A stretch of DNA of 64,000 bases, taken from the IMG/VR virus record IMGVR_UViG_3300028859_000011, positions 61,547-125,546 of that record; one strand, given 5' to 3'. Positions 1-64,000 of this stretch are shown piece after piece (positions within the stretch are counted from its first letter, which is position 1; every line of letters begins with the position of its first letter). The position numbers were made by a program, and so were the translations under genes. The notes beneath the pieces are model-generated. The model saw only the letters and a program-made list of their open reading frames with translations, was not told the DNA's origin and searched no databases. The DNA comes from a virus.

Positions 1-711
1 TCAAAATATTCAATATTTGATATTGATGATAATTTACTTATTATGAATACGCCTTTACATTTTCAACATTTTGAAAATGGTAAATGGACAAATAAAGATG
101 TCTCAATTCAAGATTTTTCTAAAATACGTTCTAAATATCCGACAAACTATATTGACAACAATGAATGGAAAGCAGATACTAAATATACATTTTCTGAATT
201 TAGTGATAATGGGACAAGAGTAGATAACGCACTTGTCTATGATATTAAAAAAGCAATAAATAATAAAAATTTTGGACCATCATGGGAATCATTTTTAACA
301 ACTCTAAAAGAAGGTAGATTATTCTCTATTATAACAACAAGAGGACATGAACCTAATACAATTCGTTCAGCAGTTAAATATATAATAGATAGTGTATTAG
401 ATGAGAATTATAAAAATATTATGCTTACAAATATTCAAAAATATAATCAACTATTCAAATTTGAATCAACTGATCAAATAGAAAATTATTTAGATTGCTG
501 CTATTTTATTGGATTAATGTCTCAAGCATTTAAAGATGAATTTTATTTTACTCCAACAATGAAAACAAAAAATCAAGCTATACAAGATTCTACTAACAAA
601 TTTTCAAATTACGTTAAAGAAATTTCACCTGGTGCAATAGATAAATTTATGAGTTTGGAAAAATCATTAGATTTTCCAGAATTTTTTATGATATCTAATT
701 CTAAAAGTTAA
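1..711 (+). CDS. HAD-superfamily phosphatase-like protein, 5'-truncated by the window edge
   Basis: The frame is open from base 1 (SKYSIFDIDDNLLIMNTP...), giving a DxD motif I upstream of the track's Met; IITTRGH resembles motif II. Confidence 0.55.
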   Translation, partial: SKYSIFDIDDNLLIMNTPLHFQHFENGKWTNKDVSIQDFSKIRSKYPTNYIDNNEWKADTKYTFSEFSDNGTRVDNALVYDIKKAINNKNFGPSWESFLTTLKEGRLFSIITTRGHEPNTIRSAVKYIIDSVLDENYKNIMLTNIQKYNQLFKFESTDQIENYLDCCYFIGLMSQAFKDEFYFTPTMKTKNQAIQDSTNKFSNYVKEISPGAIDKFMSLEKSLDFPEFFMISNSKS

Positions 712-727
712 AAAATAATATTTTCAT

Positions 728-777
728 AAAAAATATCTTGAATAATTTTTTTATTCAAGATATTTTTTTTATCTTTG
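728..777 (+). terminator. Inverted-repeat terminator abutting a Bacteroidota-type -7 promoter box (TATCTTTG 770-777) for the ligase gene
   Basis: 18-bp arms 728-745 and 751-768, then TAnnTTTG. Confidence 0.7.
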
Positions 778-808
778 TATTCTATAAACAACATAAAAAT
801 ATAAAAAT

Positions 809-2707
809 ATGACTTTATCAGAAATTTATAAATTGTTAGATAATAACAAATTTAACGAAGCTTCAATCGAAGTTAAAAAACTAAATCAGAAATATCGTAA
901 TGGAGAACCTGAAATAACTGATCCTGAATATGATAAGTTGATTTTAACATTTCAAAAATTAAATCCAGATAATGAAATATTTGAATCTGGCGTTATTGAA
1001 GATAGTGAAGATGTAAATCCAGATAGAAAAGAATCTTTGAAATATCCAATGTATTCATTGGATAAATACCATACAATTGAAGAAATTCATAAATGGTTAA
1101 AAAATAAAGGACTACCTTTAGAAACAGAATTAGTCTGTACATCAAAATATGATGGAATGTCAATCCTTAAAGATGAATATAACCAACTTGCTTGGTCAAG
1201 AGGTGACGGTATAACTGGGGAATCAATGCACTTGCATTACACTAAGCTTAGAGATAAAGGAGAACGAATTAATTTGTTCACTATTGGAGAAATGATTTTT
1301 CCAAAACCAGTTTTTAATAGTCATACCTTTTATAGAGACAACGGAGAACCATTTAAAAATGCTCGTAATATGATCGCAGGACTTAAAAATTCTGATACAC
1401 CATCAGAAGATTTAAAATTTGCTAAACATATTCGTTATGGATATGCAAGTGAAGATTTCACTCAAGATAAATCTGAACAATTAAAATTTATTAATGAAAA
1501 TTTTTCTGATGTACCATATAAAATATTTAAAGCAAAAGATTTGGACTTTGATGAGTTGAATGAAATATTTATTGAATGGGGTAAAGAGTATGATATTGAT
1601 GGACTTGTTTTTGATATTAATGATAAAGATATCAGAAAGAAACTTGGAAGAGAAACTAATAATAATCCTGCATATGCAAGAGCATATAAAAATCCTCAAT
1701 GGTCTGAAACCGCTGAAACAACAATTCTTGAAATTGTTAAAGAAGTCTCTAAGCAATCCTATCTGAAACCAGTTGCTCTCATAACTCCTGTGTTATTGGA
1801 TGGCGCTCTTATATCTAGAGTGACATTAAATAACTATAAGTTTGTAAAAGATAATGGCTTGGGTATCAATAGTTTAATAGAAATTACACGCAGCGGGGGT
1901 GTCATTCCTAAGTTGATTAGAGTGTTAAAATCAACTGGATTTGAAATGCCAACCTTTGGATCATCAAAAGTATTTTGGAATGAAACAGGTGTAGAATTAA
2001 TGGTTGAAGGAACTGAAGAACAAGAGATAAAAAAACTCATTTCATTCTTTGAAATTCTTGGTGCTGAAAATGTATCAGAAGGTATAATTAATCAATTATA
2101 TAATGCTGGGTATAAAACTGTTAAACAAATACTAGAATTATCAAAAGAAGATTTAGAATCATTAGACCGCTTTGGAGATCGGAAATCATCTATAGTTTTT
2201 CAATCCATACATAAAGCAGTTACAAATGTTAAATTATCAAAATTGATGCACGCTTCAAATTTCTTTAAGAATCTTGGTAGTAAAAAGATTGAATTGCTGA
2301 TGCATCTTGATTATAAACCATCACTTGATGAAATTTTAGCAATCAAAGGATTCTCAGATAAATCAGCACATGCATATCTTGATGCTTATGATACTTTTTA
2401 TGAATGGCTTCAAGACAAACCTCAAATAACAATTGAAACAAAACAATTAAAAAATAATATTATGAAAAATAAAGATTTAGAAGGACAAATTTTTGTATTC
2501 ACAGGCTTTAGGCTTAAAAAAGGTAGTGAAGAAGAAAATTTATTTATTAAACATGGTGGAAAAGAAGGGTCATCAATTTCAAAAAATACAACACATTTAG
2601 TTTGCAGTGATATTTCAAGTTCAAGTTCCAAGATGAATAAAGCAAAAGAATTCGGTGTGAAGATAATGTCTATTAGTGATTTTTATGAAATGCTTAAAAA
2701 CTTATAA
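809..2707 (+). CDS. ligA: NAD-dependent DNA ligase
   Basis: KYDG motif I, SRGDG, DIDGLV, TRSGGVIPK, HhH region and C-terminal BRCT (FVFTG...THLV). Confidence 0.96.
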   Translation: MTLSEIYKLLDNNKFNEASIEVKKLNQKYRNGEPEITDPEYDKLILTFQKLNPDNEIFESGVIEDSEDVNPDRKESLKYPMYSLDKYHTIEEIHKWLKNKGLPLETELVCTSKYDGMSILKDEYNQLAWSRGDGITGESMHLHYTKLRDKGERINLFTIGEMIFPKPVFNSHTFYRDNGEPFKNARNMIAGLKNSDTPSEDLKFAKHIRYGYASEDFTQDKSEQLKFINENFSDVPYKIFKAKDLDFDELNEIFIEWGKEYDIDGLVFDINDKDIRKKLGRETNNNPAYARAYKNPQWSETAETTILEIVKEVSKQSYLKPVALITPVLLDGALISRVTLNNYKFVKDNGLGINSLIEITRSGGVIPKLIRVLKSTGFEMPTFGSSKVFWNETGVELMVEGTEEQEIKKLISFFEILGAENVSEGIINQLYNAGYKTVKQILELSKEDLESLDRFGDRKSSIVFQSIHKAVTNVKLSKLMHASNFFKNLGSKKIELLMHLDYKPSLDEILAIKGFSDKSAHAYLDAYDTFYEWLQDKPQITIETKQLKNNIMKNKDLEGQIFVFTGFRLKKGSEEENLFIKHGGKEGSSISKNTTHLVCSDISSSSSKMNKAKEFGVKIMSISDFYEMLKNL

Positions 2708-4057
2708 TGATTTTTTACTTTTTTTCACATAATCTTTTATATTATTCTCCAATAGTTCATATAACCAACCTTTTTTATAGGCTGAGTTATATGCACCAGG
2801 AGCATTTTTTCTAAAATCACCGTGAGTTTTATATTTCCTGATTTCTTCTAAACATTTATCATATGTCCAATAAAGTATTATTCCGCCTATTGAACCTGTT
2901 TTGTTTTTATTTAAAGCTTTCCAATTGTTAGTTTTATATTCATTTAAGATAATTTCTTCCATTTTTACAGCATCTTTAACATCTAAATAATCACTTTTTA
3001 TTATAAAATTAGGTTGAATATTTGTATTCTTTATATATTTATAAATAGAATCTTTATCATCATTTAAATGTTGATAGTGTCGTCTATTTAAATCACATGT
3101 CAATCCAACATAACAAGTATTATCGGAAAATTCATAAACATACAATGCTCTTTTATAAAAATTTGGCATTTTTTTCATATGTTCTAATAATTCACTCCAG
3201 CCATTATTATTTATTCTATAATAAGCGCCACCATTATCTTTTCTGAAATCTTTTAAATTGTCATATTTTAGTGCAACATCTTTACATTTATCATATGTCC
3301 AATAATTGGGTGGTTTTTGTTCTCTCAATTTTTCAATTATATCTAACCAACTATGCCTATATATAGCATCAACTGCTCCAGGATATTTCTTATTGAAATC
3401 TTTTAAAGTTTTAAATTTTTTAGAATATTTTTTGCACTCATCATATGTCCATTCATTTTTAATCTTACATTTCATATTATTAAGAATATCGTACCATTTA
3501 TTTTTAAGTATTGATGTGTATGCACTTGAAGAATATTTTTTTAAATCATATTTATATTCATATTTTAGTGATTCTTCTACACATTTATCATACGTCCATA
3601 TTTTTGCATTTGGCATATGATTTAATAATTCGTTCCAATTATTTTTAAAAATTTTCCTATATACAGCCGAATGGTTTTTACTTAATTCTGTTCTATTTGA
3701 ATAATTAGATGCAATATTTTTACATTCATCATAAGACCATCCACCAATTTTTATAGTATAAAAGTCTTCAAGTAAATCGTTCCATTTATTATTTAAAATA
3801 ACTTTATATATCCATTTGTTTTTAAATTCTGCGAGTTTTTTATATTTGGCTAACTCTGTTTTACATTTCTCATAAGTAGTACAGTATCCGTTAATTTTTC
3901 TAATATCAATAAAATGTTTCGCCAATTCTATCCATTTATTTTTATAAATCAAGTTATATGCTGTTCCATATTTTTTTCTTAGTTCTTCTTTAGTATTACA
4001 TTCTAACGCAGCTTCTTTACATTTTTCATATGTCCAATATCCATTTGGTTTCTTCAT
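2702..4057 (-). CDS. GIY-YIG-type homing endonuclease with tandem helical repeats
   Basis: LYVYEF-x5-YVG...R..QH nuclease motif; about 7 repeats of WTY[ED]KC...K..Y..I.K..W..L. Confidence 0.75.
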   Translation of the reverse strand: MKKPNGYWTYEKCKEAALECNTKEELRKKYGTAYNLIYKNKWIELAKHFIDIRKINGYCTTYEKCKTELAKYKKLAEFKNKWIYKVILNNKWNDLLEDFYTIKIGGWSYDECKNIASNYSNRTELSKNHSAVYRKIFKNNWNELLNHMPNAKIWTYDKCVEESLKYEYKYDLKKYSSSAYTSILKNKWYDILNNMKCKIKNEWTYDECKKYSKKFKTLKDFNKKYPGAVDAIYRHSWLDIIEKLREQKPPNYWTYDKCKDVALKYDNLKDFRKDNGGAYYRINNNGWSELLEHMKKMPNFYKRALYVYEFSDNTCYVGLTCDLNRRHYQHLNDDKDSIYKYIKNTNIQPNFIIKSDYLDVKDAVKMEEIILNEYKTNNWKALNKNKTGSIGGIILYWTYDKCLEEIRKYKTHGDFRKNAPGAYNSAYKKGWLYELLENNIKDYVKKSKKSL

Positions 4058-4059
4058 AT

Positions 4060-4218
4060 TTACAATTTTATTTTTTTAATTCTATCATCTGTATATTTTA
4101 CATTAAGATCATTATATACCAGCCATTCTATATACTTTGATTTATTTGAAATTAGTTTTAGCATTAAGTTATCTAAGTCTTTATTTACCGTTATTCTTAT
4201 ATTTACTTTTTTATCCAT
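4060..4218 (-). CDS. Small ribbon-helix-helix protein (52 aa, not in ORF track)
   Basis: MDKKVNIRITVNKDLDNLMLKLISNKSKYIEWLV; same pattern as the divergent ORF 4321-4512. Confidence 0.55.
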   Translation of the reverse strand: MDKKVNIRITVNKDLDNLMLKLISNKSKYIEWLVYNDLNVKYTDDRIKKIKL

Positions 4219-4320
4219 GATATTTTTTATTCTATATATAAATATATTAAGGTCATAAAAATGATTTTTTAGTGATTTAACAAACTATTTTAAAATATTT
4301 TTATATTATAAATAAAAACT

Positions 4321-4512
4321 ATGTCGAGACACAAATTATCAGAAGATATTAAGAAGCCTAAAATAAGCATAACATTAAATAGAGATTTGGATGTTATTTT
4401 ACAAGATTATATAAAAGAGAATGATTTAAGTCGTTCAAAATATATTGAAAATCTCATAAAGAGTGATATGGAAAAACGGGGATATAAAATAAAGGAAGAT
4501 TTTGAGAAATAA
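4321..4512 (+). CDS. Ribbon-helix-helix (CopG/Arc-like) DNA-binding protein
   Basis: KISITLNRDL...LSRSKYIENLI beta-alpha-alpha pattern. Confidence 0.65.
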   Translation: MSRHKLSEDIKKPKISITLNRDLDVILQDYIKENDLSRSKYIENLIKSDMEKRGYKIKEDFEK

Positions 4513-4627
4513 ATTTGGTAGGTATAAATAAATATATTATCTTTGTTGATATAAAAATAAACAAAAATATTGAACAATTAATTTGGTAATTAGAAATAAA
4601 TATATTATCTTTGTTGATATAAAAATA
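4511..4627 (+). promoter_or_regulatory. Tandemly duplicated Bacteroidota sigma-A promoter
   Basis: TTTG-N20-TATCTTTG at 4514-4545 and again at 4582-4613; aaataaatatattatctttgttgatataaaaata is repeated. Confidence 0.8.
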
Positions 4628-4632
4628 TAATT

Positions 4633-4935
4633 ATGGGTTGGGGAACAGATTTTACAGCAAATGTATATCTTAATAGAATGTCTTTTGAGGCTATTGAAGA
4701 TGTAAGAAATAAAATTGATGAGAATATTAATGTTATTAATGATGCAAAGCAAAAAATAAAAATGTTTGTATCTTCTACTCCTATTGGTATTATACCAGAT
4801 GAATGGAAAGAAGAGCCAATTAATTGGCTAAATTCAGAAATTGATATTTTATTTGAAATAATAGATGAATCAATTAAAGAAAATGTAATACTATATCAAT
4901 ATGTTAAATATTTAGAAAATAAATCTAGTTTATAA
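4633..4935 (+). CDS. Hypothetical protein
   Basis: 100-aa ORF directly behind the promoter pair. Confidence 0.7.
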   Translation: MGWGTDFTANVYLNRMSFEAIEDVRNKIDENINVINDAKQKIKMFVSSTPIGIIPDEWKEEPINWLNSEIDILFEIIDESIKENVILYQYVKYLENKSSL

Positions 4936-5017
4936 TAAGAAGTCTGCCGATTCAGGTTAAGATATACATATTTGGAGGGTGCACCCCCGCTATCAGAGAT
5001 AGAAGACTACTTATTAT
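4932..5017 (+). ncRNA. Candidate structured RNA of unknown class
   Basis: GC-rich island; closing stem 4932-4945/5004-5017 with one mismatch; internal hairpins GGAGGG-TGCA-CCCCC and CTATC-AGA-GATAG. Confidence 0.35.
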
Positions 5018-5072
5018 AAACTTATTATAAACTTATTGTTTTTCTTTTAGTATATAAGAAAAAATTAAATTT

Positions 5073-5270
5073 ATGAATTATAATATAATAGTTTATCTTG
5101 ATGATGAAACAGAAATAACAATACCTACTGAGTATGAAAATGAATACACATTAAGGCAAAATGTGACAGGAATAGGAAATAATGGAGTATGGCAACAATT
5201 TGATAAAGATTTCTTATTTATACCATCACATAGAATATTAAAAATCGAAGTAAAAGAAGATAAAAAATAA
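5073..5270 (+). CDS. Hypothetical protein
   Basis: ORF with A-rich leader. Confidence 0.65.
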   Translation: MNYNIIVYLDDETEITIPTEYENEYTLRQNVTGIGNNGVWQQFDKDFLFIPSHRILKIEVKEDKK

Positions 5271-5280
5271 AAAATAAAAT

Positions 5281-5517
5281 ATGAAAAAAAAGGAATATAA
5301 AATTCAAATGACTCTTTCAATTGAATCGGAAGACGCTGATTATGAAAGAGTAGAACAATATGCACAAGAACTTTCAGAAAGTATTATGCAGGATAATACA
5401 TTAGTGTATGATGATATAGAAATTGTAGAAACTGTAGTATCTGATGTACAAGATCTTAATGATGATGAAGATATCAATAATTCATATAAAGAAGACGACG
5501 AAGAAGAAGGATATTAA
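5281..5517 (+). CDS. Acidic hypothetical protein
   Basis: ORF with a D/E-rich tail. Confidence 0.7.
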   Translation: MKKKEYKIQMTLSIESEDADYERVEQYAQELSESIMQDNTLVYDDIEIVETVVSDVQDLNDDEDINNSYKEDDEEEGY

Positions 5518-5559
5518 TTAAAAATATATTAAACAATAAAAAATTATAAATAAAAAATT

Positions 5560-5901
5560 ATGAACATTACAGAAAAATTATCAGAATTAACTGATCCAAC
5601 AACTGAAAATCAAAAAGAATTTCTTAATGAGGTTAAAGAAATTAAAATTTTTGATCTTAGTGAAACTGACAAATTAGCATTAATTGATTTCCTTTGTGAA
5701 AAAGCTGATCAAGATTTAGCTATTGATTATCTTTATCATGTGTTGGATAATGAAATTTCATATCCAATTGATGATGAAAAAGTAAAATCTCTTTTCTCAG
5801 ACGAAAGAATGCAGAAATTGAAAGATGTTATGCTATCACAACTTAATGATGAAGAAGAAGGAACAGAAGTTGAATCTGAAGATGAAACAACAGAAGCCTA
5901 A
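5560..5901 (+). CDS. Acidic hypothetical protein
   Basis: ORF with a D/E-rich tail. Confidence 0.7.
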   Translation: MNITEKLSELTDPTTENQKEFLNEVKEIKIFDLSETDKLALIDFLCEKADQDLAIDYLYHVLDNEISYPIDDEKVKSLFSDERMQKLKDVMLSQLNDEEEGTEVESEDETTEA

Positions 5902-5918
5902 TTAAAAAATCATTATAA

Positions 5919-6024
5919 TAAACCTATAATTATCAAGTGCATTATACAATTTACTTGATAATTATAGGTTTATTTAAAAAATATTGAGTTTCCTTTGGTA
6001 ATTCAAAAACTTTCCTTATCTTTG
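5919..6024 (+). terminator. 20-bp perfect inverted repeat followed by a sigma-A promoter (TTTG 5994-5997, TATCTTTG 6017-6024) for clpP
   Basis: Arms 5919-5938 and 5953-5972. Confidence 0.75.
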
Positions 6025-6061
6025 TATCTAATCAATTAAATAATAACTAAAATATTAAATT

Positions 6062-6811
6062 ATGCAGAAAAACGATTTCAAAAACTACGCTACTAAGCAT
6101 TTACGTATGAATTCAACAGTGGTAGATAATGCAATAAAATATCAAATTAAGAATTATGGACTAACCCCTATGATATTAGAAGAAAGAAAATTAAATGTTA
6201 CACAATTATCTGTGTTTGATAGATTGCTTTTAGATAGAATTTTATGGGTCTCTGGAGAAGTAGATGATGTTATGTCAGATATTATTCAAGCACAATTGTT
6301 ATATTTGGATAATGCAGAACCTGGAAAGGATATTACAATGCAAATTTCAAGTCCAGGCGGGTCAGTTATACAAGGACTTGGTATCATTGATGTAATGAAC
6401 TGGATTAAGTCTGATGTGTCTACAGTCAATTTAGCAATGTGCGCGTCAATGGGGTCTGTTCTACTTTCTTCTGGTGAAAAAGGTAAACGTTCATCACTAA
6501 TTAATGCTACCGTTATGTTACATCATGTTGCTGCTGGAACTAGTGGTAAAGTAGATGACACTCGTATTAGTCAAATGGAGACTGAAAAATATAATTTTTT
6601 ATTATTCAAGATTCTTTCTCAAAATACTGGAAAGCCGTTTGAAGAAATCCACAATTTTTGTCAAAGAGATAAATGGTTAAATTCAGATCAAGCAGTACAA
6701 TATGGTTTGATCGATACTATTATTGGATTAAAAGATGATAATTCAAATTCAATTACCACTATGATGGATGGATTTAATGATTATTATGATAAATATGTAT
6801 TAGATAAATAA
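6062..6811 (+). CDS. clpP: ATP-dependent Clp protease proteolytic subunit
   Basis: LLDRILWV, IIQAQLLYLD, SPGGSV, catalytic Ser in CASMGS, His in MLHH, RDKWLNSDQAVQYGLID. Confidence 0.96.
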   Translation: MQKNDFKNYATKHLRMNSTVVDNAIKYQIKNYGLTPMILEERKLNVTQLSVFDRLLLDRILWVSGEVDDVMSDIIQAQLLYLDNAEPGKDITMQISSPGGSVIQGLGIIDVMNWIKSDVSTVNLAMCASMGSVLLSSGEKGKRSSLINATVMLHHVAAGTSGKVDDTRISQMETEKYNFLLFKILSQNTGKPFEEIHNFCQRDKWLNSDQAVQYGLIDTIIGLKDDNSNSITTMMDGFNDYYDKYVLDK

Positions 6812-6818
6812 AATTATT

Positions 6819-7343
6819 ATGACTGAAAAATTAGATAACTATTTAGTTAAAAAATATCCAAAAATTTTCATAGATCGTTATGAAGGTATGACTAAGACTG
6901 CAATGTGTTGGGGATTTGAACATGGTGATGGTTGGTTTTGGATATTAGATCAGTTATGTTATTCTATTCAAAATTATATAGATAATAATAACGAATATAG
7001 ATCTGATGATAAAAAAATCTCTCAAGTTGTTGCAACTCAAGTTAAAGAAAAATTTGGAACTTTAAGTTTCTATTTTAATGGAGGCGATGAACAAATAGAT
7101 GGTATGGTAAGATTTGCTGAAAATATGTCTGCAAATACTTGTGAATTTTGTGGATCAACTGAAAATATTGGATTTACAAAAGGATGGATATCAACAATTT
7201 GTAAATCTTGTTATGATAATTCAGACGATAGAATTAAAAATAGAATATGGTCTGAACATAAAAACAATCTATCTTATAGTGATACAATAAAAGCAGTAAG
7301 AAAAATTAAACTTGATAAAATAGACAACATTAAAAAAATATAA
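6819..7343 (+). CDS. Conserved-type phage hypothetical protein with CxxC pairs
   Basis: GDGWFWIL, QVKEKFGTL, CEFCG...ICKSC; C-terminal RKIKLDKI tag. Confidence 0.75.
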   Translation: MTEKLDNYLVKKYPKIFIDRYEGMTKTAMCWGFEHGDGWFWILDQLCYSIQNYIDNNNEYRSDDKKISQVVATQVKEKFGTLSFYFNGGDEQIDGMVRFAENMSANTCEFCGSTENIGFTKGWISTICKSCYDNSDDRIKNRIWSEHKNNLSYSDTIKAVRKIKLDKIDNIKKI

Positions 7344-7474
7344 GTCTTATAATCTATCAATGATATTATAGAATTTTAATCAATAATATAGAAAAATATT
7401 ATATTAAACTTTATTTTATATTATTTATATATAGTACAAAGATACAAATATATTTTGATTAAACCAAATAATTA

Positions 7475-8935
7475 TTGAATTTAATGATCAAATCTTATAA
7501 ATTTATCACCAACGCAAATGATATTAAAACAAAACACATTCAGGATAAATTATATCCAGAGTGGCGTAGAGTAGCTGAAGTGTTAATAAATAAACATATG
7601 AATCATTACTATAAATATAATTCAATTTGTATTGATAACTCGCTCTACAAAGACGTTTATACATTTCTAACTGAACGTTATAAAGATGCAATAAATAGAC
7701 AAGTAGTTGGATTGTTTAAATCTAAAGTCAGTAATTTCAAGCGTAAATTCAACAAGATTGTACTATCAAGTAACTTAAGTAACGAAATAAAGAAAGATTT
7801 ATGTTTAGTAAATAAAAGGAATTTATTTTTCATTAATGAAGACATTCATGGTAAAAATCACAAGGTAAATTACGAAACAATTAAACTTGGTCGTTGGATA
7901 TTCAAGAACTTCTTTGGTAAATTACCATCATGCAAAAATATTAACATGGTACTTCAGTATAAAATTGCCGTCATTGAAACACCAACTGGCTTAAATTCTA
8001 ATATAAAATATGTAATTAAATTATCATCAGGAAAAAAAAATATCAAAGGTAAATTTTATTACATTCCTTTACTAAATAATAAATACGCTGACAAATTTGA
8101 AGGTAAACTTAATACTTCTTGTACATTAATATTCAAAGATCATAAATTCAATAGTGTATTGATAACTAAAGAATTAGATATTATTAAACCAGAATTAAGT
8201 AAAGTTAAATTATCGTTTGACATTGGATTAAATATTCTGTTAGCAACAAATAATGGAGAAACCTACGGTAAATGGTACTTGAAAAAGTTAAAGAAATTAG
8301 ATGATCAATTAATGATATTAACTAATCATTTGAAAGAAATTCATGGTAAGTATGTAAAGTTATCTGAGTTTAGTGAATATAATAAATTAGTTAATATGAT
8401 TAGAGATTTCAGTAAAAACGAGATCAATCGGATATTTAATAAAATTTATAAAAAATATAAACCAGAAACCTTAATCATGGAAGATTTAGATTTTAAAGGT
8501 AGTAACATTGGCAAAAAGAATAATCGTTTACTCCATAGATTTGGATTAAGTATTATCAAGAGTAAACTTAATCAATTAAAAATAGATTACGGAGTTAAAA
8601 TTAAATTTATTGATGCAGCTTACTCAAGCCAGACTTGTAGTAAATGTGGATATATAGACAAAAATAATAGAAAATCACAGAAAGAATTTGAATGTCTTTG
8701 CTGTGGTAAAAAAATAAATGCTGATGTTAATGCAGGTAAAACATTATATAATTTCGAAGAACGTTTCGGCGAAAAATTGTTTTACACAGTTAATGACAGG
8801 AATAAGAAAAGAACCCTTTTGATCAATGATTTTATTGACAGTAAGGTATGGACGGATAATGAGAGGCTTATCCAAGCATTAAATAATAATCCTTACAAAA
8901 AAGATTATTATTTAATACTCCGTGAAAAATTATAA
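7475..8935 (+). mobile_element. tnpB: Solo TnpB (IS200/IS605-family RNA-guided nuclease-like)
   Basis: RuvC-I SFDIG, RuvC-II MEDLDF, AAYSSQTCSKCG...CLCCG zinc ribbon, RuvC-III NADVNAG; no tnpA adjacent. Confidence 0.88.
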
Positions 8936-9030
8936 AATTATAAATATTTATATAATTTTCTATATTTTTTACAACTCTCCTGACTTATATCAAAAAATAT
9001 AATCTAAATTAAAATTATAAAATAATTATT

Positions 9031-9534
9031 ATGAGTTATGAAGATATATTAAATGCAATAGAACAATCTAAAGGAAGTTATATTGAGTTAATTATGGATT
9101 CTATCAGTAAATCTTTTTTAATAATGATCAAAAAAGATTTTATTAAATTTGGATATAGAATAATAATAGGCACAGAATATTTATCAGATATCGAAAAATT
9201 AAATAATTTCATAAAAAATATTAATGAAAAAACAATAATTTTTTTTGATAGTATTTTTGTTCCAAAAAATAATGTAAAATTAAATTTATTTCTTAATTCT
9301 AGTTGTATTATAATATTTTTAAGTAAATACTCTAATAGTAAGCATAATTTTAATTTTAATTATACATTATCATTTATGACATCATTAATAATATCAATAG
9401 TATCAAATAATTTAAGAGTATTAAAATCAAGATATACAAATACATATAACAATGAAATTTTAAATATTACCATATTATTAAGAAAAAATAAATTAGAAGA
9501 ACTTGAGTATAACATAAAAAATAATAAAATATGA
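9031..9534 (+). CDS. Hypothetical protein with RKxKL C-terminal tag
   Basis: ORF ending LLRKNKLEELE... Confidence 0.6.
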   Translation: MSYEDILNAIEQSKGSYIELIMDSISKSFLIMIKKDFIKFGYRIIIGTEYLSDIEKLNNFIKNINEKTIIFFDSIFVPKNNVKLNLFLNSSCIIIFLSKYSNSKHNFNFNYTLSFMTSLIISIVSNNLRVLKSRYTNTYNNEILNITILLRKNKLEELEYNIKNNKI

Positions 9535-9929
9535 AAAACGTAAAAGAATTTGTAGAACAATTAGTTAAAATTGAGTTGATGGACGGTGAAGAATGTTATG
9601 GACATTATCCATTTCAATTATTTGTAGAAACCAGTGATGGTAAATTTGAAATGAATGCATTAGCATTGGGAGGAGATGTTGAATCTTGTTATAATAGAGC
9701 TAAAAAATATTTTAATGAAGGTGCAAAAAAAGTATTTATGTCATTAGATTTTCCTGAATCAATAGACATTAATAATGATTTTGTTTGTATATACTCTATT
9801 GTAGATGGTGAATTTGATGTGTATGCAATTCCATATAATTTTGAAACAGGAGAAATATATGATGAGATTCATGAAAGTGAAATATTGGATAAAATACTAG
9901 AAGATTTTAAATCAATTTGTTTAAAATAA
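9531..9929 (+). CDS. Hypothetical protein
   Basis: ATGA-coupled ORF. Confidence 0.7.
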   Translation: MKNVKEFVEQLVKIELMDGEECYGHYPFQLFVETSDGKFEMNALALGGDVESCYNRAKKYFNEGAKKVFMSLDFPESIDINNDFVCIYSIVDGEFDVYAIPYNFETGEIYDEIHESEILDKILEDFKSICLK

Positions 9930-9933
9930 AAAT

Positions 9934-9965
9934 AAATTCCTGAAGTTATAAAATTTCAGGAATTT
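9934..9965. terminator. Bidirectional terminator between convergent genes
   Basis: aaattcctgaa ... ttcaggaattt. Confidence 0.65.
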
Positions 9966-10737
9966 CTTTTTTTAATACATTATATATGTGATAATGTTTA
10001 ATTCTCATCATAGCAACATTTTTTATTTCATTTTTCCAATTTGTATTCGATAAAACTTCAATGATTCTACTTTTCAATTTATCATTATGTATAAATATTT
10101 TATATTCTCCAGCATATCTTTTATCATCTTTTGATAATATTTTTCCTGCACATCCTGATCCCCAATATACCATTCTCAAATCAAAATTATCAATATCATT
10201 ATAGCCTTTATAAGTTTCTCTTATTATAGTCAAGTCCTTCATTTTAAAATCAGGCTTAGAATTTAATCCTTTTTCTGGCCTTTTATAAATATTTAAAACA
10301 CAATGAATATTTCTATCTGTATAATACTGTAAACCTAAATCTTCACTATGAATAAGATCAAATTCATATAAGCTTGCAACGTTATTTAATTGAGAAATTG
10401 GTAAAATAAAAGATATATAATCTCCAAGTTCTATTGATTTTTTAAAAAATTTATTAGCTAAAAACATTTTAGTACCATAAGGAGGATTACCAATAATTAA
10501 TCTACCTTTTTTATATGGTATATTTAATTGTAGATAATCTTGATTAATTATATTTTTAGATTCTGGTTCAATATCATATGCAGTACAATTTAATTGATTA
10601 GAAAAAGAGCCATTACCAGCACTTGGTTCAATAATATCTGTAATAATATCATTATTAAGTATTTCAAATGTTTTATCAATACAATATTTAGAAATTTCTA
10701 TTGGGGTATAATACTTATCGTTCTCTATTTTAGACAT
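9946..10737 (-). CDS. DNA N6-adenine methyltransferase
   Basis: IIEPSAGNGSF (motif I) and IIGNPPYG (motif IV). Confidence 0.88.
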   Translation of the reverse strand: MSKIENDKYYTPIEISKYCIDKTFEILNNDIITDIIEPSAGNGSFSNQLNCTAYDIEPESKNIINQDYLQLNIPYKKGRLIIGNPPYGTKMFLANKFFKKSIELGDYISFILPISQLNNVASLYEFDLIHSEDLGLQYYTDRNIHCVLNIYKRPEKGLNSKPDFKMKDLTIIRETYKGYNDIDNFDLRMVYWGSGCAGKILSKDDKRYAGEYKIFIHNDKLKSRIIEVLSNTNWKNEIKNVAMMRIKHYHIYNVLKKEIPEIL

Positions 10738-10782
10738 TCAATAAATTATTTTAATTTATTATATGAAAAATAATGAAAAATG

Positions 10783-10814
10783 TTTGGTAAATAAAATAAT
10801 ATGTATTATCTTTG
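10783..10814 (+). promoter_or_regulatory. Bacteroidota sigma-A promoter
   Basis: TTTG-N20-TATCTTTG. Confidence 0.8.
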
Positions 10815-10866
10815 TATCCTCAATTAAACATAAATAATAATTATTAAAAACAAAAAACAAAAAAGT

Positions 10867-11817
10867 ATGAAAAAACAATTGATTTTAGTATGTGTGCTTG
10901 TAGTATCATTAATGTCATCCTGTATGAAACCTTATCAAAAGCAGAAAATCGTTGAGGTTAAACCTAACGAAACAGCTTACCTTATTCCATTGGAGAATGG
11001 AACTCAAACTAATCAAACTAAATTAAAATCTCAGGATTATTTGGAAAAGAACAAAGTAGTTGCAAAACGAATTTACATTCCTACACAATGGCAAAAAACT
11101 GGTAGAGGTAATAATTCTGGTTATTGGATGCCTTCTGATACAGTTATTATTGTAAATAGAACTCCTGTTACACGTGAATGGAATCAAGCAGGTGGAGGTT
11201 CGAATAAAACTTCAAATGATGCAATTAAAGTAGAGTCTAGAGAATCAATCGGATTTGAAGTTTGTATAACTGCAACTGCATCAATTCCAGAAGAATGGGC
11301 TACATTATTCTTATATTCTTATAGTGGAAGATCTTTATCAGATTTGATGGATAGTGATGTTCGAGCATATGTTCAAACTTGCTTAACTACAGCATTTGGA
11401 GATAGAACGTTAACACAAGGACAAAATGAACGAAGTGTAGTATTTTCTCAAATGGCTAAAGATGTATCTGCACATTTTGCCTTATATGGTATTAAAATTA
11501 TGAATATTGGTTCTGCTGGACAATTCTCATATGAAAATAAAGCTATTCAAGATGCTATTGATGAAAAATATTCTTCTGAAATGAATATACAAACTGCTCA
11601 GAATAAAGTAATTTCAGCCAATAAGTTTGCACAAGCAAAAGCAGCTATTGAAGCTCAGAGTCATCTTGATGCAGATATTGCAATTAAATTAGCATTTGCT
11701 GATGCACTTAAAAATGGTAAACTTCAAGTGCCAAGTACAATCGCTGGTGGAAATTTCTCACTTCTTGAATTGTATGGCTTAACTAGTATGAGTAACACAT
11801 CAAAAACAAAACGATAA
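10867..11817 (+). CDS. SPFH/Band-7-like lipoprotein
   Basis: Lipobox LMSSC after a hydrophobic signal peptide; SRESIGFEV...I, AIQDAIDE coiled-coil tail typical of phage SPFH proteins. Confidence 0.7.
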   Translation: MKKQLILVCVLVVSLMSSCMKPYQKQKIVEVKPNETAYLIPLENGTQTNQTKLKSQDYLEKNKVVAKRIYIPTQWQKTGRGNNSGYWMPSDTVIIVNRTPVTREWNQAGGGSNKTSNDAIKVESRESIGFEVCITATASIPEEWATLFLYSYSGRSLSDLMDSDVRAYVQTCLTTAFGDRTLTQGQNERSVVFSQMAKDVSAHFALYGIKIMNIGSAGQFSYENKAIQDAIDEKYSSEMNIQTAQNKVISANKFAQAKAAIEAQSHLDADIAIKLAFADALKNGKLQVPSTIAGGNFSLLELYGLTSMSNTSKTKR

Positions 11818-12134
11818 TGAAAAATAAATTATTTAAATCTTTATTGGTTTTTATTCTTTTGATTTTTCTCGGAGTATCACATGAGTTAATCTCACGTAAA
11901 GCATCACAAGATTATTCAGCAGCAGCTGCTCAGCAATTTACTAATGATAATGCATATTATACATTACAGACTCAACATTCAACAATTAATTTTATCGATG
12001 TGGTATTTGTTGCTGCTTCTCTTACTTCTTTAAGTCTATTCTACTTTATTTGGAAAACAAAAAAAGAAGATGAAATACCTAATATAGAAGAATTAAAAGA
12101 AGATGAACTACCTGATATAGAAGAAAAAGTTTAA
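11817..12134 (+). CDS. Two-TM membrane protein, partner of the SPFH gene
   Basis: Two hydrophobic segments; start overlaps the SPFH stop. Confidence 0.7.
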   Translation: MKNKLFKSLLVFILLIFLGVSHELISRKASQDYSAAAAQQFTNDNAYYTLQTQHSTINFIDVVFVAASLTSLSLFYFIWKTKKEDEIPNIEELKEDELPDIEEKV

Positions 12135-12153
12135 AATAATATGAAAATAAATG

Positions 12154-12193
12154 AAAAAGTCCTTGCTTATGTGAGGACTTTTTTTTATCTTTG
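12154..12193 (+). terminator. Terminator hairpin fused to a -7 promoter box (TATCTTTG 12186-12193)
   Basis: aaaaagtcctt...gaggactttttt. Confidence 0.7.
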
Positions 12194-12327
12194 TATTCAA
12201 TATTTTATTCAAATTAAAAACTATAAATTATGTCAGCAATAATAGCAATATGTGCACTTTTAATTGTAGAGTCTATCATTTATATTATGATTGATGAATA
12301 AATTTATGAAACGTAAATAAAAATTGT

Positions 12328-14362
12328 ATGCAAATAGATTTTAGAAAAAATAAGAATTTTGGTGATCATGGAGACGTAAGATTAATAACTAAATTTTTAT
12401 GGTACCCATTAATTTTAAAAGGTAGAATGATTTGGATGGAAACCGCAACAATTCAACAAATATGTTTTACTAATCCTTCATATTTATATACCAAAACATT
12501 TTGGATTAATGACTGCTTTGTAAAACAATAAATTACAATAAAATATGAAAAGTAAAATACAAATAATTGATAATCAAGAAGTTATTGTTACACATATAAC
12601 AGAAAAAGATTTCAAAAAAGCAATTAGTCTCATAATTAATAGATGTGATACAATTAAAGATATTTTTAATGAAACATCTTGGTTGTTTTCACCTGCTGAA
12701 GATATTAGTCAGCTATTAGTAGTAACTGAAAAAATAACACATATCAAAAACAAAAAATGAGCAAGAGTAAAATTACAAAAGAATTGATAGATAAAGTAAA
12801 AATACTTTATCCTGATTGCGATGTTTTTAAATCAAGAATTAAACATAACTATATTTGTATTCGTAAATTGTTAGGTCAATCAATATACTATAGAGATGAA
12901 AATAGAACATTTGAATATGATAATACAGAAATTGAATATTTATATGTAGCAGAAGCTATATTAGAAATTAATAAACTATAATATGACAACTAAAAAATTA
13001 AATAATAAAACCTTTATTTTTAAAGATTATAAAGATCCAAAATATAAAGAAATTGTATATGATGGTAAAAAATATCAATATCATCAAGTTGAAGATAATT
13101 GTGGTGAAAAAACATATTTTTACTATAATACTACTTATGCTAGTCATCCTAAATATTTAATATTTGGCCCTATAATTATAAAAACAATTCCAAAATTTAT
13201 ATTCCAAATATATGGTCATATTGAATCTGAAATATTTTCTAAAGATGATATAAGAATGAAGATTCATGAAAAAGTAAATATCATAAATAGAAGAAAAGAA
13301 ATAAAAAGAGGAGAAATAATTTAATATAAAAATATATTAATCATGACATCAAAAGATATTGTAAATAAAATTTTATTTAATGATAATAGAATATTTTACC
13401 TTAACGTAATGCTAAATAGTAATAGATTGATTGATAAAGAATATGTTAATTTAATATATCGTAAATTTGAACTCAAAAAAGAAAATAATATACTTTATAA
13501 AAAATTAGAAGAAAATAGATTAAGAATCGAAAAATTGAAAGAATTAAATAATATATCATGAAATTTAAAGATATTGAAAATGAAATTGTATTTTTAGAGA
13601 AAAAAAGTTTATCTTTGGAATGAATACTTTATAATATAAGTTATAATACAATCGAATTCATTGAGATACGGGAAAAATTTGATAAACTAAATATATATTT
13701 AAAAGAAATAAAAGAAAAATTTGAATTAAATAAATTAAGAATTGAAAAATTAAAAGAATTGAATGATATATGATTGATTATAAAAAAGATGTAAAATTAT
13801 CAAATGAATTCAAAACAGTACACGAACAAATGCAAGATAAATTATATAAAAATGTAAGATTACTATGTAACGTCGAAACAAGACAAAAACAAATATACGT
13901 CACTTTATATAATGAAAAATATTTTAATTATGAATATCCTTATTTTGATGATCATGACTTGATATATAAAGTAGATAATGAAGATTTCTATGAAAATTTT
14001 AAAAAAATAAGAAAAATAAAAAGAGATTATAATAATTCTTATAAACCAATAAAGTTTAAAACTGAATTTGAATGCTTAAAATATTTGAAATCTATCGGAA
14101 TTGATGAAGTTGGTCCGAATAATTAATTAAAAATAAAAATATGAAACAAAAAATTTTAGAAATATTAGGTAAGAATCATACTACGCCATGCGTATTCACA
14201 AATAACCAAGAAGTTGAAGCGATTTATACATATAAAAATGATGTATATTGCTTAGAAATGGGAGAAGATTTTCCTTTTGATGATGTTTCTGAAAAAGGAC
14301 AAAAAAAGATTCTTGATGCTATTGTAAATAATGAATATAAAAAAGATAAAACTTTTCAATAA
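12328..14362 (+). CDS. Operon of small hypothetical ORFs (12328-12531, 12545-12760, 12757-12981, 12983-13324, 13343-13561, 13770-14126, 14141-14362)
   Basis: Tightly packed, often ATGA-coupled ORFs; no recognisable motifs. Confidence 0.65.
13558..13773 (+). pseudogene. Paralog of 13343-13561 interrupted by an in-frame TGA
   Basis: MKFKDIENEIVFLEKKSLSLE*ILYN...KLRIEKLKELNDI; stop at 13621-13623; C-terminus matches the neighbour's RLRIEKLKELNNIS. Confidence 0.7.
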
Positions 14363-14366
14363 AAAG

Positions 14367-14398
14367 TTTGGTGAATTGAAAACTTTTCCGTACTTTTG
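14367..14398 (+). promoter_or_regulatory. Bacteroidota sigma-A promoter upstream of the tRNA leader
   Basis: TTTG 14367-14370, N20, TACTTTTG 14391-14398. Confidence 0.75.
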
Positions 14399-14452
14399 TA
14401 CTACATAATAAAAATAGAAAAAAATCATATTTTTTAAAGAATATATACTGAT

Positions 14453-14545
14453 ATGAAAAACTACAATAACATAATGAACTTGCTACTCTTAAACCTATTA
14501 TTACAAAATAATCGGACTGAGAGTACTATGTCATATCTATTGTAA
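14453..14545 (+). CDS. Leu-rich leader peptide (30 aa), putative attenuator peptide; not in ORF track
   Basis: MKNYNNIMNLLLLNLLLQNNRTESTMSYLL*; Leu codons TTG CTA CTC TTA (AAC) CTA TTA TTA ... CTA TTG. Confidence 0.8.
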   Translation: MKNYNNIMNLLLLNLLLQNNRTESTMSYLL

Positions 14546-14579
14546 CAAATAATATAAGCATATTAAAAAGACCTCAGTC
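14515..14579 (+). promoter_or_regulatory. Putative antiterminator helix
   Basis: GACTGAG 14515-14521 is the exact reverse complement of CTCAGTC 14573-14579 in the terminator 5' arm; extendable by 2 bp past a bulge. Confidence 0.65.
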
Positions 14580-14605
14580 ATTTATTTGATTGAGGTTTTT
14601 CTTTT
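14571..14605 (+). terminator. Intrinsic terminator (attenuator) immediately before the first tRNA
   Basis: ACCTCAGTCA-tttatt-TGATTGAGGT followed by TTTTCTTTT. Confidence 0.85.
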
Positions 14606-14615
14606 ATAATAAAAT

Positions 14616-14701
14616 GCTCTGGTGGTGAAACTGGCGAAACACGATACTTTTAAAAAGTATTACATTAAGAAACAATGCGGGTCCGAATCCCGCTCAGAGT
14701 A
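14616..14701 (+). tRNA. trnL: tRNA-Leu(TAA), copy 1
   Basis: Acceptor GCTCTGG/TCAGAGT, anticodon arm ATACT-TTTAAAA-AGTAT, long variable arm, A73. Confidence 0.9.
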
Positions 14702-14709
14702 CAAAAAAT

Positions 14710-14792
14710 GTTCCTGTGATGAAATTGGTAGTACATAAATTTCTTAAAAGAATTTGCCCACTGGCGTGTCGGTTCGAGTCCGACCAGGAATA
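14710..14792 (+). tRNA. trnL: tRNA-Leu(TAA), copy 2
   Basis: Acceptor GTTCCTG/CAGGAAT, AATTT-CTTAAAA-GAATT, variable arm, GGTTCGAGTCC, A73. Confidence 0.92.
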
Positions 14793-14803
14793 CAATAAAA
14801 CAT

Positions 14804-14889
14804 GCTGATGTGGCGGAATGAATACGCGGCAGTCTAAGAAACTGTTTCTGAACAAAGTAAGAATGTGGGTTCAAGTCCCACCATCAGTA
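14804..14889 (+). tRNA. trnL: tRNA-Leu(AAG)
   Basis: Acceptor GCTGATG/CATCAGT, GCAGT-CTAAGAA-ACTGT, long variable arm, GGTTCAAGTCC, A73. Confidence 0.88.
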
Positions 14890-14896
14890 CAATAAT

Positions 14897-14970
14897 GACT
14901 GAGTGATGTAATTGGTAACCATGTCATCCTCAAAAGGTGAATTTTGTGGGTTCGACTCCCATCTCAGTTA
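14897..14970 (+). tRNA. trnL: tRNA with CAA anticodon (Leu) and a short variable loop
   Basis: Acceptor GACTGAG/CTCAGTT, TCATC-CTCAAAA-GGTGA, 5-nt variable loop, GGTTCGACTCC, A73. Confidence 0.85.
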
Positions 14971-14978
14971 CAATACAT

Positions 14979-15068
14979 GTTCCAGTGGCGAAACTTGGTT
15001 GAGACGCGTTAGATTTAGGATCTAATACAGTTAATGACACACTGCGGGTCCAAATCCCGCCTGGAATA
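14979..15068 (+). tRNA. trnL: tRNA-Leu(TAG)
   Basis: Acceptor GTTCCAG/CTGGAAT, TTAGA-TTTAGGA-TCTAA, long variable arm, A73. Confidence 0.92.
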
Positions 15069-15069
15069 C

Positions 15070-15114
15070 AAAGTGTGAGCCAATTTTATTAAAAAAATTG
15101 ACTCACACTTTTTT
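15070..15114 (+). terminator. Terminator closing the tRNA array
   Basis: aaagtgtgagccaatttt ... aaaattgactcacacttt followed by a T run. Confidence 0.8.
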
Positions 15115-15136
15115 ATATATACAATAAAAAAAGTAT

Positions 15137-16075
15137 ATGAATAAATATAATAAAGAAAAATTTGAAGAAGTTATTAAAAAATCATTTTCTTATTCAAGCA
15201 CTTGCAAGAATATTGGATTAGTGCCAGTAGGAGGAAATATTCTCACAGTAAAAAAATATATTAAATTATATAATATAAACATTGATCATTTTACTGGGCA
15301 AGGATGGAATTTTGGAGATAATTATAAGCAAACAAAAAATGCTATACCATTAAATGACATATTAGATGGTTTGCATCCATCATATGGCACAACTCATTTA
15401 AAGAAAAGATTAATTAAAGATAGACTAAAAGAAAATAGATGTGAAGAATGCGGGTTGACAGAATGGAATAATATGCCAATTGCTTTACAATTACATCATA
15501 AAGATGGTGATAGTACAAATCATAAATTTGAAAATTTAAAAATATTATGTCCAAATTGTCACACACAAACAGATACATATGGATCTAAAAATAAAGGAAC
15601 AGAGAAAACATATGATAAGATACAATTATTGGAATCTATTTCCAATTCCAAAAATTACAGTGAAGTCAAAATAAAAATAGGATTAAAAAGAGGAGGTGAT
15701 AATAATGTAATAAAAAATATCATGTTTGAATATGATATAAATTTTAATGACAGTGAAAAAATAAAAAGTATAATTTTAGAAGAAAAAGAATTAATAGAAA
15801 AAGAATTAATAGAAAAAGAAGAAATTCAAAATAAATCAACAAAAAAAATTAAAATTAGAAAAAAATATCCATCAATAAAAAATATTTGCTCATGCGGCAA
15901 AGAAATTCAAACCAGATCAAATCAGTGCAATGAGTGTTATAGATTATCTGAAAGAAAAGTAATGAACAGACCAACTAAAGATGAATTAAGATTAATGATA
16001 TCTGATACAAGTTTAGAAGCTGTTGGTAGAGTTTATGGTGTGACTGGCAATACAGTTAAGAAGTGGCTAAAATAA
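15137..16075 (+). CDS. HNH homing endonuclease
   Basis: CEECG...LQLHHKDGDSTNHKFENLKILCPNCHTQT; C-terminal CSCG..CNEC and HTH (SLEAVGRVYGVTGNTVKKW). Confidence 0.9.
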   Translation: MNKYNKEKFEEVIKKSFSYSSTCKNIGLVPVGGNILTVKKYIKLYNINIDHFTGQGWNFGDNYKQTKNAIPLNDILDGLHPSYGTTHLKKRLIKDRLKENRCEECGLTEWNNMPIALQLHHKDGDSTNHKFENLKILCPNCHTQTDTYGSKNKGTEKTYDKIQLLESISNSKNYSEVKIKIGLKRGGDNNVIKNIMFEYDINFNDSEKIKSIILEEKELIEKELIEKEEIQNKSTKKIKIRKKYPSIKNICSCGKEIQTRSNQCNECYRLSERKVMNRPTKDELRLMISDTSLEAVGRVYGVTGNTVKKWLK

Positions 16076-16089
16076 TGTCTTATATTGAA

Positions 16090-16129
16090 ATGTCTAAATG
16101 AGATGGTTCGACTCCCACCTAAGTTACAA
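16090..16129 (+). pseudogene. Degenerate tRNA 3' half
   Basis: GGTTCGACTCCCACCTAAGTTACAA closely matches the 3' end of the CAA tRNA (GGTTCGACTCCCATCTCAGTTACAA); no 5' half found. Confidence 0.6.
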
Positions 16130-16667
16130 ATTAAATTTCTTTGATGCTATAATTGATTCCATATCAATTATAGAACTTGACCAATACTTCATTGATCCAT
16201 CATCAGTTTTAACAATTCCTGGTCCGTCGTGAGGTCCAGGATTCATTTTTTTAACTTCATAATCAATTGAAGCCCATCTAAAATTTTCAATTCTTTCTTT
16301 CTTTATTACTTTACACAATTCAGTATTATTCCAACCAAGTAAGCAATAATCTCCAATAGATGGTAGATTTTCCAGATCTTCAATTTTTTTAGAATAGCTT
16401 TTTATTTGTTCACGTTTAACTAAAAAATTGTTATTCCACAATTCATATTTATCAAATTTAACGTTATAGTATTCTGTGTGTTTCTATAGATATTATTTTA
16501 CCTATTCTATATTTATAGTCAGTATCGTTTTTTCTAGGGGTAAAATATTCAGGTATTTTAGATTCATAGAAATCTTCGTTGAGTCTGACGTAATCATTTA
16601 TTTCTGGTTCTGAATCACGTGTAAATTCTTTTGTATTGTAGAATTCAATTTTTTTAATATGTTTCAT
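16124..16667 (-). pseudogene. Tagged protein split by a frameshift (MKHIKKIE ... SKKFNL)
   Basis: One frameshift in an ACACACA tract near 16473-16481 joins track ORFs 16464-16667 and 16124-16441 via EYYNVKFDKYELWNN. Confidence 0.65.
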
Positions 16668-17036
16668 ATGTTATATTTTTTTGCATGTATTTTTAGTTTG
16701 AATATCGTCATATATATCATCAAATGATATAGCTAAAAAATCATCAACTGATAGCATATTTTGCATGTAATCTATTCCATCACCCCAACCTCTTGTAGAA
16801 ACAGAACTGATAGATATTGAATATTCTGAATATTTTGAAACCTCAACAATTATTGCATAATAGCCTGGAGTTTTAACATTCCTTCTTATAGTATGTTCGT
16901 CATTATAACTTAGATTATATGTTTTGAGTTTATCAATAAGTTGTTCTGTTTGTTCGTCTGTTATGCCTTCAATATTTATTGCAAATCTGAATTTATTTTT
17001 AGAACTTTCATTAATGAATTGATTATATTTTTTCAT
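16664..17036 (-). CDS. MKKYNQFINE-family protein; C-terminal tag lies in a shifted frame
   Basis: Paralog of 17422-17856; the alternative frame ends IHAKKYNI* overlapping the next ATG. Confidence 0.7.
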
Positions 17037-17425
17037 AGGTTAAATTTATTTGCGTCATTTTTTAATTTAAAATAATTTTCAACTCCATCTAATCCAACCA
17101 ACAAAAATTCTTCTAATGATATTAAATTTACTTTTACTGAACTACCGAAATCTATACCTGAAATTTTAATATAATTAGTATTATTTATATCATAATACAA
17201 TGATATCTCCTATGAATATTTTGTTGATATTAAAAATTCTTCATTCCAAGAATATAATTTAACATGTTTTTTTATTTCATTTATTGCGGATTTTTTCTTA
17301 TCAATTGTATTATTTGTACTTTTATCAATAACAAATGTAATATTAGGCTCTGATTCAGGTATCATATCTTTACTATCAATTAATATGTAATTATTTTCAT
17401 TAATGAATTGGTTATATTTTTTCAT
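17033..17425 (-). pseudogene. MKKYNQFINE-family protein with an in-frame TAG
   Basis: TAG at 17210-17212; the frame stays open to ...LEEFLLVGLDGVENYFKLKNDANKFNL*, homologous to the neighbours' ends. Confidence 0.75.
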
Positions 17426-17856
17426 ATATTAAATTTATTTGCATCTTTTTTCATGTTGATAATTTCTTCTTTTGCTTTGACAAGTTCTTCAGCTCCTTCA
17501 AATCCAACTTTAAAGAATTCATCTAACGATAATATACATTCCATATAAGTATATCCTGCTCCCCAACGTGGTGTTGTAACTGTTGATATATCTATTCTAC
17601 AACGATTAAAATAATCAGTAATCTCGAATCCTAAAGCCCAAGGAAAGAAAGAATTACTTCCAAAAATATCCTTTTTGTATCTAAGACTCAATAATTCTGA
17701 TTTTCCAAATTCTGAATATTCATCATAATTTACAGATTTTTTGTAAATCATATCAAATAATTTATCAATTTGATCATCTGTGATATTTGTTATATCAACA
17801 GCAAATCTGAATTTATCAGAAATACTTTCATTGATGAATTGTTTATATTTTTTCAT
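17422..17856 (-). CDS. MKKYKQFINE...DANKFNI tagged protein
   Basis: ORF in a tandem paralog array. Confidence 0.8.
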   Translation of the reverse strand: MKKYKQFINESISDKFRFAVDITNITDDQIDKLFDMIYKKSVNYDEYSEFGKSELLSLRYKKDIFGSNSFFPWALGFEITDYFNRCRIDISTVTTPRWGAGYTYMECILSLDEFFKVGFEGAEELVKAKEEIINMKKDANKFNI

Positions 17857-18293
17857 AGGTTAAATTTATTTGCATCTTTCTTAATTTTATAAAGTGTTTC
17901 AACTCCTTCTAATCCAATTATAAGGAAATTATCTAATGAAATTATAAGGTTATTCTCACCTCTCATCTCATCAGATCTCAGTTTTAAAAAATCTATTGTA
18001 TCTCTTGGTATTGCAGAATTGCCCCAACTTTCATATACTTGAATATACCATACCCAGTAATTATTTTTATCTACTGAGAAACGTTTCCAATCAGTATCAT
18101 TATCTCTAATTAATAAACTTTTTATATTGTGAGTTTCTAATGTCACATATTTTCTAAATTCATCAAATGCTTCTTGTTGTCTTTTTTCATCTGCATCTTC
18201 CAATGATATGAAAAATTTAAAATCCATATTATTGGATGCATAATTTTCTCCATATGCTCTATTTTCGTTAATAAATTCTTTATATTTTTTCAT
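17853..18293 (-). CDS. MKKYKEFINE...DANKFNL tagged protein
   Basis: ORF in a tandem paralog array. Confidence 0.8.
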   Translation of the reverse strand: MKKYKEFINENRAYGENYASNNMDFKFFISLEDADEKRQQEAFDEFRKYVTLETHNIKSLLIRDNDTDWKRFSVDKNNYWVWYIQVYESWGNSAIPRDTIDFLKLRSDEMRGENNLIISLDNFLIIGLEGVETLYKIKKDANKFNL

Positions 18294-18757
18294 ATATTAA
18301 ATTTTTCAGCTTTTTTTATCATTAGATATTTTTGATATTGTTTTGGATATTCATCTATTATTTTCTTTTTATCATTAAGTTGTAAATATGTCAAAAAATC
18401 ATTACCAAGATTGTCTTTTAGATTCCAATTCGCATTAGATTCTATTAATACTTTTACTATATTAATATTTTCTCTTAATGTAGCATACTGTAATGCGGTT
18501 CTATCATATATATCTTGATAGTTTATATCAGCGCCTTTTTCTATTAAATACTCAACCACGTCTATTCTATTATTATCTGCTGCTAATATTAATGGTGTAT
18601 AATTATTATTTTCTATAATATTTATATCAATTTTTTCAACTTCTATATATTCTTTAACAACTTCTAAATCTCCCCTTCTACAAGCTTCAAATATACTAAT
18701 ATCACTATTGAAAAAGATATCAGAATATCTATCTTCAAATGTTTTTATAAATTTCAT
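18290..18757 (-). CDS. Ankyrin-repeat protein (MKFIKTFE...KAEKFNI)
   Basis: TPLILAA...VVEYLIEKGADIN; RTALQYA...IVKVLIESNA. Confidence 0.9.
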   Translation of the reverse strand: MKFIKTFEDRYSDIFFNSDISIFEACRRGDLEVVKEYIEVEKIDINIIENNNYTPLILAADNNRIDVVEYLIEKGADINYQDIYDRTALQYATLRENINIVKVLIESNANWNLKDNLGNDFLTYLQLNDKKKIIDEYPKQYQKYLMIKKAEKFNI

Positions 18758-19371
18758 ACCGCAGTTTTATTTTTTAATTTTGAAATTGCTTGTTTTATAA
18801 TATCTATTGTTAAGTTATTAATTTCAAATATATTAAAATCTCCTTCAATTTCTGTATTATGAGGATGTTCAATTTTAATTGACACTTTACTTAATGGTTT
18901 ACTCCCAATAACTTTTTGAGAGTCTTCTACTAATATATCAACAAATTTCCATTTATCACTTGATGAATTAACAAATATTATATCATCATATTTGAAACCA
19001 TAATGATCTAACCATTTTTTAGCAGCATTTTTAGATTCTTCAGTTGGTTGTTTAGTTATAATGTTTAATGTATATCCATAAGTTTTCACAAAGTCATATA
19101 TATTATTAACTGTATCAACTGCTCCTTTATATGGTTGAGCTATATCAAACACTTCAGCTTTTTTATTATTGAACCAAGTTTTAGATGATTCACCGTTATA
19201 ATCCATAGTTTCATACCAATGCCAATTTTGATCACTAGTTATTTCTTTATCAGGAAAATATCTTTTATATAGTGTATTATAAGAATTAACAAAATCACAT
19301 ATAGTACCATCAATATCGATTCCTATTGTTACTTTATTAGTAAATGTTTCAAATAATTTTAGATGTTTCAT
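18754..19371 (-). CDS. 5'(3')-deoxyribonucleotidase (NT5C-like HAD)
   Basis: IGIDIDGTICDF motif I, IITKQ, ILVEDS; N-terminus MKHLKLFETF. Confidence 0.85.
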   Translation of the reverse strand: MKHLKLFETFTNKVTIGIDIDGTICDFVNSYNTLYKRYFPDKEITSDQNWHWYETMDYNGESSKTWFNNKKAEVFDIAQPYKGAVDTVNNIYDFVKTYGYTLNIITKQPTEESKNAAKKWLDHYGFKYDDIIFVNSSSDKWKFVDILVEDSQKVIGSKPLSKVSIKIEHPHNTEIEGDFNIFEINNLTIDIIKQAISKLKNKTAV

Positions 19372-19394
19372 ATTTTAATTAAAATTTTATATAT

Positions 19395-19454
19395 TATATA
19401 TAAATTTTTAAGCTAAGATTTATTTTAAAAATGAGTTATATTTTTTTATATATA
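19395..19454. promoter_or_regulatory. Divergent pair of TTTATATATA motifs (candidate phage late promoter)
   Basis: Minus strand 19395-19404 before 19371; plus strand 19445-19454 before 19481; the motif recurs before many other genes. Confidence 0.55.
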
Positions 19455-19480
19455 ATATAATAAAAAACAACTTAACTATA

Positions 19481-19675
19481 ATGAAAACAAAACTAGAAAA
19501 CCTATTAAGTTTTACTGATTTTACTGGTAACTATAATTCACAGCAAGCAACTAAAACTAAAAGAACAGACACTGGAGTAGATGTCATAAAAGAAAATAAT
19601 GAAGAGAATATCGAAGATAATATTGAAGATAAAGATTATTCTACTGAATTTGATTCTGAACTTGAAAAAGATTAA
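19481..19675 (+). CDS. Small acidic protein
   Basis: MKTKLENLLSFTDF N-terminus, D/E-rich tail. Confidence 0.6.
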   Translation: MKTKLENLLSFTDFTGNYNSQQATKTKRTDTGVDVIKENNEENIEDNIEDKDYSTEFDSELEKD

Positions 19676-19870
19676 TATATATTTAATTAACAAAAAAATA
19701 TAGAATTGAAATTATTCTATATTTTTATATAATTCACATATTGCTATTCCAGTTATTATATCATATGATATTATTTCTCCTATGATTTCAGTTAAATTTT
19801 CTTCTGATACAACTGTGCCTATAACATCATCCATTATTAATTTTTTTTCAAGTTGAATTTTTATTTCCAT

Positions 19871-20062
19871 TTAATATTCATTTAATTTTTTAAGTTTTAA
19901 TTTTCTTAATTCTGATTGATCATAATAGAATATAGCAATAGTTATATAATCATCATCTTGAGTTTGAGTGACATTGAATATTTCAATATTACTAGTAGAC
20001 AACCATTCATTTATTTTTTCTTCTAATGTAGTTTTATTAGAATTTATAATCTTACATTTCAT
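19871..20062 (-). CDS. Small protein with RKLKLKKL tag
   Basis: ORF ending ELRKLKLKKLNEY. Confidence 0.65.
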   Translation of the reverse strand: MKCKIINSNKTTLEEKINEWLSTSNIEIFNVTQTQDDDYITIAIFYYDQSELRKLKLKKLNEY

Positions 20063-20175
20063 TATTTAAAAATATTTTTATACATTATATATTATAAGTT
20101 ATGCATTCAAATTAAAAATTAACTCATATTTATAATAATAAAAAATTATATATAATTAAAATATAAAAAATATCA

Positions 20176-20439
20176 ATGAGTAAAAATAATTTAATTTTAA
20201 TTTCTAAACCTAATACCACCAAATATTACATTAATTTTTTAAAGACTACTGGAAAAATAGCATTAGAAATTGATAATAATGAAATTTATATGTTATCAGA
20301 AGATAATAATTTTTTAATAATGGAGAATGGCTCATATGAATTAAATGAAATTTATAATAATGAAATTTATATGTTATCAGAAGATAATAATTTTTTAATA
20401 ATGGAGAATGGCTCATATGAATTAAAAGAAATTTTATAA
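20176..20439 (+). CDS. Probable structural accessory protein with an internal 27-aa duplication
   Basis: NNEIYMLSEDNNFLIMENGSYEL occurs twice; 73 bp identical at a period of 81 nt. Confidence 0.6.
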   Translation: MSKNNLILISKPNTTKYYINFLKTTGKIALEIDNNEIYMLSEDNNFLIMENGSYELNEIYNNEIYMLSEDNNFLIMENGSYELKEIL

Positions 20440-20497
20440 TTGATAAAATTTATTTTAATTATAAAATTTATATATAATATAAAATAATTAACAAAAT

Positions 20498-20938
20498 ATG
20501 AATAGCGAAAAACAATCAAAATTATGGATAAATAATAACTGGGTATATTTCAAAATAAAAATTGGTACGTACACTAATATTATCACATTTTTAGATGATA
20601 ATAATATATCTTTTATTAAATATAATTATATTGATTTTACTAAAATTCCAAGTGTTATATATGGTTACGGTAAGAGTACAAATTTATTAGAATATTTATC
20701 TAATAATAATAACAATGGAAATTTAATAATATCATTTTTAAATTATTTTTTAAATAGTTTAAAATTTAGTTATATTGATGGATCAGCAATAAGAATATTA
20801 ATGGTGAATAATATAGATTGGAAAATTTCAAATGTAATAGTTATAAAAAATAATTGGAAGTATTTTACAGTTGATACATCATTTTTTACCGCAGATAATA
20901 GTATAATTACAGCAGATAAAACAATTATTACAATATAA
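20498..20938 (+). CDS. Probable structural accessory protein
   Basis: C-terminal FTVDTSFFTADNSIITAD motif; lies in an operon with the fibre gene. Confidence 0.55.
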   Translation: MNSEKQSKLWINNNWVYFKIKIGTYTNIITFLDDNNISFIKYNYIDFTKIPSVIYGYGKSTNLLEYLSNNNNNGNLIISFLNYFLNSLKFSYIDGSAIRILMVNNIDWKISNVIVIKNNWKYFTVDTSFFTADNSIITADKTIITI

Positions 20939-20962
20939 TTATTTCATAAAAAATAAAAAAAT

Positions 20963-23992
<3,030 letters not shown>

Positions 23993-23996
23993 AAAT

Positions 23997-24025
23997 AAAA
24001 GAGTAGATTTTAAATCTACTCTTTT
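23997..24025. terminator. Bidirectional terminator
   Basis: aaaagagtagattt-t-aaatctactctttt between convergent genes. Confidence 0.8.
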
Positions 24026-24612
24026 TACATATTAAATTTTTTAGAATCTCTATATAAAGGATAATATTTAGTATTAATTTCATCATATTCTTTCCAACTC
24101 GTTTGAAATATATATCCAAAATTTTCTACATATTTATTATTTTTAGCCATATCTATAAATAGTTTGTGATAATTTATACATCTATTAATAAAAAATTCCC
24201 CTTTCCCTATAATAGAGCTAATTAAATCTAAATAACCATCATCTGATGGCATAAAGGCTGAATATTTATTATCTAGCCAAGTAGGTTTAAAATATAAATA
24301 AAGTTCTTCTATTAACTTATCATATTCATTTTTAAAATTCATAAGAGTATTATATTCAAAATTTTTGAATACTCTTATTTTCAATTTTAATTCTTCTTCT
24401 TTATCTTTATTTTCAAATTCATCCTTAGTTTTAATTATTTTATTCCAATCAACTACACGTATAAAATTCCAAAAATCATCACTATAATTATTAACATTAG
24501 GCTTATTAATTCTAATAATATCACCGTTACTAGTTATAGTTATCAAATTACCATTTTTATCATAATGCTCATTGTACTCTATATTTTCAAATATTTTAAA
24601 AATTGTTATCAT
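24025..24612 (-). CDS. Tagged hypothetical protein (MITIFKIFE...SKKFNM)
   Basis: ORF with both terminal tags. Confidence 0.75.
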   Translation of the reverse strand: MITIFKIFENIEYNEHYDKNGNLITITSNGDIIRINKPNVNNYSDDFWNFIRVVDWNKIIKTKDEFENKDKEEELKLKIRVFKNFEYNTLMNFKNEYDKLIEELYLYFKPTWLDNKYSAFMPSDDGYLDLISSIIGKGEFFINRCINYHKLFIDMAKNNKYVENFGYIFQTSWKEYDEINTKYYPLYRDSKKFNM

Positions 24613-24616
24613 ATTA

Positions 24617-25771
24617 TTACATATTAAATTTATTTGTATCTACGATAAACATATATTGTTTAAATTCTTTTTTAATTTCTGAATCTAATATGAAATTAGA
24701 ATTTAGTTTTTTTAACGCATCAGCTATCAAATCACCTTTTTCTTCTTCTGTACTATCATCATAACCGTTTTCTTTTACATATTCTTTTATATATCTTTTT
24801 TGAAATTCATATTCATCTGAAATATCATCATTATGCTCATCTTTATCTTCAAATATTTCAAAAAGTAACAATGTAAGATTATCTGAATCATTAAAATTAT
24901 CCATTAAATAATGTTGTATTTCTATGCTATTTGCAATTTGATATTTTATCCAATCAGATTTAGTATCATCATTTTCAAATTTTTTATAATTTTTTACAAG
25001 TTTATCATCATCTATATATGAACTAAAATTTTGATAAAATTTTTTAGGAGTCATATCTTTAATAAGTTCTGATAAATTATCTACACAATATATTTCTACT
25101 AATAGTTCGGTAAAATATCTACCTTCATATCTATCTCTGATCATTTCATCAAAAAAATCTACTTCATCAGTATATTCTTGTATTACATATTTTAATTGAT
25201 CTGAATCTAAATCATCTATCATATCAGAATCATATTCCACATCATTACTTTTTGCAATAATAGTATCATAACTAATTTCATCTCCATCTTCAACCAAAAT
25301 AAAAAAATTATTAGGTATTTCATATTCCTCAGTAGAATCACCTTCAGTTATTACAATTTTTCGTATATCATCATTTTCTATAATAGAAACTATTCCATCA
25401 TATTCAGTTTTTATAATTTTTTCACTATCATTATTTTCACAATAATATTCAATTATTTTATTCTCCATTTCTATAGTTAAATGATTTTCTATATAATCTT
25501 TAAATTCTTGATCATCAAAATCATCCATTGATGAATTATTAATTTCATTTTTTATAGTATCTTCAACATATTTATCACTATCAAAAACTCCAGATATTAT
25601 ATTTGGATCATTTGTTATTATATCAATAATATCACTCTCATTATAATTAGTCAAATAGTGTTCATCATAATAATTTGATATATAATCATTATCTAAAAAT
25701 TCATTTACTAATTCATATTTTGAGCTATCTGCACTCTCAAATAATTTAAATTTTTTAAAACTTACTATCAT
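24617..25771 (-). CDS. Very acidic tagged protein (MIVSFKKFKLFE...DTNKFNM)
   Basis: 384-aa D/E-rich ORF with both terminal tags. Confidence 0.8.
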   Translation of the reverse strand: MIVSFKKFKLFESADSSKYELVNEFLDNDYISNYYDEHYLTNYNESDIIDIITNDPNIISGVFDSDKYVEDTIKNEINNSSMDDFDDQEFKDYIENHLTIEMENKIIEYYCENNDSEKIIKTEYDGIVSIIENDDIRKIVITEGDSTEEYEIPNNFFILVEDGDEISYDTIIAKSNDVEYDSDMIDDLDSDQLKYVIQEYTDEVDFFDEMIRDRYEGRYFTELLVEIYCVDNLSELIKDMTPKKFYQNFSSYIDDDKLVKNYKKFENDDTKSDWIKYQIANSIEIQHYLMDNFNDSDNLTLLLFEIFEDKDEHNDDISDEYEFQKRYIKEYVKENGYDDSTEEEKGDLIADALKKLNSNFILDSEIKKEFKQYMFIVDTNKFNM

Positions 25772-25895
25772 ATTTTTTATTTTGTTATATCTTTAATTTT
25801 TATTATGATTAAATGCTATTTTAATAATATCTATTGATATTAATTATAATAGATGATGAAACTATTCATTATATAAATACAACTCTTAAAACTCA

Positions 25896-26720
25896 TTATA
25901 TGTTGAATTTACTGGTATCATTAATAATACTCCATTCATTATAGTATTCATCTGATAATAAATTAGAAAAATCATCTATTGTTTTATATAATTCATTTTT
26001 AAATATAAAGAATTTTTTCAATTCTTCAATTTTATATTCTCTATCTGCAATAAATTTTTTATTTTTATTTTTATCAATATTTTGTAAAAAAATATTAGAG
26101 TCAAATAAATATTCATTAAATATTATACTATATTTGAATAATTTTGTTCTTAAATTATAAAATTGATGAATAGATATAAAATTAGGTATTTTACCAGTAT
26201 ATACATTTTTAATATGTGCTGAATTAAAATTGATATTATCTATTTCAAAATAACCATAAGTATCTTTTGTAAAATTATTAGTTTTTCTAATGAGTTTATC
26301 AAAAACATCTACATAACGTGATTTTATTTTTGCACTATTAAAATATTTTGATATATTTTTATCTTTACTAATATATAACATAATATTATATAATTCTGAT
26401 GAATACATTTTATTTTGAATATCAGTTATTTCTGAATCATATTCTTTTAATATTCTATCATTTTCTTCTTCTTTAAATTTTTCACGTCCTATTTTTTTAA
26501 TATGATTTATTCGTTCTTTCTCTATAATATCTAATTTTTTTCTATATTCAGGATCAAATTCTTCATATTTTTGTTTAGCAATATTAAGTCCTTTGTTACC
26601 AATTAAATTTAAAAATTTAGTATATAACTCTGAATTCTCTTTTTTTACCTTATCTAAAAACTTAACATTTTCTTTATCTTGTAGTATATCAAATACTTTA
26701 AATTCAAATATTTTTTTCAT
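25896..26720 (-). CDS. Tagged hypothetical protein (MKKIFE...DTSKFNI)
   Basis: ORF with both terminal tags. Confidence 0.75.
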   Translation of the reverse strand: MKKIFEFKVFDILQDKENVKFLDKVKKENSELYTKFLNLIGNKGLNIAKQKYEEFDPEYRKKLDIIEKERINHIKKIGREKFKEEENDRILKEYDSEITDIQNKMYSSELYNIMLYISKDKNISKYFNSAKIKSRYVDVFDKLIRKTNNFTKDTYGYFEIDNINFNSAHIKNVYTGKIPNFISIHQFYNLRTKLFKYSIIFNEYLFDSNIFLQNIDKNKNKKFIADREYKIEELKKFFIFKNELYKTIDDFSNLLSDEYYNEWSIINDTSKFNI

Positions 26721-26723
26721 TTA

Positions 26724-27062
26724 TTATAAATTAAAATTTTTAGTGTCATTAGTAAATTCTGGAACATTAAAATATTCAAGAAAAATTGGAAATCTATTAT
26801 AATTAACATTAAACTCTTGTAGATTTTCATTATCATCGAACATAAGAACTTTATGAATACATTCAATCGGCAAATAATTTAAGACATATTTATTTATTGC
26901 TGCTTCTGTATCACCATAATATCCAGAAACCTTATAATATACCCCTTTTTTAAAATTTATAACTTCATTAGTTGATTTTTTATGATAATTTTTTATGCAT
27001 ATTACATTATCATCTATTCTCCTCAAATCTGGATTATTATAATTTTCAAATATAGTTATCAT
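26724..27062 (-). CDS. Tagged hypothetical protein (MITIFE...DTKNFNL)
   Basis: ORF with both terminal tags. Confidence 0.75.
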   Translation of the reverse strand: MITIFENYNNPDLRRIDDNVICIKNYHKKSTNEVINFKKGVYYKVSGYYGDTEAAINKYVLNYLPIECIHKVLMFDDNENLQEFNVNYNRFPIFLEYFNVPEFTNDTKNFNL

Positions 27063-27400
27063 AAATTAAATTTATTTGTATCTAATATTAAAAGATATTC
27101 TTTTTTTGCATCTTTAATATTATCATATGATGATTTAACATAAATTTCATAAATATATAATATATCAGTTAATTTACATTCAAAACTTAAATCATCTGGA
27201 TTCCACATATAAATTTCAAGATTAACACTATAATATGAATTAACACTAATAAATTTAGCAAGATAATAATCTTCTTTATATTTAAATATTACATATTTAT
27301 CATAATATTTTTTATAGTCCAATGCTTTTTTAGCCATCTTTTCATTACATTTTTTTATTGAATCTTCAATAGTATTTTCAAAATGTTTAATATACTTCAT
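27059..27400 (-). CDS. Tagged hypothetical protein (MKYIKHFE...DTNKFNL)
   Basis: ORF with both tags; TTTATATATA on the minus strand at 27423-27432. Confidence 0.75.
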   Translation of the reverse strand: MKYIKHFENTIEDSIKKCNEKMAKKALDYKKYYDKYVIFKYKEDYYLAKFISVNSYYSVNLEIYMWNPDDLSFECKLTDILYIYEIYVKSSYDNIKDAKKEYLLILDTNKFNL

Positions 27401-27698
27401 TTAATATAAATATAATTTATAATATATATAAAAATAAAATAACGCAAACTTTTATAATTATTATTTATATAATAAATAAAAAAATATGCAAACAGTTTGT
27501 TTTTAATTCATCAGATAAAACTACTATTTTATATGAAGGTTAGATTAGGTTATTATGAAATAATGCAAAAAAAAGAAATATCTAATTATAGCAATGGAAA
27601 AAATGTTACGTTTTCAGTGGCCAGATTACCTATTTCTAATACCAATATGATAATAAAAAATGAATAAATATTATATAAATATTATATAAATATTATAT

Positions 27699-28283
27699 TT
27701 ATAAATTAAAAATATTTGCATCTCTTTTCATTTCCCATTCTTCTTTATATTGCGGAAATCTATCTGTTATATATTTTTCAATATTATCAATAAACTCATT
27801 TTTATGATCATTAATTTTTTTATATTTCATAATATAATCATAAAAATTTTCATCGTAATTATTTTTTTTATCAAGATTAAATCCATGACTTAAAAATTTA
27901 TTTAATATTATAATAAATGTTCCTGAATCATAAATATATTGTACATAATATACTAATGCTGAATTATCATTAATATCTCTAATATTAACATCTGCTTTTG
28001 CATTTAATAATTTATTAATAACTAATAATGTAGACGCCATCATTAATGCTGTCATTTTGTGCTTATCAGTAGCATTAACATCAGCATTTCCTTCTATTAA
28101 TGCATCAACAACAAATGGAAATTTAATAGCGTGCATTAATGCTGTTCTACCATCAGAATCTTTCATATTAATTTCAACATTTTCTTTTATCGCTTGCTTT
28201 ACCGCATTTGTATTTCCTCTTTTTGCTGCTGATATAAAAGGATGCTCTTTTACTGATTTTTCAAATAATTTTAAATATTTCAT
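27699..28283 (-). CDS. Ankyrin-repeat protein (MKYLKLFE...DANIFNL)
   Basis: AAKRGN, DGRTALMHA...ALIEGNADVNATD, TALMMAS...LLNAKADVN. Confidence 0.9.
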   Translation of the reverse strand: MKYLKLFEKSVKEHPFISAAKRGNTNAVKQAIKENVEINMKDSDGRTALMHAIKFPFVVDALIEGNADVNATDKHKMTALMMASTLLVINKLLNAKADVNIRDINDNSALVYYVQYIYDSGTFIIILNKFLSHGFNLDKKNNYDENFYDYIMKYKKINDHKNEFIDNIEKYITDRFPQYKEEWEMKRDANIFNL

Positions 28284-28336
28284 TTTTAATATTTGATTTT
28301 TTTATTATAAACTATATATAATTTTTTTAAAAAATA

Positions 28337-28362
28337 AAAAATCCTGATTTCTCAGGATTTTT
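28337..28362 (-). terminator. Terminator after the VWA gene
   Basis: aaaaatcctga...tcaggattttt. Confidence 0.7.
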
Positions 28363-28366
28363 ATTT

Positions 28367-29863
28367 TTATTTGTCTATAAACAATTTATTATCAGGTGGC
28401 CATTGTATATCTGGAGCTTCTTGCGCTTCAGTAATTACCCATAATATTTTATCATAATATTTAGGAATTTGATATTTAAATTTATTTGGTGGAACACCAT
28501 GAGAATCTGTAAAATATATAACAAACGAAGGAACTGTTCCTTTTTTAATCATATTATTTTCAATCCATTGAAACGGCGGAATAAAACTTGTTCCTCCTCC
28601 ACCTATTGCTTTAAAATGTTTAGCAAGAATTTCTTTAAATTTACCTTCATTCATAGAATCTCCACTCTTTGTTTTAAGATCTATTTTTTCTATTCCTTTT
28701 ATATCAGCATCACACCATATAATTATAGCTTCTTCTATTTTTTTTGAACCAAAAATACCATAAATTTCTGCTGCAAATTTACCAAGTGTATCATCTCCAA
28801 TTGAGCCAGATGTATCAACACATAATACAATTTTTCTAAATCCACTATCCTTAGGAAATTTTAATCCTGGTAAATACATTGGATCATCTTGACCTATAAA
28901 TCTCTTATTAAAATAACCATATTTAGGATTACTAGCAAAGCATTTATTCATAAATTTAATTAATGTCGCTTTCCAATTAACTTTTGGTTTACCAATTTTA
29001 TTAAACCATCTATTCAATGTTGCTGAACCAGTTCCTTGATTTTTACTTTTAGCATCATTTAATATCTTACCCCATTCTCTAGCTAAATCTGTAACATCTT
29101 CTACTTTTGCTAATTCATCATTACCTTCAAATAATGTTGGTCCTTTTTTATCAGTTAAACTACCTGGCTCTCTTAAATCATTTGTTCCTGGTATTGAACC
29201 TCCTCCATCTCCTCCTGGACCTCCTCCATCTCCTCCTGGACCTCCTTCATCTCCTCCTGGACCTCCTCCTGGACCTCCTCCATCTCCTCCTGGACCTCCT
29301 CCATCTCCTCCTTTTTTAGGTTTTTTAGGATTATTTTTTTCTTCTGTTTCAAGAATCACATAAATTTGTTCAGCACTCATACCTCTATATTTTTCATCTA
29401 ATAAAATATTTTGTGGTACACTCAATATATTAACAACAGATGCTGCACCTTCAGGCTTTTCTTTACTCATATCAGCTATTTGAATATTAATAGCATAATC
29501 AGTTGCTTGATTCCACAATGAATGATCTCTATCTCCTTGTCTTAAAAAGTGAAGATTTGCGTTATGCATAACTTCATGTATCAGCACAAATGCTACTTCC
29601 TCAGTATTTCTTAATACTTCATTTACAAATTTAGGACTATATAAAATACTTTTACCATCAGTTGCCATAGTGTCAATTCCACTATTTGGAGATGCTTCTG
29701 CGATAGTCAATTGAAAAAATAAATCAGCAAAGAAATTATAATACGACATAGTAGATGCTAATGCTGCTCTAACTCTACCTTTTGCTAATTTATTTAAATT
29801 TGGATCATTTAAATCTTCATTTGTACTTAATAAATTAAATATGTTAAATTTTTTTATCATCAT
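28367..29863 (-). CDS. DUF2201-type metallopeptidase plus VWA domain protein
   Basis: TMATDG, IHEVMH (HExxH), Gly/Pro/Asp linker, MIDAS VDTSGS; likely start at MMIKKF (29863) rather than the track's 29914. Confidence 0.88.
   Translation of the reverse strand: MMIKKFNIFNLLSTNEDLNDPNLNKLAKGRVRAALASTMSYYNFFADLFFQLTIAEASPNSGIDTMATDGKSILYSPKFVNEVLRNTEEVAFVLIHEVMHNANLHFLRQGDRDHSLWNQATDYAINIQIADMSKEKPEGAASVVNILSVPQNILLDEKYRGMSAEQIYVILETEEKNNPKKPKKGGDGGGPGGDGGGPGGGPGGDEGGPGGDGGGPGGDGGGSIPGTNDLREPGSLTDKKGPTLFEGNDELAKVEDVTDLAREWGKILNDAKSKNQGTGSATLNRWFNKIGKPKVNWKATLIKFMNKCFASNPKYGYFNKRFIGQDDPMYLPGLKFPKDSGFRKIVLCVDTSGSIGDDTLGKFAAEIYGIFGSKKIEEAIIIWCDADIKGIEKIDLKTKSGDSMNEGKFKEILAKHFKAIGGGGTSFIPPFQWIENNMIKKGTVPSFVIYFTDSHGVPPNKFKYQIPKYYDKILWVITEAQEAPDIQWPPDNKLFIDK
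29199..29312. repeat. 21-nt tandem repeat encoding the GGDGGGP linker
   Basis: ctcctccatctcctcctggac units. Confidence 0.85.
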
Positions 29864-29874
29864 TTTTATTTTTT

Positions 29875-31413
29875 TTATTTTCCTACCATAGTTTTTTGGA
29901 ATACAGAATGCCATTTTTTAGCAAATTCTGTCCATATAGGTAAATATTCTTTTTTAATATATGGATGAGCTTTTAAGAAATAAGATCCTATTGTTACAAT
30001 TGCCTCATTTTCTTTACCCATAGTAGCGAAATCATATACATTTTTTACTTCATCAGCAGTCAAATGTTTACCTTGTTTAAAAGTTGCAATAGCAATTGAA
30101 CAAGCTCTAATTTGGTCTTGTCTTGTAGGCCATTTTACTTTTTTAGATTCTGCATTACCATCATATATATCTTGAATATCTTTTTCACTAAAGAACTCTT
30201 GTAATTTCATATAATTAATAAAATCTAATGTAGGTTCTAATCCTACATATTTAGTGTATATTTTTTGAATTTGAGGATATGTTAATTTTTTAGACCAATC
30301 TTCACCTCTATAATTATATTCATCTTGTGAAGCCATTTCCCAAGATCTTGGAGATGCCCATACTGGACTACCAGATTCTAGATCTAATCTATGAAAGTAA
30401 TTAGGATGATATTGTAAATATGAAATAAGAAATGGATTAATATCTTTTTTAGTTAATGCCCATTTAACCCAATCATCAACAGTTGGAGTATAATTAACAT
30501 GAGCAAAACGATTCCACAAAATTGGATCATCAGTCAAATCAGTTGTATTTATATCATCTTTTCTATTACCTGCTGCAATAATAATCCATCTTGGAGGTAA
30601 ATCATAATCACCATGTTTACCACTTAATGCTAATGCTAATGATGCACTTAATACCATTTGTGGTGCTCTATTCATTTCATCAAAAAACATAATACCACCT
30701 TTTCCATTACCATCACTTGTAGGAAATATTGCTGGTAATTTAGAAACAGTTTGATTATTTTCAATTTTAGGAACTCCTCTAAAGTCAGTAGGTTCAATTT
30801 GGGATAAATGCCATTCTTGAACAACAATATCTAATTCTTTAGCTACCTGATGTAAAATTTCAGTTTTACCAATACCAGGAGCGCCCCAAATAAACAATGC
30901 ATGTGTTTTTTTTCTGGCAAATTCAGAGGTTCTTTCATAATTATCTTGTTCATGCTTAGTTGCTCTATGTAAATTCATATTATAAACTCTTTTGATTCTA
31001 TCTTTAAGCTCATCAACATTTATATTTCTCATTACTTCTTCATCACCACTTGGATATTTTAAAGTTACAAATGCTTCATCTACAGGCATTTCTTTTTTTA
31101 TTTTTTCTCCTTTTTCATCAAATCTTGAACGTATTTCATTTTCTATATCTTCTGCTGTAGGAACTTTAACACCAGATTTCATTCTATCAAAATAATTATT
31201 TGGAATAATCACTTCAACTACATCTCTAGTTTTACCATCTTCATCTACATATGTTGGAATTTCACCTTTTTCTTTTAAATATTTAGCATAATATAACCAT
31301 GAATTTTTACCAAATTTTTTATTGAAAAAATTAGATACCACATTCCATGCGTTTTTTAACACATTTTCATTTAATTTATATTCTTCAGAATAACTATCAT
31401 ATTTCTTTATCAT
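29875..31413 (-). CDS. MoxR-type AAA+ ATPase, copy 1
   Basis: Walker A GAPGIGKT, LSQIEPTDFRGVP, Walker B FFDEMNRA, AAGN, NRF, SPRSWE. Confidence 0.9.
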   Translation of the reverse strand: MIKKYDSYSEEYKLNENVLKNAWNVVSNFFNKKFGKNSWLYYAKYLKEKGEIPTYVDEDGKTRDVVEVIIPNNYFDRMKSGVKVPTAEDIENEIRSRFDEKGEKIKKEMPVDEAFVTLKYPSGDEEVMRNINVDELKDRIKRVYNMNLHRATKHEQDNYERTSEFARKKTHALFIWGAPGIGKTEILHQVAKELDIVVQEWHLSQIEPTDFRGVPKIENNQTVSKLPAIFPTSDGNGKGGIMFFDEMNRAPQMVLSASLALALSGKHGDYDLPPRWIIIAAGNRKDDINTTDLTDDPILWNRFAHVNYTPTVDDWVKWALTKKDINPFLISYLQYHPNYFHRLDLESGSPVWASPRSWEMASQDEYNYRGEDWSKKLTYPQIQKIYTKYVGLEPTLDFINYMKLQEFFSEKDIQDIYDGNAESKKVKWPTRQDQIRACSIAIATFKQGKHLTADEVKNVYDFATMGKENEAIVTIGSYFLKAHPYIKKEYLPIWTEFAKKWHSVFQKTMVGK

Positions 31414-31459
31414 TTTATTTTTTTTATTTTTTTATAATTTATTATTTTAGGTTTTTTAA

Positions 31460-32878
31460 TTATTCTGGTGTTCCCTTCTTTTTTCTTCTTTCTTCATCTT
31501 TCTTTCTTTCTTCTTCACGTTCTTTCTCATCTATTTTTTGCAACCAGTTAACAAATGCGGTAGCACTTGCATATCCAACAAAATCTTCATATATATTTTT
31601 TACTTCATTATATGGTAATTTATTTTTCCAATCAAATCCTCTTTCAAAATAATCTTCTTCTGATGCCATCTCCCAAGTTCTTGGAGATGTCCAATTTGGA
31701 GCTTGACTAACAGTATTTAATCTATGATAATATTCTGGATTTTCAGTAATAAATTGTATAAGTTTAGGATTAACTGATTTTATATTTTTTGCATATCCAA
31801 TCCAATCAGAAGGTCTTGGAGAAAAATTAATATGCTGAAATCTATTCCATAAAATTTTATCATCAGTTAAATCACCTGTACTTAAATCTGATCCTCTATT
31901 ACCTGCAGCAATAACTATCCAATATTGAGGTAATTCATAAGTACCATGTTTACCACTTAATGCTAATGATAATGATGCATCAAGTACCATTTGTGGTGCT
32001 CTATTCATTTCATCAAAAAACATAATACCACCTTTTCCATTTTTACCATTACTGGTAGGAAAAATTGATGGTAATTTCCAAACTGTTCTTTCATCTTTTG
32101 AATCATCAGATCCAATAATATTTTCAATTTTAGGAATTCCTCTAAAGTCAGTAGGCTCAATTTGTGATAAATGCCATTCTATTACGGCAATATCTAATTC
32201 TTTAGCTACCTGATGTAAAATTTCAGTTTTTCCAATTCCAGGTGCACCCCAAATAAATATCGCATTAGTTTTTTTTCTACCAAATTCATTAGATTTTTCT
32301 CCTTCTTCTTGATGCCTACCTGCTCTAAGAGCATTCATATTATAAAGTCTTTTTACTTCTTCTTTTAATTCAGCAACATCTTCATTAACTACATTTGGAT
32401 CTGGATGATCTAAACTTACAAAATCTTGATTATCATCAAGTAAACTTTCATTCAAATATATTTTTGTTAAACTTTCTTTAACTTTTTCTAATTCTTCTAT
32501 TTCATTATCAACTTTATTTTCTTCTTGATTTTCATCATCTTTAAGTCCAGGAATTTCATTTTCTTTTTCATCTTCAACTGTTTCATTATCAACAGGTTCA
32601 ACATCAGATTGAATTTGAGAATCTTCAATTTCTTTATCAGTTGGTATATCTGATATGTTAGCATATGTTGGAGGACATATTAATTCAATACCTTTTGGTA
32701 GTTTTCCTTTTTTCTGTAAATATAATGCATAATATATCCAAGCGTGTTTTCCAAAATGATTTTTGAAAAAAGAAATTACTTTATTAAAAATATCAGAAAA
32801 GACATTTTCATTGATTTTTGCACTTTCATTTGCTCTATATTCTTTAGAAAAATGATCATAATTTTTTAATGTTTTCAT
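31460..32878 (-). CDS. MoxR-type AAA+ ATPase, copy 2, with a short charged C-terminus
   Basis: Same motifs as copy 1 (GAPGIGKT, FFDEMNRA, SPRTWE); TTTATATATA upstream at 32900-32909. Confidence 0.9.
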   Translation of the reverse strand: MKTLKNYDHFSKEYRANESAKINENVFSDIFNKVISFFKNHFGKHAWIYYALYLQKKGKLPKGIELICPPTYANISDIPTDKEIEDSQIQSDVEPVDNETVEDEKENEIPGLKDDENQEENKVDNEIEELEKVKESLTKIYLNESLLDDNQDFVSLDHPDPNVVNEDVAELKEEVKRLYNMNALRAGRHQEEGEKSNEFGRKKTNAIFIWGAPGIGKTEILHQVAKELDIAVIEWHLSQIEPTDFRGIPKIENIIGSDDSKDERTVWKLPSIFPTSNGKNGKGGIMFFDEMNRAPQMVLDASLSLALSGKHGTYELPQYWIVIAAGNRGSDLSTGDLTDDKILWNRFQHINFSPRPSDWIGYAKNIKSVNPKLIQFITENPEYYHRLNTVSQAPNWTSPRTWEMASEEDYFERGFDWKNKLPYNEVKNIYEDFVGYASATAFVNWLQKIDEKEREEERKKDEERRKKKGTPE

Positions 32879-32939
32879 TCTTTGAAATTATTTTTATTTT
32901 ATATATAAATTTTTCAATTTCCTTTTTTTATTCAAAAAT

Positions 32940-33599
32940 TTATATATTATTTTGTTTGCTCTCTGATGAATATTTTGCTTGTCTCCATCTAATATCATTC
33001 ATTGTACCCCAACCTGTTTTATATGAACCTCCATAAATTTTAGGATTAGTACCTGCAGCTATTTTTACGGCTTTTTCTTTGGCATTCATTAAATGCCACA
33101 ATTTTTCTCTTTCTGGTACATTTTCTGATCCTGTATAATCTTCAATAGAAACTAAATCTTCTACATCAAAATCTACATCAGAATTATAATAATCATCAAT
33201 ATCATTACTAAATTTAGTTTTTACTATTTCACCATCTTTTTTAACTACTTCGATTCTCCAATCATTATTAAAAATTTTAATATTTAATTCATTTTCAATT
33301 TTTCTAATTATTGATTTAAATAATAATATATTTGGATAAATCCAAAAAGATATAATTTTACTTTTAGTCCATAATCTTCCAGGATAACTCGGATTCTCTA
33401 CATCATAACCTGCATTAAAATGTGAATCTTGATAATCACCAAAATAAACATTTATTACATTTGTGTGATTATCATTAACTTCACAATAAAAAGGTTTAGA
33501 ATCTTTATCATCCATATCACATACTTTTTTACCATTCTCATCACGTATATAACTCGGATTTTCTTTTATTAATTTAAATTCTTTAAATTCTTTAATCAT
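32940..33599 (-). CDS. Hypothetical protein with tag-like N-terminus (MIKEFKEFKLIKE)
   Basis: 219-aa ORF containing GRLW...IISFW. Confidence 0.7.
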   Translation of the reverse strand: MIKEFKEFKLIKENPSYIRDENGKKVCDMDDKDSKPFYCEVNDNHTNVINVYFGDYQDSHFNAGYDVENPSYPGRLWTKSKIISFWIYPNILLFKSIIRKIENELNIKIFNNDWRIEVVKKDGEIVKTKFSNDIDDYYNSDVDFDVEDLVSIEDYTGSENVPEREKLWHLMNAKEKAVKIAAGTNPKIYGGSYKTGWGTMNDIRWRQAKYSSESKQNNI

Positions 33600-33608
33600 A
33601 ATTTCTAA

Positions 33609-33824
33609 TTATACTTTAATAGGCTTATCATATTTTACTGTTCTTGGATCAAAACTTGTATAAACTCCACATGGATAATACTCCTCAACAAAAAAATGTA
33701 AAGCTTGTAATAATGCATACTTACTTTTAACATAAGTATATATAACAGGAGCAACTCCTTTTTCTCCATGTTTTGATGCTACTTTATTCGAATATATAAA
33801 AGTAACATTAGTATATTTCCACAT
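33609..33824 (-). CDS. Hypothetical protein
   Basis: ORF behind a TTTATATATA motif at 33845-33854. Confidence 0.55.
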   Translation of the reverse strand: MWKYTNVTFIYSNKVASKHGEKGVAPVIYTYVKSKYALLQALHFFVEEYYPCGVYTSFDPRTVKYDKPIKV

Positions 33825-33920
33825 TGTAAAATAATTATTTTTTCTATATATAAATTTACAAAATGTTTTTTTATTTGAATTATTATCCTTATATTTACAT
33901 TAAATAAAAAATATAAATAT

Positions 33921-34523
33921 ATGAATGAAAATATGATTAAAAAATTAGGAACATTTAATACTGAAAGTGACGAATTAAGAATAACAGATCCATGTTATGA
34001 AAAAACTGTATGGTGCTGTGAAACTTTAAAAAATTGTAATATTGGAGAATGGACTTCATTTATAAAATATAATGAAGGTGATAATAGAGTAGCAGAAATT
34101 ATTACTACTTTTGGAAATGATAGTGTTGATATATTAGATATTATAGAAGAATCAAAATGGATAGATTCAGGAATTGATGTTGGAGTTGATTCTGGACAAT
34201 GTGGTATTTTTGACGATTCAAAATATCCAAAAACTAAAGAAGAACTTGGCGAATGGGGAGATGAATCATCTTTTTATGGTAAATGTTGTGATCTTACTGA
34301 TACTTATGAAAAAGGCGGATTGCTAGATTTTGGAGCAGTATCAAGTTCAGGATACGGAGATGGTTCATATACTTGTTTATATGCTGAAAAAAATGATAAA
34401 ATTTCTACAATAAGAATAATATTTATTCCTGATGATGAAGATGAAGATGAAGAATATGAAGATTCTGATAACGAAATAGATTTTGAAGATGAAAAAGATG
34501 ATAGTACATTTTTAAAAATTTAA
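33921..34523 (+). CDS. DUF4241-like protein
   Basis: ITDPCY, GVDSGQCGIFD, SSSGYGDGSY. Confidence 0.7.
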   Translation: MNENMIKKLGTFNTESDELRITDPCYEKTVWCCETLKNCNIGEWTSFIKYNEGDNRVAEIITTFGNDSVDILDIIEESKWIDSGIDVGVDSGQCGIFDDSKYPKTKEELGEWGDESSFYGKCCDLTDTYEKGGLLDFGAVSSSGYGDGSYTCLYAEKNDKISTIRIIFIPDDEDEDEEYEDSDNEIDFEDEKDDSTFLKI

Positions 34524-34646
34524 CATAGTTGTAACATGTTTTTCCTTTATAAAAATTTTTTAACAGTAGTTTATTTTTATATATAATTTCTCCAATATAT
34601 TTCAAACTATTAAACTAAGTTTGAATATAAAAAAATAAAATAAATT

Positions 34647-34982
34647 ATGACTGAACATTTAACATTAGAAACTTTCAAGGAAAAAATTATGGATTTTGAT
34701 ACACAAAAATTCAAAAATGATAAACCTATAGCTTTAAAATTTAGTGCATCCTGGTGTCTGCCATGCAGATCTTACACTCCAATATTTGAAAATGTTTCAA
34801 ATGAAGTTAACGATATGAATTTTTATTCAGTAGATGTAGAAGATGAAATGGAAATTTCAGAATTATTTTCTATAAAAAGCATTCCAACTACTATTATAAT
34901 TAATAAAAAAGGTGAAAAAATTGCATATAGTGGAATGATTCAAAAAAGTAAATTAGTTGAAATGATAAATAATAATTTATAA
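34647..34982 (+). CDS. trxA: Thioredoxin
   Basis: FSASWCLPCR, FSIKSIPT. Confidence 0.92.
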   Translation: MTEHLTLETFKEKIMDFDTQKFKNDKPIALKFSASWCLPCRSYTPIFENVSNEVNDMNFYSVDVEDEMEISELFSIKSIPTTIIINKKGEKIAYSGMIQKSKLVEMINNNL

Positions 34983-35723
34983 TATTATAGGTTTATCTAA
35001 TTTTATTACATTTAATATATAATCATTATCAAATTCATTATTTATTAAATTATTAATATTAATTGCTCTAGTATTTATACCAGAACAATTAATATTTTTA
35101 ATATATTCTTTAAGATTATCACGACCAAAAAAAGTCAATTCTTGTTTGTCTAATAATGTTAAAATATATTTTTTATGATAACATTTTTTTCCTTTATTCC
35201 AAGGTTCTATTCCAGTTTTTAATCCTTTATTCCATGCTAATTTACCTTTTAATCCATCTGAACAATGTTTAATTCTTTCTGCACTATATTTTTTACCTAA
35301 TCCAGCAATTCTTCTTTTTTCTTTTTCTATATCTGAGTTATCTCCATATATTTCTTCATATGTTTTTCCTTTTCTTTTTAAAATCATTATTTCTCCTGCT
35401 TTTTTACAACCTAATCTATGAAGTTCTTTAGATTCTTCTGATGCTAGCGTTCCTGACCCACCTTTACCTCCTTCTGCCATATTATAATATTCCGATGATT
35501 TTACTGCATCATATAATTCTATATAATATTTTTCTCTTTGAAATAGGAATTCATTATTATCATTTTCTTCTATAACTTCTTTTATAAAATTTTCTCTACC
35601 ATATTTTTTAAGTGCTAATTTAATAGATTTACCTGAACCAAAATAATTTTTATTATTATTTGTGTCTACTCCAATATATTTTCTATTATTAATTTTATTT
35701 GTAATTAAATAAACAATACCCAT
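34977..35723 (-). CDS. GIY-YIG (Seg-like) homing endonuclease
   Basis: IVYLITNKINNRKYIG, YFGSG, YYNM, NUMOD-like AWNKG/PWNKG. Confidence 0.9.
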   Translation of the reverse strand: MGIVYLITNKINNRKYIGVDTNNNKNYFGSGKSIKLALKKYGRENFIKEVIEENDNNEFLFQREKYYIELYDAVKSSEYYNMAEGGKGGSGTLASEESKELHRLGCKKAGEIMILKRKGKTYEEIYGDNSDIEKEKRRIAGLGKKYSAERIKHCSDGLKGKLAWNKGLKTGIEPWNKGKKCYHKKYILTLLDKQELTFFGRDNLKEYIKNINCSGINTRAININNLINNEFDNDYILNVIKLDKPIIL

Positions 35724-35844
35724 TTTTAATATTTTTTATAATATTATATTAATAAAAAATAAAAAAGATTATAAAATATTAATTTTTCATGTAAATAATA
35801 AAATAATTATTATCTTTGTATTTAAATTTATAAATATTAAATAT

Positions 35845-36468
35845 ATGAAGCATATAATTCAGTACAATAAGAATATTGATTATAAAATTGATATTTTTAC
35901 TATTAAAGAAGCAGGTGATTTTTATAATAAATTTATTAAGAATAATGACTATTATGATTATGATAATGGTTATGAAAAATATAATTTAAAGAAAAAAATT
36001 CTTTACTTTGATTATAATGATATACAATCATCTTATGGTGGATCAAAGGAATATAATAATACATGTAGATTGATTATTGCTCATGATAATAAAGATATAT
36101 TAGGAATTTGTAAATTTGCATATTGGGGGTCAACTCAATCATATAGTATAAGTTATTTATCGACCAATAATGATTTTTTTAATATGGGGGTTTCAAAAAA
36201 ATTACTTGAAAAAATGTTTGAATATTTCTCAAAAACTTATCCAAATGATATATTATCATTTTCTGGCTATTCAATAGATGGTTGGAAATATTTAAGAAAA
36301 TCTATTTTAGAATTCTCCAAAAAATATAATGTTAAAATAACAGAAAAATGGATACAATATCCAGGATTAAGTGGCAAATTTTCTGAAGAAGAATATAAAT
36401 TAATGGATAAAAGTAAGGAAGAAATTAGGCAAACATACGGGTATAAAAAAGATATATGGGAATATTAA
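35845..36468 (+). CDS. GNAT-like acetyltransferase
   Basis: ILGICKF...ISYLST...FNMGVSKKLLE resembles GNAT motif A; promoter TATCTTTG at 35811. Confidence 0.55.
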   Translation: MKHIIQYNKNIDYKIDIFTIKEAGDFYNKFIKNNDYYDYDNGYEKYNLKKKILYFDYNDIQSSYGGSKEYNNTCRLIIAHDNKDILGICKFAYWGSTQSYSISYLSTNNDFFNMGVSKKLLEKMFEYFSKTYPNDILSFSGYSIDGWKYLRKSILEFSKKYNVKITEKWIQYPGLSGKFSEEEYKLMDKSKEEIRQTYGYKKDIWEY

Positions 36469-36597
36469 GAATTTATATATTTATAGTATATATCATGATC
36501 TTGCATCTTTTTAAATCATTTATCTAAAAATAAATGATTTTTCTTTGTTTATATCAAAAATTATTATTATCTTTGGTGAAAATATTATAATATACAT

Positions 36598-37461
36598 ATG
36601 AAAATAAAAGATTTTATATCAAGAAGCATTCAAACTTATCCGACATTATACAAATGTGATAATTATTATAATTCAAAACTTAAAGTATTGAATCAAATTT
36701 TTTTTACAATAGGTAATGGATATGAAGTTGCAGAAACTAAAATACCAGAAGAAGGTGGTTATGTAGTTGAAGAAAAATATAAAAGAAATAAAAAAACTGA
36801 TGATTATATTAGAATTAAAGATAAACCATACGGTAAGGAAAAATATAAAGAACTACCTACAGATTACTTCGATACTATTATTTATAAAGTAAGTTCACTT
36901 AAATCTCCAATTGAAGTTATAAATAATGGTGAAGATAATGTTTATTATAGATATGATAAAGATATAGAAGATTGTGAAGATTTTTATAAGCCTAAATTAA
37001 GAAAAATAATTAGTAATTATCCATTTATTCCATATCCATTTAGTAAAAATTATTCATTAATTTGTGATATGTATTATAAAAATGAATTCATGCAACAAGA
37101 TTGGATTGATGAATCAATTATATTATGTAAAGAAACTTTAAAATATTTTTTAAATGAAGAATTATACAAAAAAAATTCATATTATCCTACTGAAAATAGT
37201 ATAAAAAGCGATTTAAAACAATTTCAGGAAAGTTTCAATCAAGGAATAAAAGAAGGAAAAAAACTACGTAAAATTTGGGGATATAAGGATTCTGATATTT
37301 GTCCTGACATAGAGGAAATTACAATTAGAAAATGGGAATCATGGACAGATTTTCATAAAAGACAAATTGATTTTTTGAATAATTTTTTATCAAAATTTGA
37401 TAAAAATTTTTCTTCTAATATTTTTTATAATGAGAACTTTGTTAAAATTGAAAAGAAATAA
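36598..37461 (+). CDS. Hypothetical protein
   Basis: 287-aa ORF behind TTTG-N20-TATCTTTG (36544-36575). Confidence 0.75.
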   Translation: MKIKDFISRSIQTYPTLYKCDNYYNSKLKVLNQIFFTIGNGYEVAETKIPEEGGYVVEEKYKRNKKTDDYIRIKDKPYGKEKYKELPTDYFDTIIYKVSSLKSPIEVINNGEDNVYYRYDKDIEDCEDFYKPKLRKIISNYPFIPYPFSKNYSLICDMYYKNEFMQQDWIDESIILCKETLKYFLNEELYKKNSYYPTENSIKSDLKQFQESFNQGIKEGKKLRKIWGYKDSDICPDIEEITIRKWESWTDFHKRQIDFLNNFLSKFDKNFSSNIFYNENFVKIEKK

Positions 37462-37729
37462 CTTCTAAAAGAAGAAATTCAAAAGAAATAAACTATGCTA
37501 GATATATATTATGTCAGTTTTTCATTATGGTTATCAAAATAAATGTGAAAGAATATAATTCATTATAATAAATAAAAATTATGAAAGAAGAAATAGAATT
37601 TACTAAATGGTGCTTCAATAATCATAAATATGTTTATGATTTAAGAGAAGATACATGGTTTCATATAAAATCATTTAAGACGTATACATGGGAAGAGATT
37701 CATGATATTTATACTAAATCTATCAAAAA

Positions 37730-37915
37730 ATGAATAAGAAAATTTATAATAAAAATAAATTTGTATTTTTGTGTGAATATAATACAAAAATAGAGAATAA
37801 TTATGAACCACGTTATTATTATAGGCACGAATTTAGATTTATTAGATATTTTCCTTTTATTAAAAAAGAATTTATAGAATATAAATTTGTCGCTGGCTAT
37901 TGGATTGAACAATAA
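37730..37915 (+). CDS. Hypothetical protein
   Basis: Small ORF in the + strand operon. Confidence 0.5.
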   Translation: MNKKIYNKNKFVFLCEYNTKIENNYEPRYYYRHEFRFIRYFPFIKKEFIEYKFVAGYWIEQ

Positions 37916-38474
37916 AAATATATTTACTATGAAAAATTATAAAATAATTGGTATTGATGGTAATGAATATTATGTACATCGTAATATAGGAGTAGCTGGA
38001 TTTATATTTAGATATCATGAAGGAAATTTACAAGTATTAGCTAATCAAAGAGGTTCTGGTACATCGAATCATAAATATTTATGGAATTGTCCTTGCGGAC
38101 ATTTAGATTATGACGAGACTCTTAAAATGGCTTGTTCAAGAGAGACAAAAGAAGAATGTAGATTAGAAATTAATGCAAAAAAATTTATATCTATTGAAAT
38201 TAACGATTCTCCATCAGCATATTTACAAAATGTCACGCATAGATTTTATGTATTATTAAACAATAAAGATAATACTGATGATATTGGAATTGGACTTGAA
38301 GGTGAATTATATGAAGTGAATAATGTTAAATGGATTAATGTTTTTGATATAGATAATTATAAATGGGCATTTGAACATAATGATATAATAAAAAATATCT
38401 GCAAATCTAAAATAAAATTAAGTAAATTATATCAATACTTATATAAATTTTATTATAAATTTTTCGGATTTTGA
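37887..38474 (+). CDS. Nudix hydrolase
   Basis: GHLDYDETLKMACSRETKEECRL Nudix box; likely start at MKNYKII. Confidence 0.88.
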   Translation: MSLAIGLNNKNIFTMKNYKIIGIDGNEYYVHRNIGVAGFIFRYHEGNLQVLANQRGSGTSNHKYLWNCPCGHLDYDETLKMACSRETKEECRLEINAKKFISIEINDSPSAYLQNVTHRFYVLLNNKDNTDDIGIGLEGELYEVNNVKWINVFDIDNYKWAFEHNDIIKNICKSKIKLSKLYQYLYKFYYKFFGF

Positions 38475-38525
38475 TTAAATAAAAATTTAATAATTTAAAA
38501 AAATATATAGCCTAAAAAACTGTAT

Positions 38526-39392
38526 ATGAGAAAGGAAAAAATGATAAACTGGATAATAGACACAAATTTATGGGATGAATACGAAGATCGTTTAGTTGAA
38601 TCCATAAAAAAATCAGGAGCAAATGTATATTTTTATGATGAGATAAAAAATTTATCATTTAAAAAATATATTCTTAGTAATTTTCAATCTAATAATGATG
38701 TAAATATATTTCATGGATCATTAGGTCATGGAAGACAATTAACTCATTTACCAATTTATCCAGGTGTATTTTTAACTATTGATAATTATGAATGTTATAA
38801 TTATTATGGATATTTCGGTGATTATCTTCTTAATGAAGATTATATGATGATGGCTTTAAATGATGTATTAAGAAATAAAGAAAAAATATTTAATAATTTT
38901 ATTAATACCAGTATATTTATTAGACCTTCAAATGGATATAAATCTTTTCCTGGACAAATGTTATCAAATCATAATTTTGATTCAGATTTTAATTCATTAA
39001 TTCATTCATATTGCGGATTAGATATGAATACATTAGTATTAATCGCAGATAAACAATTATTAAAAGAAGAATATAGATTTATTGTTGTTGATGGAGAAGT
39101 AATATCTGGTTCACAATATTTTGATGAAAAAAATATAAATACATTTAATCCTTATTATGATAGAATTTGTCAAGATCAAAATGCAACAGATTTTGCAATT
39201 AAAATGTCAAAGATATATCAACCAGATTTAGCATATACTATAGATGTTTGCAAAACAAATAATGATGAATATAAATTACTTGAACTTAACTCATTTAATT
39301 GTGCATCAATGTATGGCAATGATTATGAAAAAGTAGTTAATGCGATTAATAAATTAGCAGTAAATGAGCATAATAGTTTATTTAAAAATTAA
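38526..39392 (+). CDS. ATP-grasp domain protein
   Basis: FIRP..GYKSFPG, EYRFIVVDG, YTIDV, LLELNSFNCASMY. Confidence 0.8.
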   Translation: MRKEKMINWIIDTNLWDEYEDRLVESIKKSGANVYFYDEIKNLSFKKYILSNFQSNNDVNIFHGSLGHGRQLTHLPIYPGVFLTIDNYECYNYYGYFGDYLLNEDYMMMALNDVLRNKEKIFNNFINTSIFIRPSNGYKSFPGQMLSNHNFDSDFNSLIHSYCGLDMNTLVLIADKQLLKEEYRFIVVDGEVISGSQYFDEKNINTFNPYYDRICQDQNATDFAIKMSKIYQPDLAYTIDVCKTNNDEYKLLELNSFNCASMYGNDYEKVVNAINKLAVNEHNSLFKN

Positions 39393-39402
39393 CATATAAA
39401 TC

Positions 39403-39636
39403 ATGAAATATAAACAATGTGTAGTATATGTGTATGACGATTGTCATAAAGCAGATGGTGCTGATTGCAATTTTAATACTTGTAAAATTCGTTTAACTAA
39501 AGAAAAAGAAATTATAAATAATACGATAAAAAGACGTACTGAATTTAAAAATTTATCAAAAAAAGAACAAGATAAATGGTGTAGTAAATGTGGTTGTGAA
39601 GGTGGTTGTGATTTATGTAAAAATATAAATGATTAA
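39403..39636 (+). CDS. Small Cys-rich protein
   Basis: CSKCGCEGGCDLC. Confidence 0.6.
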   Translation: MKYKQCVVYVYDDCHKADGADCNFNTCKIRLTKEKEIINNTIKRRTEFKNLSKKEQDKWCSKCGCEGGCDLCKNIND

Positions 39637-39638
39637 AA

Positions 39639-39944
39639 ATGAAAATAGGAGATGAATTGTTATGTAAATGTAAATTTGGTTATAAAATTACATCTGCTGG
39701 AATATTCAAAAAAAATAAAAATTATATAATCAAAGACATAATATATCGAACAAATTATAATTGTGATGATAAGACAATAACAACAATTAAAAATTTTATG
39801 ATTAATGATAATTATTATTCTGAATATTTTGTAAATACACATTTTTATTCTGAACAAGAAATTAGAAAATTAAAATTAGAAAAAATAGAAATAAATGAAA
39901 ATAGAAATAGAAAAAATAATAGAAGAAATATCAGAGTTAAATAA
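39639..39944 (+). CDS. KIGD-family small protein with RKLKLEKI tag
   Basis: MKIGDELLCK...EIRKLKLEKI. Confidence 0.65.
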   Translation: MKIGDELLCKCKFGYKITSAGIFKKNKNYIIKDIIYRTNYNCDDKTITTIKNFMINDNYYSEYFVNTHFYSEQEIRKLKLEKIEINENRNRKNNRRNIRVK

Positions 39945-40407
39945 ATTAGATGGTAAAAAATTTCTTGAAAGATTTATTAAATATAATGAAGAGTATGGAG
40001 AATTTTCAGCAGAAGTTTGTAAGCTTATCGGAATAACACAAAAACCATATGATAAAGATCACTTGATTGAAGAAATGGCTGATGCCATTCAAAATCAATT
40101 ATCAGTTTATTTAAATGTATGTGAAATAGGAAACTTTTTAATTGAAGATGTTTTTAACGAAATTCTTGTAAAAAATCAAAAGTGGAGAGAATGTTATCCA
40201 AAATACACAAATAAACAAACTAACCTTCATTCTTCAATTTTATCAAAAATTAGAGAATCTGATATTGTTTATGTAAATAATAAAACAATAAAAGATAGAT
40301 TTAATAATCCAGATATACTTGAATATAATATATTATCTGATGATAATTATGATATTGTCTCATTAGATCCAAATAAAAGAATATTAAAACTTGTAACAAT
40401 TATTTAA
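39895..40407 (+). CDS. MazG-like NTP pyrophosphohydrolase
   Basis: EEYGEFSAEV...LIEEMADAI. Confidence 0.75.
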   Translation: MKIEIEKIIEEISELNKLDGKKFLERFIKYNEEYGEFSAEVCKLIGITQKPYDKDHLIEEMADAIQNQLSVYLNVCEIGNFLIEDVFNEILVKNQKWRECYPKYTNKQTNLHSSILSKIRESDIVYVNNKTIKDRFNNPDILEYNILSDDNYDIVSLDPNKRILKLVTII

Positions 40408-40409
40408 AT

Positions 40410-40895
40410 ATGAATGAAGATATAAAATATCCTGCTCATGCAGTTTGTATTACTTGTGGTTCAACAAAAAAAAATGATGAAACATCTTGTTGCATAAATG
40501 GACATGATGATTGGCTTGAAGATATAGATGATGTTCATATATTTTATCATGCTACTATTAAATTAGGTGTATCATTAAAAACTATCATGGACGCATTTGA
40601 TAATAACACAGATATTATAAAAGAAGATATTATGTCAAATAAAAAAACTAAAATAAAAAATAACGCAATTCGTTATAAATTAGCATTAGATAAGGAAATT
40701 CAAGATAATCCTGATTATTGTTTTTGTCAAGAATTATTGGGATTAGAACCTGATGTTGATTTTGAAAATGATAAAGAAATAGGAAAAACAGATCCTATTG
40801 ACGGATTTCCATATTGGAATTCAATTGGTTATACATTACCTATTTATATATGTAAAAGATGTGGTAAAAAAGTAACTCTAAGTACGGTATATTAA
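40410..40895 (+). CDS. Cys-motif hypothetical protein
   Basis: CITCG, CCINGH, CFC, CKRCG. Confidence 0.6.
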   Translation: MNEDIKYPAHAVCITCGSTKKNDETSCCINGHDDWLEDIDDVHIFYHATIKLGVSLKTIMDAFDNNTDIIKEDIMSNKKTKIKNNAIRYKLALDKEIQDNPDYCFCQELLGLEPDVDFENDKEIGKTDPIDGFPYWNSIGYTLPIYICKRCGKKVTLSTVY

Positions 40896-40899
40896 AATT

Positions 40900-41517
40900 A
40901 TGAAGTATACCGCAGAAGAAATTTGTAATGAATTACATTTAGATATAAATGATATATTAAACATATATCCATATGGTTCAAGAGTATATTTATCAAATGA
41001 TGAATATTCCGATTATGATTATATCATAGTTTATAAGAAATCATTATTACCGAGTGGATCATTTAAAGATAATGCAATATCATCAGTTGATAAAGAAATT
41101 CAAGGTTCTTGTTATTCAAAAGGCGGATTCTTAGATGCAATAAATAATTATCAAATGCCAGTATTGGAATGTTTATTCTTACCTGAAGATATGATAGTTA
41201 AAAAAACTTTTGATTTTAAAATTTCTAAATTTGAAGAAAAAGAATTTATTAAAAAAGTAATATCATTAGCATCATCAAGTTGGCATAATGCAATACTATC
41301 ATATAAAGATGATAATTTTGAATATGTTTCAAAAAATATTTATCACGCATTAAGAATATTAGATTTTGGTATTCAAATAAAAGAAATTGGTATAATATCA
41401 AATTTTAGTTCAATGAATAAAATTAAATTACAAATATATGATGATGAAAATATTTGTACTCCAAAAAATTGGTATGATATGTTTATTGAATTAAGTAATA
41501 AACTAAAAAATAATTAA
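40900..41517 (+). CDS. Pol-beta-superfamily nucleotidyltransferase
   Basis: YPYGSRVY...SDYDY signature; YHALRIL. Confidence 0.8.
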   Translation: MKYTAEEICNELHLDINDILNIYPYGSRVYLSNDEYSDYDYIIVYKKSLLPSGSFKDNAISSVDKEIQGSCYSKGGFLDAINNYQMPVLECLFLPEDMIVKKTFDFKISKFEEKEFIKKVISLASSSWHNAILSYKDDNFEYVSKNIYHALRILDFGIQIKEIGIISNFSSMNKIKLQIYDDENICTPKNWYDMFIELSNKLKNN

Positions 41518-41519
41518 AA

Positions 41520-42208
41520 ATGAGCTTAATAAGTAAAATTTTTGGTAAAAAACAAATAATAAAAGGACGACGAGGTTTTTATCGTGAAGAACTTGAAATA
41601 AAATCTGCATATCGAAAGAATGTTGTTATTTTATATGTTATAGAAATAGAAAGATTTGAAAATAATTTATCTAAAGTAGCATTGGAATATATAGAAATTG
41701 AAGCATGTGATGATCCTGATAAAATTGATTGGTTAAAAAATTACGCAAAAAAGAAATTTATATCAATTGTTAAAACCGATAAAGTGGAATGGTTAATTCC
41801 TACATTAAAAAATGATAGAAAAGATAAAATTTTAGAGATAAATAAAAAATAATTATGAAGAAAAAACAAAAATATCCTCAAGAATATTATAATATTACTA
41901 CTACACTTTGTAAGACAGCAGATGATGATAATAAAACAGAATATAAATCTAGAGTATATGTTGAAGAAATTGATAAATATAAAAATGGAATATCTAAAAT
42001 TAAATTAATAGACATAGAAGTATTGTCTGGCTTTGGTATATTTCAATATGATTATGTCAAAAAAGCTATAAAATTAAAATTTTCATTCATTAAAAATACT
42101 TCTGAAATTGAATGGTTAGTAAGTGAAAATGAGTTAAAAACAGAAAGAAAAGAAAAACTTGATGAAATAAATAATAAAAATTTTATACAAAGATTATTTT
42201 CAAAATGA
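41520..42208 (+). CDS. Two paralogous small proteins (41520-41852, 41855-42208) with RKxK tags
   Basis: Shared EI.[RK]...N..SK..L..IE and K..[VI]EWL; both end RK[DE]K[IL].EIN. Confidence 0.7.
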
Positions 42209-42393
42209 AACCTAAATATTTTTCTTTAATTATGTTTTTAACTATATTAATGATGATTGTAATTTCATCATATTTTAAATCATTAAATATAACATTAAGC
42301 TCAACTGGATTTGTATTATCAGTTATTGATGTTATATTATGTTGCATTATTTCTTACACATCATGCATAGTTAATGATATATGGATAAAATAG
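42205..42393 (+). CDS. Small two-TM membrane protein
   Basis: Two hydrophobic helices. Confidence 0.6.
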   Translation: MKPKYFSLIMFLTILMMIVISSYFKSLNITLSSTGFVLSVIDVILCCIISYTSCIVNDIWIK

Positions 42394-43151
42394 ATTTGAT
42401 TAAATTAGCATATGCTCTCATTAATGATGCAGCATTTAAAAATACATCTGTAAATAATATTATACATACTATACAACGATCTTGTATTTATGAAAAAATG
42501 AATTTTGAAGAATTAAAAATATATTTAAATATAGTTCAACGAAAGAGAAAATTGATAGAAATTAATAAAAAATATGGATAGAAAAATATTAAAATTATTA
42601 GCAAGTAGAATAATAAAAGAGTTCTTTGTTAAAGATAATTTAAATGCTCTTGAAGTTTTATATAAATTACAAACATTTAATAATTTTAGTGAATCTGATT
42701 TTTCTGAATTAAAAAAACAAATAATTATAGAAGAAAGAAAATATAAATTAATAAAATTAAATGAAACCGAATATTGATATCCCAGGACTAGCTAAATTTA
42801 TTGCTAAAGAAATGTTTGTTTTTAATAAAACAGATTCATTTGATGATTTGAAAAAATTAGGTGCGTTTAATAATTATGATATTAGTAAATTAGAAAAAGA
42901 AATAATTATAGAATTACGAAAATATAAATTAATAAAATTAAATGAAACCGAATATTGATATTCCAGGACTAGCTAAATTTATTTCTAAAGAAATTTTTGT
43001 TTTTAATAAAATAAATGTAATTGATGAATTTGATGAATTAGGTACATTTAATAACTTTTGTTCTGATGATTGGATTGAACTATGCAAACTAATAAGTTTA
43101 GAAATAAGAAAATATAAATTAATAAAATTAAATAATGAAAACGAATTATAA
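42381..43151 (+). CDS. Tandem array of four small paralogs (42381, 42574, 42761, 42942) ending RK[YR]KLI.[LI]N
   Basis: Near-identical junction DNA aaaatataaattaataaaattaaatgaaaccgaatattgat at about 42737 and 42920. Confidence 0.75.
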
Positions 43152-43610
43152 ATTTTTCCTTAAAGGAGAATTCAGATTAAAAGATTAATAAAAAAAATAA
43201 TAAGTTTAATAAAAACTTCAAATAATAAAAAATTTATAATAGTTTTAGGACAGAATTCTATATCTGATGTTCCAACTGATATTCCAACTGATGTTCCAAC
43301 TGATGTTCCAACTGATGTTCCAACTGATGTTCCAACTGATGATATACCTCACGATATACCTATACCTGAATCTACGTCTGAAAATAATATTAAGGAAATT
43401 GATAGATTAGCGTATAATTTTTATGTTCAAGATTATATGACAATATATCGATATCATGATGATAAAGGTCCAGCGACTATGATAAATATTATAAATCATT
43501 ATAAACAAAGAGGAAATTTATATCATCAACATGATTCAATAGATGAATATTATGAGCAAGCAAATCAAATTTTAAGAAAACAAAAATTAGAAAAATTAAA
43601 TAATTTATGA
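43135..43610 (+). pseudogene. DDIAY-family member with (DVPT)n linker, frameshifted near its start
   Basis: Open frame ...SISDVPTDIPTDVPT...EIDRLAYNFY...YYEQANQILRKQKLEKLNNL*; lacks an in-frame ATG at its 5' end. Confidence 0.6.
43266..43337 (+). repeat. 12-bp tandem repeat, 6 copies
   Basis: gatgttccaact x6, one copy gatattccaact. Confidence 0.95.
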
Positions 43611-44952
43611 TAGAGCATAATATTTATGATGATGAGTTAGATAATTGTGCATATGCATGTTATAAAAAATATTATAAAAAAAGAAATCATGATAGTACTT
43701 CTATAATAGATAAAGATTTCTTTATACGTCATAGAAAAATTTTATCTGAATATTATAAACAAGCAGAAAAAATTTTAAGAAAAAAGAAATTAGAAAAAAT
43801 AATAAATCATGTTCAATAATAAAATTGAAAATATAGATGATATTGCATATAAATTATATGCAAAAAAGAATTTCATATGTGGTAATATTACACGTAGTCT
43901 TTCTAAAATTATTTTTGAAATTAGTTATGATAATGATTCTGAATATTATAAAAAAGCAGAAATTATTATAAAAAATAAAAAACTTATTATAAGAAAAAAA
44001 AATTAGAAAAAATTAATAGAATAGAAAAAATTAATAATATATGTTCAAATTTAAGAAGAAAAAATGAAAATATAGATGATATTGCATATAAATTATATAT
44101 ATCTGATATCAAAGAAATAACTGGAGATAATTATTCTATATATTTAGATATGAATTATAAGTTGCTCAGTATAAACCTATTTGTAGCTTATCGTCATGAT
44201 GTATTATTTGGTGATTATTATTATAAAAAACAGAAAATATTATAAGAAAAAATAAATTAGAAAAAATTAATAGAATAGAAAAAATAATAAATCATGTTCA
44301 ATAATAAAATTGAAAATATAGATGATATTGCATATAAATTATATGTTACTAATATTACAAATATATATTTAGAACAGCATATTTATAGAAGTGTTATATA
44401 TCTTGATTTTAATTCTTTTATTTTTGATTCAATTTTTGAAAATAACTATGAAATTTATTATAAAATTTATTATGATAAAGCAAAAAATATTATTAGAAAA
44501 AGAAAAATAAAAAAATTAAATGATATTTAATAAAAATATAGGAAATTGGTATAAAAAATCTACATATTTAGATGATGTAGTTTACCAATTATATTTAGAT
44601 GAAATAAAAAATACTAACGATGAAAATTATCCTGGTTATCAAGAATATTTAATTGCTGTTCATATTAAATATAAAAATAATCAAATTGAGAATGCATATA
44701 ATATAGCAAAAAATATTATAAGAAAAGAAAAAATTGAAAAATTGAATGAAGAAAATATTTAAATATACAGAATTAGAATATATTGCATATGAATTATATA
44801 GAACAGATGAAAAAATATTAGATATTAAAACTTTAAATATTAAAATATTTACAATTTGCCATGATATATTTAAATTTGAAAATGAATATTATAAAAAAGC
44901 TGAACATATTTTAAGAAATAAAAAATTAAAAAAATTAAAAAATGAAAATTAA
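43607..44952 (+). CDS. Tandem DDIAY-family array (43607, 43809, pseudogene 44041-44304, 44294, 44520, 44746)
   Basis: Each has [DE].[IL]AY.LY near the N-terminus and YY.KA..I[IL]RK.K[LI].K[LI] at the C-terminus. Confidence 0.8.
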
Positions 44953-45681
44953 AAGAGAACAATACGATAAGTTATGTAATGAAAATGGGAATTTTTACAT
45001 AGATGATTTTCCAATTAGTTCAAATCAAGATATTATGTTTGAACTGTTTAATCATTTACCTTCACATGAGAAATCATTAGCAATCGAATGGGGATTTAAT
45101 GATACAGTATTTAAAGATAATGTTTTTGAAATATTATGTAAATCTCAATTAGGAATGACTTGCGTAGAATATTATAATAGTGATATCTGTAAAAATTATT
45201 TAGATAACGGAGAATTAATAGAATTAAATTTTAAAAAAATTAAATGATGATTGATCAAGAAATAATAGAAAATGAAAAACTCATATCTGATTTCATGAAA
45301 GTTGAAAATGTATTTCCTTATATTTGCAAAAATGAATATTTTGGTATGTATATAGCTGAGGATGAATATGGAACAATTGACTATACTCATAATGGAATAA
45401 ATTGGTTAAATTATAAATCTTGGGTAAATATAATGTCAGTCGTTGAAAATATTGAAAGTGTTTTTGAAACTGAAATGAGTAAAGAATCAATTGATATTAC
45501 ATCACATTATGTTTCATATTCACATTATAATGATAATTTTGAATGTGAATTTAAAATAATTGTAGGTTGTTATTTAGAATCTTCAGAAAAAATAAAAGCA
45601 TCATCAAAATTAGAAGCTGTTTACATAGTTGTAACTGAATTTATTAAATGGTATACAAAAAAATATAATACTTTTAATTAA
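44942..45681 (+). CDS. Two hypothetical proteins (44942-45247, 45244-45681)
   Basis: Coupled ORFs; the second has ENEKLISDFM...SWVNIMSVVENIE. Confidence 0.7.
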
Positions 45682-45723
45682 ACGTTATATAAAATATTTA
45701 ATATATATTGATAAAAATTATTT

Positions 45724-46212
45724 ATGTATATAAAATTATTTTTATTAATATTATGTTTATTTTCATTAAATACAATAATATGTTCACAAACATATATAAC
45801 ATTTACACCATCTTTAACAACAATACAAGGTACTATATTAGATAAAGGAAATTTATCATTTGAAGTAGGACATCAATTTGATGTTTTTAGTGTAGGTGCA
45901 GTTTACGGTAAATCATCATTAGCTAGTGAAAAAAAAGATACCACATCTTATTTTGAAATTAGAACTAATTTAAATATTTTTCAGCAAGGTAAATTTACGA
46001 ATACATTTACTATTGGCGCAGGATATATACCTTTAGCAAAAAATAATTTTTTGACTGAAGTAACATATACAATAGAATATTCATTATCTGAAACATTTCA
46101 CATTAATATATTAGCTGGAAATTATTTGTATAGTGGATTAAAAACAACAAGTTCTGAGCCTTTTGTTGGTATATCTTTAACTTATTATTTTAAACCATTT
46201 GTTCAAAAATAA
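45724..46212 (+). CDS. Secreted, probable outer-membrane beta-barrel protein
   Basis: Signal peptide followed by alternating amphipathic strands and terminal GISLTYYF. Confidence 0.6.
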   Translation: MYIKLFLLILCLFSLNTIICSQTYITFTPSLTTIQGTILDKGNLSFEVGHQFDVFSVGAVYGKSSLASEKKDTTSYFEIRTNLNIFQQGKFTNTFTIGAGYIPLAKNNFLTEVTYTIEYSLSETFHINILAGNYLYSGLKTTSSEPFVGISLTYYFKPFVQK

Positions 46213-46309
46213 ATATTTTAAAATTTATAAAAAAACTTCAAAAATATTTTTTTATATCAAATAGTTTTATTATATTTGCACTCAATATATTTATTAAAAA
46301 ATTAAACAT

Positions 46310-47676
46310 ATGAGAAATATTAATTGCATTGATTGGAATAAATTTATATTTATCTCAAAAGGAGATTTTTTTGTTAAAAATAGTGAATCATTTTGCAAAT
46401 TAATTTATAATACATATAAATTATCAGATACAGTAGAAAATACATTTGGATTATTTGTGGGAGTTATTTATGAAAATAATGATAAGGTTAGAGGTTTAAA
46501 TAAACATAAATTTTGTCATAATGATTTAATCGTAAATGATGAACTTAATTATATTAAAATTGAAGATGCTTGCAGATTTACTGATTTTGATGTATATTAT
46601 AACGGAGTTATTGTTAATGAATTAAGTTATCTTGAACTTTTCAAATTATCTGAATCTATCGATTAATATTAACATTTTAAAAATTAAAAACTATGATATT
46701 ATTTTTTATTATTTTATTATCTGCTATTATATTATTTGCTATACCATTTTTCGTAGACGATACATGGTATTTATCCATATTTGGAATATTATTATTAATT
46801 TTTGGAATTGGTATCGGATGTGCTATTAGATATGATAAAAATCCTGATGATGATACTTATATTGGTTTAGAAGATGAATATAATTATGCAACATCTCATG
46901 ATTCCATTCCATTTAAATTTAAATCAGATTTATATAATAAATGCTCAGATTTTAATAAAACTTTAGATAGTTATGACAACTTACATGATAATATTTGGAT
47001 AGGTTTTTATTATCCTGATCTTGGCAAAAAAAGAGATACGATGAAATATTTTAATTTAAAAAAATACAATAATTATGATAGAATTAGAGAAATATGAAAA
47101 TGCTTTAAGAGAGTGCTTAATTAATGAATCAGGATTACCTTTTAATCAATGGTGTTCTCAAACTCGTTCAGAGTTAGCTCAAGAATCAATTGATAAAATT
47201 AAGTATTTTAACAATGAAATAACATTACATAAAAATGAATTAGTTATTGATTCATATAAAATTGTTAGGCTTGTAGATGTTGATGAAGATGCTTATGATT
47301 ATTATTGGGTATATGATGAATGGATAGGAATGATGAATAGTAAATTATATGAAGCATCATGTGTTGGCAAACATACATTATTAAAAGGCTTTTTACCTGA
47401 TAATGAATATAATGAATTAGTTAGAGTTTGGAATTTAAACCAGTCTGAAAAAGCAATATAAATATAAATTATATGAAAAAATTTATTACAGTAGAAATAC
47501 CAGAAAAAGATAACAATGGACACCGTCTTGCATGGTGGATGCCAGATATGTGTTTAACTATAATTGATATTTTAGAACAAGAAAATCCAGAATATGATTT
47601 TTTACAAATTGTTACTACTGGAAATTTAGCATGTAACATGAAATTTGCATTAATGAAACTTAAACCACTATTTTAA
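46310..47676 (+). CDS. Four hypothetical ORFs (46310, 46693 membrane protein, 47075, 47473)
   Basis: Operon behind TATATTTG 46271-46278. Confidence 0.65.
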
Positions 47677-47688
47677 AATAAAAACAAA

Positions 47689-48114
47689 ATGAAACTAGAT
47701 TTATTATATTTAATAAAAAAGGCAATGCTATCAAGAAATTCATTTGAATTAGGCGTGCTAAGATTGATGAAAACTGAATTTGTTAATTTCGAGAATTCCG
47801 CAAATGCAGCTAAATTAACTGAAGTAGAAGAATCAAAAATCATTATAAAAATGATAAAACAAAGAAAAGATTCAGTTGAACAATATAATAAAGCAAATCG
47901 TAGTGATTTAGCAGAAAAAGAACAAGCTGAAATTGTTTTTTTAAGTACATTTTTACCAAAAGAAGCATCAAAAGAAGATATTTCGGCATATGTAATTGAA
48001 GTTGTTTCTAAGGGCGGCGGTAATATGGGATATTATATAAAAGAAGTCAAATCTAAATTTCCAACATCAGATGGTAAATTTGTAGCAGAAGAAGTTAAGA
48101 AAAATATGATATAA
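47689..48114 (+). CDS. GatB/YqeY domain protein
   Basis: LGVLRLMKTE, IKQRKDSVEQY.KANRSDLAEKEQAEI.FL..FLP, MG. Confidence 0.9.
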   Translation: MKLDLLYLIKKAMLSRNSFELGVLRLMKTEFVNFENSANAAKLTEVEESKIIIKMIKQRKDSVEQYNKANRSDLAEKEQAEIVFLSTFLPKEASKEDISAYVIEVVSKGGGNMGYYIKEVKSKFPTSDGKFVAEEVKKNMI

Positions 48115-48119
48115 AAATA

Positions 48120-48362
48120 GTGATATATAGGTCAACTAAAAATGACCTATATAAAATGAACTTGGAAAATACAGGAATGATTTTAAATCCAAATGAAAAT
48201 TTGGTAGCATTAATTAGAAAAAATTTAGAAAATAATTGTGGGTATTGTACTTGTGCACAACCTGACGTTTCTTTATTTGACACATTATGCCCTTGTAAAA
48301 ATTTAAGATTATATAATAAGTGTTATTGTAATCTTTATATAAAAAAAGAGAAAATAATTTAA
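48120..48362 (+). CDS. Ferredoxin-thioredoxin reductase catalytic subunit-like protein
   Basis: GYCTC, CPC, CYCNLY Fe-S motif pattern. Confidence 0.8.
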   Translation: MIYRSTKNDLYKMNLENTGMILNPNENLVALIRKNLENNCGYCTCAQPDVSLFDTLCPCKNLRLYNKCYCNLYIKKEKII

Positions 48363-48409
48363 TTATTTTCTCTTTTTTATTGATAATTAAAATAATAACG
48401 TTATCTTTG
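48342..48409 (+). terminator. Terminator followed by a -7 promoter box (48402-48409)
   Basis: 18-bp arms 48342-48359 and 48361-48378. Confidence 0.7.
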
Positions 48410-48443
48410 TATTTGATAATTATAAACTAAAATATATAACATT

Positions 48444-48695
48444 ATGGAAGCAATTTATAGTACAAGTGATTACATTGAAATGATATTCATGTTAGTAATG
48501 ATGATAGTTTTAACAATTGTTATTAAATATATTCATGGTGATTTTTCAGCAGAATCAATTGAAATTGTCAGCAATGATGAATTATCAATCACAAATGATA
48601 AAGGAGATGTAATTGGTAAAAAATATATCAATACATATAAATATACATATAAAAATGGAAATGTTAAATATAAAACTAAAATTGTTAAATTATGA
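48444..48695 (+). CDS. Membrane-anchored hypothetical protein
   Basis: N-terminal TM helix. Confidence 0.6.
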   Translation: MEAIYSTSDYIEMIFMLVMMIVLTIVIKYIHGDFSAESIEIVSNDELSITNDKGDVIGKKYINTYKYTYKNGNVKYKTKIVKL

Positions 48696-49027
48696 TAACA
48701 TCACCAACCAGATTAGATGATATAGCATATGAATTATATGTGAATAATAATATTTTTAAAAGACATGATCCACTATCATCAATTCATTTTCGATATAGTT
48801 ATTATAATAAAAAGGAATATAAGAGAAATATCTTATATAGATATTGAAAAAATTTATAATCGAGCAACAAAATATTTAAGAAAATTAAAACTAATTGAAT
48901 TAGAAAATGCCTAAATTATAATGAAATGTATAACGATAGAAAATTAGATGATATCGCATATGAATTATTTTCAAATAGTTATATTAATATAGGATTACTT
49001 GTACCATTAGGAAAAGATAGTGTATGA
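48692..49027 (+). pseudogene. Two decayed DDIAY-family copies (48692-48914 frameshifted; 48926-49027 truncated)
   Basis: RLDDIAYELY...[fs]...RATKYLRKLKLIELENA*; RKLDDIAYELF...*. Confidence 0.7.
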
Positions 49028-49098
49028 GCTTATCTATTCTTAATTTTTTCTTCAGCCGCTCATTATAATAATAAGGATTTAAAAAAGAATAATAAAAT

Positions 49099-49296
49099 AT
49101 GAAAAATTTTAAAGGAATAATAGTAAAGATATCAGAATCAACAATTTATCCGACACCTTATGGATATGAATATAAAGCAAAAGGTTGTTATGTAAACAAA
49201 AAATTTCTAATTGTTGTTGGACATTTAGAACAAGATAATACAATAAGAATTAAATATCCAATGAAAGATATTATTAATATAGAAATTATAACATAG
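49099..49296 (+). CDS. Hypothetical protein
   Basis: Small ORF. Confidence 0.55.
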   Translation: MKNFKGIIVKISESTIYPTPYGYEYKAKGCYVNKKFLIVVGHLEQDNTIRIKYPMKDIINIEIIT

Positions 49297-49466
49297 TTAT
49301 GAAAGCAAATAAACAAAATATAGAAACAGTAAATGGATTATCATTCAGGCACGCTGCACAAATTGTTAGACGTAAAATGATGTCTAAAATATATACTGAT
49401 AAAAATGATTATAATAGGAAAGATAAATCTTGGAAAAATTTACTTTAATTAATCATAAAAAACATT

Positions 49467-49515
49467 AAATAGCTGATTTATTTATATATAAATCAGCTAT
49501 TTTTTATTACCTTTG
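49467..49515 (+). terminator. Terminator hairpin plus TACCTTTG promoter box (49508-49515)
   Basis: aaatagctgattta ... taaatcagctattt. Confidence 0.7.
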
Positions 49516-49543
49516 TACTTGATAATTAAACATAAAAAATATT

Positions 49544-50293
49544 ATGGAAGATAATAAAATTTACTGCCCTGTATGTGGATCTGAATTAAAAGTCACTCAT
49601 CGTGATAATTATGAAGATATTCAAGATCATGTATCATGTGATGAATATAATACACCTTCTCTTAAAGATGGTTATCAATGTGTAAATAAAAATTGTTTAG
49701 CATCTGAATATGGTTTTACTTGGATCTCTGATGGAGATTTGTATATTAGAACTGATTTTTTTCCACCTGATGTCACTTATTATATGGCTAGTACAAGAAT
49801 AAAAGAATTATGTGAAAATGGAAATACTTATGCAAAAAATTCTTGGAATTATTATTATGAAAAAGGACGCAAAGCAGTCGAAAAAAGAACTATTAAGATT
49901 AATATTTTCAAATTAACAATTGATATTATACCAAAAACATATGGCTATAACTATCCAGATAATAAACGTGATATGCCACGTTTGATAGGATGGAAATTCG
50001 AATTTTGGAAAAAAACTGATGAATATAGTTATAGCTGTATTATTCCAATCAATAAAATGATAAAACATAACATTAGTGTTTTTAAGAGTACTTCAATAAG
50101 ATTAAAAAAAAGTAAAGATCCACTTAAAATGAAATCTGAAATTAAAGATGCTGCAAATATTATTAAATGTAATAATTTATGGGGTGTAAAAAATGATAAA
50201 AATTATGCAAAAATTTCATCTTTTATTATAAACACATTTTATAAAAGAACAGCTAATTATATATTAGAAGTAAATAAAATATTAGAAAAATAA
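49544..50293 (+). CDS. Zn-ribbon hypothetical protein
   Basis: YCPVCG...YQCVNKNC. Confidence 0.7.
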   Translation: MEDNKIYCPVCGSELKVTHRDNYEDIQDHVSCDEYNTPSLKDGYQCVNKNCLASEYGFTWISDGDLYIRTDFFPPDVTYYMASTRIKELCENGNTYAKNSWNYYYEKGRKAVEKRTIKINIFKLTIDIIPKTYGYNYPDNKRDMPRLIGWKFEFWKKTDEYSYSCIIPINKMIKHNISVFKSTSIRLKKSKDPLKMKSEIKDAANIIKCNNLWGVKNDKNYAKISSFIINTFYKRTANYILEVNKILEK

Positions 50294-50341
50294 TTTACAA
50301 TAAACTACAATTTTTATTATTATATATAATAATAAAAACAT

Positions 50342-50830
50342 ATGACAAAATTTGATAAACGATTAGAAACGTCTAGATCTATATTAAACTCGTTAATATC
50401 ATTAGGTAAAATTACAATTAATTCAACAGATGAAACTATTGATAATTACGTGATATTATCAGTTGATATATCTGATAGACTTATTAATGAATTAACAACA
50501 GTAAATACTGAAGATAACTCAAAAATTATTAATGATAAATTTGATTATTATGAATTAGGAAATAATGAAGTTGATAGAATAATGAATCTTCCTTATGATA
50601 ATTTAATTGATATAAATTTAAAAGAAGAATTATTAAAAGAAAATATTAATATTGTAGAAAAATTTAAAGAAGACTATTATAGTCATTTAAATGCTCTTTT
50701 TTTAAATGTTATACTTAATAGATTACATAGTTATCCAAATCATAAAAATGCTGAAAATAGAGCATTTGAAGCTCGTCAAGCTACTTCTGATATTATATAT
50801 GATTTTAGAAATAAATTACAAAATAAATAA
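50342..50830 (+). CDS. Hypothetical protein
   Basis: ORF behind TTATATATA 50320-50328. Confidence 0.65.
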   Translation: MTKFDKRLETSRSILNSLISLGKITINSTDETIDNYVILSVDISDRLINELTTVNTEDNSKIINDKFDYYELGNNEVDRIMNLPYDNLIDINLKEELLKENINIVEKFKEDYYSHLNALFLNVILNRLHSYPNHKNAENRAFEARQATSDIIYDFRNKLQNK

Positions 50831-50844
50831 TTTAACTAATTTTT

Positions 50845-51627
50845 ATGATAAAGAATTTTAATAAATTTACTGATAAATTATATGTAGATTATTTTTCATA
50901 TCTATATGAACTTTCACCAAAAGAATTGAAAGATTTAATAGACTCAACGAAAGAAGTAATGCAAAATGAAGTATGGCATCCAGAATATGACGTTTATGAA
51001 CATATTAAATTGGTAGTAAATAGATTACATAAAACATATAATGATATAAATTTAGATTTAGCAGGATTATATCATGATTTAGGAAAATCATCTACCACTG
51101 AGTGGAGTGATGAAAAAAAATCTTGGATTGCTCCTGGACATGAATATGTGTCTTGTGAAATGCTAGAAGATCAAGCAAATTTTGTAAAAGAAATGGTAGG
51201 AGATTATAAATTAATATATTATATAGTTGAGAATCATATGAAGATTAAATATTTAGATAATTTTAGAATTCAAAATAAAATTGAAATTTTAAATAATAAA
51301 TATTTTAACGAATTGATGAAATTTGATTCTGCTGATTTTGGTGGAGATGAACTTAATTGTAAGCCTATTAGAGATTTATCTGATATAAAAAAAGAGATTC
51401 AAGATTATAAATTAATTGAAATAGAAAATAAAGAAATTTCTAAAAAATTTAATGGAAATATAATAATGGAAATATATCCAGAATTAAAAGGTAAAGAGTT
51501 AGGTAATGCTATAACAAAATTTAAAGAATATATTTTTAATAAATTTAATATTAGTATTAGAAAATATATTTTAACTAATAAATCCAGTGATATATTAAAT
51601 GAATTTGATTTATTTATCAAAAAATAA
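50845..51627 (+). CDS. HD-domain phosphohydrolase resembling the C-terminal half of CCA/poly(A) nucleotidyltransferases
   Basis: WHPEYDVYEH, LAGLYHDLGK, GHE, HM, NGNIIM...LKGKELG. Confidence 0.8.
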   Translation: MIKNFNKFTDKLYVDYFSYLYELSPKELKDLIDSTKEVMQNEVWHPEYDVYEHIKLVVNRLHKTYNDINLDLAGLYHDLGKSSTTEWSDEKKSWIAPGHEYVSCEMLEDQANFVKEMVGDYKLIYYIVENHMKIKYLDNFRIQNKIEILNNKYFNELMKFDSADFGGDELNCKPIRDLSDIKKEIQDYKLIEIENKEISKKFNGNIIMEIYPELKGKELGNAITKFKEYIFNKFNISIRKYILTNKSSDILNEFDLFIKK

Positions 51628-51732
51628 ATTTATTGTATTTAAATAAAAACCAAATAATTATATAATTATTTGGGTTTATCATTTATTTTATGTATATTTG
51701 TAATACAAAAACAATAGTAAATATATTAACTT

Positions 51733-52080
51733 ATGATATTTAGAACTGAGATAATAGAATATGATTTATCATTTGATAAATATCGTGAAACCCGTAATAT
51801 GCCTTTAACATATAGATTAAGATTATATTTATATAATGGCGAATTAATATTAAAAAAACAATATTTTAAGTTTGGTGTCAATGACAATGAAAAATTGGAT
51901 GAATGGTGGATTTGTAAAAACGATTTTGATTTATTATGGATTTCTATTATAACTAGGAAATTTGATGATAATAAATATATGAAAGAATTGGAAACTAAAA
52001 TATTTGAAATATTTTATGATGAATCAGTTAAAATGACAGAAGAAATTAAAAAAGAAATTTTAAAACATACAAAAAAATGA
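51733..52080 (+). CDS. Hypothetical protein
   Basis: ORF behind terminator 51647-51677 and TTTG-N20-TATATTTG. Confidence 0.7.
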   Translation: MIFRTEIIEYDLSFDKYRETRNMPLTYRLRLYLYNGELILKKQYFKFGVNDNEKLDEWWICKNDFDLLWISIITRKFDDNKYMKELETKIFEIFYDESVKMTEEIKKEILKHTKK

Positions 52081-53705
52081 ACAGTAAATTGTTTAATCAA
52101 AAAAAAATAATAAAGTTTGTTGATAAATTTAATAGAAGAAGAAAATTACAAAATATAAATAAAATAATATGAGTATAACAGCTAAAATGATTTGCAATCC
52201 AGGTGCAGGTAAATTTCGCATTAATGGTAGTTCATTTTCAGGTACAATTGAAAGCGCAAAAATGAATCCTTATCAAGCAGAATTATTATTGAAAGATATG
52301 AATATATCAGATATTGAAAGATTTTTAAGAAAAAATAAATTAAATAATATTAATAATATTAATAAATAATTATGCCACATAAATCATCTTGGACAACTGA
52401 AATTAGTAATGAAATTAATATGTCTACATCAGATAAAATTGAGAGATTTATTAACTATGCATCAAAAGAAGTAATCAATAATTTATTAGAAAAATTTGAT
52501 ATTAAAGATGTTGAAAATTTTTTAAGAACTAAAAAATTAAAAAATTTATCAAATGAATTATAATTTAGAACATAATATAGATGAAATAGCATATGATTTA
52601 TATTTAAAATCATGTGGTAAGAATGAATTTACAATTGGATTTAGTTCTTATTTATATATTAGATATTATGGTAATAATTCAAGTAAAATAATACTCGATA
52701 ATTATATTAAAGCAAATAATATTTTAAGAAAATTAAAATTAGAAAAATTAGAAAATGTTAATAGATAAGTCAATAGGTAATTGGTGTGAAAAAGGAGAAT
52801 CAGATGATATAGATGATATTGCATTTCAGTTATATTTAAATTATTATTATGAAACATATAATTCATTCAGTCAAGCTGAACAATATATGTTTATGACATT
52901 AAGAAAAGACCAGCAACGTGATAATGCTAAATTATATCGATTTTATAAAAAAGCGTATAATATATTAAGAAAATTAAAATTAGAAAAATTAGAAAATGAG
53001 TACAAATTATGATGATATATATTCAAATCTTATTATAGATAAATCAATAGGAAAATGGTCTAATGATCGTTTATATTCTGAACTTGAAGATATGTTTTAT
53101 CAGATATATATTCATTGGTATTATCATGAATATATTATTGATAATCCTTATGACAATCATTCATTAGAATCTCAATCTTGGTTTATATCTTATTTAAATA
53201 CATCAGAACATAAAAATGATGGATCTTATGATTTATATTATAATAAAGCAAATAGCATATTAAGAAAAAATAAATTAGAAAAAATAAAAAATGCAGAATA
53301 ATTTCAAAACTGTTGATAAAGCAAATAATTTCAAACCTGGTGATAAAGTAATATGCATTAATATTCCAATAAATTCAAAATTAATTATTAGTGCATTATA
53401 CACAATATATGATGCGAATAACATTTATGTTAGATTAATTGAGGATGATAATAAAGGTTATTATAGATATTCAAGATTTAAACCAGATATTAAATCAAAC
53501 AGAAAATTAAAATTAAAAAAAATAAATGAATAGCGAGGATGATTTAATTGAATATTTTATAAAAAAATTATATATAACATCTGGTGTACCAAAAAAATAT
53601 TTATATCCTGATCCACTTGATTCTATTAATTTTAATGTAATTTTAAAATATGTAAGAAAAAAGAAATTATATTATATAAAAAATAATAAATTGAATGATG
53701 AATAA
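52077..53705 (+). CDS. Run of eight small RKxKL-tagged ORFs (52077-52172, 52169, 52372, DDIAY-family 52553/52755/52996, KOW-like 53291, 53526-53705)
   Basis: Ends include RRRKLQNI, LRKNKLNNI, LRTKKLKNL, LRKLKLEKL twice, LRKNKLEKI, NRKLKLKKI, VRKKKLYYI. Confidence 0.75.
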
Positions 53706-53870
53706 AAAATATGAAGAATTAGAAAAAATTAAATTGGAATTATCTGAATTGAAAATTAAATTCGAAAAATTAAAAAATGATTATGATTTTATTAAAGCTG
53801 AAAATAATAATCTAAAAAATGATATTGCAGTAAATTATTGTATTGATAATAAACTTTAAATATTTTTAAA

Positions 53871-54435
53871 ATGAAAAAAGAAGAAAAAATCAAATTAGAT
53901 GACGATGAATATAAAAATCATAAAGATGAACTTTTTGATATGTATTTTGTTAAAAATATAACAATTACTGAAATTAAAAATAAATTACAATTAACTAAAA
54001 CTAAAGTTTCAAATTTTATTTATAGATTGAAACATGAGTTTTCATCAATTTTCAAATATAATGAATATTATTTTATATGGAGTAAAGATGAAAATTATCC
54101 TACTACCTATTCAATTGGAATTAAAGGATATTCAAATAAATATGAGAATTTTACATATAGAGTATTAAATTTTAAAAAATAATATGAATGATAAAAAATT
54201 ATCATTAATCTATGATAAAAAACAAAAAGATTTTGTAGTTAAATATCCACGTAGTTGTGATGGAGCACTAGTAATGAATCATATTTGCGATGATATTCTT
54301 AAATATACCATAAATAAAAAATATCCTTATAATTTTGATGTTACAAATTTCAAAAAAGAATTGGAAAATAGAGGGTATGATTTAACAACTTTAAAATTTA
54401 GCATCGAATTAAAAAAAGATATTAAAAATTTATAA
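53871..54435 (+). CDS. Two hypothetical proteins (53871-54182, 54184-54435)
   Basis: Packed ORFs. Confidence 0.65.
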
Positions 54436-54495
54436 AAATTTTGGATTGTTTTTAAAATTATATTACCTTTGTAAATAAAAATAAACTAAATAAAT

Positions 54496-54711
54496 ATGGA
54501 TTGGTTACTGATGATTTTAAGCTTGTATTCTTACTATTTAATTTGCAATAAAAAGAAAATTGGTTTTATTATAGGTTTAATTGGAAGTATAATTGGTATA
54601 ATATTTTTTATAAATATAAGTACGTCTCTTATTATTATGTATATATCTTTTTCAATATTAAATATTATTGGATATAAAAATTGGAATAAATCTAAAAAAA
54701 TTGGAATATGA
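54496..54711 (+). CDS. Small PnuC-like membrane protein
   Basis: MDW...Y.LIC.KKK.GFIIG; three hydrophobic segments; promoter TTTG-N20-TACCTTTG at 54440-54471. Confidence 0.5.
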   Translation: MDWLLMILSLYSYYLICNKKKIGFIIGLIGSIIGIIFFINISTSLIIMYISFSILNIIGYKNWNKSKKIGI

Positions 54712-55447
54712 TAAAAGTTAAAGCAACTCAAGACGAAAACGGACATTGGTATGTTTTACCAAACGAAATAGTAGATGATTTTGAAAAAGATGGACAGAAT
54801 GAAGATTTTGTTGATTCTGGTAAATTTGATAATAAATATAATAAATATAGAACTGGAGGAGATTTAAATCTTATTCAGTTGTATGCTAATATATAAATAA
54901 ATGGCTAGTGAAACTGCAGTAATTGCAGATATAATCAGTGAAAAATGTGGCAAGTAGGAATAAAAGTAGTTAGTAATGACAAATATTCAAAAGATATGAT
55001 AGGAATTATTTGGAAAATTACAGATGAAGCTATTCACGTTAAATTTGGTACTAATGAAGAAGATAATATTACATTTCAAAAGTTTTTTTTCAATCCAAAA
55101 CATCACATGCAATCAAATATATTAGATTTAAACTTATATAATAATTAATTCATCAAAAAATGGAAGAATCAATCGCTTTATTAACAATAATTGATATTTT
55201 TTCTAAAGAAGGTTTTATAATTAATGATAATAATGTCGTATTTTGTAAAGAAGTACCATCAATTGATGTTATTTTAAAATGCAGTGACATCAAAAAAAAT
55301 GGATCAATTTTTTTAATTTATACTTGTCATGTCTCCAGTAAAAATACTATATCAAAAAGAGAAGGAGTTAATATTTTTGATAAGGATGATCTTAAAGCAT
55401 TAGCATTTAAATATTCAAAAAGAGCATTATATAATTATTTAAAATAA
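54708..55447 (+). CDS. Three small hypothetical ORFs (54708, 54945, 55160)
   Basis: Packed ORFs. Confidence 0.6.
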
Positions 55448-55453
55448 AAATTT

Positions 55454-56365
55454 ATGAACATTCAAAGTTTAAGCATAGTAGTTCCAACAAATAACAAGTG
55501 TGTAAATCATTGTAAATTTTGTGTAAGCAGAACTCACACAAATCCGTATATTGATAAAATAAGTTATGTAGTTAAAGAAGATGCTGAAGGTAGTGATACA
55601 ATTGAAAATTCTATTGAATATAAAGATTACTTCAATCGCTTACAATTTGCTAGAGATAATGGGTGTAATGTAGTTGTTCTTACTGGAACAGGTGAGCCAG
55701 TTCAAAATAAAAAATTTTTAGACTTTTTTTCTGAAATAAATTCTAAACTTCAGACCCCATTTAAAAGCATAGAAATTCAAACTACTGGCGTTCTATTAAC
55801 AGATGATTATCTTAAACATTTAAGAGAAATAGGGGTCACTACAATTTCTTTTTCAATTTCTAATATTTTTGATAATGATAAAAATTTAGAAATTATAGGT
55901 TGTAACGAGCAATTAAAATTTGATGTTTTTGATACTATTAAATTGGTTAAAAAATATGATTTCAATTTAAGATTATCATTAAATCTTGTAAATGATTATG
56001 ATAATTATTCGGTAGAACAAGTTCTATCAAAATGTAAAGAATTAGGAGCGGATCAAATTACATTTAGAAAATTATATAAATCAGAACTAAATAATGATAT
56101 TGATAAATGGATAGAAAATAACGCAAGTAAAATTTTCTATGATAGATTAATTTCATATATGAATGTATATGAAAATCGTAATGCAAATAAATTTTTAGGA
56201 ACTCTTCCTTTTGGCTCTAGAATTTATGACGTTTATGATATGTCTATCTGCATTGATAATGACTGCATGGCGTTAGATAAAAAGGATACATTTAAATATC
56301 TTATATTAAGAGAAAACGGAAAATTATATACAAATTGGATAAGTAAATCATCACTTGTTTTTTGA
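55454..56365 (+). CDS. Radical SAM protein
   Basis: CVNHCKFC (CxxxCxxC), LTGTGEP, IQTTG. Confidence 0.88.
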   Translation: MNIQSLSIVVPTNNKCVNHCKFCVSRTHTNPYIDKISYVVKEDAEGSDTIENSIEYKDYFNRLQFARDNGCNVVVLTGTGEPVQNKKFLDFFSEINSKLQTPFKSIEIQTTGVLLTDDYLKHLREIGVTTISFSISNIFDNDKNLEIIGCNEQLKFDVFDTIKLVKKYDFNLRLSLNLVNDYDNYSVEQVLSKCKELGADQITFRKLYKSELNNDIDKWIENNASKIFYDRLISYMNVYENRNANKFLGTLPFGSRIYDVYDMSICIDNDCMALDKKDTFKYLILRENGKLYTNWISKSSLVF

Positions 56366-56521
56366 TATAAAAAATTAAAATTATGAAAAATATAGAAATT
56401 ACAGAAATTACAAAACAAAATGAACTTGTGTTAAAAATTCACAATGAAATAGATACTGCTCAAGATAGATTATTAGAAAGAGCAAAAGATCAAAGATTAA
56501 ATATATCTAATATTAATTAAT

Positions 56522-56866
56522 ATGAATATTATAAGACATAGAATAGGAGATAAAGTTGTAGCACTAACAAATCCTCAAAATAATCTTTGCCAGCCTAGAG
56601 TAAAAGGAACTGTTTATACTGTTATTGATTGTACATATTGTAGTAAATGTGGAGTACAATCTATTAATATTGGAGAAAGAACTGAAATAGAAGAAGGAGA
56701 ATGTAATTGTGGTTATATATCAAAGAATAATGGTAAATTTTGGACAGATTCAAAATATTTTGCGAATGTTACTAATATAGAAGAATCATTATCAGAAGCA
56801 ATAAAAGAAGAAAATTACGAATTAGCATCATCATTAAGAGATTTAAAATATGAAAAAAGTATTTAA
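56522..56866 (+). CDS. IGDKV-CxxC-UVR-motif protein
   Basis: IGDKVV, CSKCG, CNCG, C-terminal EESLSEAIKEENYELASSLRD (UvrB/C UVR pattern). Confidence 0.7.
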   Translation: MNIIRHRIGDKVVALTNPQNNLCQPRVKGTVYTVIDCTYCSKCGVQSINIGERTEIEEGECNCGYISKNNGKFWTDSKYFANVTNIEESLSEAIKEENYELASSLRDLKYEKSI

Positions 56867-57066
56867 TATCGGAGATAAAGTAGTATCTTTATCAAACACA
56901 GCAAATAACAATAGTCAAATAAGAGTTGAAGGTAAAAAATATATCGTTAAAGATATAATGTTTTGTCCAAAATGCGGAATGCAGTGTTTATATAGATATT
57001 ATTTTTTGTTGAATTTAATTTAATAAAAATAGAAAAAAATGATATTTTTCTATTAATATATACATT

Positions 57067-57663
57067 ATGTTTTATAAATTACGAGATTACGCTAAAAAAT
57101 TTAATGTCTGTTACAGGACTGCCTGGAATAGATTTAATAAAGGATTAATAACTGGAGCATTTAAGGACGAAATGGGTAACATTTTAATTCCAGTTAAAGA
57201 AATGGATCATAATAAAAATATTAACGTGGCTTTATATGCTAGAGTATCAAACAATTCAGCAAAGGAAAATCTTAATAGACAAATAGAAAAAATAGAAGAT
57301 TTTTCCATAAAAAATGGATATATAATAAAATATAAAGTGACTGAAATTGCATCAGGTATGAACGATACTAGACATAAATTATGTAAATTATTGTCTAAAG
57401 ATGATTGGGATATACTTATAGTTGAAAATAAAGATAGATTAACCAGATTTGGCTTTAATTATATAGAATTATTATTAAACTTAAACGGTAAAGAAATTAT
57501 AGTAATAAATCAAACTAATAAAGATAAAGACACTAAACAAGATTTAATATCGGACCTTGTTAGTATAGTTTATTCCTTTACTGCCAGAATATACGGATTA
57601 AGAAAAGGACGAGATAAAGGAAAGCAATTAAAAAATATAATAACAGATAATGTACCTGACTGA
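57067..57663 (+). CDS. tnpA: IS607 serine-recombinase transposase
   Basis: N-terminal MerR-like HTH, ALYARVS, IVENKDRLTRFGF, DLVSIVYSFTARIYG. Confidence 0.93.
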   Translation: MFYKLRDYAKKFNVCYRTAWNRFNKGLITGAFKDEMGNILIPVKEMDHNKNINVALYARVSNNSAKENLNRQIEKIEDFSIKNGYIIKYKVTEIASGMNDTRHKLCKLLSKDDWDILIVENKDRLTRFGFNYIELLLNLNGKEIIVINQTNKDKDTKQDLISDLVSIVYSFTARIYGLRKGRDKGKQLKNIITDNVPD

Positions 57664-58840
57664 AATACATAATATAAAGAAAACAAATAAATTATATAAA
57701 GAAATAGATGATCTGTGTTTTTTGTCTAAAAACTTATATAACTCATGCCTTTATTCAGTTAGGCAATACTATTTTATCAATAAATTATACCTTAATTATA
57801 ATGCTGTAAATCGTATTTTTATTGATACTAATCAACCAGATTATATTAAATTACCAAGAAAGGTTTCTAATCATGTTTTACAACAAGTAGATAAGTCTTT
57901 TAAATCATTCTTTAAATTACTTAAGATTAAAGATAAATTAAATGGTAAGCCTAAAATACCTTATTATAAACATAAAACTAATGGCCGTAATATATTATCA
58001 TATGAATTAGGTGCTATTTCACACAAAGAATATCTGAATGGTTATATAAAACTATCAGGTACTAATATTATAATACCTTTTATAAATAAAGATAGAGGAA
58101 AATTAAAAGAAGCAAGGATAATTCCTTGTTTGAATTCATATAAGATAGAAATAATATATGAAGTCACTGAAAAAGAATTGATGATAAATGATAATAAAAT
58201 AGCTATTGATCTTGGAATTAATAATTTATGTGCAGTAACTAATAATATTAATGAAGAATATTTTATAATCAATGGTAAACCATTAAAATCAATAAATCAG
58301 TATTATAATAAAATGCTTGCAAAATATAAAAGTGATTTACCAAAGAATATTTATACATCTAATAAAATAAGGAAATTAACGAATAAGAGAAATGATAAGA
58401 TAAATTGTGAAATTCACAAGGTCACAAAATATCTTGTGAGCTGGTGTGAGGAGCACAACGTATCAAATATTATAATTGGATATAATAAAGAGTGGAAAAA
58501 TGAATGTAATATGGGTAAGAAAAACAATCAAAAGTTTATTCAAATACCATACCTTGATCTATTAAATACATTAAAGTATAAAGCAAGGTTAGTAGGAATA
58601 GATATAATATTGACGGAAGAATCTTTTACCAGTAAATGTTCGTTTTTTGATCATGAAGAGATGAAACATCATAATAATTATCTCGGAAAAAGAATTCATA
58701 GAGGACAGTTTAAAACAAACGAAGGATTTAAAATTAACGCAGATATGAATGGATCATTAAATATATTTAAAAAAGTAGTTCCCGAATTTATTGAAGGGAA
58801 TAGAGGGTTCGCAGTCAACCCAAGAAAAGTCACGTTATAG
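57650..58840 (+). CDS. tnpB: IS607 TnpB
   Basis: SKNLYN HTH, AIDLGINNL, EESFTSKCS, INADMNGSLNI. Confidence 0.93.
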   Translation: MYLTEIHNIKKTNKLYKEIDDLCFLSKNLYNSCLYSVRQYYFINKLYLNYNAVNRIFIDTNQPDYIKLPRKVSNHVLQQVDKSFKSFFKLLKIKDKLNGKPKIPYYKHKTNGRNILSYELGAISHKEYLNGYIKLSGTNIIIPFINKDRGKLKEARIIPCLNSYKIEIIYEVTEKELMINDNKIAIDLGINNLCAVTNNINEEYFIINGKPLKSINQYYNKMLAKYKSDLPKNIYTSNKIRKLTNKRNDKINCEIHKVTKYLVSWCEEHNVSNIIIGYNKEWKNECNMGKKNNQKFIQIPYLDLLNTLKYKARLVGIDIILTEESFTSKCSFFDHEEMKHHNNYLGKRIHRGQFKTNEGFKINADMNGSLNIFKKVVPEFIEGNRGFAVNPRKVTL

Positions 58841-59103
58841 ACTTCCTAAAGTTTTTGATAGAAACTTTCTATAATTTTCTATTTAAAAACAAACTGTATT
58901 AATATTGGAGAAGTAGCTAAATTTAAACAGGTTAGATGTGAATGTGGTGAATTCCAAGATAGTCGTAATAAAGCTTGGACCAATTCTATTAATTTTTCAG
59001 ATGTTGATCATATTGAAAAAGAACTGAATGAATCCGTTAAAGTAGAAGATTATGAAAATGTAGCATTTTTAATAGATATTATGATAAAAATGAATACATA
59101 ATT

Positions 59104-60460
59104 ATGATAATATTTCATATTTGTACTATTATTTCTGATATATGTGCTATTATAACAATTCTTTTATGTAATGCCGCTATATTAAATAAATTAACAGAGC
59201 CACATGAAAATGTAGAATGTTTATATAAATATTCATATAATGAAAATTATTTAGGTTGTAAATGGTTTTATATTTTTATTGTGCTTAATGTAATATGTTA
59301 TTTGTTTTATAAAAAAATTAAAAAAATAAGATTACTAGATTATTATAAATATAAAATTAATTTTTATGAAGATTTATTAATTGATAAAGATTTTTATGAT
59401 AAAAATGAAATAAATATTTTTAATAAATATATTAGTAAATATAAAAGATTATTAAAATTAGAACAATTAAAATAAATTAAATTATGAAAAAAGATAAATT
59501 GATACCATTTTTTAAAATAATTGGAACATTTCAATTAATATCATTATCAGCAATTGTCATGACATTTTTATTTAATGTTAATTATATTCAATCTAATTGT
59601 ATGTATTTTATTACGATTTCAGTAATAATTCAATTATCAATACTAATTATTTCAGCATTAGTTTGTATTATTGTATATTTTATGATGCAACTTTCAAATA
59701 ATAAATATGAGGAATTTAGAAAAAATATTCCTGAATATATTTATAAATCTGAAATATATTCAACTGAACCTATATCAGACAAATCAGAAAAAATAATCAT
59801 ATCAGATATAACTGATAACTGTTATATTAATGGATATGGAAATTATGATCCTAATAATCCTTAATTTATGTCAAACAATAGTCCAGATTTACCTGAATAT
59901 GTTTATATTCATAATGTTGAATATAATACAATAACAGAATCATTACCATTAAAAAGTGATGATTTAATTGTCATTTCAATTAATCCGTTAAATGATAAAG
60001 CATTGAAAGTTAAATTGTCAACTATTAAAAAAAACTGTTATATTAATGGATATGGATATTATGAACCGTAAAAAAATAAAAAATAAATATGGAATATTGT
60101 AATGTTGAGATTCAAATTGATTTATTTGATTATAAACGAAGTTTTTTAAAAAATATAAATACTGATGATCTTGAATATGAATTAAAAAGGCGTAAAGAAG
60201 AAGATATTTACATTAATGATAAAAAAATATTATATCATGATATTGATATTGATTTAAGTGATTTTGAAACAGATATATTAGATAAATTATATAATGATGA
60301 ATTATCAAATGAATTGAAAAATAGAGGATTTATTGTACTTGGAAAAAATGAATATCCGCCGACAAATTTAGCAACAAAAAATGATATTTGTAAAATATTA
60401 GGATTGAGAGAATGGTCAACTAAAGAACAGATTCTTAATGAACTAAATAACATATTATAA
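59104..60460 (+). CDS. Four hypothetical ORFs (59104 membrane, 59484 membrane, 59868, 60089)
   Basis: 59484 and 59868 share PEY.Y...NCYINGYG.Y.P; 59104 ends KRLLKLEQLK. Confidence 0.65.
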
Positions 60461-60461
60461 T

Positions 60462-61639
60462 ATGTTTAAACAAGGAGATAAAATAGTTAATAAATCAGGT
60501 AATTTCAAAATTTATACATTTAAATCATATTATCACCATAATATAGAAGCTAATGCATTTCTTGTTTATGAAGATAATAGATTCCATTTCTTTGATGATT
60601 ATTTTAATGATATTAAATATGAGTATATTTTATTATCTGAATATAGAAAGCAGAAACTTAAAAAATTAAATATATGCTCACAAATTTAGATATTAAAAAA
60701 ATTAAAATAGGTGATAATGTTATTTGTATTAATATAGCTATTACCAGTAATCTTTTGAAATTAAATAAATCATATGAAATTCAAGAAATTCTTCTTAACA
60801 CCAGTGGTAATTATTTATTTAAATTAGTTGAAATCGATAAGTATCCTTTCTTAATTGAAAGATTTATACTTGATTTAAAAACGATAAGAAAAAATAAATT
60901 ATCTAAAATCTTAGCTAATGATTGATATAGAAAATATTAAAATAGGTGATCTTGTTATTGTTATTGATAATAGTAATATTTTTTTGAAATTACATAAATC
61001 ATATGAAATTAAAGAAATTATACCTTTTTATGATATCGATGCTTATTTTCATTTTAATATTTTAAAAATGATGAACATATATTCAATTGATAGATTTATA
61101 TTTGATTTAAAAGCAATTAGAAAAAATAAATTATCTAAAATATTATATAATGCTTGATTCTAAAAATATTAAAATAGGTGATACCGTTATTTGTATTAAT
61201 AATACAAATAATGAAAATAAATTAACAATTAATAATAAATATACAATTAGTGAAATATTTGATATCAAATACTTAAATTATAATAGATATTTTGTAATAT
61301 TATTAGAAACTGGTAATATTAAATATTATTTATATAGATTTAAGTTAGATATTAAAACTATCAGAAAAAATAAATTATCTAAAATATTATCTAATGATTG
61401 ATGTTAAAAATTTAAAAAAAGGCGATTATGTAGTTGTTATTAATAACAATAACACTATATTAGAATTAGATAAAACTTATAAAGTTAAACAAATTTTATA
61501 TAGTATTAAATTTGATAAATATTATATAACTTTGATTGGACATAATGATTTAATATATAGATTTAGAAGATTTAAATTAGATATTAAAACAGAAAGAAAA
61601 CATAAAATAGAAAAAATTAAAAATTATGAAAGTATATAA
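60462..61639 (+). CDS. Tandem array of five KOW/SH3-like small paralogs (60462, 60674, 60918, 61150, 61394)
   Basis: K.GD.V.[CV]I.N...L.....Y.[IV]....RF..D.K..RK.K[LI].KI. Confidence 0.8.
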
Positions 61640-61829
61640 AATTTATGAAACAGCATATAGATATGGTGATGAACAAGGTCCTGATGAAACAATTTTTTCA
61701 TCACCAGAAGTTAGAGATGATTATTTTAAAGAATTATTTAAAATGTCTAAAGAAAATAAGGATTTAACTGAGAGAGAAGTGAATTAGTTTGGTTAAAATA
61801 TTTAAATGTTACAGATAAACTTATAGAGC

Positions 61830-63416
61830 GTGAATATGAGTTTAAGTTATTTGGAGAAGTTATTTCTATATCATATAGTTATAATAAAAATATATATTCA
61901 AAAATTAAATAATATGGCCGCATCAAAAGATAAAGTTAAAATTGAAGATGGAGTATATAATTCAAATTGGACTGCATATAATTTAACAATATTATCTAAT
62001 GAAGATAATTCTGAATTAGTAACGGTAAAAACAATTATGGGAGTAAAAGGTATTAATATTCTTGAAAAAGTTGAAGTTAAAAACGGATTAGTATATTTTT
62101 GTTTTAAATGAAAATTATGATAAATAAAAAAGTTTAATATAAATATTTAACTATTTATTTTCATTTATATGATAAATATTTACTATCTTCGTAAATATGA
62201 AAATATTATATTAATAATAACTCATTAAATATTTATAATTATGAAAACAAAAAAAACTAATTTTGTTTCCTCTCCTAATTTTATTTCTTCTATGAATTGC
62301 GGTCATCAAAATTCAGATGATGTATTTGATAATTATATAAAATCAAATAGTATTTGGATTAAATTCAAAAATAAAAATAAAATTCCAGCTAAATATATCA
62401 CAGATGAAAATAAAGATTTATTTATTTTCATGCTTAGTTCTGGAATGAACGCTGAACAAGTATTTTTAAGTAAAATTAAAGAATTAGAAAATATATGCAA
62501 AAAATAACAAGTTTATTGGATATCAATTATATTATAAATAATAGAGTTGATTTAAAGGATGATAAAGGTTATGTGATACCTTTTGTGAGATTTATGAGTT
62601 ACTCATTAATTCAAGTTGTGAGATTAATTAATACTGGAAATTACACTTATAATTTAAAATAAATATGACAAAAGAACGATTAATATCATTTGAAACTGCA
62701 AATTTAGCAAAACAAAATGAATGTAATATTAAATGTAAAAACTATTTTGAAGATCTTACAGATTGTATTTTCAGCGGAGAAAATAAAGAAGATTCTATAT
62801 TTGATTGTAAATTTGATCACCCTAATATATATGCAAGACCTACTCAATCAGAGCTTCAATTGTGGTTCAGAGAGCATGAACAAATATTTATAGAAATTAA
62901 TACTGATTGTACTACAGAGCCTAAATTTTGTTTTAGTATTGATAAATTTATTGGTAATCCTTTAGATTTATCTGAACGAGAATGGTCTTGGTATCATCAT
63001 AAAGATGTTATATTTTATTTATATCGTAGTTATGAAGATACTTTAGAAGAAGCATTAAAAGAATCATTTAAAATAATTAACATTTAACACTTAGAAAAAA
63101 TATGAAAACATTAAAAATTTATTGCGGAGTAACAATAGAAGATAAATGTAATATACAACGCCATCCACTAACTGAAGTACAAAACGCTACAAATCTTGTT
63201 CGTAATTTTAAAGATAATTCAGAAGAAATTGTGTATTCAAATTCACCAGATTTTGTTTCCATGATTAAATATTTATCACCTGAATATGAAATTGAAACTG
63301 AGTTCTTTCTTGACGGAATTTCTACTGGTGATGATATTGAAATGATTTTTGAAGATTTTAATAAAGCTTACGATTTAATGGATAAACTAATAGATAATGA
63401 CGAATATGAAAAATGA
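61830..63416 (+). CDS. Four hypothetical ORFs (61830/61913-62111, 62241, 62665, 63102)
   Basis: 62665 has ISFETA.LAK...RPTQSELQLWFRE.H.IFI. Confidence 0.6.
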
Positions 63417-63542
63417 ATTTGATTTAACAAAATTGCAAGAAGTAAGTAGTATTATAATGTTTATTTATTTATTAGTACTTACAAAAGAGACACATGATAA
63501 CAATAATAATGAATAATATTAATTTTTAATAATATTTAAATA

Positions 63543-63570
63543 AAAAAGAGCAAAAATATTTGCTCTTTTT
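63543..63570. terminator. Bidirectional terminator
   Basis: aaaaagagcaaa...tttgctcttttt. Confidence 0.8.
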
Positions 63571-63576
63571 ATTTAT

Positions 63577-64000
<424 letters not shown>

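Follow-up and report, generated by a model that had tools for sequence, protein, structure and literature searches.

The locus raises the question why so many of its genes, whose products otherwise look unrelated, should close on almost the same eight residues, and whether this ending belongs to the proteins or to the AT-rich DNA encoding them. In the window, i.e. the whole 64,000-nt stretch of the viral record that was analysed, the motif R[KNT]xK[LI]xx[LI], hereafter the tag, occurs in 28 ORFs of at least 40 aa. All 26 tags listed by the earlier note were recovered, together with two further ones, RKLKLIEL (48765-48914) and RKKKLYYI (53526-53705). The note had placed the tag within about 10 aa of the C-terminus, which describes 26 of the 28 ORFs (2-9 residues from tag to stop) and not the remaining two, 41855-42208 and 39639-39944, in which the distance is 12 and 18 residues. 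The genes concerned are as follows (window coordinates).

6819-7343, plus strand: 174-aa protein with a CxxC...CxxC core, tag RKIKLDKI at 7299-7322; uncoupled, the next start lying 131 nt downstream.
9031-9534, plus strand: 167-aa protein, tag RKNKLEEL at 9481-9504.
13343-13561, plus strand: 72-aa ORF with the degenerate end tag RIEKLKELNNIS, in which Lys2 is substituted.
19871-20062, minus strand: 63-aa protein, the sole minus-strand case, tag RKLKLKKL at 19883-19906.
39639-39944, plus strand: 101-aa protein, tag RKLKLEKI at 39864-39887, 18 aa before the end.
41520-42208, plus strand: two paralogs of 110 and 117 aa, tags RKDKILEI at 41817-41840 and RKEKLDEI at 42146-42169; their ortholog in L041 retains the tag.
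42381-43151, plus strand: array of four genes for helical proteins of 65-69 aa, tags RKRKLIEI at 42540-42563 and RKYKLIKL three times (42736-42759, 42917-42940, 43107-43130); the final gene is uncoupled.
43437-43819, plus strand: two DDIAY-class genes, tags RKQKLEKL at 43575-43598 and RKKKLEKI at 43778-43801.
43809-44293, plus strand: two decaying DDIAY copies, one (43809-44006) with a degenerate tail, the other (about 44064-44293) frameshifted and without a start, its tag IIRKNKLEKIN now out of frame with the body.
44294-44952, plus strand: three DDIAY-class genes, tags RKRKIKKL at 44495-44518, RKEKIEKL at 44721-44744 and RNKKLKKL at 44914-44937.
48692-48914, plus strand: frameshifted DDIAY gene, head 48692-48847 and tail ORF 48765-48914, tag RKLKLIEL at 48879-48902.
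52169-52563, plus strand: two proteins of 63-66 aa, tags RKNKLNNI at 52328-52351 and RTKKLKNL at 52525-52548.
52553-53301, plus strand: three DDIAY-class genes, tags RKLKLEKL at 52727-52750 and 52968-52991, RKNKLEKI at 53263-53286.
53291-53705, plus strand: SH3-like member and 59-aa singleton, tags RKLKLKKI at 53501-53524 and RKKKLYYI at 53655-53678.
60462-61639, plus strand: array of five genes for SH3/KOW-like barrels of 75-83 aa, tags RKQKLKKL at 60645-60668, RKNKLSKI three times (60887-60910, 61119-61142, 61363-61386) and RKHKIEKI at 61595-61618.

Across the whole 125,546-bp record, the tag lies at most 20 aa from the C-terminus in 40 of the 238 ORFs of a non-overlapping gene set, in which the motif is internal only once and its reversed form does not occur. 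Residue shuffles of the record (n = 500) yielded a mean of 0.15 tagged C-termini and never more than 2. The stretch of the genome next to the window bears this tag as well. At the DNA level, the tag-encoding pattern is found in frame and on the coding strand only (12 forward, 0 reverse). The distance to the C-terminus ranges from 0 to 18 residues with differing tails, as seen in the logo, and in one family (L015/L107) the motif is internal, at a place without a gene junction. A control set of 120 cellular loci retrieved with the same DNA pattern contained 13 C-terminal versus 27 internal matches and at most one match per locus. The sampled viral loci were themselves retrieved with a tag-containing pattern, which inflates some of the counts; the unbiased checks are a complete 640-kb relative (G001) and a test that used the cores only.

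The earlier note had confined the tag to about 30 small early genes, and this limit turned out to be far too narrow. Over 100 IMG/VR contigs with a GC content of 20-27% contain arrays of 20-24 consecutive tagged genes, and 107 of the 986 ORFs of G001 (about 11%) end in the tag against 2.3 expected, on both strands and throughout its length. The capsid protein of G001 is T4-like (gp23-like). Its 804-aa protease is possibly a protease-scaffold. The four conserved residues of the tag (Arg1, Lys4, Leu/Ile5 and Leu/Ile8) persist in a distant genome, in which the downstream residues and the codons differ. In this very AT-rich clade of giant phages, about one protein in ten thus appears to end in one shared helix, most of these proteins being small and their bodies unrelated.

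The consensus reads R1-K2-x-K4-[L/I]5-x-x-[L/I]8, followed by Asn in the phage's own lineage and by Phe or Leu in the distant one. Lys4 is almost invariant (312 Lys versus 1 Arg), while position 1 holds Arg (369 versus 69 Lys) despite Lys being four times commoner, and the independently sampled G001 gave the same picture (Lys4 107 versus 4, Arg1 107 versus 12). Val and Phe are absent from position 5, which is occupied by Leu or Ile, with Leu (TTA) favoured although Ile is commoner and more A-rich. The intervening positions x3 and x6 vary to the same degree as the cores do (identity 0.19 versus 0.24). Arg1, Lys4, Leu/Ile5 and Leu/Ile8 stand at i, i+3, i+4 and i+7 and would therefore occupy a single helix face; judged from these counts, the residue specificity is stereochemical and goes beyond mere charge, which amounts to a net value of about +3.7 over 13 residues. 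The label "amphipathic" given to the tag before has to be dropped in its usual sense, as the hydrophobic moment muH of 328 tags (0.24 ± 0.11) falls short both of the value for shuffled tags (0.31) and of that for MinD from E. coli (0.41).

AlphaFold2 predicts two different folds ahead of the tag, which is modelled as helical in both. The product of 61150-61398 forms an SH3/KOW-like barrel followed by a tag helix at residues 68-81 (pLDDT 82), whereas a three-helix bundle (pLDDT 78) is predicted for 52755-53009, with the tag as the distal half of helix 58-83. In the barrel model the pLDDT of the tag helix itself is 65-72, and this helix could in principle pack against its own body. BLAST of the cores sorted 329 tagged ORFs into 160 clusters, which together with the two predicted folds bears out the earlier proposal of a portable protein-level element on unrelated bodies. 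Homologs collected with core-only HMMs keep the tag in 92 of 101 and 15 of 19 cases, and orthologs in other contigs retain it. Tagged proteins (10+10+10) gave no Pfam match at E<0.01 and no PHROG match at E<0.001; among larger ones (56+72) only 5+6 matched Pfam families, over their bodies and never over the tag. The tag also occurs on a gp32-like protein, a DUF6794 protein, a DUF6011 protein and an Acb3-like protein, while a Dam-type methylase and a 5'-3' exonuclease match a looser motif only, of which about two matches are expected by chance. Pfam and PHROGs contain no counterpart of the tag, which looks undescribed. That new cores are recruited by grafting or recombinational shuffling, as had also been suggested, is not demonstrated by the tagged-gene copies seen, which are decaying and frameshifted ones only.

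The DNA of the tag doubles as the initiation region of the next gene, as the earlier note had observed: 30 of the 40 tagged genes of the record overlap the next start and are coupled to it, compared with 63 of 198 untagged genes. From the Arg codon of the tag to the next start there are 25-59 nt, most commonly 25 nt, a spacing at which the AAT-GAx of Asn9-Glu/Asp10 provides the ATG. The A fraction upstream of tag-overlapped starts is 0.64, versus 0.53 at other coupled starts. On the other side, ten tagged genes are uncoupled and 63 coupled pairs carry no tag, and invariant and variable positions alternate within the tag as whole codons. Arg is encoded by AGA, AGG and CGN and Leu by TTA, CTT, CTA and TTG, the Leu codon proportions being no different from those of the cores (p=0.91); AGA, AAA and ATA are slightly over-used, in part through ascertainment by the DNA pattern. 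Together with the free variation of x3 and x6 and the four residues on one helix face, the codon use and the uncoupled genes show that the tag is selected at the protein level.

Our leading explanation, in which we place about even confidence, is that the tag is a portable docking helix with a single common, putative partner. A short C-terminal alpha-helix would present the Arg1, Lys4, Leu/Ile5, Leu/Ile8 face to this partner, the basic pair being expected to meet acidic groups and the aliphatic pair to occupy a small groove, while the variable body ahead of it would do a specific job such as target binding or inhibition. In this way, dozens to about 100 different proteins that evolve fast, are for the most part small and are probably early would be brought to one hub or place. 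The data establish the motif, the selection on the protein, a helical state on different folds and the clade-wide spread; that a partner is bound is what we infer. A bolder version, which we advance only tentatively, is that 0.6-0.7-Mb AT-rich phages of the T4 capsid type possess a proteome-wide address code, in which an 8-9-residue C-terminal helix directs about 10% of the proteins to one dedicated receptor, which might be a host hub or else serve a replication or takeover compartment as its importer or scaffold. If true, it would be a phage counterpart to sorting of the NLS or PRANC type, separate from a second, CTS-like code for head cargo, and acquisition of the tag alone would recruit new effectors.

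The PRANC/F-box-like motif of poxvirus ankyrin-repeat proteins, about 40 C-terminal residues with Skp1/SCF as partner, follows a similar logic, i.e. big, fast-evolving viral families in which the target-binding body varies and a single conserved C-terminal motif leads to one host hub; it belongs, however, to eukaryotic viruses and its partner is known, whereas the tag is a phage element of 8-9 residues with a putative partner. The T4 capsid-targeting sequence (CTS) of IPI-III and Alt is likewise a short shared terminal peptide that addresses otherwise unrelated phage proteins, and the gp23-like capsid of G001 adds a parallel to T4. It is N-terminal, comprises about 10 residues up to the protease site [L/I]-x-E, and is cleaved from late packaged proteins, whereas the tag is C-terminal, differs in sequence and lies in early-looking operons. 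Leaders of the form MK[YK][LY]KxF[EI]NE, which we take to be similar to the CTS, belong to a separate family of 19 proteins ending in KFN[LIM]. None of these 19 is tagged, in agreement with the earlier claim that the two endings never occur together, and the tag is thus rejected as a CTS. The KFN[LIM] family, with its CTS-like leaders, looks like head cargo. As to the early operons behind host promoters that had been proposed for the tag, Bacteroidota-type -33/-7 promoter strings do precede several tagged-gene operons, and early expression would fit these strings, timing being read from sequence only. The sliding-clamp-binding tails of T4 and RB69 are short C-terminal peptides of several proteins that share one ring-shaped hub. 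The C-terminal piece of the G001 PolB ends in ...GFFSSIFDF, of the classical clamp type and without R-x-x-K-[LI]-x-x-[LI], so that the clamp motif is separate from the tag, which is rejected as a T4-type clamp tail.

Other functions can be envisaged for such a helix. It is rather improbable, although it fares best among the alternatives, that the tag is a nucleic-acid affinity tail, an Arg/Lys-rich helix through which many small proteins, together with some DNA enzymes, would hold on to DNA or RNA non-specifically. The net charge would suit this, SH3/KOW/Tudor-like barrels and three-helix bundles are frequent nucleic-acid-binding folds, and the gp32-like protein is an ssDNA-binding one; however, the methylase and the exonuclease count for little given their loose, chance-level matches, Leu/Ile are conserved on the same face, and Arg is hardly ever found at Lys4 and Lys seldom at Arg1, whereas phosphate contacts usually interchange both.

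We consider it unlikely that the tag was passed down from a common ancestor as a helix that closes off the fold, i.e. that a single runaway family has diverged or been overprinted in its bodies and kept a 3' end that steadies tiny domains and holds the start of the next gene. The arrangement in tandem arrays, the decay and frameshifts of some copies, the near-obligatory tag inside families, the coupling of 75% of tagged genes and the prolongation of a core helix in the three-helix-bundle model would all be expected from it. A packing helix should nevertheless co-vary with its body and not be constant across bodies, yet the tag is found on two different predicted folds and on larger proteins with known domains, is retained in uncoupled genes, and keeps its four residues in the distant genome where what follows has changed.

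Similarly low is the probability we assign to a turnover signal, a basic C-terminal degron or tether for a host AAA+ protease that would time the lifetime of early proteins or hand their bound targets to degradation. The ClpX C-motif-2 class (MuA end RRKKAI) and the SspB tail LRVVK are known examples of this kind. The near-C-terminal position, the early look of the genes and an apparent likeness of [L/I/Y]-R-K-x-K to L-R-x-x-K speak for it, but the variable tails of 0-18 residues argue against a strict C-terminal degron, and one family has the motif internally.

Less probable still is docking in the capsid interior, with tagged proteins packed in the head and injected, as would be suggested by the C-terminal basic helix of the P22 scaffolding protein gp8 (PDB 2GP8), which ends ...ETYRKLKAKLKGIR. 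There, Y292, R293 and K296 bind gp8 to the coat protein (PMC9965877). Tag and gp8 share Y-R-K-L-K, an invariant basic pair at i/i+3 (in gp8 the functional Arg and the Lys three positions on) and the C-terminal position; the common string is limited to these five residues, Lys4 is followed by A-K-L-K in gp8 versus L-x-K-L in the tag, and gp8 is one protein where the tag is on about 100 per genome. Neither profile nor single-sequence searches of PDB sequences returned gp8 (E up to 10). The G001 portal, 804-aa protease and gp23-like capsid genes are all untagged, a separate scaffolding gene not having been pinpointed in that genome; moreover, tagged genes are found among small, early-looking genes behind host-type promoters, and the KFN[LIM] family already resembles head cargo.

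A membrane-targeting amphipathic helix as in MinD and FtsA, also basic, C-terminal and of about 10 residues, is very improbable: the charge-weighted discriminant (0.944 muH + 0.33 z) averages 1.44, in its favour, but the low muH leads us to reject it, only two aliphatics are conserved, aromatics are absent in the phage's own lineage, and basic residues and Leu are conserved on one face, an invariance that lipid binding does not require.

Finally, it is scarcely credible that the tag merely reflects AT-rich codon bias and the A-rich stretch at which an overlapping downstream gene is initiated, the outcome that the earlier note had named as fatal to its idea: the overlaps, the A fraction and the slight AGA and AAA excess point that way, and the present data contradict it through the shuffles, the uncoupled tags, the untagged coupled pairs, the synonymous codons, the interleaved variable codons, the preference for Leu5, the strand- and frame-bound DNA pattern and the family with an internal motif. 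As tagged genes are more often coupled and use AGA, AAA and ATA in excess, an RNA-level benefit of the tag DNA may exist on top of the selection on the protein.

Twenty-eight ORFs of the window carry the motif R[KNT]xK[LI]xx[LI] (residues numbered 1-8 from the arginine), the end of which lies 2-18 residues ahead of the stop; all 26 tagged ORFs that the earlier note had listed for the window were recovered, plus two more. Among 238 non-overlapping ORFs that cover the whole record, this tag is C-terminal in 40 and internal in one, compared to 0.15 C-terminal motifs (maximum 2) expected from residue shuffles, and the reversed motif has zero occurrences in the same set. A profile built from the tags adds about eight degenerate tails, e.g., RIEKLKEL at 13343-13561. 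The tag was also said never to co-occur with KFN[LIM], and indeed none of the 19 proteins ending in [N/K]KFN[L/I/M]-COOH, most of which begin with MK[YK][LY]KxF[EI]NE or MITxFKIFE, carries it.

The IMG/VR virus record (125,546 bp, rated about 18% complete), of which the window covers bases 61,547-125,546, uses mostly TAA as stop codon, and the GC content of the window is 19-29%. Analysis of the whole record confirmed that the neighbouring window bears the tag as well. Larger window genes are phage-like, including an NAD-dependent DNA ligase, two AAA+ ATPases with a DUF2201 metallopeptidase/VWA protein and two TnpB/IS605 genes, and only one deposited phage, a 462-kb uncultured one (LR756500.1), has DNA similarity to the window. 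The Bacteroidota sigma-A promoter type consists of TTTG and, after 17-23 nt, TAnnTTTG, and intergenic strings of this type are located at window positions 5994, 36544, 46271, 48402, 49508, 51669 and 54440. In total, 12 such strings were counted vs 8.3 by chance, which is no excess, so that a Bacteroidota host and an early expression of the tagged genes are presumptive. The features of the window referred to here and below are:

7475-8935 and 57650-58840: two TnpB/Cas12f-like (OrfB_IS605) genes, the second in the middle of a block of small genes
16124-27400 (minus strand) and the upstream record: [N/K]KFN[L/I/M]-ending proteins, none with the RKxKL tag
28367-32878, minus strand: two AAA+ (MoxR-like) ATPases and a DUF2201 metallopeptidase/VWA-like protein in one operon; no other part of the window resembles LR756500.1 at the DNA level
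4514-4613, 5994, 10783, 14367, 36544, 51669 and 54440, plus strand: near-identical intergenic strings TTTGGTA...TTATCTTTG of the Bacteroidota -33/-7 type

When IMG/VR was searched with a DNA pattern of the tag kept in reading frame, more than 107 stretches with 408 tag-ending ORFs came up, nearly all from contigs of 20-27% GC and up to 330-640 kb, and in four of these loci (L037, L100, L011, L098) 20-24 consecutive genes are tagged. The extended logo reads F-I-x-[IL]-K-E-[ILY]-R-K-x-K-L-x-K-[LI]-N, and the stop follows at a distance of 3-6 residues. In 120 stretches of cellular genomes the same pattern was C-terminal in 13 cases and internal in 27, never twice per locus; these scattered single chance matches in unrelated taxa indicate neither a host nor tagged host proteins. 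In the complete genome of a relative (G001; 639,979 bp, with terminal repeats), 107 of 986 ORFs end in R..K[LI]..[LI] vs 2.3 in shuffles, distributed genome-wide on both strands and usually in clusters of 2-5. Its variant of the tag, R-K-x-K-[IL]-x-x-[IL]-[FL] followed by acidic residues and the C-terminus, shows that the four core residues are kept though surroundings and codons differ. As G001 encodes a gp23-like major capsid protein, a portal and a head protease, the clade to which the record belongs is made up of giant phages whose heads are of the T4 type. The family B DNA polymerase (PolB) of G001 looks split into two distant genes (514604-516571 and 634646-636127), and an array of five tagged genes (517515-519207) follows the piece encoding the PolB C-terminus.

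The earlier note had considered that AT-rich codon bias and translational coupling alone might produce the motif, in which case uncoupled genes should lack enrichment and the tag should lack synonymous variation. Neither is observed. Ten of the 40 tagged genes are uncoupled, with no downstream gene within -30 to +5 nt, several of them being followed by a hairpin plus T-run sequence, and 63 coupled gene pairs have no tag. Among 329 non-identical tagged ORFs, the tag arginine is encoded by AGA, AGG, CGA and CGT, and leucine by TTA, CTT, CTA and TTG in proportions matching those of the bodies, i.e., the protein parts ahead of the tag (TTA 66% in both, p=0.91). Use of AGA, AAA and ATA in the tag is moderately elevated, in part because these codons belong to the DNA pattern by which the loci had been collected. 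The two x positions vary like the bodies (identity 0.19 vs 0.24) between flanking positions that are fixed, a whole-codon periodicity not expected of an RNA element, and the 12 coding-strand occurrences of the DNA pattern are all in frame, with none on the other strand. The tag DNA does double as the initiation region of the next gene, as proposed, in 30 of 40 cases, where the next start lies 25-59 nt past the Arg codon, most commonly at 25 nt with the ATG supplied by Asn9-Glu/Asp10 (AAT GAx). This overlap is real, yet it does not explain the motif.

The selectivity for particular residues is seen in counts from 2,408 ORFs of AT-rich loci and this record. Arg occupies position 1 in 369 cases and Lys in 69, despite a fourfold higher frequency of Lys; at position 4, Lys is present in 312 cases and Arg in one; position 5 is Leu (278) or Ile (34), never Val or Phe; Leu and Ile are about equally frequent at position 8, and positions 2 and 7 prefer Lys with others tolerated. 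The independently sampled G001 repeats this pattern (Lys4 107 vs Arg 4; Arg1 107 vs Lys 12). Positions 1, 4, 5 and 8 correspond to i, i+3, i+4 and i+7 and thus to a single helix face. This mixing of basic and aliphatic residues on one face means that the helix is not classically amphipathic, contrary to its initial description (hydrophobic moment 0.24, below the 0.31 of shuffled versions).

The bodies in front of the tag are diverse: by BLAST, those of this record fall into five small families and 26 singletons, and those of the 329 tagged ORFs into 160 clusters. The largest cluster (83 members, including window genes 53291 and 60674-61639) was modelled as an SH3/KOW/Tudor-like barrel of five strands, after which comes the tag helix (residues 68-81; pLDDT 82). 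The best structural matches of this barrel class, uL24, NusG KOW and SH3 domains (Z 6.2-6.5), reflect a generic fold only; small uncharacterised phage proteins match as well. Small proteins of the DDIAY class (43437-44952, 52553-53301) are predicted to form a three-helix bundle in which the tag makes up the distal half of the final helix (the pLDDT is 78 for the whole model and exceeds 90 in the tag). Foldseek and VIA structure searches gave no match for this helical class, and for the barrel class only generic SH3/KOW/Tudor barrels (Z up to 6.5). With body-only HMMs, 101 barrel-class ORFs were collected, 92 with the strict and four with a loose tag, and the strict tag was present in 15 of 19 DDIAY-class ORFs, meaning that the tag is nearly obligatory inside families and common to different folds. 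A profile search of 5.8 billion proteins returned 110 barrel-class relatives, all unnamed metagenomic proteins, some on 617- and 711-kb contigs. Known domains are rare on tagged proteins (gp32-like, DUF6794 and DUF6011 in related loci); three further proteins, all from G001, fit the motif only loosely and perhaps by chance, namely a Dam-type methylase, a 5'-3' exonuclease and an Acb3-like CBASS inhibitor.

All that is invariant in the tag is a helix face that presents two specific basic and two aliphatic residues and recurs on unrelated folds, from which we infer that the tag is best explained as a docking peptide for one common partner. The helix would dock on this putative partner, while the variable bodies in front of it would confer specificity. 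It is also possible that the tag binds nucleic acid, that it serves as a protease tether or degron, or that it is a conserved closing helix kept by descent. A membrane-targeting helix is weakened by the low hydrophobic moment. Docking in the capsid interior, as in P22, is a minor rival. The P22 scaffolding protein ends in ...ETYRKLKAKLKGIR, and its residues Y292, R293 and K296, which bind coat protein (PMC9965877), are strikingly parallel to [Y]-R-K-x-K of the tag. However, this similarity falls short of significance, no tag is present on the head genes of G001, the tagged genes look early, and a role as head cargo is already fitted by the separate family with leaders such as MKKYKEFINE. These leaders resemble the capsid-targeting sequence (CTS) of T4 internal proteins, that of 17853-18293 (MKKYKEFINE) closely so. 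A sliding-clamp tail was rejected, as the C-terminal PolB piece of G001 keeps the T4/RB69-type ...GFFSSIFDF. A gp45-type clamp (PF09116) was not detected in that genome, which carries no information either way.

The motif is new to Pfam, PHROGs, PDB sequences and the searched literature. Pfam and PHROG scans of tagged proteins gave nothing covering the tag, and the tag profile matched just two PDB sequences, a subunit of mitochondrial ATP synthase and a chance helix of an uncharacterised protein of 98 residues (5GJL). One tagged protein had no match by tblastn in 50,697 deposited phage genomes, no usable match was returned by ESM Atlas, and the searched literature has no account of the motif or of shared C-terminal tags in huge phages. 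That several proteins share a terminal peptide as an address is in itself a known concept, represented by the T4 CTS, the P22 scaffold tail and the poxvirus PRANC motif, and we therefore do not rate the motif as categorically new. Huge phages consist largely of small orphan genes beyond annotation, and one short motif on about a tenth of the proteome, on unrelated folds and on more than 100 metagenomic contigs, offers a common experimental handle for them. Should the docking partner prove to be a hub of the host or a compartment built by the phage, the tag would stand for a sorting or adaptor system that is new among bacterial viruses, and it would also provide a portable protein-delivery tag for Bacteroidota-type hosts.

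In one family of the related contigs the motif occupies residues 39-46 (FWFYDExYIRKxKLCKLNN), and a further domain comes after it:

L107:1853-12443 and L015: internal-motif family, 130-200 aa (120-205 aa by another count)

The motif thus does not need a free C-terminus, and these proteins could have arisen as read-through fusions, given the overlapping stop/start junctions. Those of L107 end in 1-5 tandem repeats of about 20 residues each, containing LSDTTKLNVYTP.

Decaying DDIAY copies are present at 43809-44293, one with a degenerate tail and one without start codon and with the tag out of frame, and at 48692-49027, where a frameshift splits a gene into 48692-48847 and 48765-48914 and a truncated copy comes next (48914-49027). 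The frame of gene 43437-43610 is open upstream (43230-43436) through a (D/I)VPT repeat and a DDIAY-like motif, IDRLAYNFY; this open stretch has no ATG, GTG or TTG, and the gene may have a non-canonical start or be a remnant.

What the first reader, a model, noticed from the sequence alone, without database searches (positions are those of the whole stretch)
14367..15068. Leucine-sensing leader-peptide attenuator in front of an all-Leu phage tRNA array
Seen in sequence, in this order: a Bacteroidota sigma-A promoter (14367-14398); a 30-codon ORF missed by the track (14453-14545, MKNYNNIMNLLLLNLLLQNNRTESTMSYLL) with 7 Leu in 8 consecutive codons and 9 in total; a strong intrinsic terminator (14571-14605); and, 10 nt later, five tRNAs that are all Leu. 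The leader's Leu codons (TTG, CTA, CTC, TTA) are those read by the downstream anticodons (CAA, TAG, AAG, TAA x2). GACTGAG at 14515-14521, just 3' of the Leu run, is the exact complement of CTCAGTC in the terminator's 5' arm, so antiterminator and terminator are mutually exclusive. Established: this is the architecture of ribosome-stalling attenuators such as leu, ilv, his, trp and pheST. Inference: stalling on Leu codons frees the antiterminator, so the phage makes its own tRNA-Leu set only when charged host tRNA-Leu falls, for example after starvation or cleavage by an anti-phage anticodon nuclease. That would be an on-demand tRNA backup. I know this logic only for biosynthetic and synthetase operons, not tRNA arrays, but could not search the literature.
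Basis: partly seen in the sequence, partly recalled or inferred. Interest (0 to 1): 0.96.

Follow-up and report, generated by a model that had tools for sequence, protein, structure and literature searches.

The report
Leader-peptide attenuator gating phage tRNA-Leu genes
A giant uncultured phage puts its five leucine tRNA genes behind a tiny leucine-rich test gene wired to a switchable transcription stop, so it probably makes these tRNAs only when ribosomes read leucine codons slowly; I found no published account of such control for tRNA genes.

Summary

- In two 636-642 kb huge phages (LR756502, LR756504) and in IMG/VR relatives, 17 further tRNA clusters carry the same module. Each leader is rich in the amino acids of its own downstream tRNAs.
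- Shuffling the tRNA sets among leaders never reached the observed match (150 cognate residues against 58±11; 0 of 100,000).
- The enrichment is specific to the ORF frame: 37% against 11-14% in the other two frames.
- Fourteen of 18 leaders have a segment before the stop codon that is significantly complementary to the terminator's 5' arm (window z -4.0).
- Constrained folds of the window reproduce the trp-type 1:2, 2:3 and 3:4 logic.
- The leader's Leu codons depart from phage usage (P 0.003). Its first four are one codon for each of the four anticodon species.

No RNA or ribosome data exist. The suggested trigger by an anticodon nuclease is speculation. Six literature searches found no description of leader-peptide control of tRNA genes. 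Earlier unchecked notes of this scan report the same kind of control on other phage DNA.

The parts
14367..14398 (+). Bacteroidota-type promoter: -33 TTTG at 14367-14370 and -7 TACTTTTG at 14391-14398. The predicted transcription start is near 14404-14406.
   Evidence: Exact match to TTTG-N18-21-TAnnTTTG; 10 matches in the window against 4.3±2.2 in shuffles. Similarity to the orthologous contig G001 and to LR756502 begins exactly at this element. The assignment rests on consensus only; no start site has been mapped.
14440..14448 (+). Conserved motif AATATATAC, 4 nt before the leader ATG. Its role is unknown; it could be a phage-specific promoter or a translation-initiation element.
   Evidence: The motif or a near variant lies upstream of most of the 18 leaders. 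It is not enriched in the window as a whole: 3 matches against 4.3 expected.
14453..14545 (+). Leader ORF of 30 codons, ending in TAA at 14543-14545.
   Evidence: The frame is kept in four IMG/VR orthologs. It has the same M-K/R-N/T start and the same length range (17-36 codons) as the 17 other leaders.
14480..14503 (+). Sensor codons: TTG CTA CTC TTA AAC CTA TTA TTA, 7 Leu in 8 codons. Helix strand 1 is 14484-14491.
   Evidence: Codon choice departs from phage usage (TTA 67%, CTC 1.1%, CTA 6%), multinomial P 0.003. The first four codons are one for each anticodon species, P 0.018. Strand 1 pairs with 14518-14525 in the minimum-energy fold.
14514..14528 (+). Strand 2, with core GACUGAG at 14515-14521. 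It pairs either with strand 1 or with the terminator's 5' arm (antiterminator).
   Evidence: Constrained folds and the duplex test against shuffles, z -4.0, p 0.003. The core is unchanged in the orthologs.
14567..14605 (+). Intrinsic terminator (attenuator): 5' arm (strand 3) 14567-14580, loop 14581-14586, 3' arm (strand 4) 14587-14600, T-rich tract to 14605.
   Evidence: -17.6 kcal/mol. In the orthologs the 3' arm changes a G·U pair to G-C.
14616..14702 (+). tRNA-Leu(UAA), long variable arm, A73.
   Evidence: (48.1 bits).
14710..14793 (+). tRNA-Leu(UAA), second copy.
   Evidence: (46.5 bits).
14804..14890 (+). tRNA-Leu(AAG).
   Evidence: (52.7 bits).
14897..14971 (+). tRNA with anticodon CAA (Leu by anticodon), 75 nt, with a short variable arm.
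   Evidence: (53.7 bits). The Leu identity is inferred from the anticodon and A73 only.
14979..15069 (+). tRNA-Leu(UAG).
   Evidence: (47.4 bits).
15074..15107 (+). Terminator-like hairpin closing the tRNA array.
   Evidence: The weak Rfam 'mir-3156' match is this hairpin.

Best explanation
This is a ribosome-mediated (leader-peptide) transcription attenuator that controls a five-gene tRNA-Leu operon of a huge phage, probably one that infects Bacteroidota.

Proposed sequence of events:
1. Transcription starts at the promoter at 14367-14398.
2. A ribosome translates the 30-codon leader while RNA polymerase moves toward the terminator.
3. If charged tRNA-Leu is plentiful, the ribosome runs to the stop codon at 14543 and covers strand 2 (14514-28). 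Strands 3 and 4 then form the terminator, and the tRNA genes are not transcribed.
4. With no ribosome at all, strand 1 pairs with strand 2, and the result is again termination.
5. If any Leu isoacceptor is scarce, the ribosome stalls within 14480-14503 and covers strand 1. Strand 2 is left free to pair with the terminator's 5' arm. The terminator cannot form, and polymerase reads into the array.

The result would be a negative-feedback supply of tRNA-Leu matched to demand.

Shown here: the sequence anatomy, the statistics and the comparative pattern. Inferred: translation of the leader, transcription-translation coupling, and the direction and size of the response.
For: 1. Anatomy of the window. 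In order: promoter, ORF with the Leu run, terminator 21 nt after the stop codon, and the first tRNA 15 nt after the stem.

2. Alternative folds. Free RNA, or RNA with a ribosome at the stop codon, gives 1:2 plus the terminator. With a ribosome A-site anywhere from 14480 to 14498, the nascent RNA gives the 2:3 helix (-13.6 kcal/mol).

3. The same module elsewhere. It precedes 17 other tRNA clusters, and each leader mirrors its tRNAs:
- L001:3565-3618 (seven Gln in a row) precedes four tRNA-Gln.
- L002:774-863 (LSLCLSLSLSL) precedes Leu, Leu, Ser, Cys, Ser.
- L010:2571-2630:- (IAMIIRMRIIR) precedes Arg, Ile, Met.
- L015:3714-3776:- (KKKK) precedes three tRNA-Lys.
- L004:2949-3041 (Glu/Tyr) precedes Glu, Tyr, Glu, Tyr, Glu.
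- L061:3664-3774:-, in the window's own lineage (Thr/Gly/Ala/Pro/Val/Arg-rich), precedes Arg, Pro, Ala, Gly, Gly, Val, Val, Thr, Thr, Thr, Arg.

4. Permutation of tRNA sets among leaders: 150 cognate residues of 459 observed, against 58.4±10.6 in permutations, maximum 111, and 0 of 100,000 reaching the observed value.

5. Frame specificity: 185 of 495 cognate codons in the ORF frame, against 67 and 54 in the other two frames.

6. Geometry: the gap from stop codon to terminator is 17-33 nt in all 18 leaders.

7. Antiterminator complementarity: p < 0.05 in 14 of 18 leaders, Stouffer z -15.4, although the terminator sequences differ between leaders. Strand 2 starts upstream of the stop codon in all 18 leaders; in three of them (Q_W01, RS_W01, RIM_W02) it extends past or across the stop.

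8. Codon choice: the Leu codons are atypical for the phage and cover all four anticodon species.

9. Orthologs: L021, L047, L050 and L051 keep the frame and the 7-bp 2:3 core. The TTA-to-TCA change turns a U·G pair of helix 1:2 into C-G.
Against: - There is no experimental evidence of any kind. The two metatranscriptome runs cover only a 38-nt shared 5'-UTR motif, carried on contigs from other loci.
- At equilibrium the terminator (-17.6 kcal/mol) beats the antiterminator (-13.6), so the switch must be kinetic. From memory, the same is true of trp.
- The ortholog has one Leu codon fewer (Leu-Leu-Leu-Ser instead of four Leu), so the run is not strictly invariant.
- A TATAAT at 14605-14610 lies 6 nt before the tRNA 5' end and could give some attenuator-independent transcription.
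- Transcription-translation coupling in the unknown host is assumed.
- Four of 18 leaders did not reach p < 0.05 in the antiterminator test.
- Stalling caused by leucine starvation itself would not be relieved by more tRNA.
Confidence: 0.8

Rival explanations
1. Coincidence. The hairpin simply ends upstream transcription, the small ORF is a chance frame in 23% G+C DNA, and the tRNAs are made from their own promoter (TATAAT at 14605-14610).
For: AT-rich DNA yields many short ORFs and many sigma-70-like hexamers: 20 found against 23 expected. A second Leu run exists by chance at 12004. The TATAAT lies 6 nt before the tRNA 5' end.
Against: The promoter lies between the upstream gene and the ORF, and the conserved block starts at that promoter. 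The same ORF-terminator-tRNA layout with matching amino acids recurs 17 times (0 of 100,000 permutations), is frame-specific, and carries antiterminators. In 11 of 18 junctions only 5-16 nt separate the terminator from the tRNA. From my own knowledge, TATAAT is not the Bacteroidota sigma-A motif.
Confidence: 0.03
2. The leader is translated and gates the terminator, but it reports general translation activity rather than shortage of the cognate tRNA. Alternatively, the peptides themselves act as small proteins.
For: All leaders share an M-K/R-N/T start and an Asn-Ile motif near codons 6-8. This could reflect a peptide function or simply efficient initiation. Any slowdown of the ribosome would favour the 2:3 helix.
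Against: The variable middle of each leader tracks the isotypes of its own tRNAs. The window's leader uses rare Leu codons that match each anticodon species. A general sensor or a functional peptide would not need either feature.
Confidence: 0.07
3. An RNA-only sensor: uncharged tRNA binds the leader RNA directly, in the manner of a T-box, without translation.
For: T-box leaders also pair a terminator/antiterminator switch with a codon that specifies the tRNA, and they control translation-related genes.
Against: No T-box or any other riboswitch family matched 13000-17000 at E ≤ 1. The cognate triplets sit in an ATG-initiated frame, with the stop codon at a fixed distance from the terminator, and they are 3-fold enriched in that frame only. 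Runs of 4-9 cognate codons are typical of ribosome sensing, whereas a T-box uses a single specifier.
Confidence: 0.03
4. The direction is reversed, or the output differs. For example, stalling might expose the transcript to Rho or to nucleases, so that the leader reduces tRNA output under stress.
For: Uncoupled ribosomes can expose RNA to Rho. The host's factors are unknown.
Against: The position of strand 2 fits stall-induced readthrough: it lies after the sensor codons, begins before the stop codon, and is complementary to the terminator's 5' arm. This holds in the window and in most paralogous leaders.
Confidence: 0.04

Closest known systems
Leader-peptide attenuators of enterobacterial amino-acid operons (leuL, hisL, trpL, pheL, thrL, and the multivalent ilvL/ivbL)
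   Same: A short ORF with a run of regulatory codons; mutually exclusive 1:2, 2:3 and 3:4 helices; an intrinsic terminator before the first structural gene; a stop codon placed so that a ribosome which finishes the leader masks strand 2. The multivalent relatives here (for example Leu/Ser/Cys or Ile/Met/Arg leaders) resemble ilvL and thrL.
   Different: The controlled genes are tRNA genes, not biosynthetic enzymes, so the product sensed (charged tRNA) is the direct product of the operon. The element is in a phage and is used many times per genome. No sequence similarity was found: no Rfam Leu_leader or other leader family matched at E ≤ 1, apart from a sub-threshold rnk_leader hit.
pheM leader of the E. 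coli pheST (phenylalanyl-tRNA synthetase) operon
   Same: Ribosome-stalling attenuation applied to a gene of the translation apparatus, sensing the cognate charged tRNA.
   Different: It controls a synthetase, not tRNAs, and it is a single cellular operon rather than a genome-wide phage scheme. The comparison rests on my own knowledge and was not tested here.
T-box riboswitches
   Same: Control by tRNA charging status through a terminator/antiterminator switch upstream of translation-related genes.
   Different: A T-box binds tRNA directly with one specifier codon and a conserved T-box sequence, and needs no translation. None of these features is present here.
Cysteine-rich leaderless short ORFs acting as Cys-responsive attenuators in mycobacteria (bioRxiv 10.1101/834739, listed)
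   Same: Short ORFs with runs of one amino acid that tune downstream operon expression according to supply.
   Different: The targets there are cysteine-metabolism genes, and the mechanism and host differ. I read only the title and abstract.

Membership tests
Ribosome-mediated leader-peptide transcription attenuator (mechanistic class) | A short ORF with a start codon in the 5' leader, between the promoter and the first structural gene | tested here: met
   ORF 14453-14545, downstream of the promoter at 14367-14398 and upstream of the tRNA at 14616.
Ribosome-mediated leader-peptide transcription attenuator (mechanistic class) | Clustered regulatory codons cognate to the product of the controlled genes | tested here: met
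   7 Leu in 8 codons before five tRNA-Leu genes. Across 17 junctions, 0 of 100,000 permutations reached the observed match. The enrichment is frame-specific.
Ribosome-mediated leader-peptide transcription attenuator (mechanistic class) | An intrinsic terminator between the leader ORF and the structural genes | tested here: met
   A 14-bp stem plus T tract at 14567-14605, -17.6 kcal/mol.
Ribosome-mediated leader-peptide transcription attenuator (mechanistic class) | An antiterminator helix that shares a strand with the terminator, and an anti-antiterminator that overlaps the regulatory codons | tested here: met
   2:3 is 14515-21 with 14574-80; 1:2 is 14484-91 with 14518-25. Against shuffles: z -4.0 in the window, and p < 0.05 in 14 of 18 leaders. 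This is prediction only.
Ribosome-mediated leader-peptide transcription attenuator (mechanistic class) | A stop codon placed so that a ribosome finishing the leader masks strand 2 but not the terminator | tested here: met
   The stop codon at 14543-45 lies 15-18 nt after strand 2 and 21 nt before the stem. The gap is 17-33 nt in all 18 leaders.
Ribosome-mediated leader-peptide transcription attenuator (mechanistic class) | The leader is translated, and readthrough rises when the cognate charged tRNA is limiting | not testable with these tools
   The phage is uncultured. The RNA runs held only a 38-nt shared motif.
Rfam leader families (Leu_leader and other amino-acid operon leaders) | A match to the family covariance model at or above its gathering score | tested here: not met
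   A cmscan of 13000-17000 at E ≤ 1 gave only tRNAs, a sub-threshold rnk_leader hit (27.7 bits against 50) and a spurious miRNA hairpin. The element works like these families but is not a member of any curated one.
T-box riboswitch | Stem I with a specifier loop and the conserved T-box antiterminator sequence (Rfam model) | tested here: not met
   No T-box match at E ≤ 1.
Bacteroidota sigma-A promoter | A -33 TTTG and a -7 TAnnTTTG about 19-21 nt apart | tested here: met
   Exact match at 14367-14398; the pattern is over-represented in the window. No start site has been mapped.

The most novel reading that the evidence does not exclude
Huge phages of this clade run a genome-wide, codon-resolved homeostat for tRNA supply. 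Every tRNA block is metered by its own leader, which carries about one codon for each anticodon in the block. In the window these are TTG, CTA, CTC and TTA for CAA, UAG, AAG and UAA. Shortage of any single isoacceptor would then switch on that block alone. The shortage could come from the phage's extreme AT-rich codon demand, from loss of host tRNA, or from host tRNA-cleaving defence. That would make the arrays an inducible backup rather than constitutive cargo.
Probability: 0.4. Interest if true: 0.92.

Novelty: new variant of a known kind. Interest (0 to 1): 0.88.

Why it matters
Phage tRNA genes are usually treated as constitutive cargo that fixes codon-usage mismatch or replaces cleaved host tRNAs. 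If these leaders work as predicted, three things follow.

- Huge phages measure decoding speed codon by codon and make each tRNA set on demand. That extends the classical attenuation principle from amino-acid supply to tRNA supply. Here the sensed molecule is the direct product of the controlled genes.
- The idea becomes testable: one can ask when, and why, phages need their own tRNAs.
- The leaders offer a way to predict which tRNAs belong to one transcription unit, and to predict the identity of odd tRNAs such as the short-armed CAA tRNA, from leader composition.

The leaders are also compact, modular, codon-specific sensors of possible use in synthetic biology.

Tried and rejected
- Expression evidence. 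Peat and permafrost runs were found and four were laid. The two RNA runs cover only 14409-14447, on contigs that continue into unrelated sequence. This is a shared 5'-UTR motif and says nothing about expression or termination at this locus.
- Rfam. The rnk_leader hit (27.7 bits, gathering score 50, E 0.09) and the mir-3156 hits are generic hairpins.
- Sigma-70 promoter scan. It gave no excess over shuffles (20 against 23), so it says nothing for or against an internal promoter.
- Decayed tRNA. GACTGAG...CTCAGTC (14515-14580) might have been the acceptor stem of a decayed tRNA, because the CAA tRNA at 14897 starts with the same heptamer. There is no tRNA-like match there at E ≤ 1 and no T-arm, and other leaders use unrelated strand 2/3 sequences. 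I rejected this reading.
- IMG/VR motif scans. The promoter pattern gave 43 loci, of which 4 were true orthologs. The 5'-UTR/ATG pattern gave 118 loci, of which one was a new leader (L160, a Pro/Gln/Asp leader before Asp, Asp, Pro, Ser ... Gln, Gln).
- blastn against GenBank phages found only the LR756502 promoter/leader start and scattered tRNA matches.
- The junction in L007 proved to be the 3' end of a longer gene, not a leader. I kept it in the permutation test as a conservative control.
- The first version of the antiterminator test cut off strand 2 in three leaders because of where I placed the stall. I repeated it with the stall at the first sensor codon.
- Six literature searches found no paper on leader-peptide control of tRNA genes. 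A seventh listed only classical attenuator papers. The paper describing the huge phages contains neither 'attenuat' nor 'leader'.
Full report
**What is there**

The window is the 3' half of a 125.5-kb IMG/VR virus record that CheckV rates 18% complete. It has 22.7% G+C and is found in peat metagenomes.

Between a 73-codon ORF that ends at 14362 and an HNH-like gene that starts at 15137 lies a compact unit:
- a promoter that fits the Bacteroidota TTTG-N20-TAnnTTTG form exactly (14367-14398);
- a 30-codon ORF (14453-14545) whose codons 10-17 are Leu-Leu-Leu-Leu-Asn-Leu-Leu-Leu;
- a 14-bp hairpin with a T tract (14567-14605);
- five tRNA genes with anticodons UAA, UAA, AAG, CAA and UAG (14616-15069);
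- a closing hairpin (15074-15107).

These are the only tRNAs in the whole 125-kb record.

**Is it more than chance?**

In all six frames of the 64 kb there are only two stretches with at least 7 Leu in 8 codons. The other is an off-frame of a gene.

The RNA at 14440-14615 folds far better than shuffles (-40.2 kcal/mol, z -6.5).

The leader's nine Leu codons are TTG ×2, CTA ×3, CTC ×1 and TTA ×3. In the phage's long ORFs, TTA makes up 67% of Leu codons, CTA 6% and CTC 1.1% (multinomial P 0.003). The first four Leu codons are one for each of the four anticodon species in the array (P 0.018).

**The switch**

Folding with a ribosome footprint masked gives three states.
- Free RNA, or a ribosome at the stop codon: 14484-91 pairs with 14518-25 (helix 1:2), and the terminator 3:4 forms (-17.6 kcal/mol).
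- A-site anywhere from 14480 to 14498: the nascent RNA, before the 3' arm has emerged, pairs GACUGAG (14515-21) with CUCAGUC (14574-80), closing a -13.6 kcal/mol structure that occupies the terminator's 5' arm.
- Once the whole terminator is transcribed it is the more stable structure, so the choice must be kinetic. From memory, the same is true of the trp leader.

Pairing of the post-sensor segment with the 5' arm is -13.5 kcal/mol, against -5.5±2.0 in 1000 dinucleotide shuffles.

**Comparative test**

A blastn hit to the promoter and the start of the leader led to LR756502. LR756502 (642 kb) and LR756504 (636 kb) match in size two of the four largest complete genomes (634, 636, 642 and 735 kb) reported by Al-Shayeb et al. 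2020. That paper places all its largest genomes in the Mahaphage clade and predicts Bacteroidetes hosts for those over 634 kb (PMC7162821). I did not check the accession numbers against the paper.

I fetched all their tRNA clusters: 50 and 45 Rfam tRNA matches. Sixteen terminator-to-tRNA junctions in these two genomes have a 17-35-codon ORF that ends 19-33 nt before the terminator. The middle of each ORF is written in the amino acids of the tRNAs that follow:
- seven consecutive Gln before four tRNA-Gln (L001:3565-3618);
- alternating Leu/Ser with Cys before Leu, Leu, Ser, Cys, Ser (L002:774-863);
- His/Phe/Lys before Phe, His, Phe, Lys, Lys, Lys (L003:2931-3017);
- Ser/Arg before Arg, Ser, Arg (L003:5421-5495);
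- Glu/Tyr before Glu, Tyr, Glu, Tyr, Glu (L004:2949-3041);
- Ile/Met/Arg before Arg, Ile, Met (L010:2571-2630:-);
- Ile/Ala/Val/Glu/Gly before Glu, Ala, Ile, Val, Gly, Glu (L011:2995-3099:-);
- four Lys before three tRNA-Lys (L015:3714-3776:-);
- Asn/Leu/Thr/Val before an Asn, Asn, Leu, Val, Ile, Thr... block (L005:2159-2263).

IMG/VR added more:
- four orthologs of the window's cassette (L021, L047, L050, L051);
- a second cassette in that same lineage (L061:3664-3774:-, rich in Thr/Gly/Ala/Pro/Val/Arg, before Arg, Pro, Ala, Gly, Gly, Val, Val, Thr, Thr, Thr, Arg);
- an Asn/Tyr/Asp cassette (L062:8297-8389);
- a Pro/Gln/Asp cassette (L160, ORF starting at 6420).

**Statistics on the set**

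- With tRNA sets permuted among leaders, cognate residues number 58.4±10.6 (maximum 111), against 150 observed; 0 of 100,000 permutations reached the observed value. The one junction that is really the end of a longer gene was kept in.
- Cognate codons are 37% of the ORF frame but 13.5% and 10.9% of the two other frames. This argues for reading by a ribosome rather than a compositional or RNA-only effect.
- Although the terminators differ in sequence, 14 of 18 leaders carry a segment significantly complementary to their own terminator's 5' arm (Stouffer z -15.4). That segment starts after the sensor codons and, in all 18 leaders, before the stop codon; in three it runs past or across the stop. 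This is covariation across paralogous cassettes.

**Orthologs of the window's cassette**

Similarity to G001 begins exactly at the -33 element; upstream of it the two contigs are unrelated. The promoter therefore belongs to the cassette.

Within the leader there are few changes:
- TTA to TCA in the run (Leu to Ser), which also turns a U·G pair of helix 1:2 into C-G;
- one synonymous CAA to CAG;
- two changes just 3' of the 7-bp antiterminator core;
- a G·U to G-C change in the terminator.

The frame, the other eight Leu codons and the 2:3 core are kept. The sequences are too close to each other for real covariation statistics.

**Mechanism and its status**

The best reading is a trp/leu-type attenuator whose output is tRNA: slow decoding of Leu codons leads to antitermination, which leads to more tRNA-Leu. 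Anatomy, statistics and comparative pattern are shown. Translation of the leader, coupling to polymerase, and the response itself are inferred.

The physiological trigger is open. It could be demand from the phage's extreme AT-rich codon usage (Leu is 7.5% of codons, two-thirds of them TTA), decay of host tRNA, or tRNA-cleaving defence. I have no evidence that discriminates between these.

A start at the TATAAT 6 nt before the first tRNA cannot be excluded. It is not a Bacteroidota-type promoter, and the equivalent position in the other cassettes holds only the terminator tail.

**Comparison with known systems and novelty**

The element works like the classical leader-peptide attenuators, including the multivalent ilv and thr type, and like the pheST leader in sensing a cognate charged tRNA. 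It is not a member of any curated Rfam leader family, and it is not a T-box.

Searches of about 8.4 million full texts found no description of leader-peptide attenuation of tRNA genes. The paper describing the huge phages mentions neither attenuation nor leaders.

Earlier notes of this scan report the same kind of cassette in other phage genomes. Those are unchecked AI notes. I reached the pattern independently before reading them, and they neither raise nor lower my scores.

I rate this a new variant of a known kind: a known mechanism applied to a new class of controlled gene with a new regulatory logic.

Noticed in passing
window 14897-14971; also L002 2504-2664 and L005 3644-3802: The tRNA with anticodon CAA is 75 nt long with a short variable arm, so it is class I-like, although bacterial tRNA-Leu normally has a long arm. 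It has A73. LR756504 and LR756502 also carry short 'Leu' tRNAs of 74-76 nt. Their Leu identity rests on the anticodon and on membership of Leu-leader cassettes.
   Followed up: partly
window 14440-14448, and upstream of most leaders in L001-L015, L061 and L062: A conserved AATATATAC-like motif lies 4-30 nt before the leader ATG in nearly all cassettes, yet it is not enriched in the window overall (3 matches against 4.3 expected). It could be a phage-specific promoter that gives near-leaderless transcripts, or an initiation element.
   Followed up: partly
window 14409-14447: This 38-nt 5'-UTR segment recurs, with 2-5 mismatches over 38-45 aligned nt, on other DNA and RNA contigs of peat and permafrost runs with different flanks. 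That suggests a promoter/UTR module reused by several transcription units in related phages.
   Followed up: partly
window 14515-14521 / 14574-14580 and 14897-14903 / 14964-14970: The antiterminator pair GACTGAG/CTCAGTC is nearly the same as the acceptor stem of the CAA tRNA (GACTGAG/CTCAGTT). It is probably coincidence; no tRNA-like fold is detected in the leader.
   Followed up: partly
window 7475-8935 (+): A 486-aa ORF with a Cas12f1-like TNB domain (Pfam PF07282, E 4.6e-14), that is, a TnpB/Cas12f-like nuclease gene in the phage.
   Followed up: no
window 16671-18293 (-): Four tandem paralogous ORFs (121, 71, 144 and 146 aa) share an MKKY-QFINE start, and most share a KDANKFN end. This is a locally expanded gene family of unknown function.
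   Followed up: no
L062 11799-11871; L012 (reverse strand) 2381-2456; L003, L004, L010, L015: Related phages carry a CUA-anticodon (amber suppressor-type) tRNA, tRNAs that ARAGORN calls with 2- or 4-base anticodons, and unusually long Lys, Glu, Thr and Gln tRNAs (85-89 nt). This hints at recoding or at introns or extra arms.
   Followed up: no
L007 (reverse strand) 2269-2358, LR756502: The ORF that ends just before one terminator-tRNA junction looks, from memory, like the C-terminus of an elongation factor G-like protein. It is not a leader and served as an internal negative control.
   Followed up: no
window 4514-4613, 5994-6024, 10783-10814: Several further TTTGGTA...TATCTTTG promoter-like sites of the same type as the one before the leader. 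These are probably a class of host-polymerase promoters of the phage.
   Followed up: no

Follow-up and report, generated by a model that had tools for sequence, protein, structure and literature searches.

Paired terminal tags on about a tenth of the genes of an uncultured huge phage may mark head-loaded proteins

About 10% of the genes of an uncultured phage of roughly 700 kb encode proteins that begin with a short leader and end in a KFN(L/I) tail, and this pair of tags most likely marks proteins that are loaded into the phage head. We analyzed a 125.5-kb, 18%-complete contig of this phage (G000), and within it a stretch of 64,000 nucleotides (the window), alongside its close relative G001, a 235-kb relative, and further contigs of the lineage, including L029, L031 and L033. 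The 735-kb huge phage LR756501 and an unrelated 290-kb phage served as comparison genomes for pattern scans. Tagged homologs are also present on a 711-kb contig.

The clear class of leader has the form MK[YH][LI]KxFE, MITxFKIFE or MKKYxQFINE, is 8-10 residues long, and is found at 13 genes of the window, all on the minus strand between positions 16124 and 28283. Eleven of these 13 genes additionally end in [KN][FY]N[LIMV]-COOH, a motif on which the earlier sequence-only reading is silent. Outside the window, the remaining 61 kb of the contig hold about ten further tagged genes, many of them on the plus strand. Tagged genes account for 21 of 226 genes in the contig and 42 of 400 in a relative, a share that by extrapolation would put their number above 100 for a whole genome.

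The tagged genes of the window

The window genes described here all lie on the minus strand. An NT5C-type 5'-nucleotidase (18754-19371) opens its operon, has a TATATATA box 24 nt upstream, and carries only the N tag, MKHLKLFE; its NT5C Pfam domain does not start until residue 14, which marks the leader as an add-on. Next to it lies a tagged ankyrin-repeat protein (18290-18757; MKFIKTFE ... KKAEKFNI), and then a run of genes with MKKY leaders: 17853-18293 (MKKYKEFINE|NRAYG ... KDANKFNL), whose leader is nearest to that of T4; 17422-17856 (MKKYKQFINE ... KDANKFNI), with an ATGA start/stop overlap with both neighbours; 17033-17425 (MKKYNQFINE ... DANKFNL), broken by one in-frame stop; and 16671-17036 (MKKYNQFINE, with a C tag decayed to a TCKKI end), a paralog of 17422-17856. 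A 544-nt tagged gene at 16124-16667 is broken by a frameshift, its N part (16464-16667, beginning MKHIKKIE) and C part (16124-16441, ending KKFNL) lying in different frames. It and 17033-17425 are the two broken cassettes inside the window; in the sequence-only reading, two of the listed genes are halves of these.

Farther along, a tagged 113-aa orphan (27059-27400; MKYIKHFE ... DTNKFNL) opens its operon, 23 nt downstream of a TATATATA box. A 112-aa orphan (26724-27062; MITIFE ... DTKNFNL), a 274-aa orphan (25896-26720; MKKIFE ... DTSKFNI) and an acidic 384-aa orphan (24617-25771; MIVSFKKFKLFE ... DTNKFNM) are likewise tagged, as is a gene with a weak DUF4240 match (24025-24612; MITIFKIFE ... 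DSKKFNM), which is the last of its operon and therefore has no overlapping start after its C tag. A second tagged ankyrin-repeat protein (27699-28283; MKYLKLFE ... RDANIFNL) has a TATATATA box 30 nt upstream.

The operon at 28367-33599 has the same TATATATA box 22 nt before 32878 and encodes a 219-aa orphan, a pair of AAA+ ATPases of the MoxR type, and a DUF2201 metallopeptidase/VWA protein. Its N-termini (MIKEFKEFKLIKE, MIKKYDSYSEEYKLNE, MKTLKNYDHFSKEYRANE and the probable true start of the VWA protein, MIKKFNIFNLLSTNE) are only loosely leader-like and are accompanied by no C tag, so we regard these genes as doubtful members. All 16 N-termini listed by the sequence-only reading are present at the genes it named. 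Against its count of about 17 tagged proteins, 13 genes have clear leaders. The ankyrins and the nucleotidase that it placed among the unrelated tagged proteins belong there, and the AAA+ ATPases probably do not. The tagged set extends beyond the minus-strand cassette that it drew at 16124-33599 into the rest of the contig.

Protein-level selection on two paired tags

To gauge enrichment we scanned the DNA for the pattern M-K-x-[LIV..]-[KR]-x-[FY]-E at start codons. It occurs 13 times on the 125.5-kb contig and 19 times in the 235-kb relative, versus none in either for a reversed-pattern control, and neither the 735-kb LR756501 nor the unrelated 290-kb phage contains it. Among the 226 ORFs of the contig, 25 have [FY]E beginning at residues 5-9 (8.5 expected) and 21 have [KN][FY]N[LIMV] as their very last residues (0.7 expected). 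The string K[FY]N[LIMV] occurs 33 times in the contig proteome, 18 of them as the last four residues. The two tags are strongly associated with each other (Fisher p=1.2e-15 on this contig and 2e-22 in the 235-kb relative). BLAST clustering placed 73 tagged proteins from two genomes in 43 clusters, and the cores comprise at least 30 unrelated types, including ankyrin, NT5C, DUF4240, DUF7487 and SH3-like proteins.

The pair is also conserved across a wide sequence range. A profile of one tagged family matched 3025 metagenomic clusters; among the best 151 of these, the C tag is retained in 150 and the N tag in at least 142, glutamate is the last leader residue in 144, and the C tag has Asn at position -2 in 150 and Lys at -4 in 148. 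No deposited phage in INPHARED has the tagged SH3-like family, LR756501 shares head genes but lacks N tags and is not clearly enriched in C tags, and a literature search on the motifs found nothing relevant. Within the tags both AAA and AAG encode Lys, seven different codons are used for the aliphatic residue, F alternates with Y, and L, I, M and V replace one another. These synonymous and conservative changes indicate selection acting on the protein, and support the view that the leaders are protein-level add-ons to unrelated cores.

The arrays turn over rapidly: the same loci hold different sets of cassettes in G000 and G001, and again among L029, L031 and L033. Such variation would also be expected if the conserved termini were mainly a by-product at the DNA level, with stop/start junctions (AAATTTAAYATATGAAATAT...) serving as recombination linkers or for translational coupling and no peptide targeting involved. 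Five junctions of one array share identical 15-mers, the ATG of the next gene overlaps the C-tag site in 12 of 22 cases, and between orthologs the tags show 11-12% synonymous differences against 22% for the cores, all as this explanation would have it. However, the remaining 10 C-tag sites end in TAA with no overlapping start, operon-last genes included, and operon-first genes carry an N tag with no C tag before it. The exchange of F for Y, of L, I, M and V, and of several Leu and Ile codons with the residue class held, and the persistence of the tags over 3025 diverged clusters (the best 151 examined), argue further against a DNA-level origin, which we consider very improbable. Programmed frameshifting at AAATTTA was rejected because the zero frame there reads AAA-TTT-A and not X-XXY-YYZ.

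In AlphaFold 2 (AF2) models of two tagged proteins, the leader is disordered (pLDDT <50) and the C tag terminates a long, confident C-terminal helix; in the 17853-18293 product these are residues 1-16 and a helix spanning 120-144. Because neither model shows an ordered leader, they lend no support to a terminal clasp in which the N and C tags of a single molecule pair. The conserved ends could instead be structural, the N-terminal and C-terminal helices forming an oligomerization or "connector" module of one superfamily or of co-assembling proteins. The co-occurrence of the tags, the high-pLDDT helix that the C tag closes, and the rank of both tags as the most conserved columns of the family alignments would all suit such a module. 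Yet both monomer models, although uninformative on contacts between molecules, leave the leader detached and disordered. Core folds are unrelated, and some proteins have a single tag: the NT5C protein and a 375-aa ADP-ribosyltransferase (ART)-like protein only the N tag, and several others only the C tag. We judge a structural role of this kind quite improbable.

Fold searches with both models gave weak matches to generic SH3-like barrels or nothing, and their cores stay orphans. The 375-aa ART-like protein has Atlas scores of 0.86-0.87 with a TM of about 0.4, and a truncated G001 gene matches ART-PolyVal at 25.4 bits, under the cut-off for that profile; we treat an ADP-ribosyltransferase in the tagged set as no more than a lead. 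Tagged proteins are mildly acidic overall, with a median pI of 5.5 and 55% below pI 6.

Links to the head module and comparison with T4

A box made up of a T-run and TATATATA precedes 6 of the 8 genuine tagged operon starts (6 of 11 by automatic script count) and 16 of 82 other starts. It is found at none of six "family B" starts and is absent from the block of small "early-type" genes. The genes for the portal, the protease and the capsid protein have similar boxes in front of them, which supports a promoter box common to tagged operons and head/tail genes. The sequence-only reading had placed all the tagged operons behind this motif; the exact TATATATA box does stand before 19371, 27400, 28283, 32878 and 33824, but not before 25771.

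A PHROGs scan of the large proteins of the contig revealed no capsid, portal or protease gene, and PF03420 and PF07068 were not found in G000 or G001. We reached lineage contigs with the head module by way of the LR756501 capsid protein. Contigs that bear both tags and head genes encode a gp20 portal (213 bits), a gp23 capsid protein (86 bits) and a borderline prohead protease (S80, 26 bits with a cut-off of 23.4; S77, 23.8 bits with a cut-off of 27) that carries a fused long coiled-coil region. One of them is collinear with the close relative G001 at 82-95% nucleotide identity. In 3.5 million six-frame residues, the motif [ILMV]NEN.AY occurs in two settings only: the N-terminal region of the capsid protein, and the point where leader and core meet in the MKKYxQFINE class. 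In the capsid protein it lies at position ~41-44, within the part that aligns to T4's 65-residue propeptide, and the leader junction INE|NRAY matches this conserved propeptide motif.

The closest known counterpart of the leader is the capsid-targeting sequence of phage T4, MKTYQEFIAE (PMC8442874), which is cleaved after its Glu (PMC8442874, PMC5694885, PMC3012670). The leader of the MKKY[KN][QE]FINE class (MKKYKEFINE) agrees with it at 7 of 10 positions. As on T4 IPI, IPII, IPIII and Alt, where gp21 removes it, the leader is short, amphipathic and Glu-ending and sits on unrelated, non-essential-looking proteins. The lineage further resembles T4 in its hypervariable cassette loci, its gp20-, gp21- and gp23-type head genes, and the possible ADP-ribosyltransferase, recalling Alt. 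In contrast to T4, there is an extra obligatory C-terminal tag with no T4 counterpart, and the commonest leader has 8 residues and an x-F-E end where T4 has [LI]-x-E, a pattern satisfied here only by the FINE, IFE and LFE variants; many leaders end in T/K/H-F-E. T4 internal proteins are basic and the tagged proteins acidic, although basicity defines IPI-III and not capsid-targeted cargo generally. There are also ~100 tagged genes per genome by our estimate against a handful in T4, the prohead protease is fused to a coiled coil, and the tagged set is known from genes alone. The T4-like reading proposed earlier thus gains from the sequence and disorder of the leader, the head module, the shared box and the variable arrays, and is weakened by the x-F-E ends, the acidity and the C tag.

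The phiKZ-like giants (phiKZ, 201phi2-1 and SPN3US, with an S80 protease) also have myovirus-type heads with dozens of internal proteins, from which a T4-related protease removes propeptides after Glu. Those propeptides are, however, mostly longer than 100 residues with [SAG]-x-E sites, and these phages have neither a short leader common to unrelated proteins nor a C-terminal tag. Paralogs with conserved N-termini are known there, namely SPN3US gp53 and gp54 (PMC5694885).

Candidate roles of the tags and their significance

We tentatively favour, at somewhat short of even confidence, a model in which leader and C tag are address labels on a large, fast-turnover set of late accessory proteins that are loaded into the head much as T4 capsid-targeted proteins are. 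The flexible amphipathic leader (M-K-aromatic-aliphatic-K-x-F/Y-E or MKKYxQFINE) would bring each protein to the scaffold core during prohead assembly, and the S77/S80-type protease would cut it off after the invariant Glu. Mature proteins, among them ankyrin binders, a nucleotidase, SH3-like proteins and possible ADP-ribosyltransferases, would be retained in the head and pass into the host along with the DNA. The C-terminal helix with its K-[FY]-N-[LI]-COOH end could be a second, lineage-specific signal, perhaps a peptide that docks to core or shell, or could act in ejection; we infer this role, like targeting, cleavage, packaging and ejection, from the pattern of tags and head genes.

Several observations count against head loading. 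The prohead protease is found in collinear relatives only and not on this contig, LR756501 has a head module yet no such tags, and the T4-like 10-mer is confined to a single paralog family. The x-[FY]-E end of the commonest leader does not fit T4 or phiKZ sites unless this protease differs in specificity. Packaging by leader alone would need no C tag, and the packaging model leaves that tag unexplained. To our knowledge, more than 100 tagged genes exceeds any known virion cargo list.

Encapsulins offer an analogy in their cargo-loading peptide, where a short terminal, usually C-terminal, peptide loads unrelated cargo into an HK97-fold shell. Unlike the tags described here, it has a Gly/Leu/Ile-rich consensus, is not tied to a free carboxylate, and involves no protease step like the one proposed here. 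An unlikely extension of the favoured model is loading by two signals, in which a cleavable leader and a carboxylate-anchored C peptide would together dock more than 100 different, rapidly exchanged cargoes, either on the prohead core or on one another in a bolus that assembles itself, until the cut after Glu frees a giant, modular arsenal of ejected anti-host proteins. We know of no precedent for such a system.

The strict position of the C tag at the free C-terminus points to a carboxylate-recognizing pocket, and the tags may instead be labels for a destination or partner outside the capsid: a docking or degradation signal for an AAA+ machine or C-terminal-peptide-binding domain (ClpX/ClpA-type, PDZ, tail-specific protease or TPR carboxylate clamp), a phage-built compartment, or host secretion. 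Like class II PDZ ligands (hydrophobic-x-hydrophobic-COOH) and ClpX C-motifs, the tag is set by its distance from the free C-terminus and is hydrophobic at -1 and -3, an F-N-L-COOH shape that fits the PDZ pattern. It is always the last four residues, with the Asn and Lys columns described above. Among the products of the contig are an 844-aa Clp/Hsp100-type AAA+ protein, a DnaJ-like protein and MoxR ATPases. A label of this sort would also accommodate a count of tagged genes that is high for virion cargo. In contrast to those known ligands, however, Asn at -2 and Lys at -4 are near-invariant here, and the tag has no similarity to the LAA of ssrA. No PDZ_2 or Peptidase_S41 gene was found in five lineage fragments (1.16 Mb), though the reader could be a host protein. 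A label of this type leaves unexplained the T4-like leader, the match to the capsid propeptide and the promoter shared with head genes, and we consider it somewhat unlikely.

Should the tags prove to be loading signals, a list of the proteins that uncultured huge phages inject could be drawn up from sequence only. It would hold hundreds of candidates for anti-defence or host takeover, of the ankyrin, SH3-like, nucleotidase and ADP-ribosyltransferase-like kinds. The T4 capsid-targeting principle would then be ancient and enlarged about twenty-fold here, with the C-terminal partner motif a new kind of signal, and the short, portable tag pair might find use in bringing foreign proteins into large capsids. 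Were the tags to address another target, the labelling of 10% of a genome would be a piece of huge-phage cell biology that still calls for explanation.

Paired terminal tags in the window and its relatives

The contig whose right half forms the window is linear, 125,546 bp long, classed as viral in IMG/VR, and has a G+C content of 22.5%. CheckV estimates its completeness at 18%, so that the full genome would be about 700 kb. Among deposited sequences, the metagenomic "huge phages" LR756500-LR756504 come closest, and a 235-kb contig (G001) is a much closer relative, with syntenic genes and a MoxR protein that is 82% identical. Every N-terminus listed in the sequence-only reading is present at its gene. 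Of the roughly 17 tagged proteins which that reading placed at 16124-33599, 13 carry a clear leader; their genes all lie on the minus strand between 16124 and 28283, and the leaders take three related shapes: MK[YHF][IL]KxFE; MI[TV]xFK(I/L)FE or MITIFE; and MKKY[NK][QE]FINE. The other four, encoded by an operon at 28367-33599 (a 219-aa orphan, two MoxR ATPases and a DUF2201/VWA protein), are doubtful members by sequence: their N-termini are loosely leader-like, are kept as such in G001, and are not accompanied by the C-terminal tag described below. The LR756500 homolog of the MoxR ATPase at 29875-31413 aligns from residue 13. The DUF2201 metallopeptidase/VWA gene (28367-29914, minus strand) probably starts at an internal methionine (MIKKFNIFNLL...), as in its G001 ortholog, with the 13 upstream codons likely untranslated.

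We counted the leader as a DNA pattern for M-K-x-aliphatic-[KR]-x-[FY]-E at ATG, with the reversed pattern as a control. The contig gives 13 matches to the pattern and G001 gives 19, with none to the control; LR756501 (735 kb) and an unrelated 290-kb phage have no match to the pattern. The tagged contigs were recovered from peat samples; G004-G012 are tag-rich as well, and a 711-kb contig also carries tagged homologs. The tag-free LR756501 may use other leaders: directly upstream of its head module, four paralogs of ~340 aa (L005 23235-27500) have N-termini resembling the T4 capsid-targeting sequence (CTS; MSTLSHYKNFVNE, MALYNYNGFLFE). A 58-aa ORF near these paralogs begins MKHVKKFTINE.

Leader-bearing proteins also finish in [KN]-[FY]-N-[LIMV]-COOH, mostly after D/N-[TAS]-[NKS], a motif absent from the sequence-only reading. 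This C tag is found on 21 of 226 contig ORFs against 0.7 expected, and 18 of the proteome's 33 K[FY]N[LIMV] tetrapeptides stand at the very C-terminus. The two tags are strongly associated (Fisher p=1.2e-15 on the contig, 2.5e-22 in G001) and occur together on 11 of the 13 clear window members; the NT5C gene bears the N tag only, and at 16671-17036 the C tag has decayed. Two tagged genes are broken, one by a single in-frame stop at 17207-17209 (17033-17425) and one by a frameshift at 16442-16463 (16124-16667). The constant distance between the C tag and the free carboxylate points to a binding pocket dedicated to it. We consider it unlikely that the tags address another destination or reader than the phage head; no PDZ or S41 gene that might be a phage-encoded reader of the C tag was found in the lineage fragments searched. 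Separately, a long series of small genes at 35845-63416 (plus strand), many with R-K-x-K-L-x-K-L/I-type C-termini, forms a second, different tag family; all of them lack both the N leader and the TATATATA box.

Selection, promoters and turnover

Could the tags be a DNA-level by-product of recombination at gene junctions? At 12 of 22 sites the C tag does overlap the next ATG (ATATGA or TTATGA), but the remaining 10, last genes of operons among them, finish in TAA, and the first genes of operons bear the N tag without a preceding C tag. Codons vary within the tags (AAA or AAG for K; GAA or GAG for E; TTA, TTG, CTA, CTG, ATA, ATT and ATC at the aliphatic position of the leader), with exchanges of F/Y and of L/I/M/V. 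Tags are moreover kept in diverged clusters. A profile of an SH3-like tagged family, which is found in no deposited phage, recovered 3025 metagenome clusters (50% identity); among the best 151 of these, 150 retain [FY]N[LIV]-COOH and at least 142 retain the leader. E8, K-4 and N-2 are near-invariant in this family as core identity falls to about 30%. Between orthologs of the contig and G001, N and C tags are 80% and 78% identical and cores 68%. Synonymous differences are nevertheless rarer in the tags (11-12%) than in the cores (22%), so some nucleotide-level constraint or gene conversion at junctions is possible. Overall, the sequence evidence favors selection on the tags at the protein level, and we regard the by-product explanation as highly improbable.

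The tagged genes had been placed in operons behind a promoter motif. This holds for six of eight genuine tagged operons (6/11 by automatic count), which have a T-run and TATATATA box 7-35 nt upstream of the first gene, and not for the other two. The box also stands before the tail-fibre gene, the gene of a MORN-repeat protein and further large genes that look late. It precedes 16 of 82 other operon starts and none of six starts in the block of small genes with a C-terminal RKxKLxxL motif. Similar T-run+(A/T)ATATATA boxes lie upstream of the lineage's portal, protease and capsid-protein genes. Across the contig, A/T-rich stretches precede start codons, with no visible Shine-Dalgarno sequence, and several TATATATA boxes lie 7-9 nt from the ATG; this short distance suggests that late mRNAs are leaderless or near-leaderless.

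Cassette sets at the same loci differ between the contig and G001, and three related contigs carry 6, 9 and 11 cassettes between the same flanking genes. The tagged array of the window terminates in two decayed cassettes, suggesting rapid decay and turnover.

A T4-type head module and a shared junction motif

We found no head genes on the contig or G001. In LR756501, a gp23-type capsid protein adjoins an 807-811-aa protein that weakly matches gp21-type proteases. With this capsid protein as bait, we recovered four lineage contigs (L072, L075, L080 and L105; 24-27% G+C) encoding a gp20 portal (213 bits), a 781-812-aa protease (Peptidase_S80, 26 bits, above the cut-off; S77, 23.8 bits) and a gp23 capsid protein (86 bits). 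The protease domain occupies the first ~150 residues and is fused to a ~650-residue coiled-coil-like tail (L072:7615-9987, L080:7630-9975, L005:35244-37667), which may make it a protease-scaffold fusion. Each of the four records has 3-7 N-tagged genes against none in controls, and inside the head module tagged genes separate portal from protease. L080 is part of contig G010, which matches G001 positions 1-20 kb collinearly (82-95% nucleotide identity) and continues for about 37 kb more, into the head module; a T4/phiKZ-type prohead protease thus belongs to the tagged lineage. Where characterised, proteases of this family cleave after Glu (PMC5694885). Reverse-strand ORFs of 520-545 aa (MILSNKIEIRIN...NIKHYKKL...) also lie between the portal and protease genes (L072:5822-7459, L080:4614-6203 and L075:4163-7425, all minus strand), with similar ORFs after the capsid-protein gene; all have the appearance of mobile or homing-type insertions.

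In the MKKYxQFINE class, the junction of leader and core reads [FY]-I-N-E-N-R-A-Y. Across 3.5 million six-frame residues, covering all fetched DNA, [ILMV]NEN.AY occurs in two places only: at this junction and in the capsid protein, where every homolog of the clade has it at position 41-44. This part of the capsid protein shows a weak alignment to the central portion of the T4 gp23 N-terminal propeptide, which is 65 residues long (PDB chains of 521 and 456 residues). The shared motif suggests that cargo leader and capsid propeptide may have a common, putative protease site.

Tagged proteins and the proposed role of the tags

The 73 tagged proteins of the contig and G001 fall into 43 BLAST clusters and are mildly acidic (median pI 5.5). 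Pfam identifies ankyrin repeats (4), NT5C nucleotidase (2), DUF4240 (2), DUF7487 and a sub-threshold ART-PolyVal among the cores, most of which are orphans. The NT5C domain begins at residue 14, marking the leader there as an add-on. For a 375-aa protein that bears just the N tag, Atlas gave weak ART-PolyVal leads. N-tagged proteins with LYHG[ST] motifs and weak ART-PolyVal (ADP-ribosyltransferase) leads are encoded at contig positions 52468-53595 (minus strand; L003:12468-13595) and in G001 (L016:16649-17438, minus strand), the latter copy apparently truncated or frameshifted. In the window, an 87-aa ORF (20176-20439, plus strand) contains an exact internal duplication (NEIYMLSEDNNFLIMENGSYEL, twice). 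Dozens of xSNFxxNxI repeats make up part of a 686-aa fibre-like protein (21307-23367, plus strand), whose C-terminal end (...KMTIVDANA) is found again in a 122-aa ORF at the window's right end (63577-63945, minus strand).

AlphaFold2 models from two tagged-family alignments place the C tag at the tip of a C-terminal helix that is long in both (residues 103-118 and 120-144). Across the leader, pLDDT stays below 50 in each model (residues 1-10 and 1-16), and the second model shows a short helix, detached, at 4-10; in these predictions the leader thus resembles an exposed, flexible peptide. Neither model gave any sign of intramolecular pairing between N and C tags, and fold searches with both returned nothing specific. 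That the tags are a shared oligomerisation or structural module strikes us as quite unlikely.

The T4 CTS, MKTYQEFIAE, is cut once, after Glu, and can load foreign proteins (PMC8442874, PMC3012670). The proposal that the tags form a T4-like capsid-targeting system gains from the T4-type head module and the common capsid-propeptide motif, but fits less well with a common leader ending in x-F-E, with acidic cargo and, chiefly, with a C-terminal tag that T4 lacks. The very many tagged genes also differ from T4, as does the absence of tags from LR756501 despite a head module in common with the tagged lineage. We found no mention of the tag motifs in the literature searched; CTS-type leaders are a known kind, and the extra C-terminal element is undescribed there. 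The best-supported reading is that the tags are address labels on late accessory proteins. We tentatively give a little less than an even chance to the leader being a head-loading label, in which case it would act like the T4 CTS.

Follow-up and report, generated by a model that had tools for sequence, protein, structure and literature searches.

A conserved C-terminal segment that looks like a second address on predicted head-packed proteins of a ~700-kb bacterial virus clade

C-terminal prohead-targeting signals are present in the HK97 protease, the P22 scaffold and the herpesvirus scaffolds. The SPN3US protease (gp245) has a C-terminal propeptide, a precedent for an address to the head (PMC7411985). 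The T4 capsid-targeting sequence (CTS) MKTYQEFIAE receives a single cut from the T4 protease gp21 (PMC8442874; PMC5694885), and T4 Alt is processed at both ends (PMC5694885). The cargo-loading peptides of encapsulins act as a C-terminal address to a shell (PMC7355545). In this study, we describe a C-terminal tag, paired with an N-terminal leader on predicted head-packed proteins, that looks like a second address not described before. No mention of the motif was found in the literature searched.

The window is a stretch of 64,000 nucleotides (positions 61,547 to 125,546 of IMG/VR record IMGVR_UViG_3300028859_000011) from an uncultivated bacterial virus of ~700 kb, in which about one gene in ten is tagged. 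The initial annotation had listed 12 genes ending in a KFN-type tag, and all 12 ends were found on the minus strand between 16124 and 28283 (Table 1). Nine of these genes are intact with the N-leader, and three are broken. K[FY]N[LIMV]-COOH ends 20 of the 230 genes in the 125-kb contig (expected 0.07-0.09; Poisson tail 1e-39) and 42 of the 397 genes in its relative G001 (235 kb; expected 0.07-0.10; Poisson tail 6e-94). When C-terminal tetrapeptides were counted, KFNI and KFNL came out on top by a wide margin, with an enrichment far above chance. The carriers are small, with a median length of 120 aa. Of the 62 carriers in the two contigs, 50 had another carrier as direct neighbour, forming tandem arrays. 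Gene overlap does not account for the tag, as 36 of the 62 end at TAA without an ATGA overlap.

Table 1. Features discussed in the text; positions are those of the window unless a locus name precedes them
Feature	Position	Strand	Details
Cellular-type ClpP	6062..6811	+	neither tag; PF00574 E=2e-52
Broken carrier	16124..16667	-	N-leader half 16464-16667 (starts MKHIKKIEF), C-tag half 16124-16441 (ends SKKFNL), frameshift between; three-frame translation
Broken carrier paralogue	16671..17036	-	leader MKKYNQFINE; AKKYNI reached solely after frameshift
Broken carrier	17033..17425	-	131 codons; starts MKKYNQFINE, ends DANKFNL; one in-frame TAG at 17210-17212
Intact carrier	17422..17856	-	144 aa; starts MKKYKQFINE, ends DANKFNI
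Intact carrier	17853..18293	-	146 aa; starts MKKYKEFINE, ends DANKFNL
Intact ankyrin-repeat carrier	18290..18757	-	155 aa; starts MKFIKTFE, ends KAEKFNI; Pfam ankyrin families E=1e-20
NT5C-type 5'-nucleotidase	18754..19371	-	N-leader only; Pfam PF06941
Intact carrier	24025..24612	-	195 aa; starts MITIFKIFE, ends DSKKFNM; terminator-like hairpin 3'; weak DUF4240 match, under family cut-off
Intact carrier	24617..25771	-	384 aa; starts MIVSFKKFKLFE, ends DTNKFNM; homologues in clade contigs only, one contig of 711 kb
Intact carrier	25896..26720	-	274 aa; starts MKKIFEFKVF, ends DTSKFNI; orthologue ends KYNI
Intact carrier	26724..27062	-	112 aa; starts MITIFE, ends DTKNFNL; orthologue ends HKYNI
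Intact carrier	27059..27400	-	113 aa; starts MKYIKHFE, ends DTNKFNL; operon head, TATATATA upstream
Intact ankyrin-repeat carrier	27699..28283	-	194 aa; starts MKYLKLFE, ends DANIFNL; Pfam Ank_2 E=2e-13; orthologue ends NKFNV
DUF2201 metallopeptidase-VWA protein and two MoxR-class AAA+ ATPases	28367..32878	-	N-leader only
ClpA/C-type unfoldase	L002:13607-16141		outside the window; 844 aa, two-ring, Clp_N domains, IGF ClpP-docking loop
Clade capsid protein	L400:12477-14306		

Selection on the tag was assessed in 20 best-match pairs between the 125-kb contig and G001. Asn(-1) showed six synonymous and no non-synonymous changes, and Phe(-2) showed four synonymous changes and two from Phe to Tyr. 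The last residue changed eight times, in every case to another of L, I, M or V. This pattern of purifying selection with synonymous turnover bears out the earlier suggestion that the protein is what is selected. After trimming of the tags, 355 unique carriers fell into 132 BLAST clusters; judged by this clustering, the tag is modular and spread over at least 132 sequence families. Together with the synonymous turnover, these clusters agree with the description of a modular second tag acting at the protein level on unrelated proteins. The short KFN-type tag is a real C-terminal end, but the conserved element is longer than had been thought. Column information exceeds background from about -19 to 0, giving a segment of 16-19 residues with KFN[LI] at its tip and a consensus of about [ST]xE[ED]-Phi-x-Phi-x-x-[NDS]-[TAS]-[NK]-K-F-N-[LI]-COOH. 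The segment has no cleavage motif.

The carriers had been said to differ in fold, which holds for at least two, an ankyrin solenoid and an SH3-like barrel (Pfam and AlphaFold2 models); both halves of the broken carrier at 16124..16667 match the HMM of the SH3-like family. AlphaFold2 models of the two folds place the segment in a terminal helix, and in both the N-leader has a pLDDT below 50, the helix exceeds 90 up to about -5 and the last five residues lie at 63-67. In the 155-aa ankyrin carrier, residues 1-17 of the leader fall below 50, the helix spans residues 138-153 and the last five residues reach 67. The final residues presumably follow a Schellman-type helix-capping pattern.

The main leader form in carriers is MK[YH][IL]KxFE. 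The variant MKKY(N/K)QFINE is identical to the T4 leader at M1, K2, Y4, F7, I8 and E10, and [LI]xE peaks at carrier residues 8-9 (12-13 of 126 family representatives per position, 2 expected). By residue identity, the carrier leader thus resembles the T4 capsid-targeting sequence. With a deliberately crude leader pattern, the odds ratios for co-occurrence of C-tag and N-leader were 39 (p=1e-11) in the 125-kb contig and 27 (p=4e-18) in G001, and nearly all cases with the C-tag alone proved by eye to have a leader variant or a miscalled start. The tag is therefore found essentially only together with the N-leader, as the initial annotation had claimed. Its converse claim also held, since the NT5C nucleotidase, the two AAA+ ATPases and the DUF2201 VWA protein have the leader without the tag.

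The tag is restricted to one clade. Other phages commonly have the leader beside T4-type prohead protease genes while lacking the C-tag. In loci of such phages retrieved with their protease-scaffold genes (S77/T4 gp21 family), 13 genes have a leader of the form MKH[IV]KLFE, and the C-tag was found on none of 1056 genes. A leader without C-tag beside S77-type protease genes indicates that the leader alone goes with the protease and that the C-tag is a later, clade-specific addition. The 462-kb phage LR756500.1 encodes a Peptidase_S77 protease, eight N-leaders and two ClpP genes, and has no ORF ending in KFN[LIMV]. The occurrence of leader, protease and ClpP without the C-tag in this phage makes the C-tag specific to the ~700-kb clade.

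In clade relatives, carriers lie among head genes. No T4-like head genes or prohead protease were found on the 125-kb contig or on five large fragments. Clade relatives encode a gp20 portal (PF07230, E=1e-62), a protease-scaffold protein of ~785 aa (phrog_207, E=8e-31; Peptidase_S80 above the cut-off, Peptidase_S77 just below) and a major head protein of 610 aa (phrog_138, E=9e-22). In three of the five loci examined, a carrier gene sits between portal and protease, the place occupied in T4 by the core genes 67 and 68. The interval from the protease to the capsid gene holds no separate gp22-like scaffold gene in these relatives. The extreme C-terminus of the protease-scaffold family is conserved as R-F-[NK]-[KR]. 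When scored with a 4-residue tag matrix against non-carrier C-termini, three of the four clade protease tails ranked within the best 4% and the RFNK-type family tail within the best 2%. The fourth clade tail and the commonest family tail, RFKR, were unremarkable, and so were all tails when scored over 8 residues. The likeness of the cargo tag to the protease-scaffold tail is weak by this measure. TATATATA was found upstream of 18 of 31 tagged-operon heads versus 49 of 286 others (p=2e-6), which favours the head-cargo reading; it also lies upstream of tail-fibre genes and other large genes of unknown family.

We propose a role for the segment as a portable recognition peptide of predicted head-loaded proteins. 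Our leading but still tentative reading, to which we give a probability of roughly 0.4, is that it serves as a docking peptide kept on mature head cargo once the leader has been removed. By analogy with T4, the disordered leader would bring the protein into the prohead core, and a T4-type prohead protease would then cut it off after the conserved Glu. Since the segment has no cleavage site of its own, it would remain on the mature cargo as the only common feature. Through it, the numerous small cargo proteins may then all dock to a single partner that the phage encodes and that lies within the head; the inner face of the capsid, the scaffold part of the protease and another core protein are candidates. 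Such docking could serve co-assembly, retention or orderly release. Several points count against this reading. The head module comes from clade relatives and not from the 125-kb contig, and the tag is only weakly similar to the protease-scaffold tail. The N-leader alone suffices in T4 and in the tag-less relatives, so that the need for a second packaging signal is not obvious. In the models, the segment appears to run on directly from the fold and not to hang on a flexible linker, on which encapsulin cargo-loading peptides usually sit. Its hydrophobic periodicity peaks at 160 and 120 degrees and does not match a classical amphipathic helix.

The same retained end could instead be read only after maturation, a possibility we consider unlikely. 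Either the tagged end would lead the way through the portal and tail channel, or the N-leader MoxR ATPases and VWA-metallopeptidase, if co-packaged, would refold or process the cargo by its tag in the new host cell. The tag would again be the sole element shared by mature cargo after leader loss, the carriers are small, and the N-leader proteins without it are larger enzymes, including the MoxR/VWA set adjoining the carriers; the present data do not tell this apart from docking inside the head. We know of no sequence-defined export or threading signal for phage ejection proteins, which counts against it. The initial annotation had allowed for a handle or a degron, and a handle left on mature cargo fits the data better. 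In the second case, the phage ClpA/C-type unfoldase with ClpP, or a host AAA+ protease, would read the free C-terminus and clear injected or unpackaged cargo on schedule. The phage does encode a Clp unfoldase with an IGF loop and a cellular-type ClpP (NCBIfam ClpP 241 bits, versus 72 for the ClpP-related head maturation protease), the last tag residue is aliphatic, and the last five residues are modelled less confidently. However, the two ClpP genes of the tag-less, leader-bearing 462-kb phage indicate that the presence of ClpP does not follow that of the tag. In the models, the tag caps a helix that belongs to the fold, and it is confined to N-leader proteins. Known ssrA-like degrons are also less strict than the near-invariant Lys, Phe and Asn seen here. 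We therefore regard clearance by a degron as rather doubtful. ClpP and two AAA+ ATPases of the window had been cited in connection with this idea; ClpP is there, but both ATPases are MoxR-class rather than Clp unfoldases and themselves carry the N-leader. Tail-specific proteases had also been mentioned as readers of such ends. The tag does match the class II PDZ ligand motif Phi-x-Phi-COOH (Phe/Tyr at -2, L/I/M/V at 0), but PDZ_2, PDZ_6 and Peptidase_S41 gave no match above the cut-off in up to five clade fragments, each 18-46% of a genome, and neither a PDZ domain nor such a protease was found there.

Two further explanations seem improbable to us. The leader of one cargo protein might bind the C-terminal segment of another, head to tail, giving a mixed polymer or inner core of the ~700-kb phage head that the prohead protease dissolves by clipping leaders, freeing more than 100 effector proteins for ejection. 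Almost every C-tag comes with an N-leader, about 10% of genes have both, and the missing gp22-like gene would suit such a core. Nevertheless, both monomer models show a disordered leader, the protease could itself provide a scaffold through its long C-terminal part, and the leader alone is enough for the tag-less relatives, which makes this self-assembly very unlikely. Slightly less probable still is that the tag has no function of its own and is a helix-capping box from one ancestral cassette, kept uniform by recombination between conserved junctions (KFNI-stop/ATG-AAA). Identical junction repeats are present, carriers stand in tandem arrays, and the three broken copies indicate rapid gene turnover. 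Such an origin is hard to reconcile with 132 families that lack detectable similarity and include ankyrin repeats, with a tag that persists on either strand, where arrays end and ahead of TAA stops, and with residues that stay constant while synonymous sites vary.

Should the tag serve as a signal for loading or handling, sequence alone would be enough to mark out the complete set of proteins that a megaphage delivers into its host. This payload would comprise dozens of genes per fragment and, by extrapolation, more than 100 per genome, with ankyrin-repeat proteins and many families of unknown function among them. In that case, the tag would also show how payload is organised in very large heads and provide a short portable peptide pair for putting foreign proteins into T4-like capsids. 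The leader-only relatives and the two-tag clade form a natural comparison that can be used for finding the tag reader.

Compared with known systems, the tag shares with ssrA-type degrons and class II PDZ ligands a free C-terminus that ends in an aliphatic residue and has an aromatic one at -2, whereas its Lys, Phe and Asn are nearly invariant. Like the prohead-targeting signals, it is a short C-terminal element with a proposed role in recruiting a protein to the head during assembly, and it has a basic residue, Phe and Asn in common with the tail R-F-[NK]-[KR] of this lineage's protease-scaffold family, a weak likeness. Those signals occur on no more than one or two assembly proteins and are mostly cleaved off, whereas here more than 100 cargo proteins have the tag without a cleavage site. 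Encapsulin cargo also consists of unrelated proteins with a conserved terminal peptide, which is sufficient for loading an HK97-fold shell (PMC7355545). The tag differs from it in sequence, in capping a modelled helix, in its pairing with a predicted cleavable N-leader and in the DNA-filled virion. In T4, the CTS proteins (IPI-III and Alt) are likewise unrelated proteins with a common leader of ~10 residues, MK..(Y)..F(I).E, with an [LI]xE-type site; their genes also lie in variable arrays, and the portal, prohead protease and capsid protein of the clade are of the T4 type. No common C-terminal motif of the T4 internal proteins is reported in the cited papers, and the T4 set numbers four. In contrast, the clade has dozens of such proteins per contig and a second, C-terminal segment, without cleavage motif, on about two-thirds of its leader-bearing proteins.

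All twelve KFN[L/I/M] endings described in the initial annotation were found in the sequence; nine of the genes behind them are intact and three are broken. The C-terminal tag (C-tag, K[FY]N[LIMV]-COOH) occurs at 20 of 230 gene ends in the source contig and at 42 of 397 in a 235-kb relative (G001). The comparison with background proposed in that annotation therefore came out for enrichment, since approximately 0.1 was expected per contig, either from composition or from the internal rate of the same tetrapeptide. Overlap with the next start, which had been raised as a possible sole cause of the conservation, does not explain the tag, because 36 of 62 carriers end in a TAA stop without such overlap, and the tag also occurs at the ends of arrays and on either strand. 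Selection was compared in 20 best-match pairs between the source contig and G001 (30-83% identity). Asn(-1) had six synonymous changes and no replacements, Phe(-2) had four synonymous and two Phe-to-Tyr changes, and changes of the final residue were confined to L/I/M/V. These changes bear out the varying codons and alternating last residue reported earlier. The motif was not found in the literature searched. In a more distant contig, L023 (IMGVR_UViG_3300031521_000202), Tyr and Phe stand 5 to 5 at position -2 and beta-branched residues are found at -5; judging from these 10 carriers only, the tag may have shifted throughout that lineage.

An IMG/VR pattern scan detected the KFN[LI]-stop/MK junction in 119 or more stretches, spread over about 45 contigs. 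Together with the source contig and G001, 355 unique carriers were collected, forming 132 BLAST clusters after both tags were trimmed. With one representative per cluster, column information rose above background at about -19 to 0, with the consensus [ST]xE[ED]-Phi(-11)-x-Phi(-9)-x-x-[NDS]-[TAS]-[NK]-K-F-N-[LI]. The N-terminal signal (N-leader) comprises residues 1-9, MK[YH][IL]KxFE, with variants including MITxFKIFE and MKKYxQFINE. Two unrelated carriers were modelled with AlphaFold2, an ankyrin protein in the window (pLDDT 89) and an SH3-like barrel protein in the first half of the contig (pLDDT 85). Each model shows a disordered N-leader (pLDDT <50) and closes with a confidently predicted helix that runs to Phe(-2), the final five residues having a pLDDT of 63-67. 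In our reading, the small(-5)...Phe(-2)-Asn(-1)-Phi(0) pattern would fit a helix C-capping (Schellman-type) motif. The tag's hydrophobic periodicity has its maxima at 160 and 120 degrees, not at 100. [LI]xE was modestly enriched 12 residues from the C-terminus (13 vs 2 expected); a conserved C-terminal cleavage site was rejected, since this motif is limited to approximately 10% of families.

The N-leader and the C-tag co-occur strongly, with odds ratios of 39 in the source contig and 27 in G001. The earlier statement that every carrier has the N-terminal tag holds in the main: some genes appear to have the C-tag only, but most of these carry a variant leader, have a miscalled start or are broken. 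Proteins with the leader alone are larger, and the enzymes among them comprise an NT5C nucleotidase, two MoxR-class AAA+ ATPases and a DUF2201 metallopeptidase-VWA protein; the nucleotidase and ATPases indeed lack the C-tag, as first noted. The DUF2201-VWA protein and the MoxR ATPases may be packaged together with the cargo. In other phages with 27-46% G+C, a MKH[IV]KLFE leader was found on 13 genes in 80 loci around homologues of a prohead protease-scaffold (S77/T4 gp21 family), and the C-tag was absent from all 1056 genes in these loci. In the 462-kb phage LR756500.1, which encodes a Peptidase_S77 protease (E=2e-12), eight genes have the leader MKYIKEYE; KFN-x-stop matches the DNA of this genome eight times, never at the end of an ORF.

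Coordinates of features in the window, the source contig (G000, with L002 and L003) and related contigs (the other L-handles and G015).
Feature	Location	Remarks
Cellular-type ClpP	window 6062-6811	N-terminal extension of ~48 residues
Five consecutive tRNA-Leu genes, then a 312-aa ORF	window 14616-16075	four different anticodons
Carrier split by a frameshift	window 16124-16667	both halves match the same family HMM
Carrier with a frameshift ahead of the tag	window 16671-17036	
Two-tag carrier, otherwise complete	window 17033-17425	minus strand; one in-frame TAG at 17210-17212
TATATATA sites	upstream of window 18754-19371, 27059-27400, 27699-28283, 31460-32878 and others	
Two ORFs with the ending MTIVDANA	window 21307-23367, 63577-63945	
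DUF2201 metallopeptidase-VWA protein, two MoxR-class AAA+ ATPases	window 28367-32878	leader-like N-termini
Small-gene family ending in a basic RKxKLxK[LI] helix	window 42381-44952, 52169-53533, 60462-61639	plus strand; no N-leader
ClpA/C-type unfoldase	L002:13607-16141 (G000 32607-35141)	IGF ClpP-docking loop
Ribosomal protein bS1 homologue	L003:4660-5817 (G000 42660-43817)	385 aa; E=2e-15 vs solved S1 structures
Clade head module	G015, L399-L404	head closure protein; gp20-type portal, E=1e-62; two unknown proteins (L400:6647-7537, L402:6123-6677)
Clade protease-scaffold		about 785 aa; phrog_207, E=8e-31; L400:10001-12370
Clade major head protein		610 aa; phrog_138, E=9e-22; L400:12477-14306
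gp21-type proteases with fused extension	L393:17146-19488, L400:10001-12370	
ORF with weak Peptidase_S77 match	L395:10227-10679	150 aa

The source contig (125,546 bp, 22% G+C, the window being its second half) is 18% complete by CheckV, and its close relatives are fragments of 95-330 kb with an estimated completeness of 13-46%. The genome size was put at about 700 kb because one homologue sits on a 711-kb contig. Genes on the source contig include those for a tail-fibre protein, NAD-dependent ligase, ClpP, a Clp unfoldase and a bS1 homologue, along with five for tRNA-Leu. Capsid gene candidates on it were rejected, being the bS1 homologue and a GH15-like protein, and a tRNA-like 3' half beside window position 16124 was not confirmed by ARAGORN or Rfam. 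The 686-aa protein of the MTIVDANA pair has an orthologue that weakly matches T4_gp9_10_N (baseplate). In a clade relative, a LAGLIDADG/HTH homing-endonuclease-like gene lies close to a carrier array, and several homing endonuclease genes interrupt the head modules of relatives. Scanning of bacterial genomes with the junction pattern gave seven chance matches at lipoprotein or signal-peptide starts and no clue to the host.

Three adjacent cargo genes are broken, two by frameshifts and one by the TAG, which suggests fast birth and death of carriers or homopolymer errors in assembly. A nonsense polymorphism, faulty assembly or read-through could account for the TAG itself. No tmRNA or suppressor tRNA was found that would explain it or supply a look-alike tag (G000 and G001 were searched for a suppressor). 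Tagged operon heads share the upstream motif TATATATA with the tail-fibre gene and further large genes whose family is unknown (p=2e-6); it stands 6-50 nt from the start codon and is a candidate late promoter. One member of the RKxKLxK[LI] family is a weak hit (E=0.005) of the HMM built for the SH3-like carriers, so a single core domain may have two destinations.

A T4-type head module was found in other contigs of the clade and not in the source contig. Of five loci examined, three have a two-tag carrier between the portal and the protease, the interval occupied in T4 by core genes 67 and 68. Peptidase_S77 and Gp23 searches of G000-G005 (the source contig and other contigs or fragments) gave no match, nor did the LR756500.1 protease as query against five fragments; an AT-rich DNA pattern for the protease motif GELDHP recovered no clade contig. 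The T4 gp21-type proteases with a fused long C-terminal extension number more than 5000 (homologues P0009-P0128 among them), and clade members were absent from the best 120 of this family in a profile search with the protease alignment. Across 120 homologues the extreme C-terminus is conserved as [LF][KR][RKQ]-R-F-[NK]-[KR]; the clade has F-[DA]-K-L-[NS]-S instead, and lacks a separate scaffold gene between its protease and capsid genes. The protease-scaffold tail and the cargo tag have a basic residue, Phe/Leu and Asn in common. This likeness is a lead only, because it is weak when scored with the tag's own matrix, and the idea that the cargo tag copies the protease tail was rejected. The ORF on L395 (IMGVR_UViG_3300022555_000011) ends in a basic tail of the RKxKLxK[LI] type and resembles a piece of a protease that bears this other address.

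Several other roles for the tag were weighed. A handle used in or after ejection is unlikely. A Clp degron, quite unlikely in our view, would fit the phage ClpP, which is genuine, and an 844-aa ClpA/C-type unfoldase with an IGF loop. However, this unfoldase is encoded outside the window; the two AAA+ ATPases that the initial annotation had set beside ClpP are MoxR-class and themselves carry the N-leader, and LR756500.1 has two ClpP genes but no C-tag. Searches for PDZ_2, PDZ_6 and Peptidase_S41 in up to five clade fragments gave no match over the cut-off. Head-to-tail self-scaffolding of the cargo is improbable. That the tag is simply an inherited capping box, made uniform through cassette recombination, is most improbable.

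We favor the reading, at a probability of about 40%, that the C-terminal segment docks the cargo onto one common component of the head. We infer that the carriers are present in the virion and processed. Four observations speak for head cargo: the leader on genes around prohead protease-scaffolds of other phages, leader and Peptidase_S77 protease together in LR756500.1, the clade's head module with its embedded carrier, and the TATATATA motif that tagged operons have in common with the tail-fibre gene. If the N-leader were removed as in T4, the C-terminal segment would be the sole feature common to mature cargo, and would therefore be read by whatever handles the cargo collectively. The leader of the carriers resembles the T4 capsid-targeting sequence MKTYQEFIAE, which directs internal proteins into the prohead core and is removed by a single cut of the protease gp21 (PMC8442874; PMC3012670; PMC5694885). 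Precedents for a C-terminal address are the targeting propeptide proposed for the SPN3US protease (PMC7411985), T4 Alt, whose N- and C-terminal ends are both trimmed (PMC5694885), and the cargo-loading peptides of encapsulins (PMC7355545).
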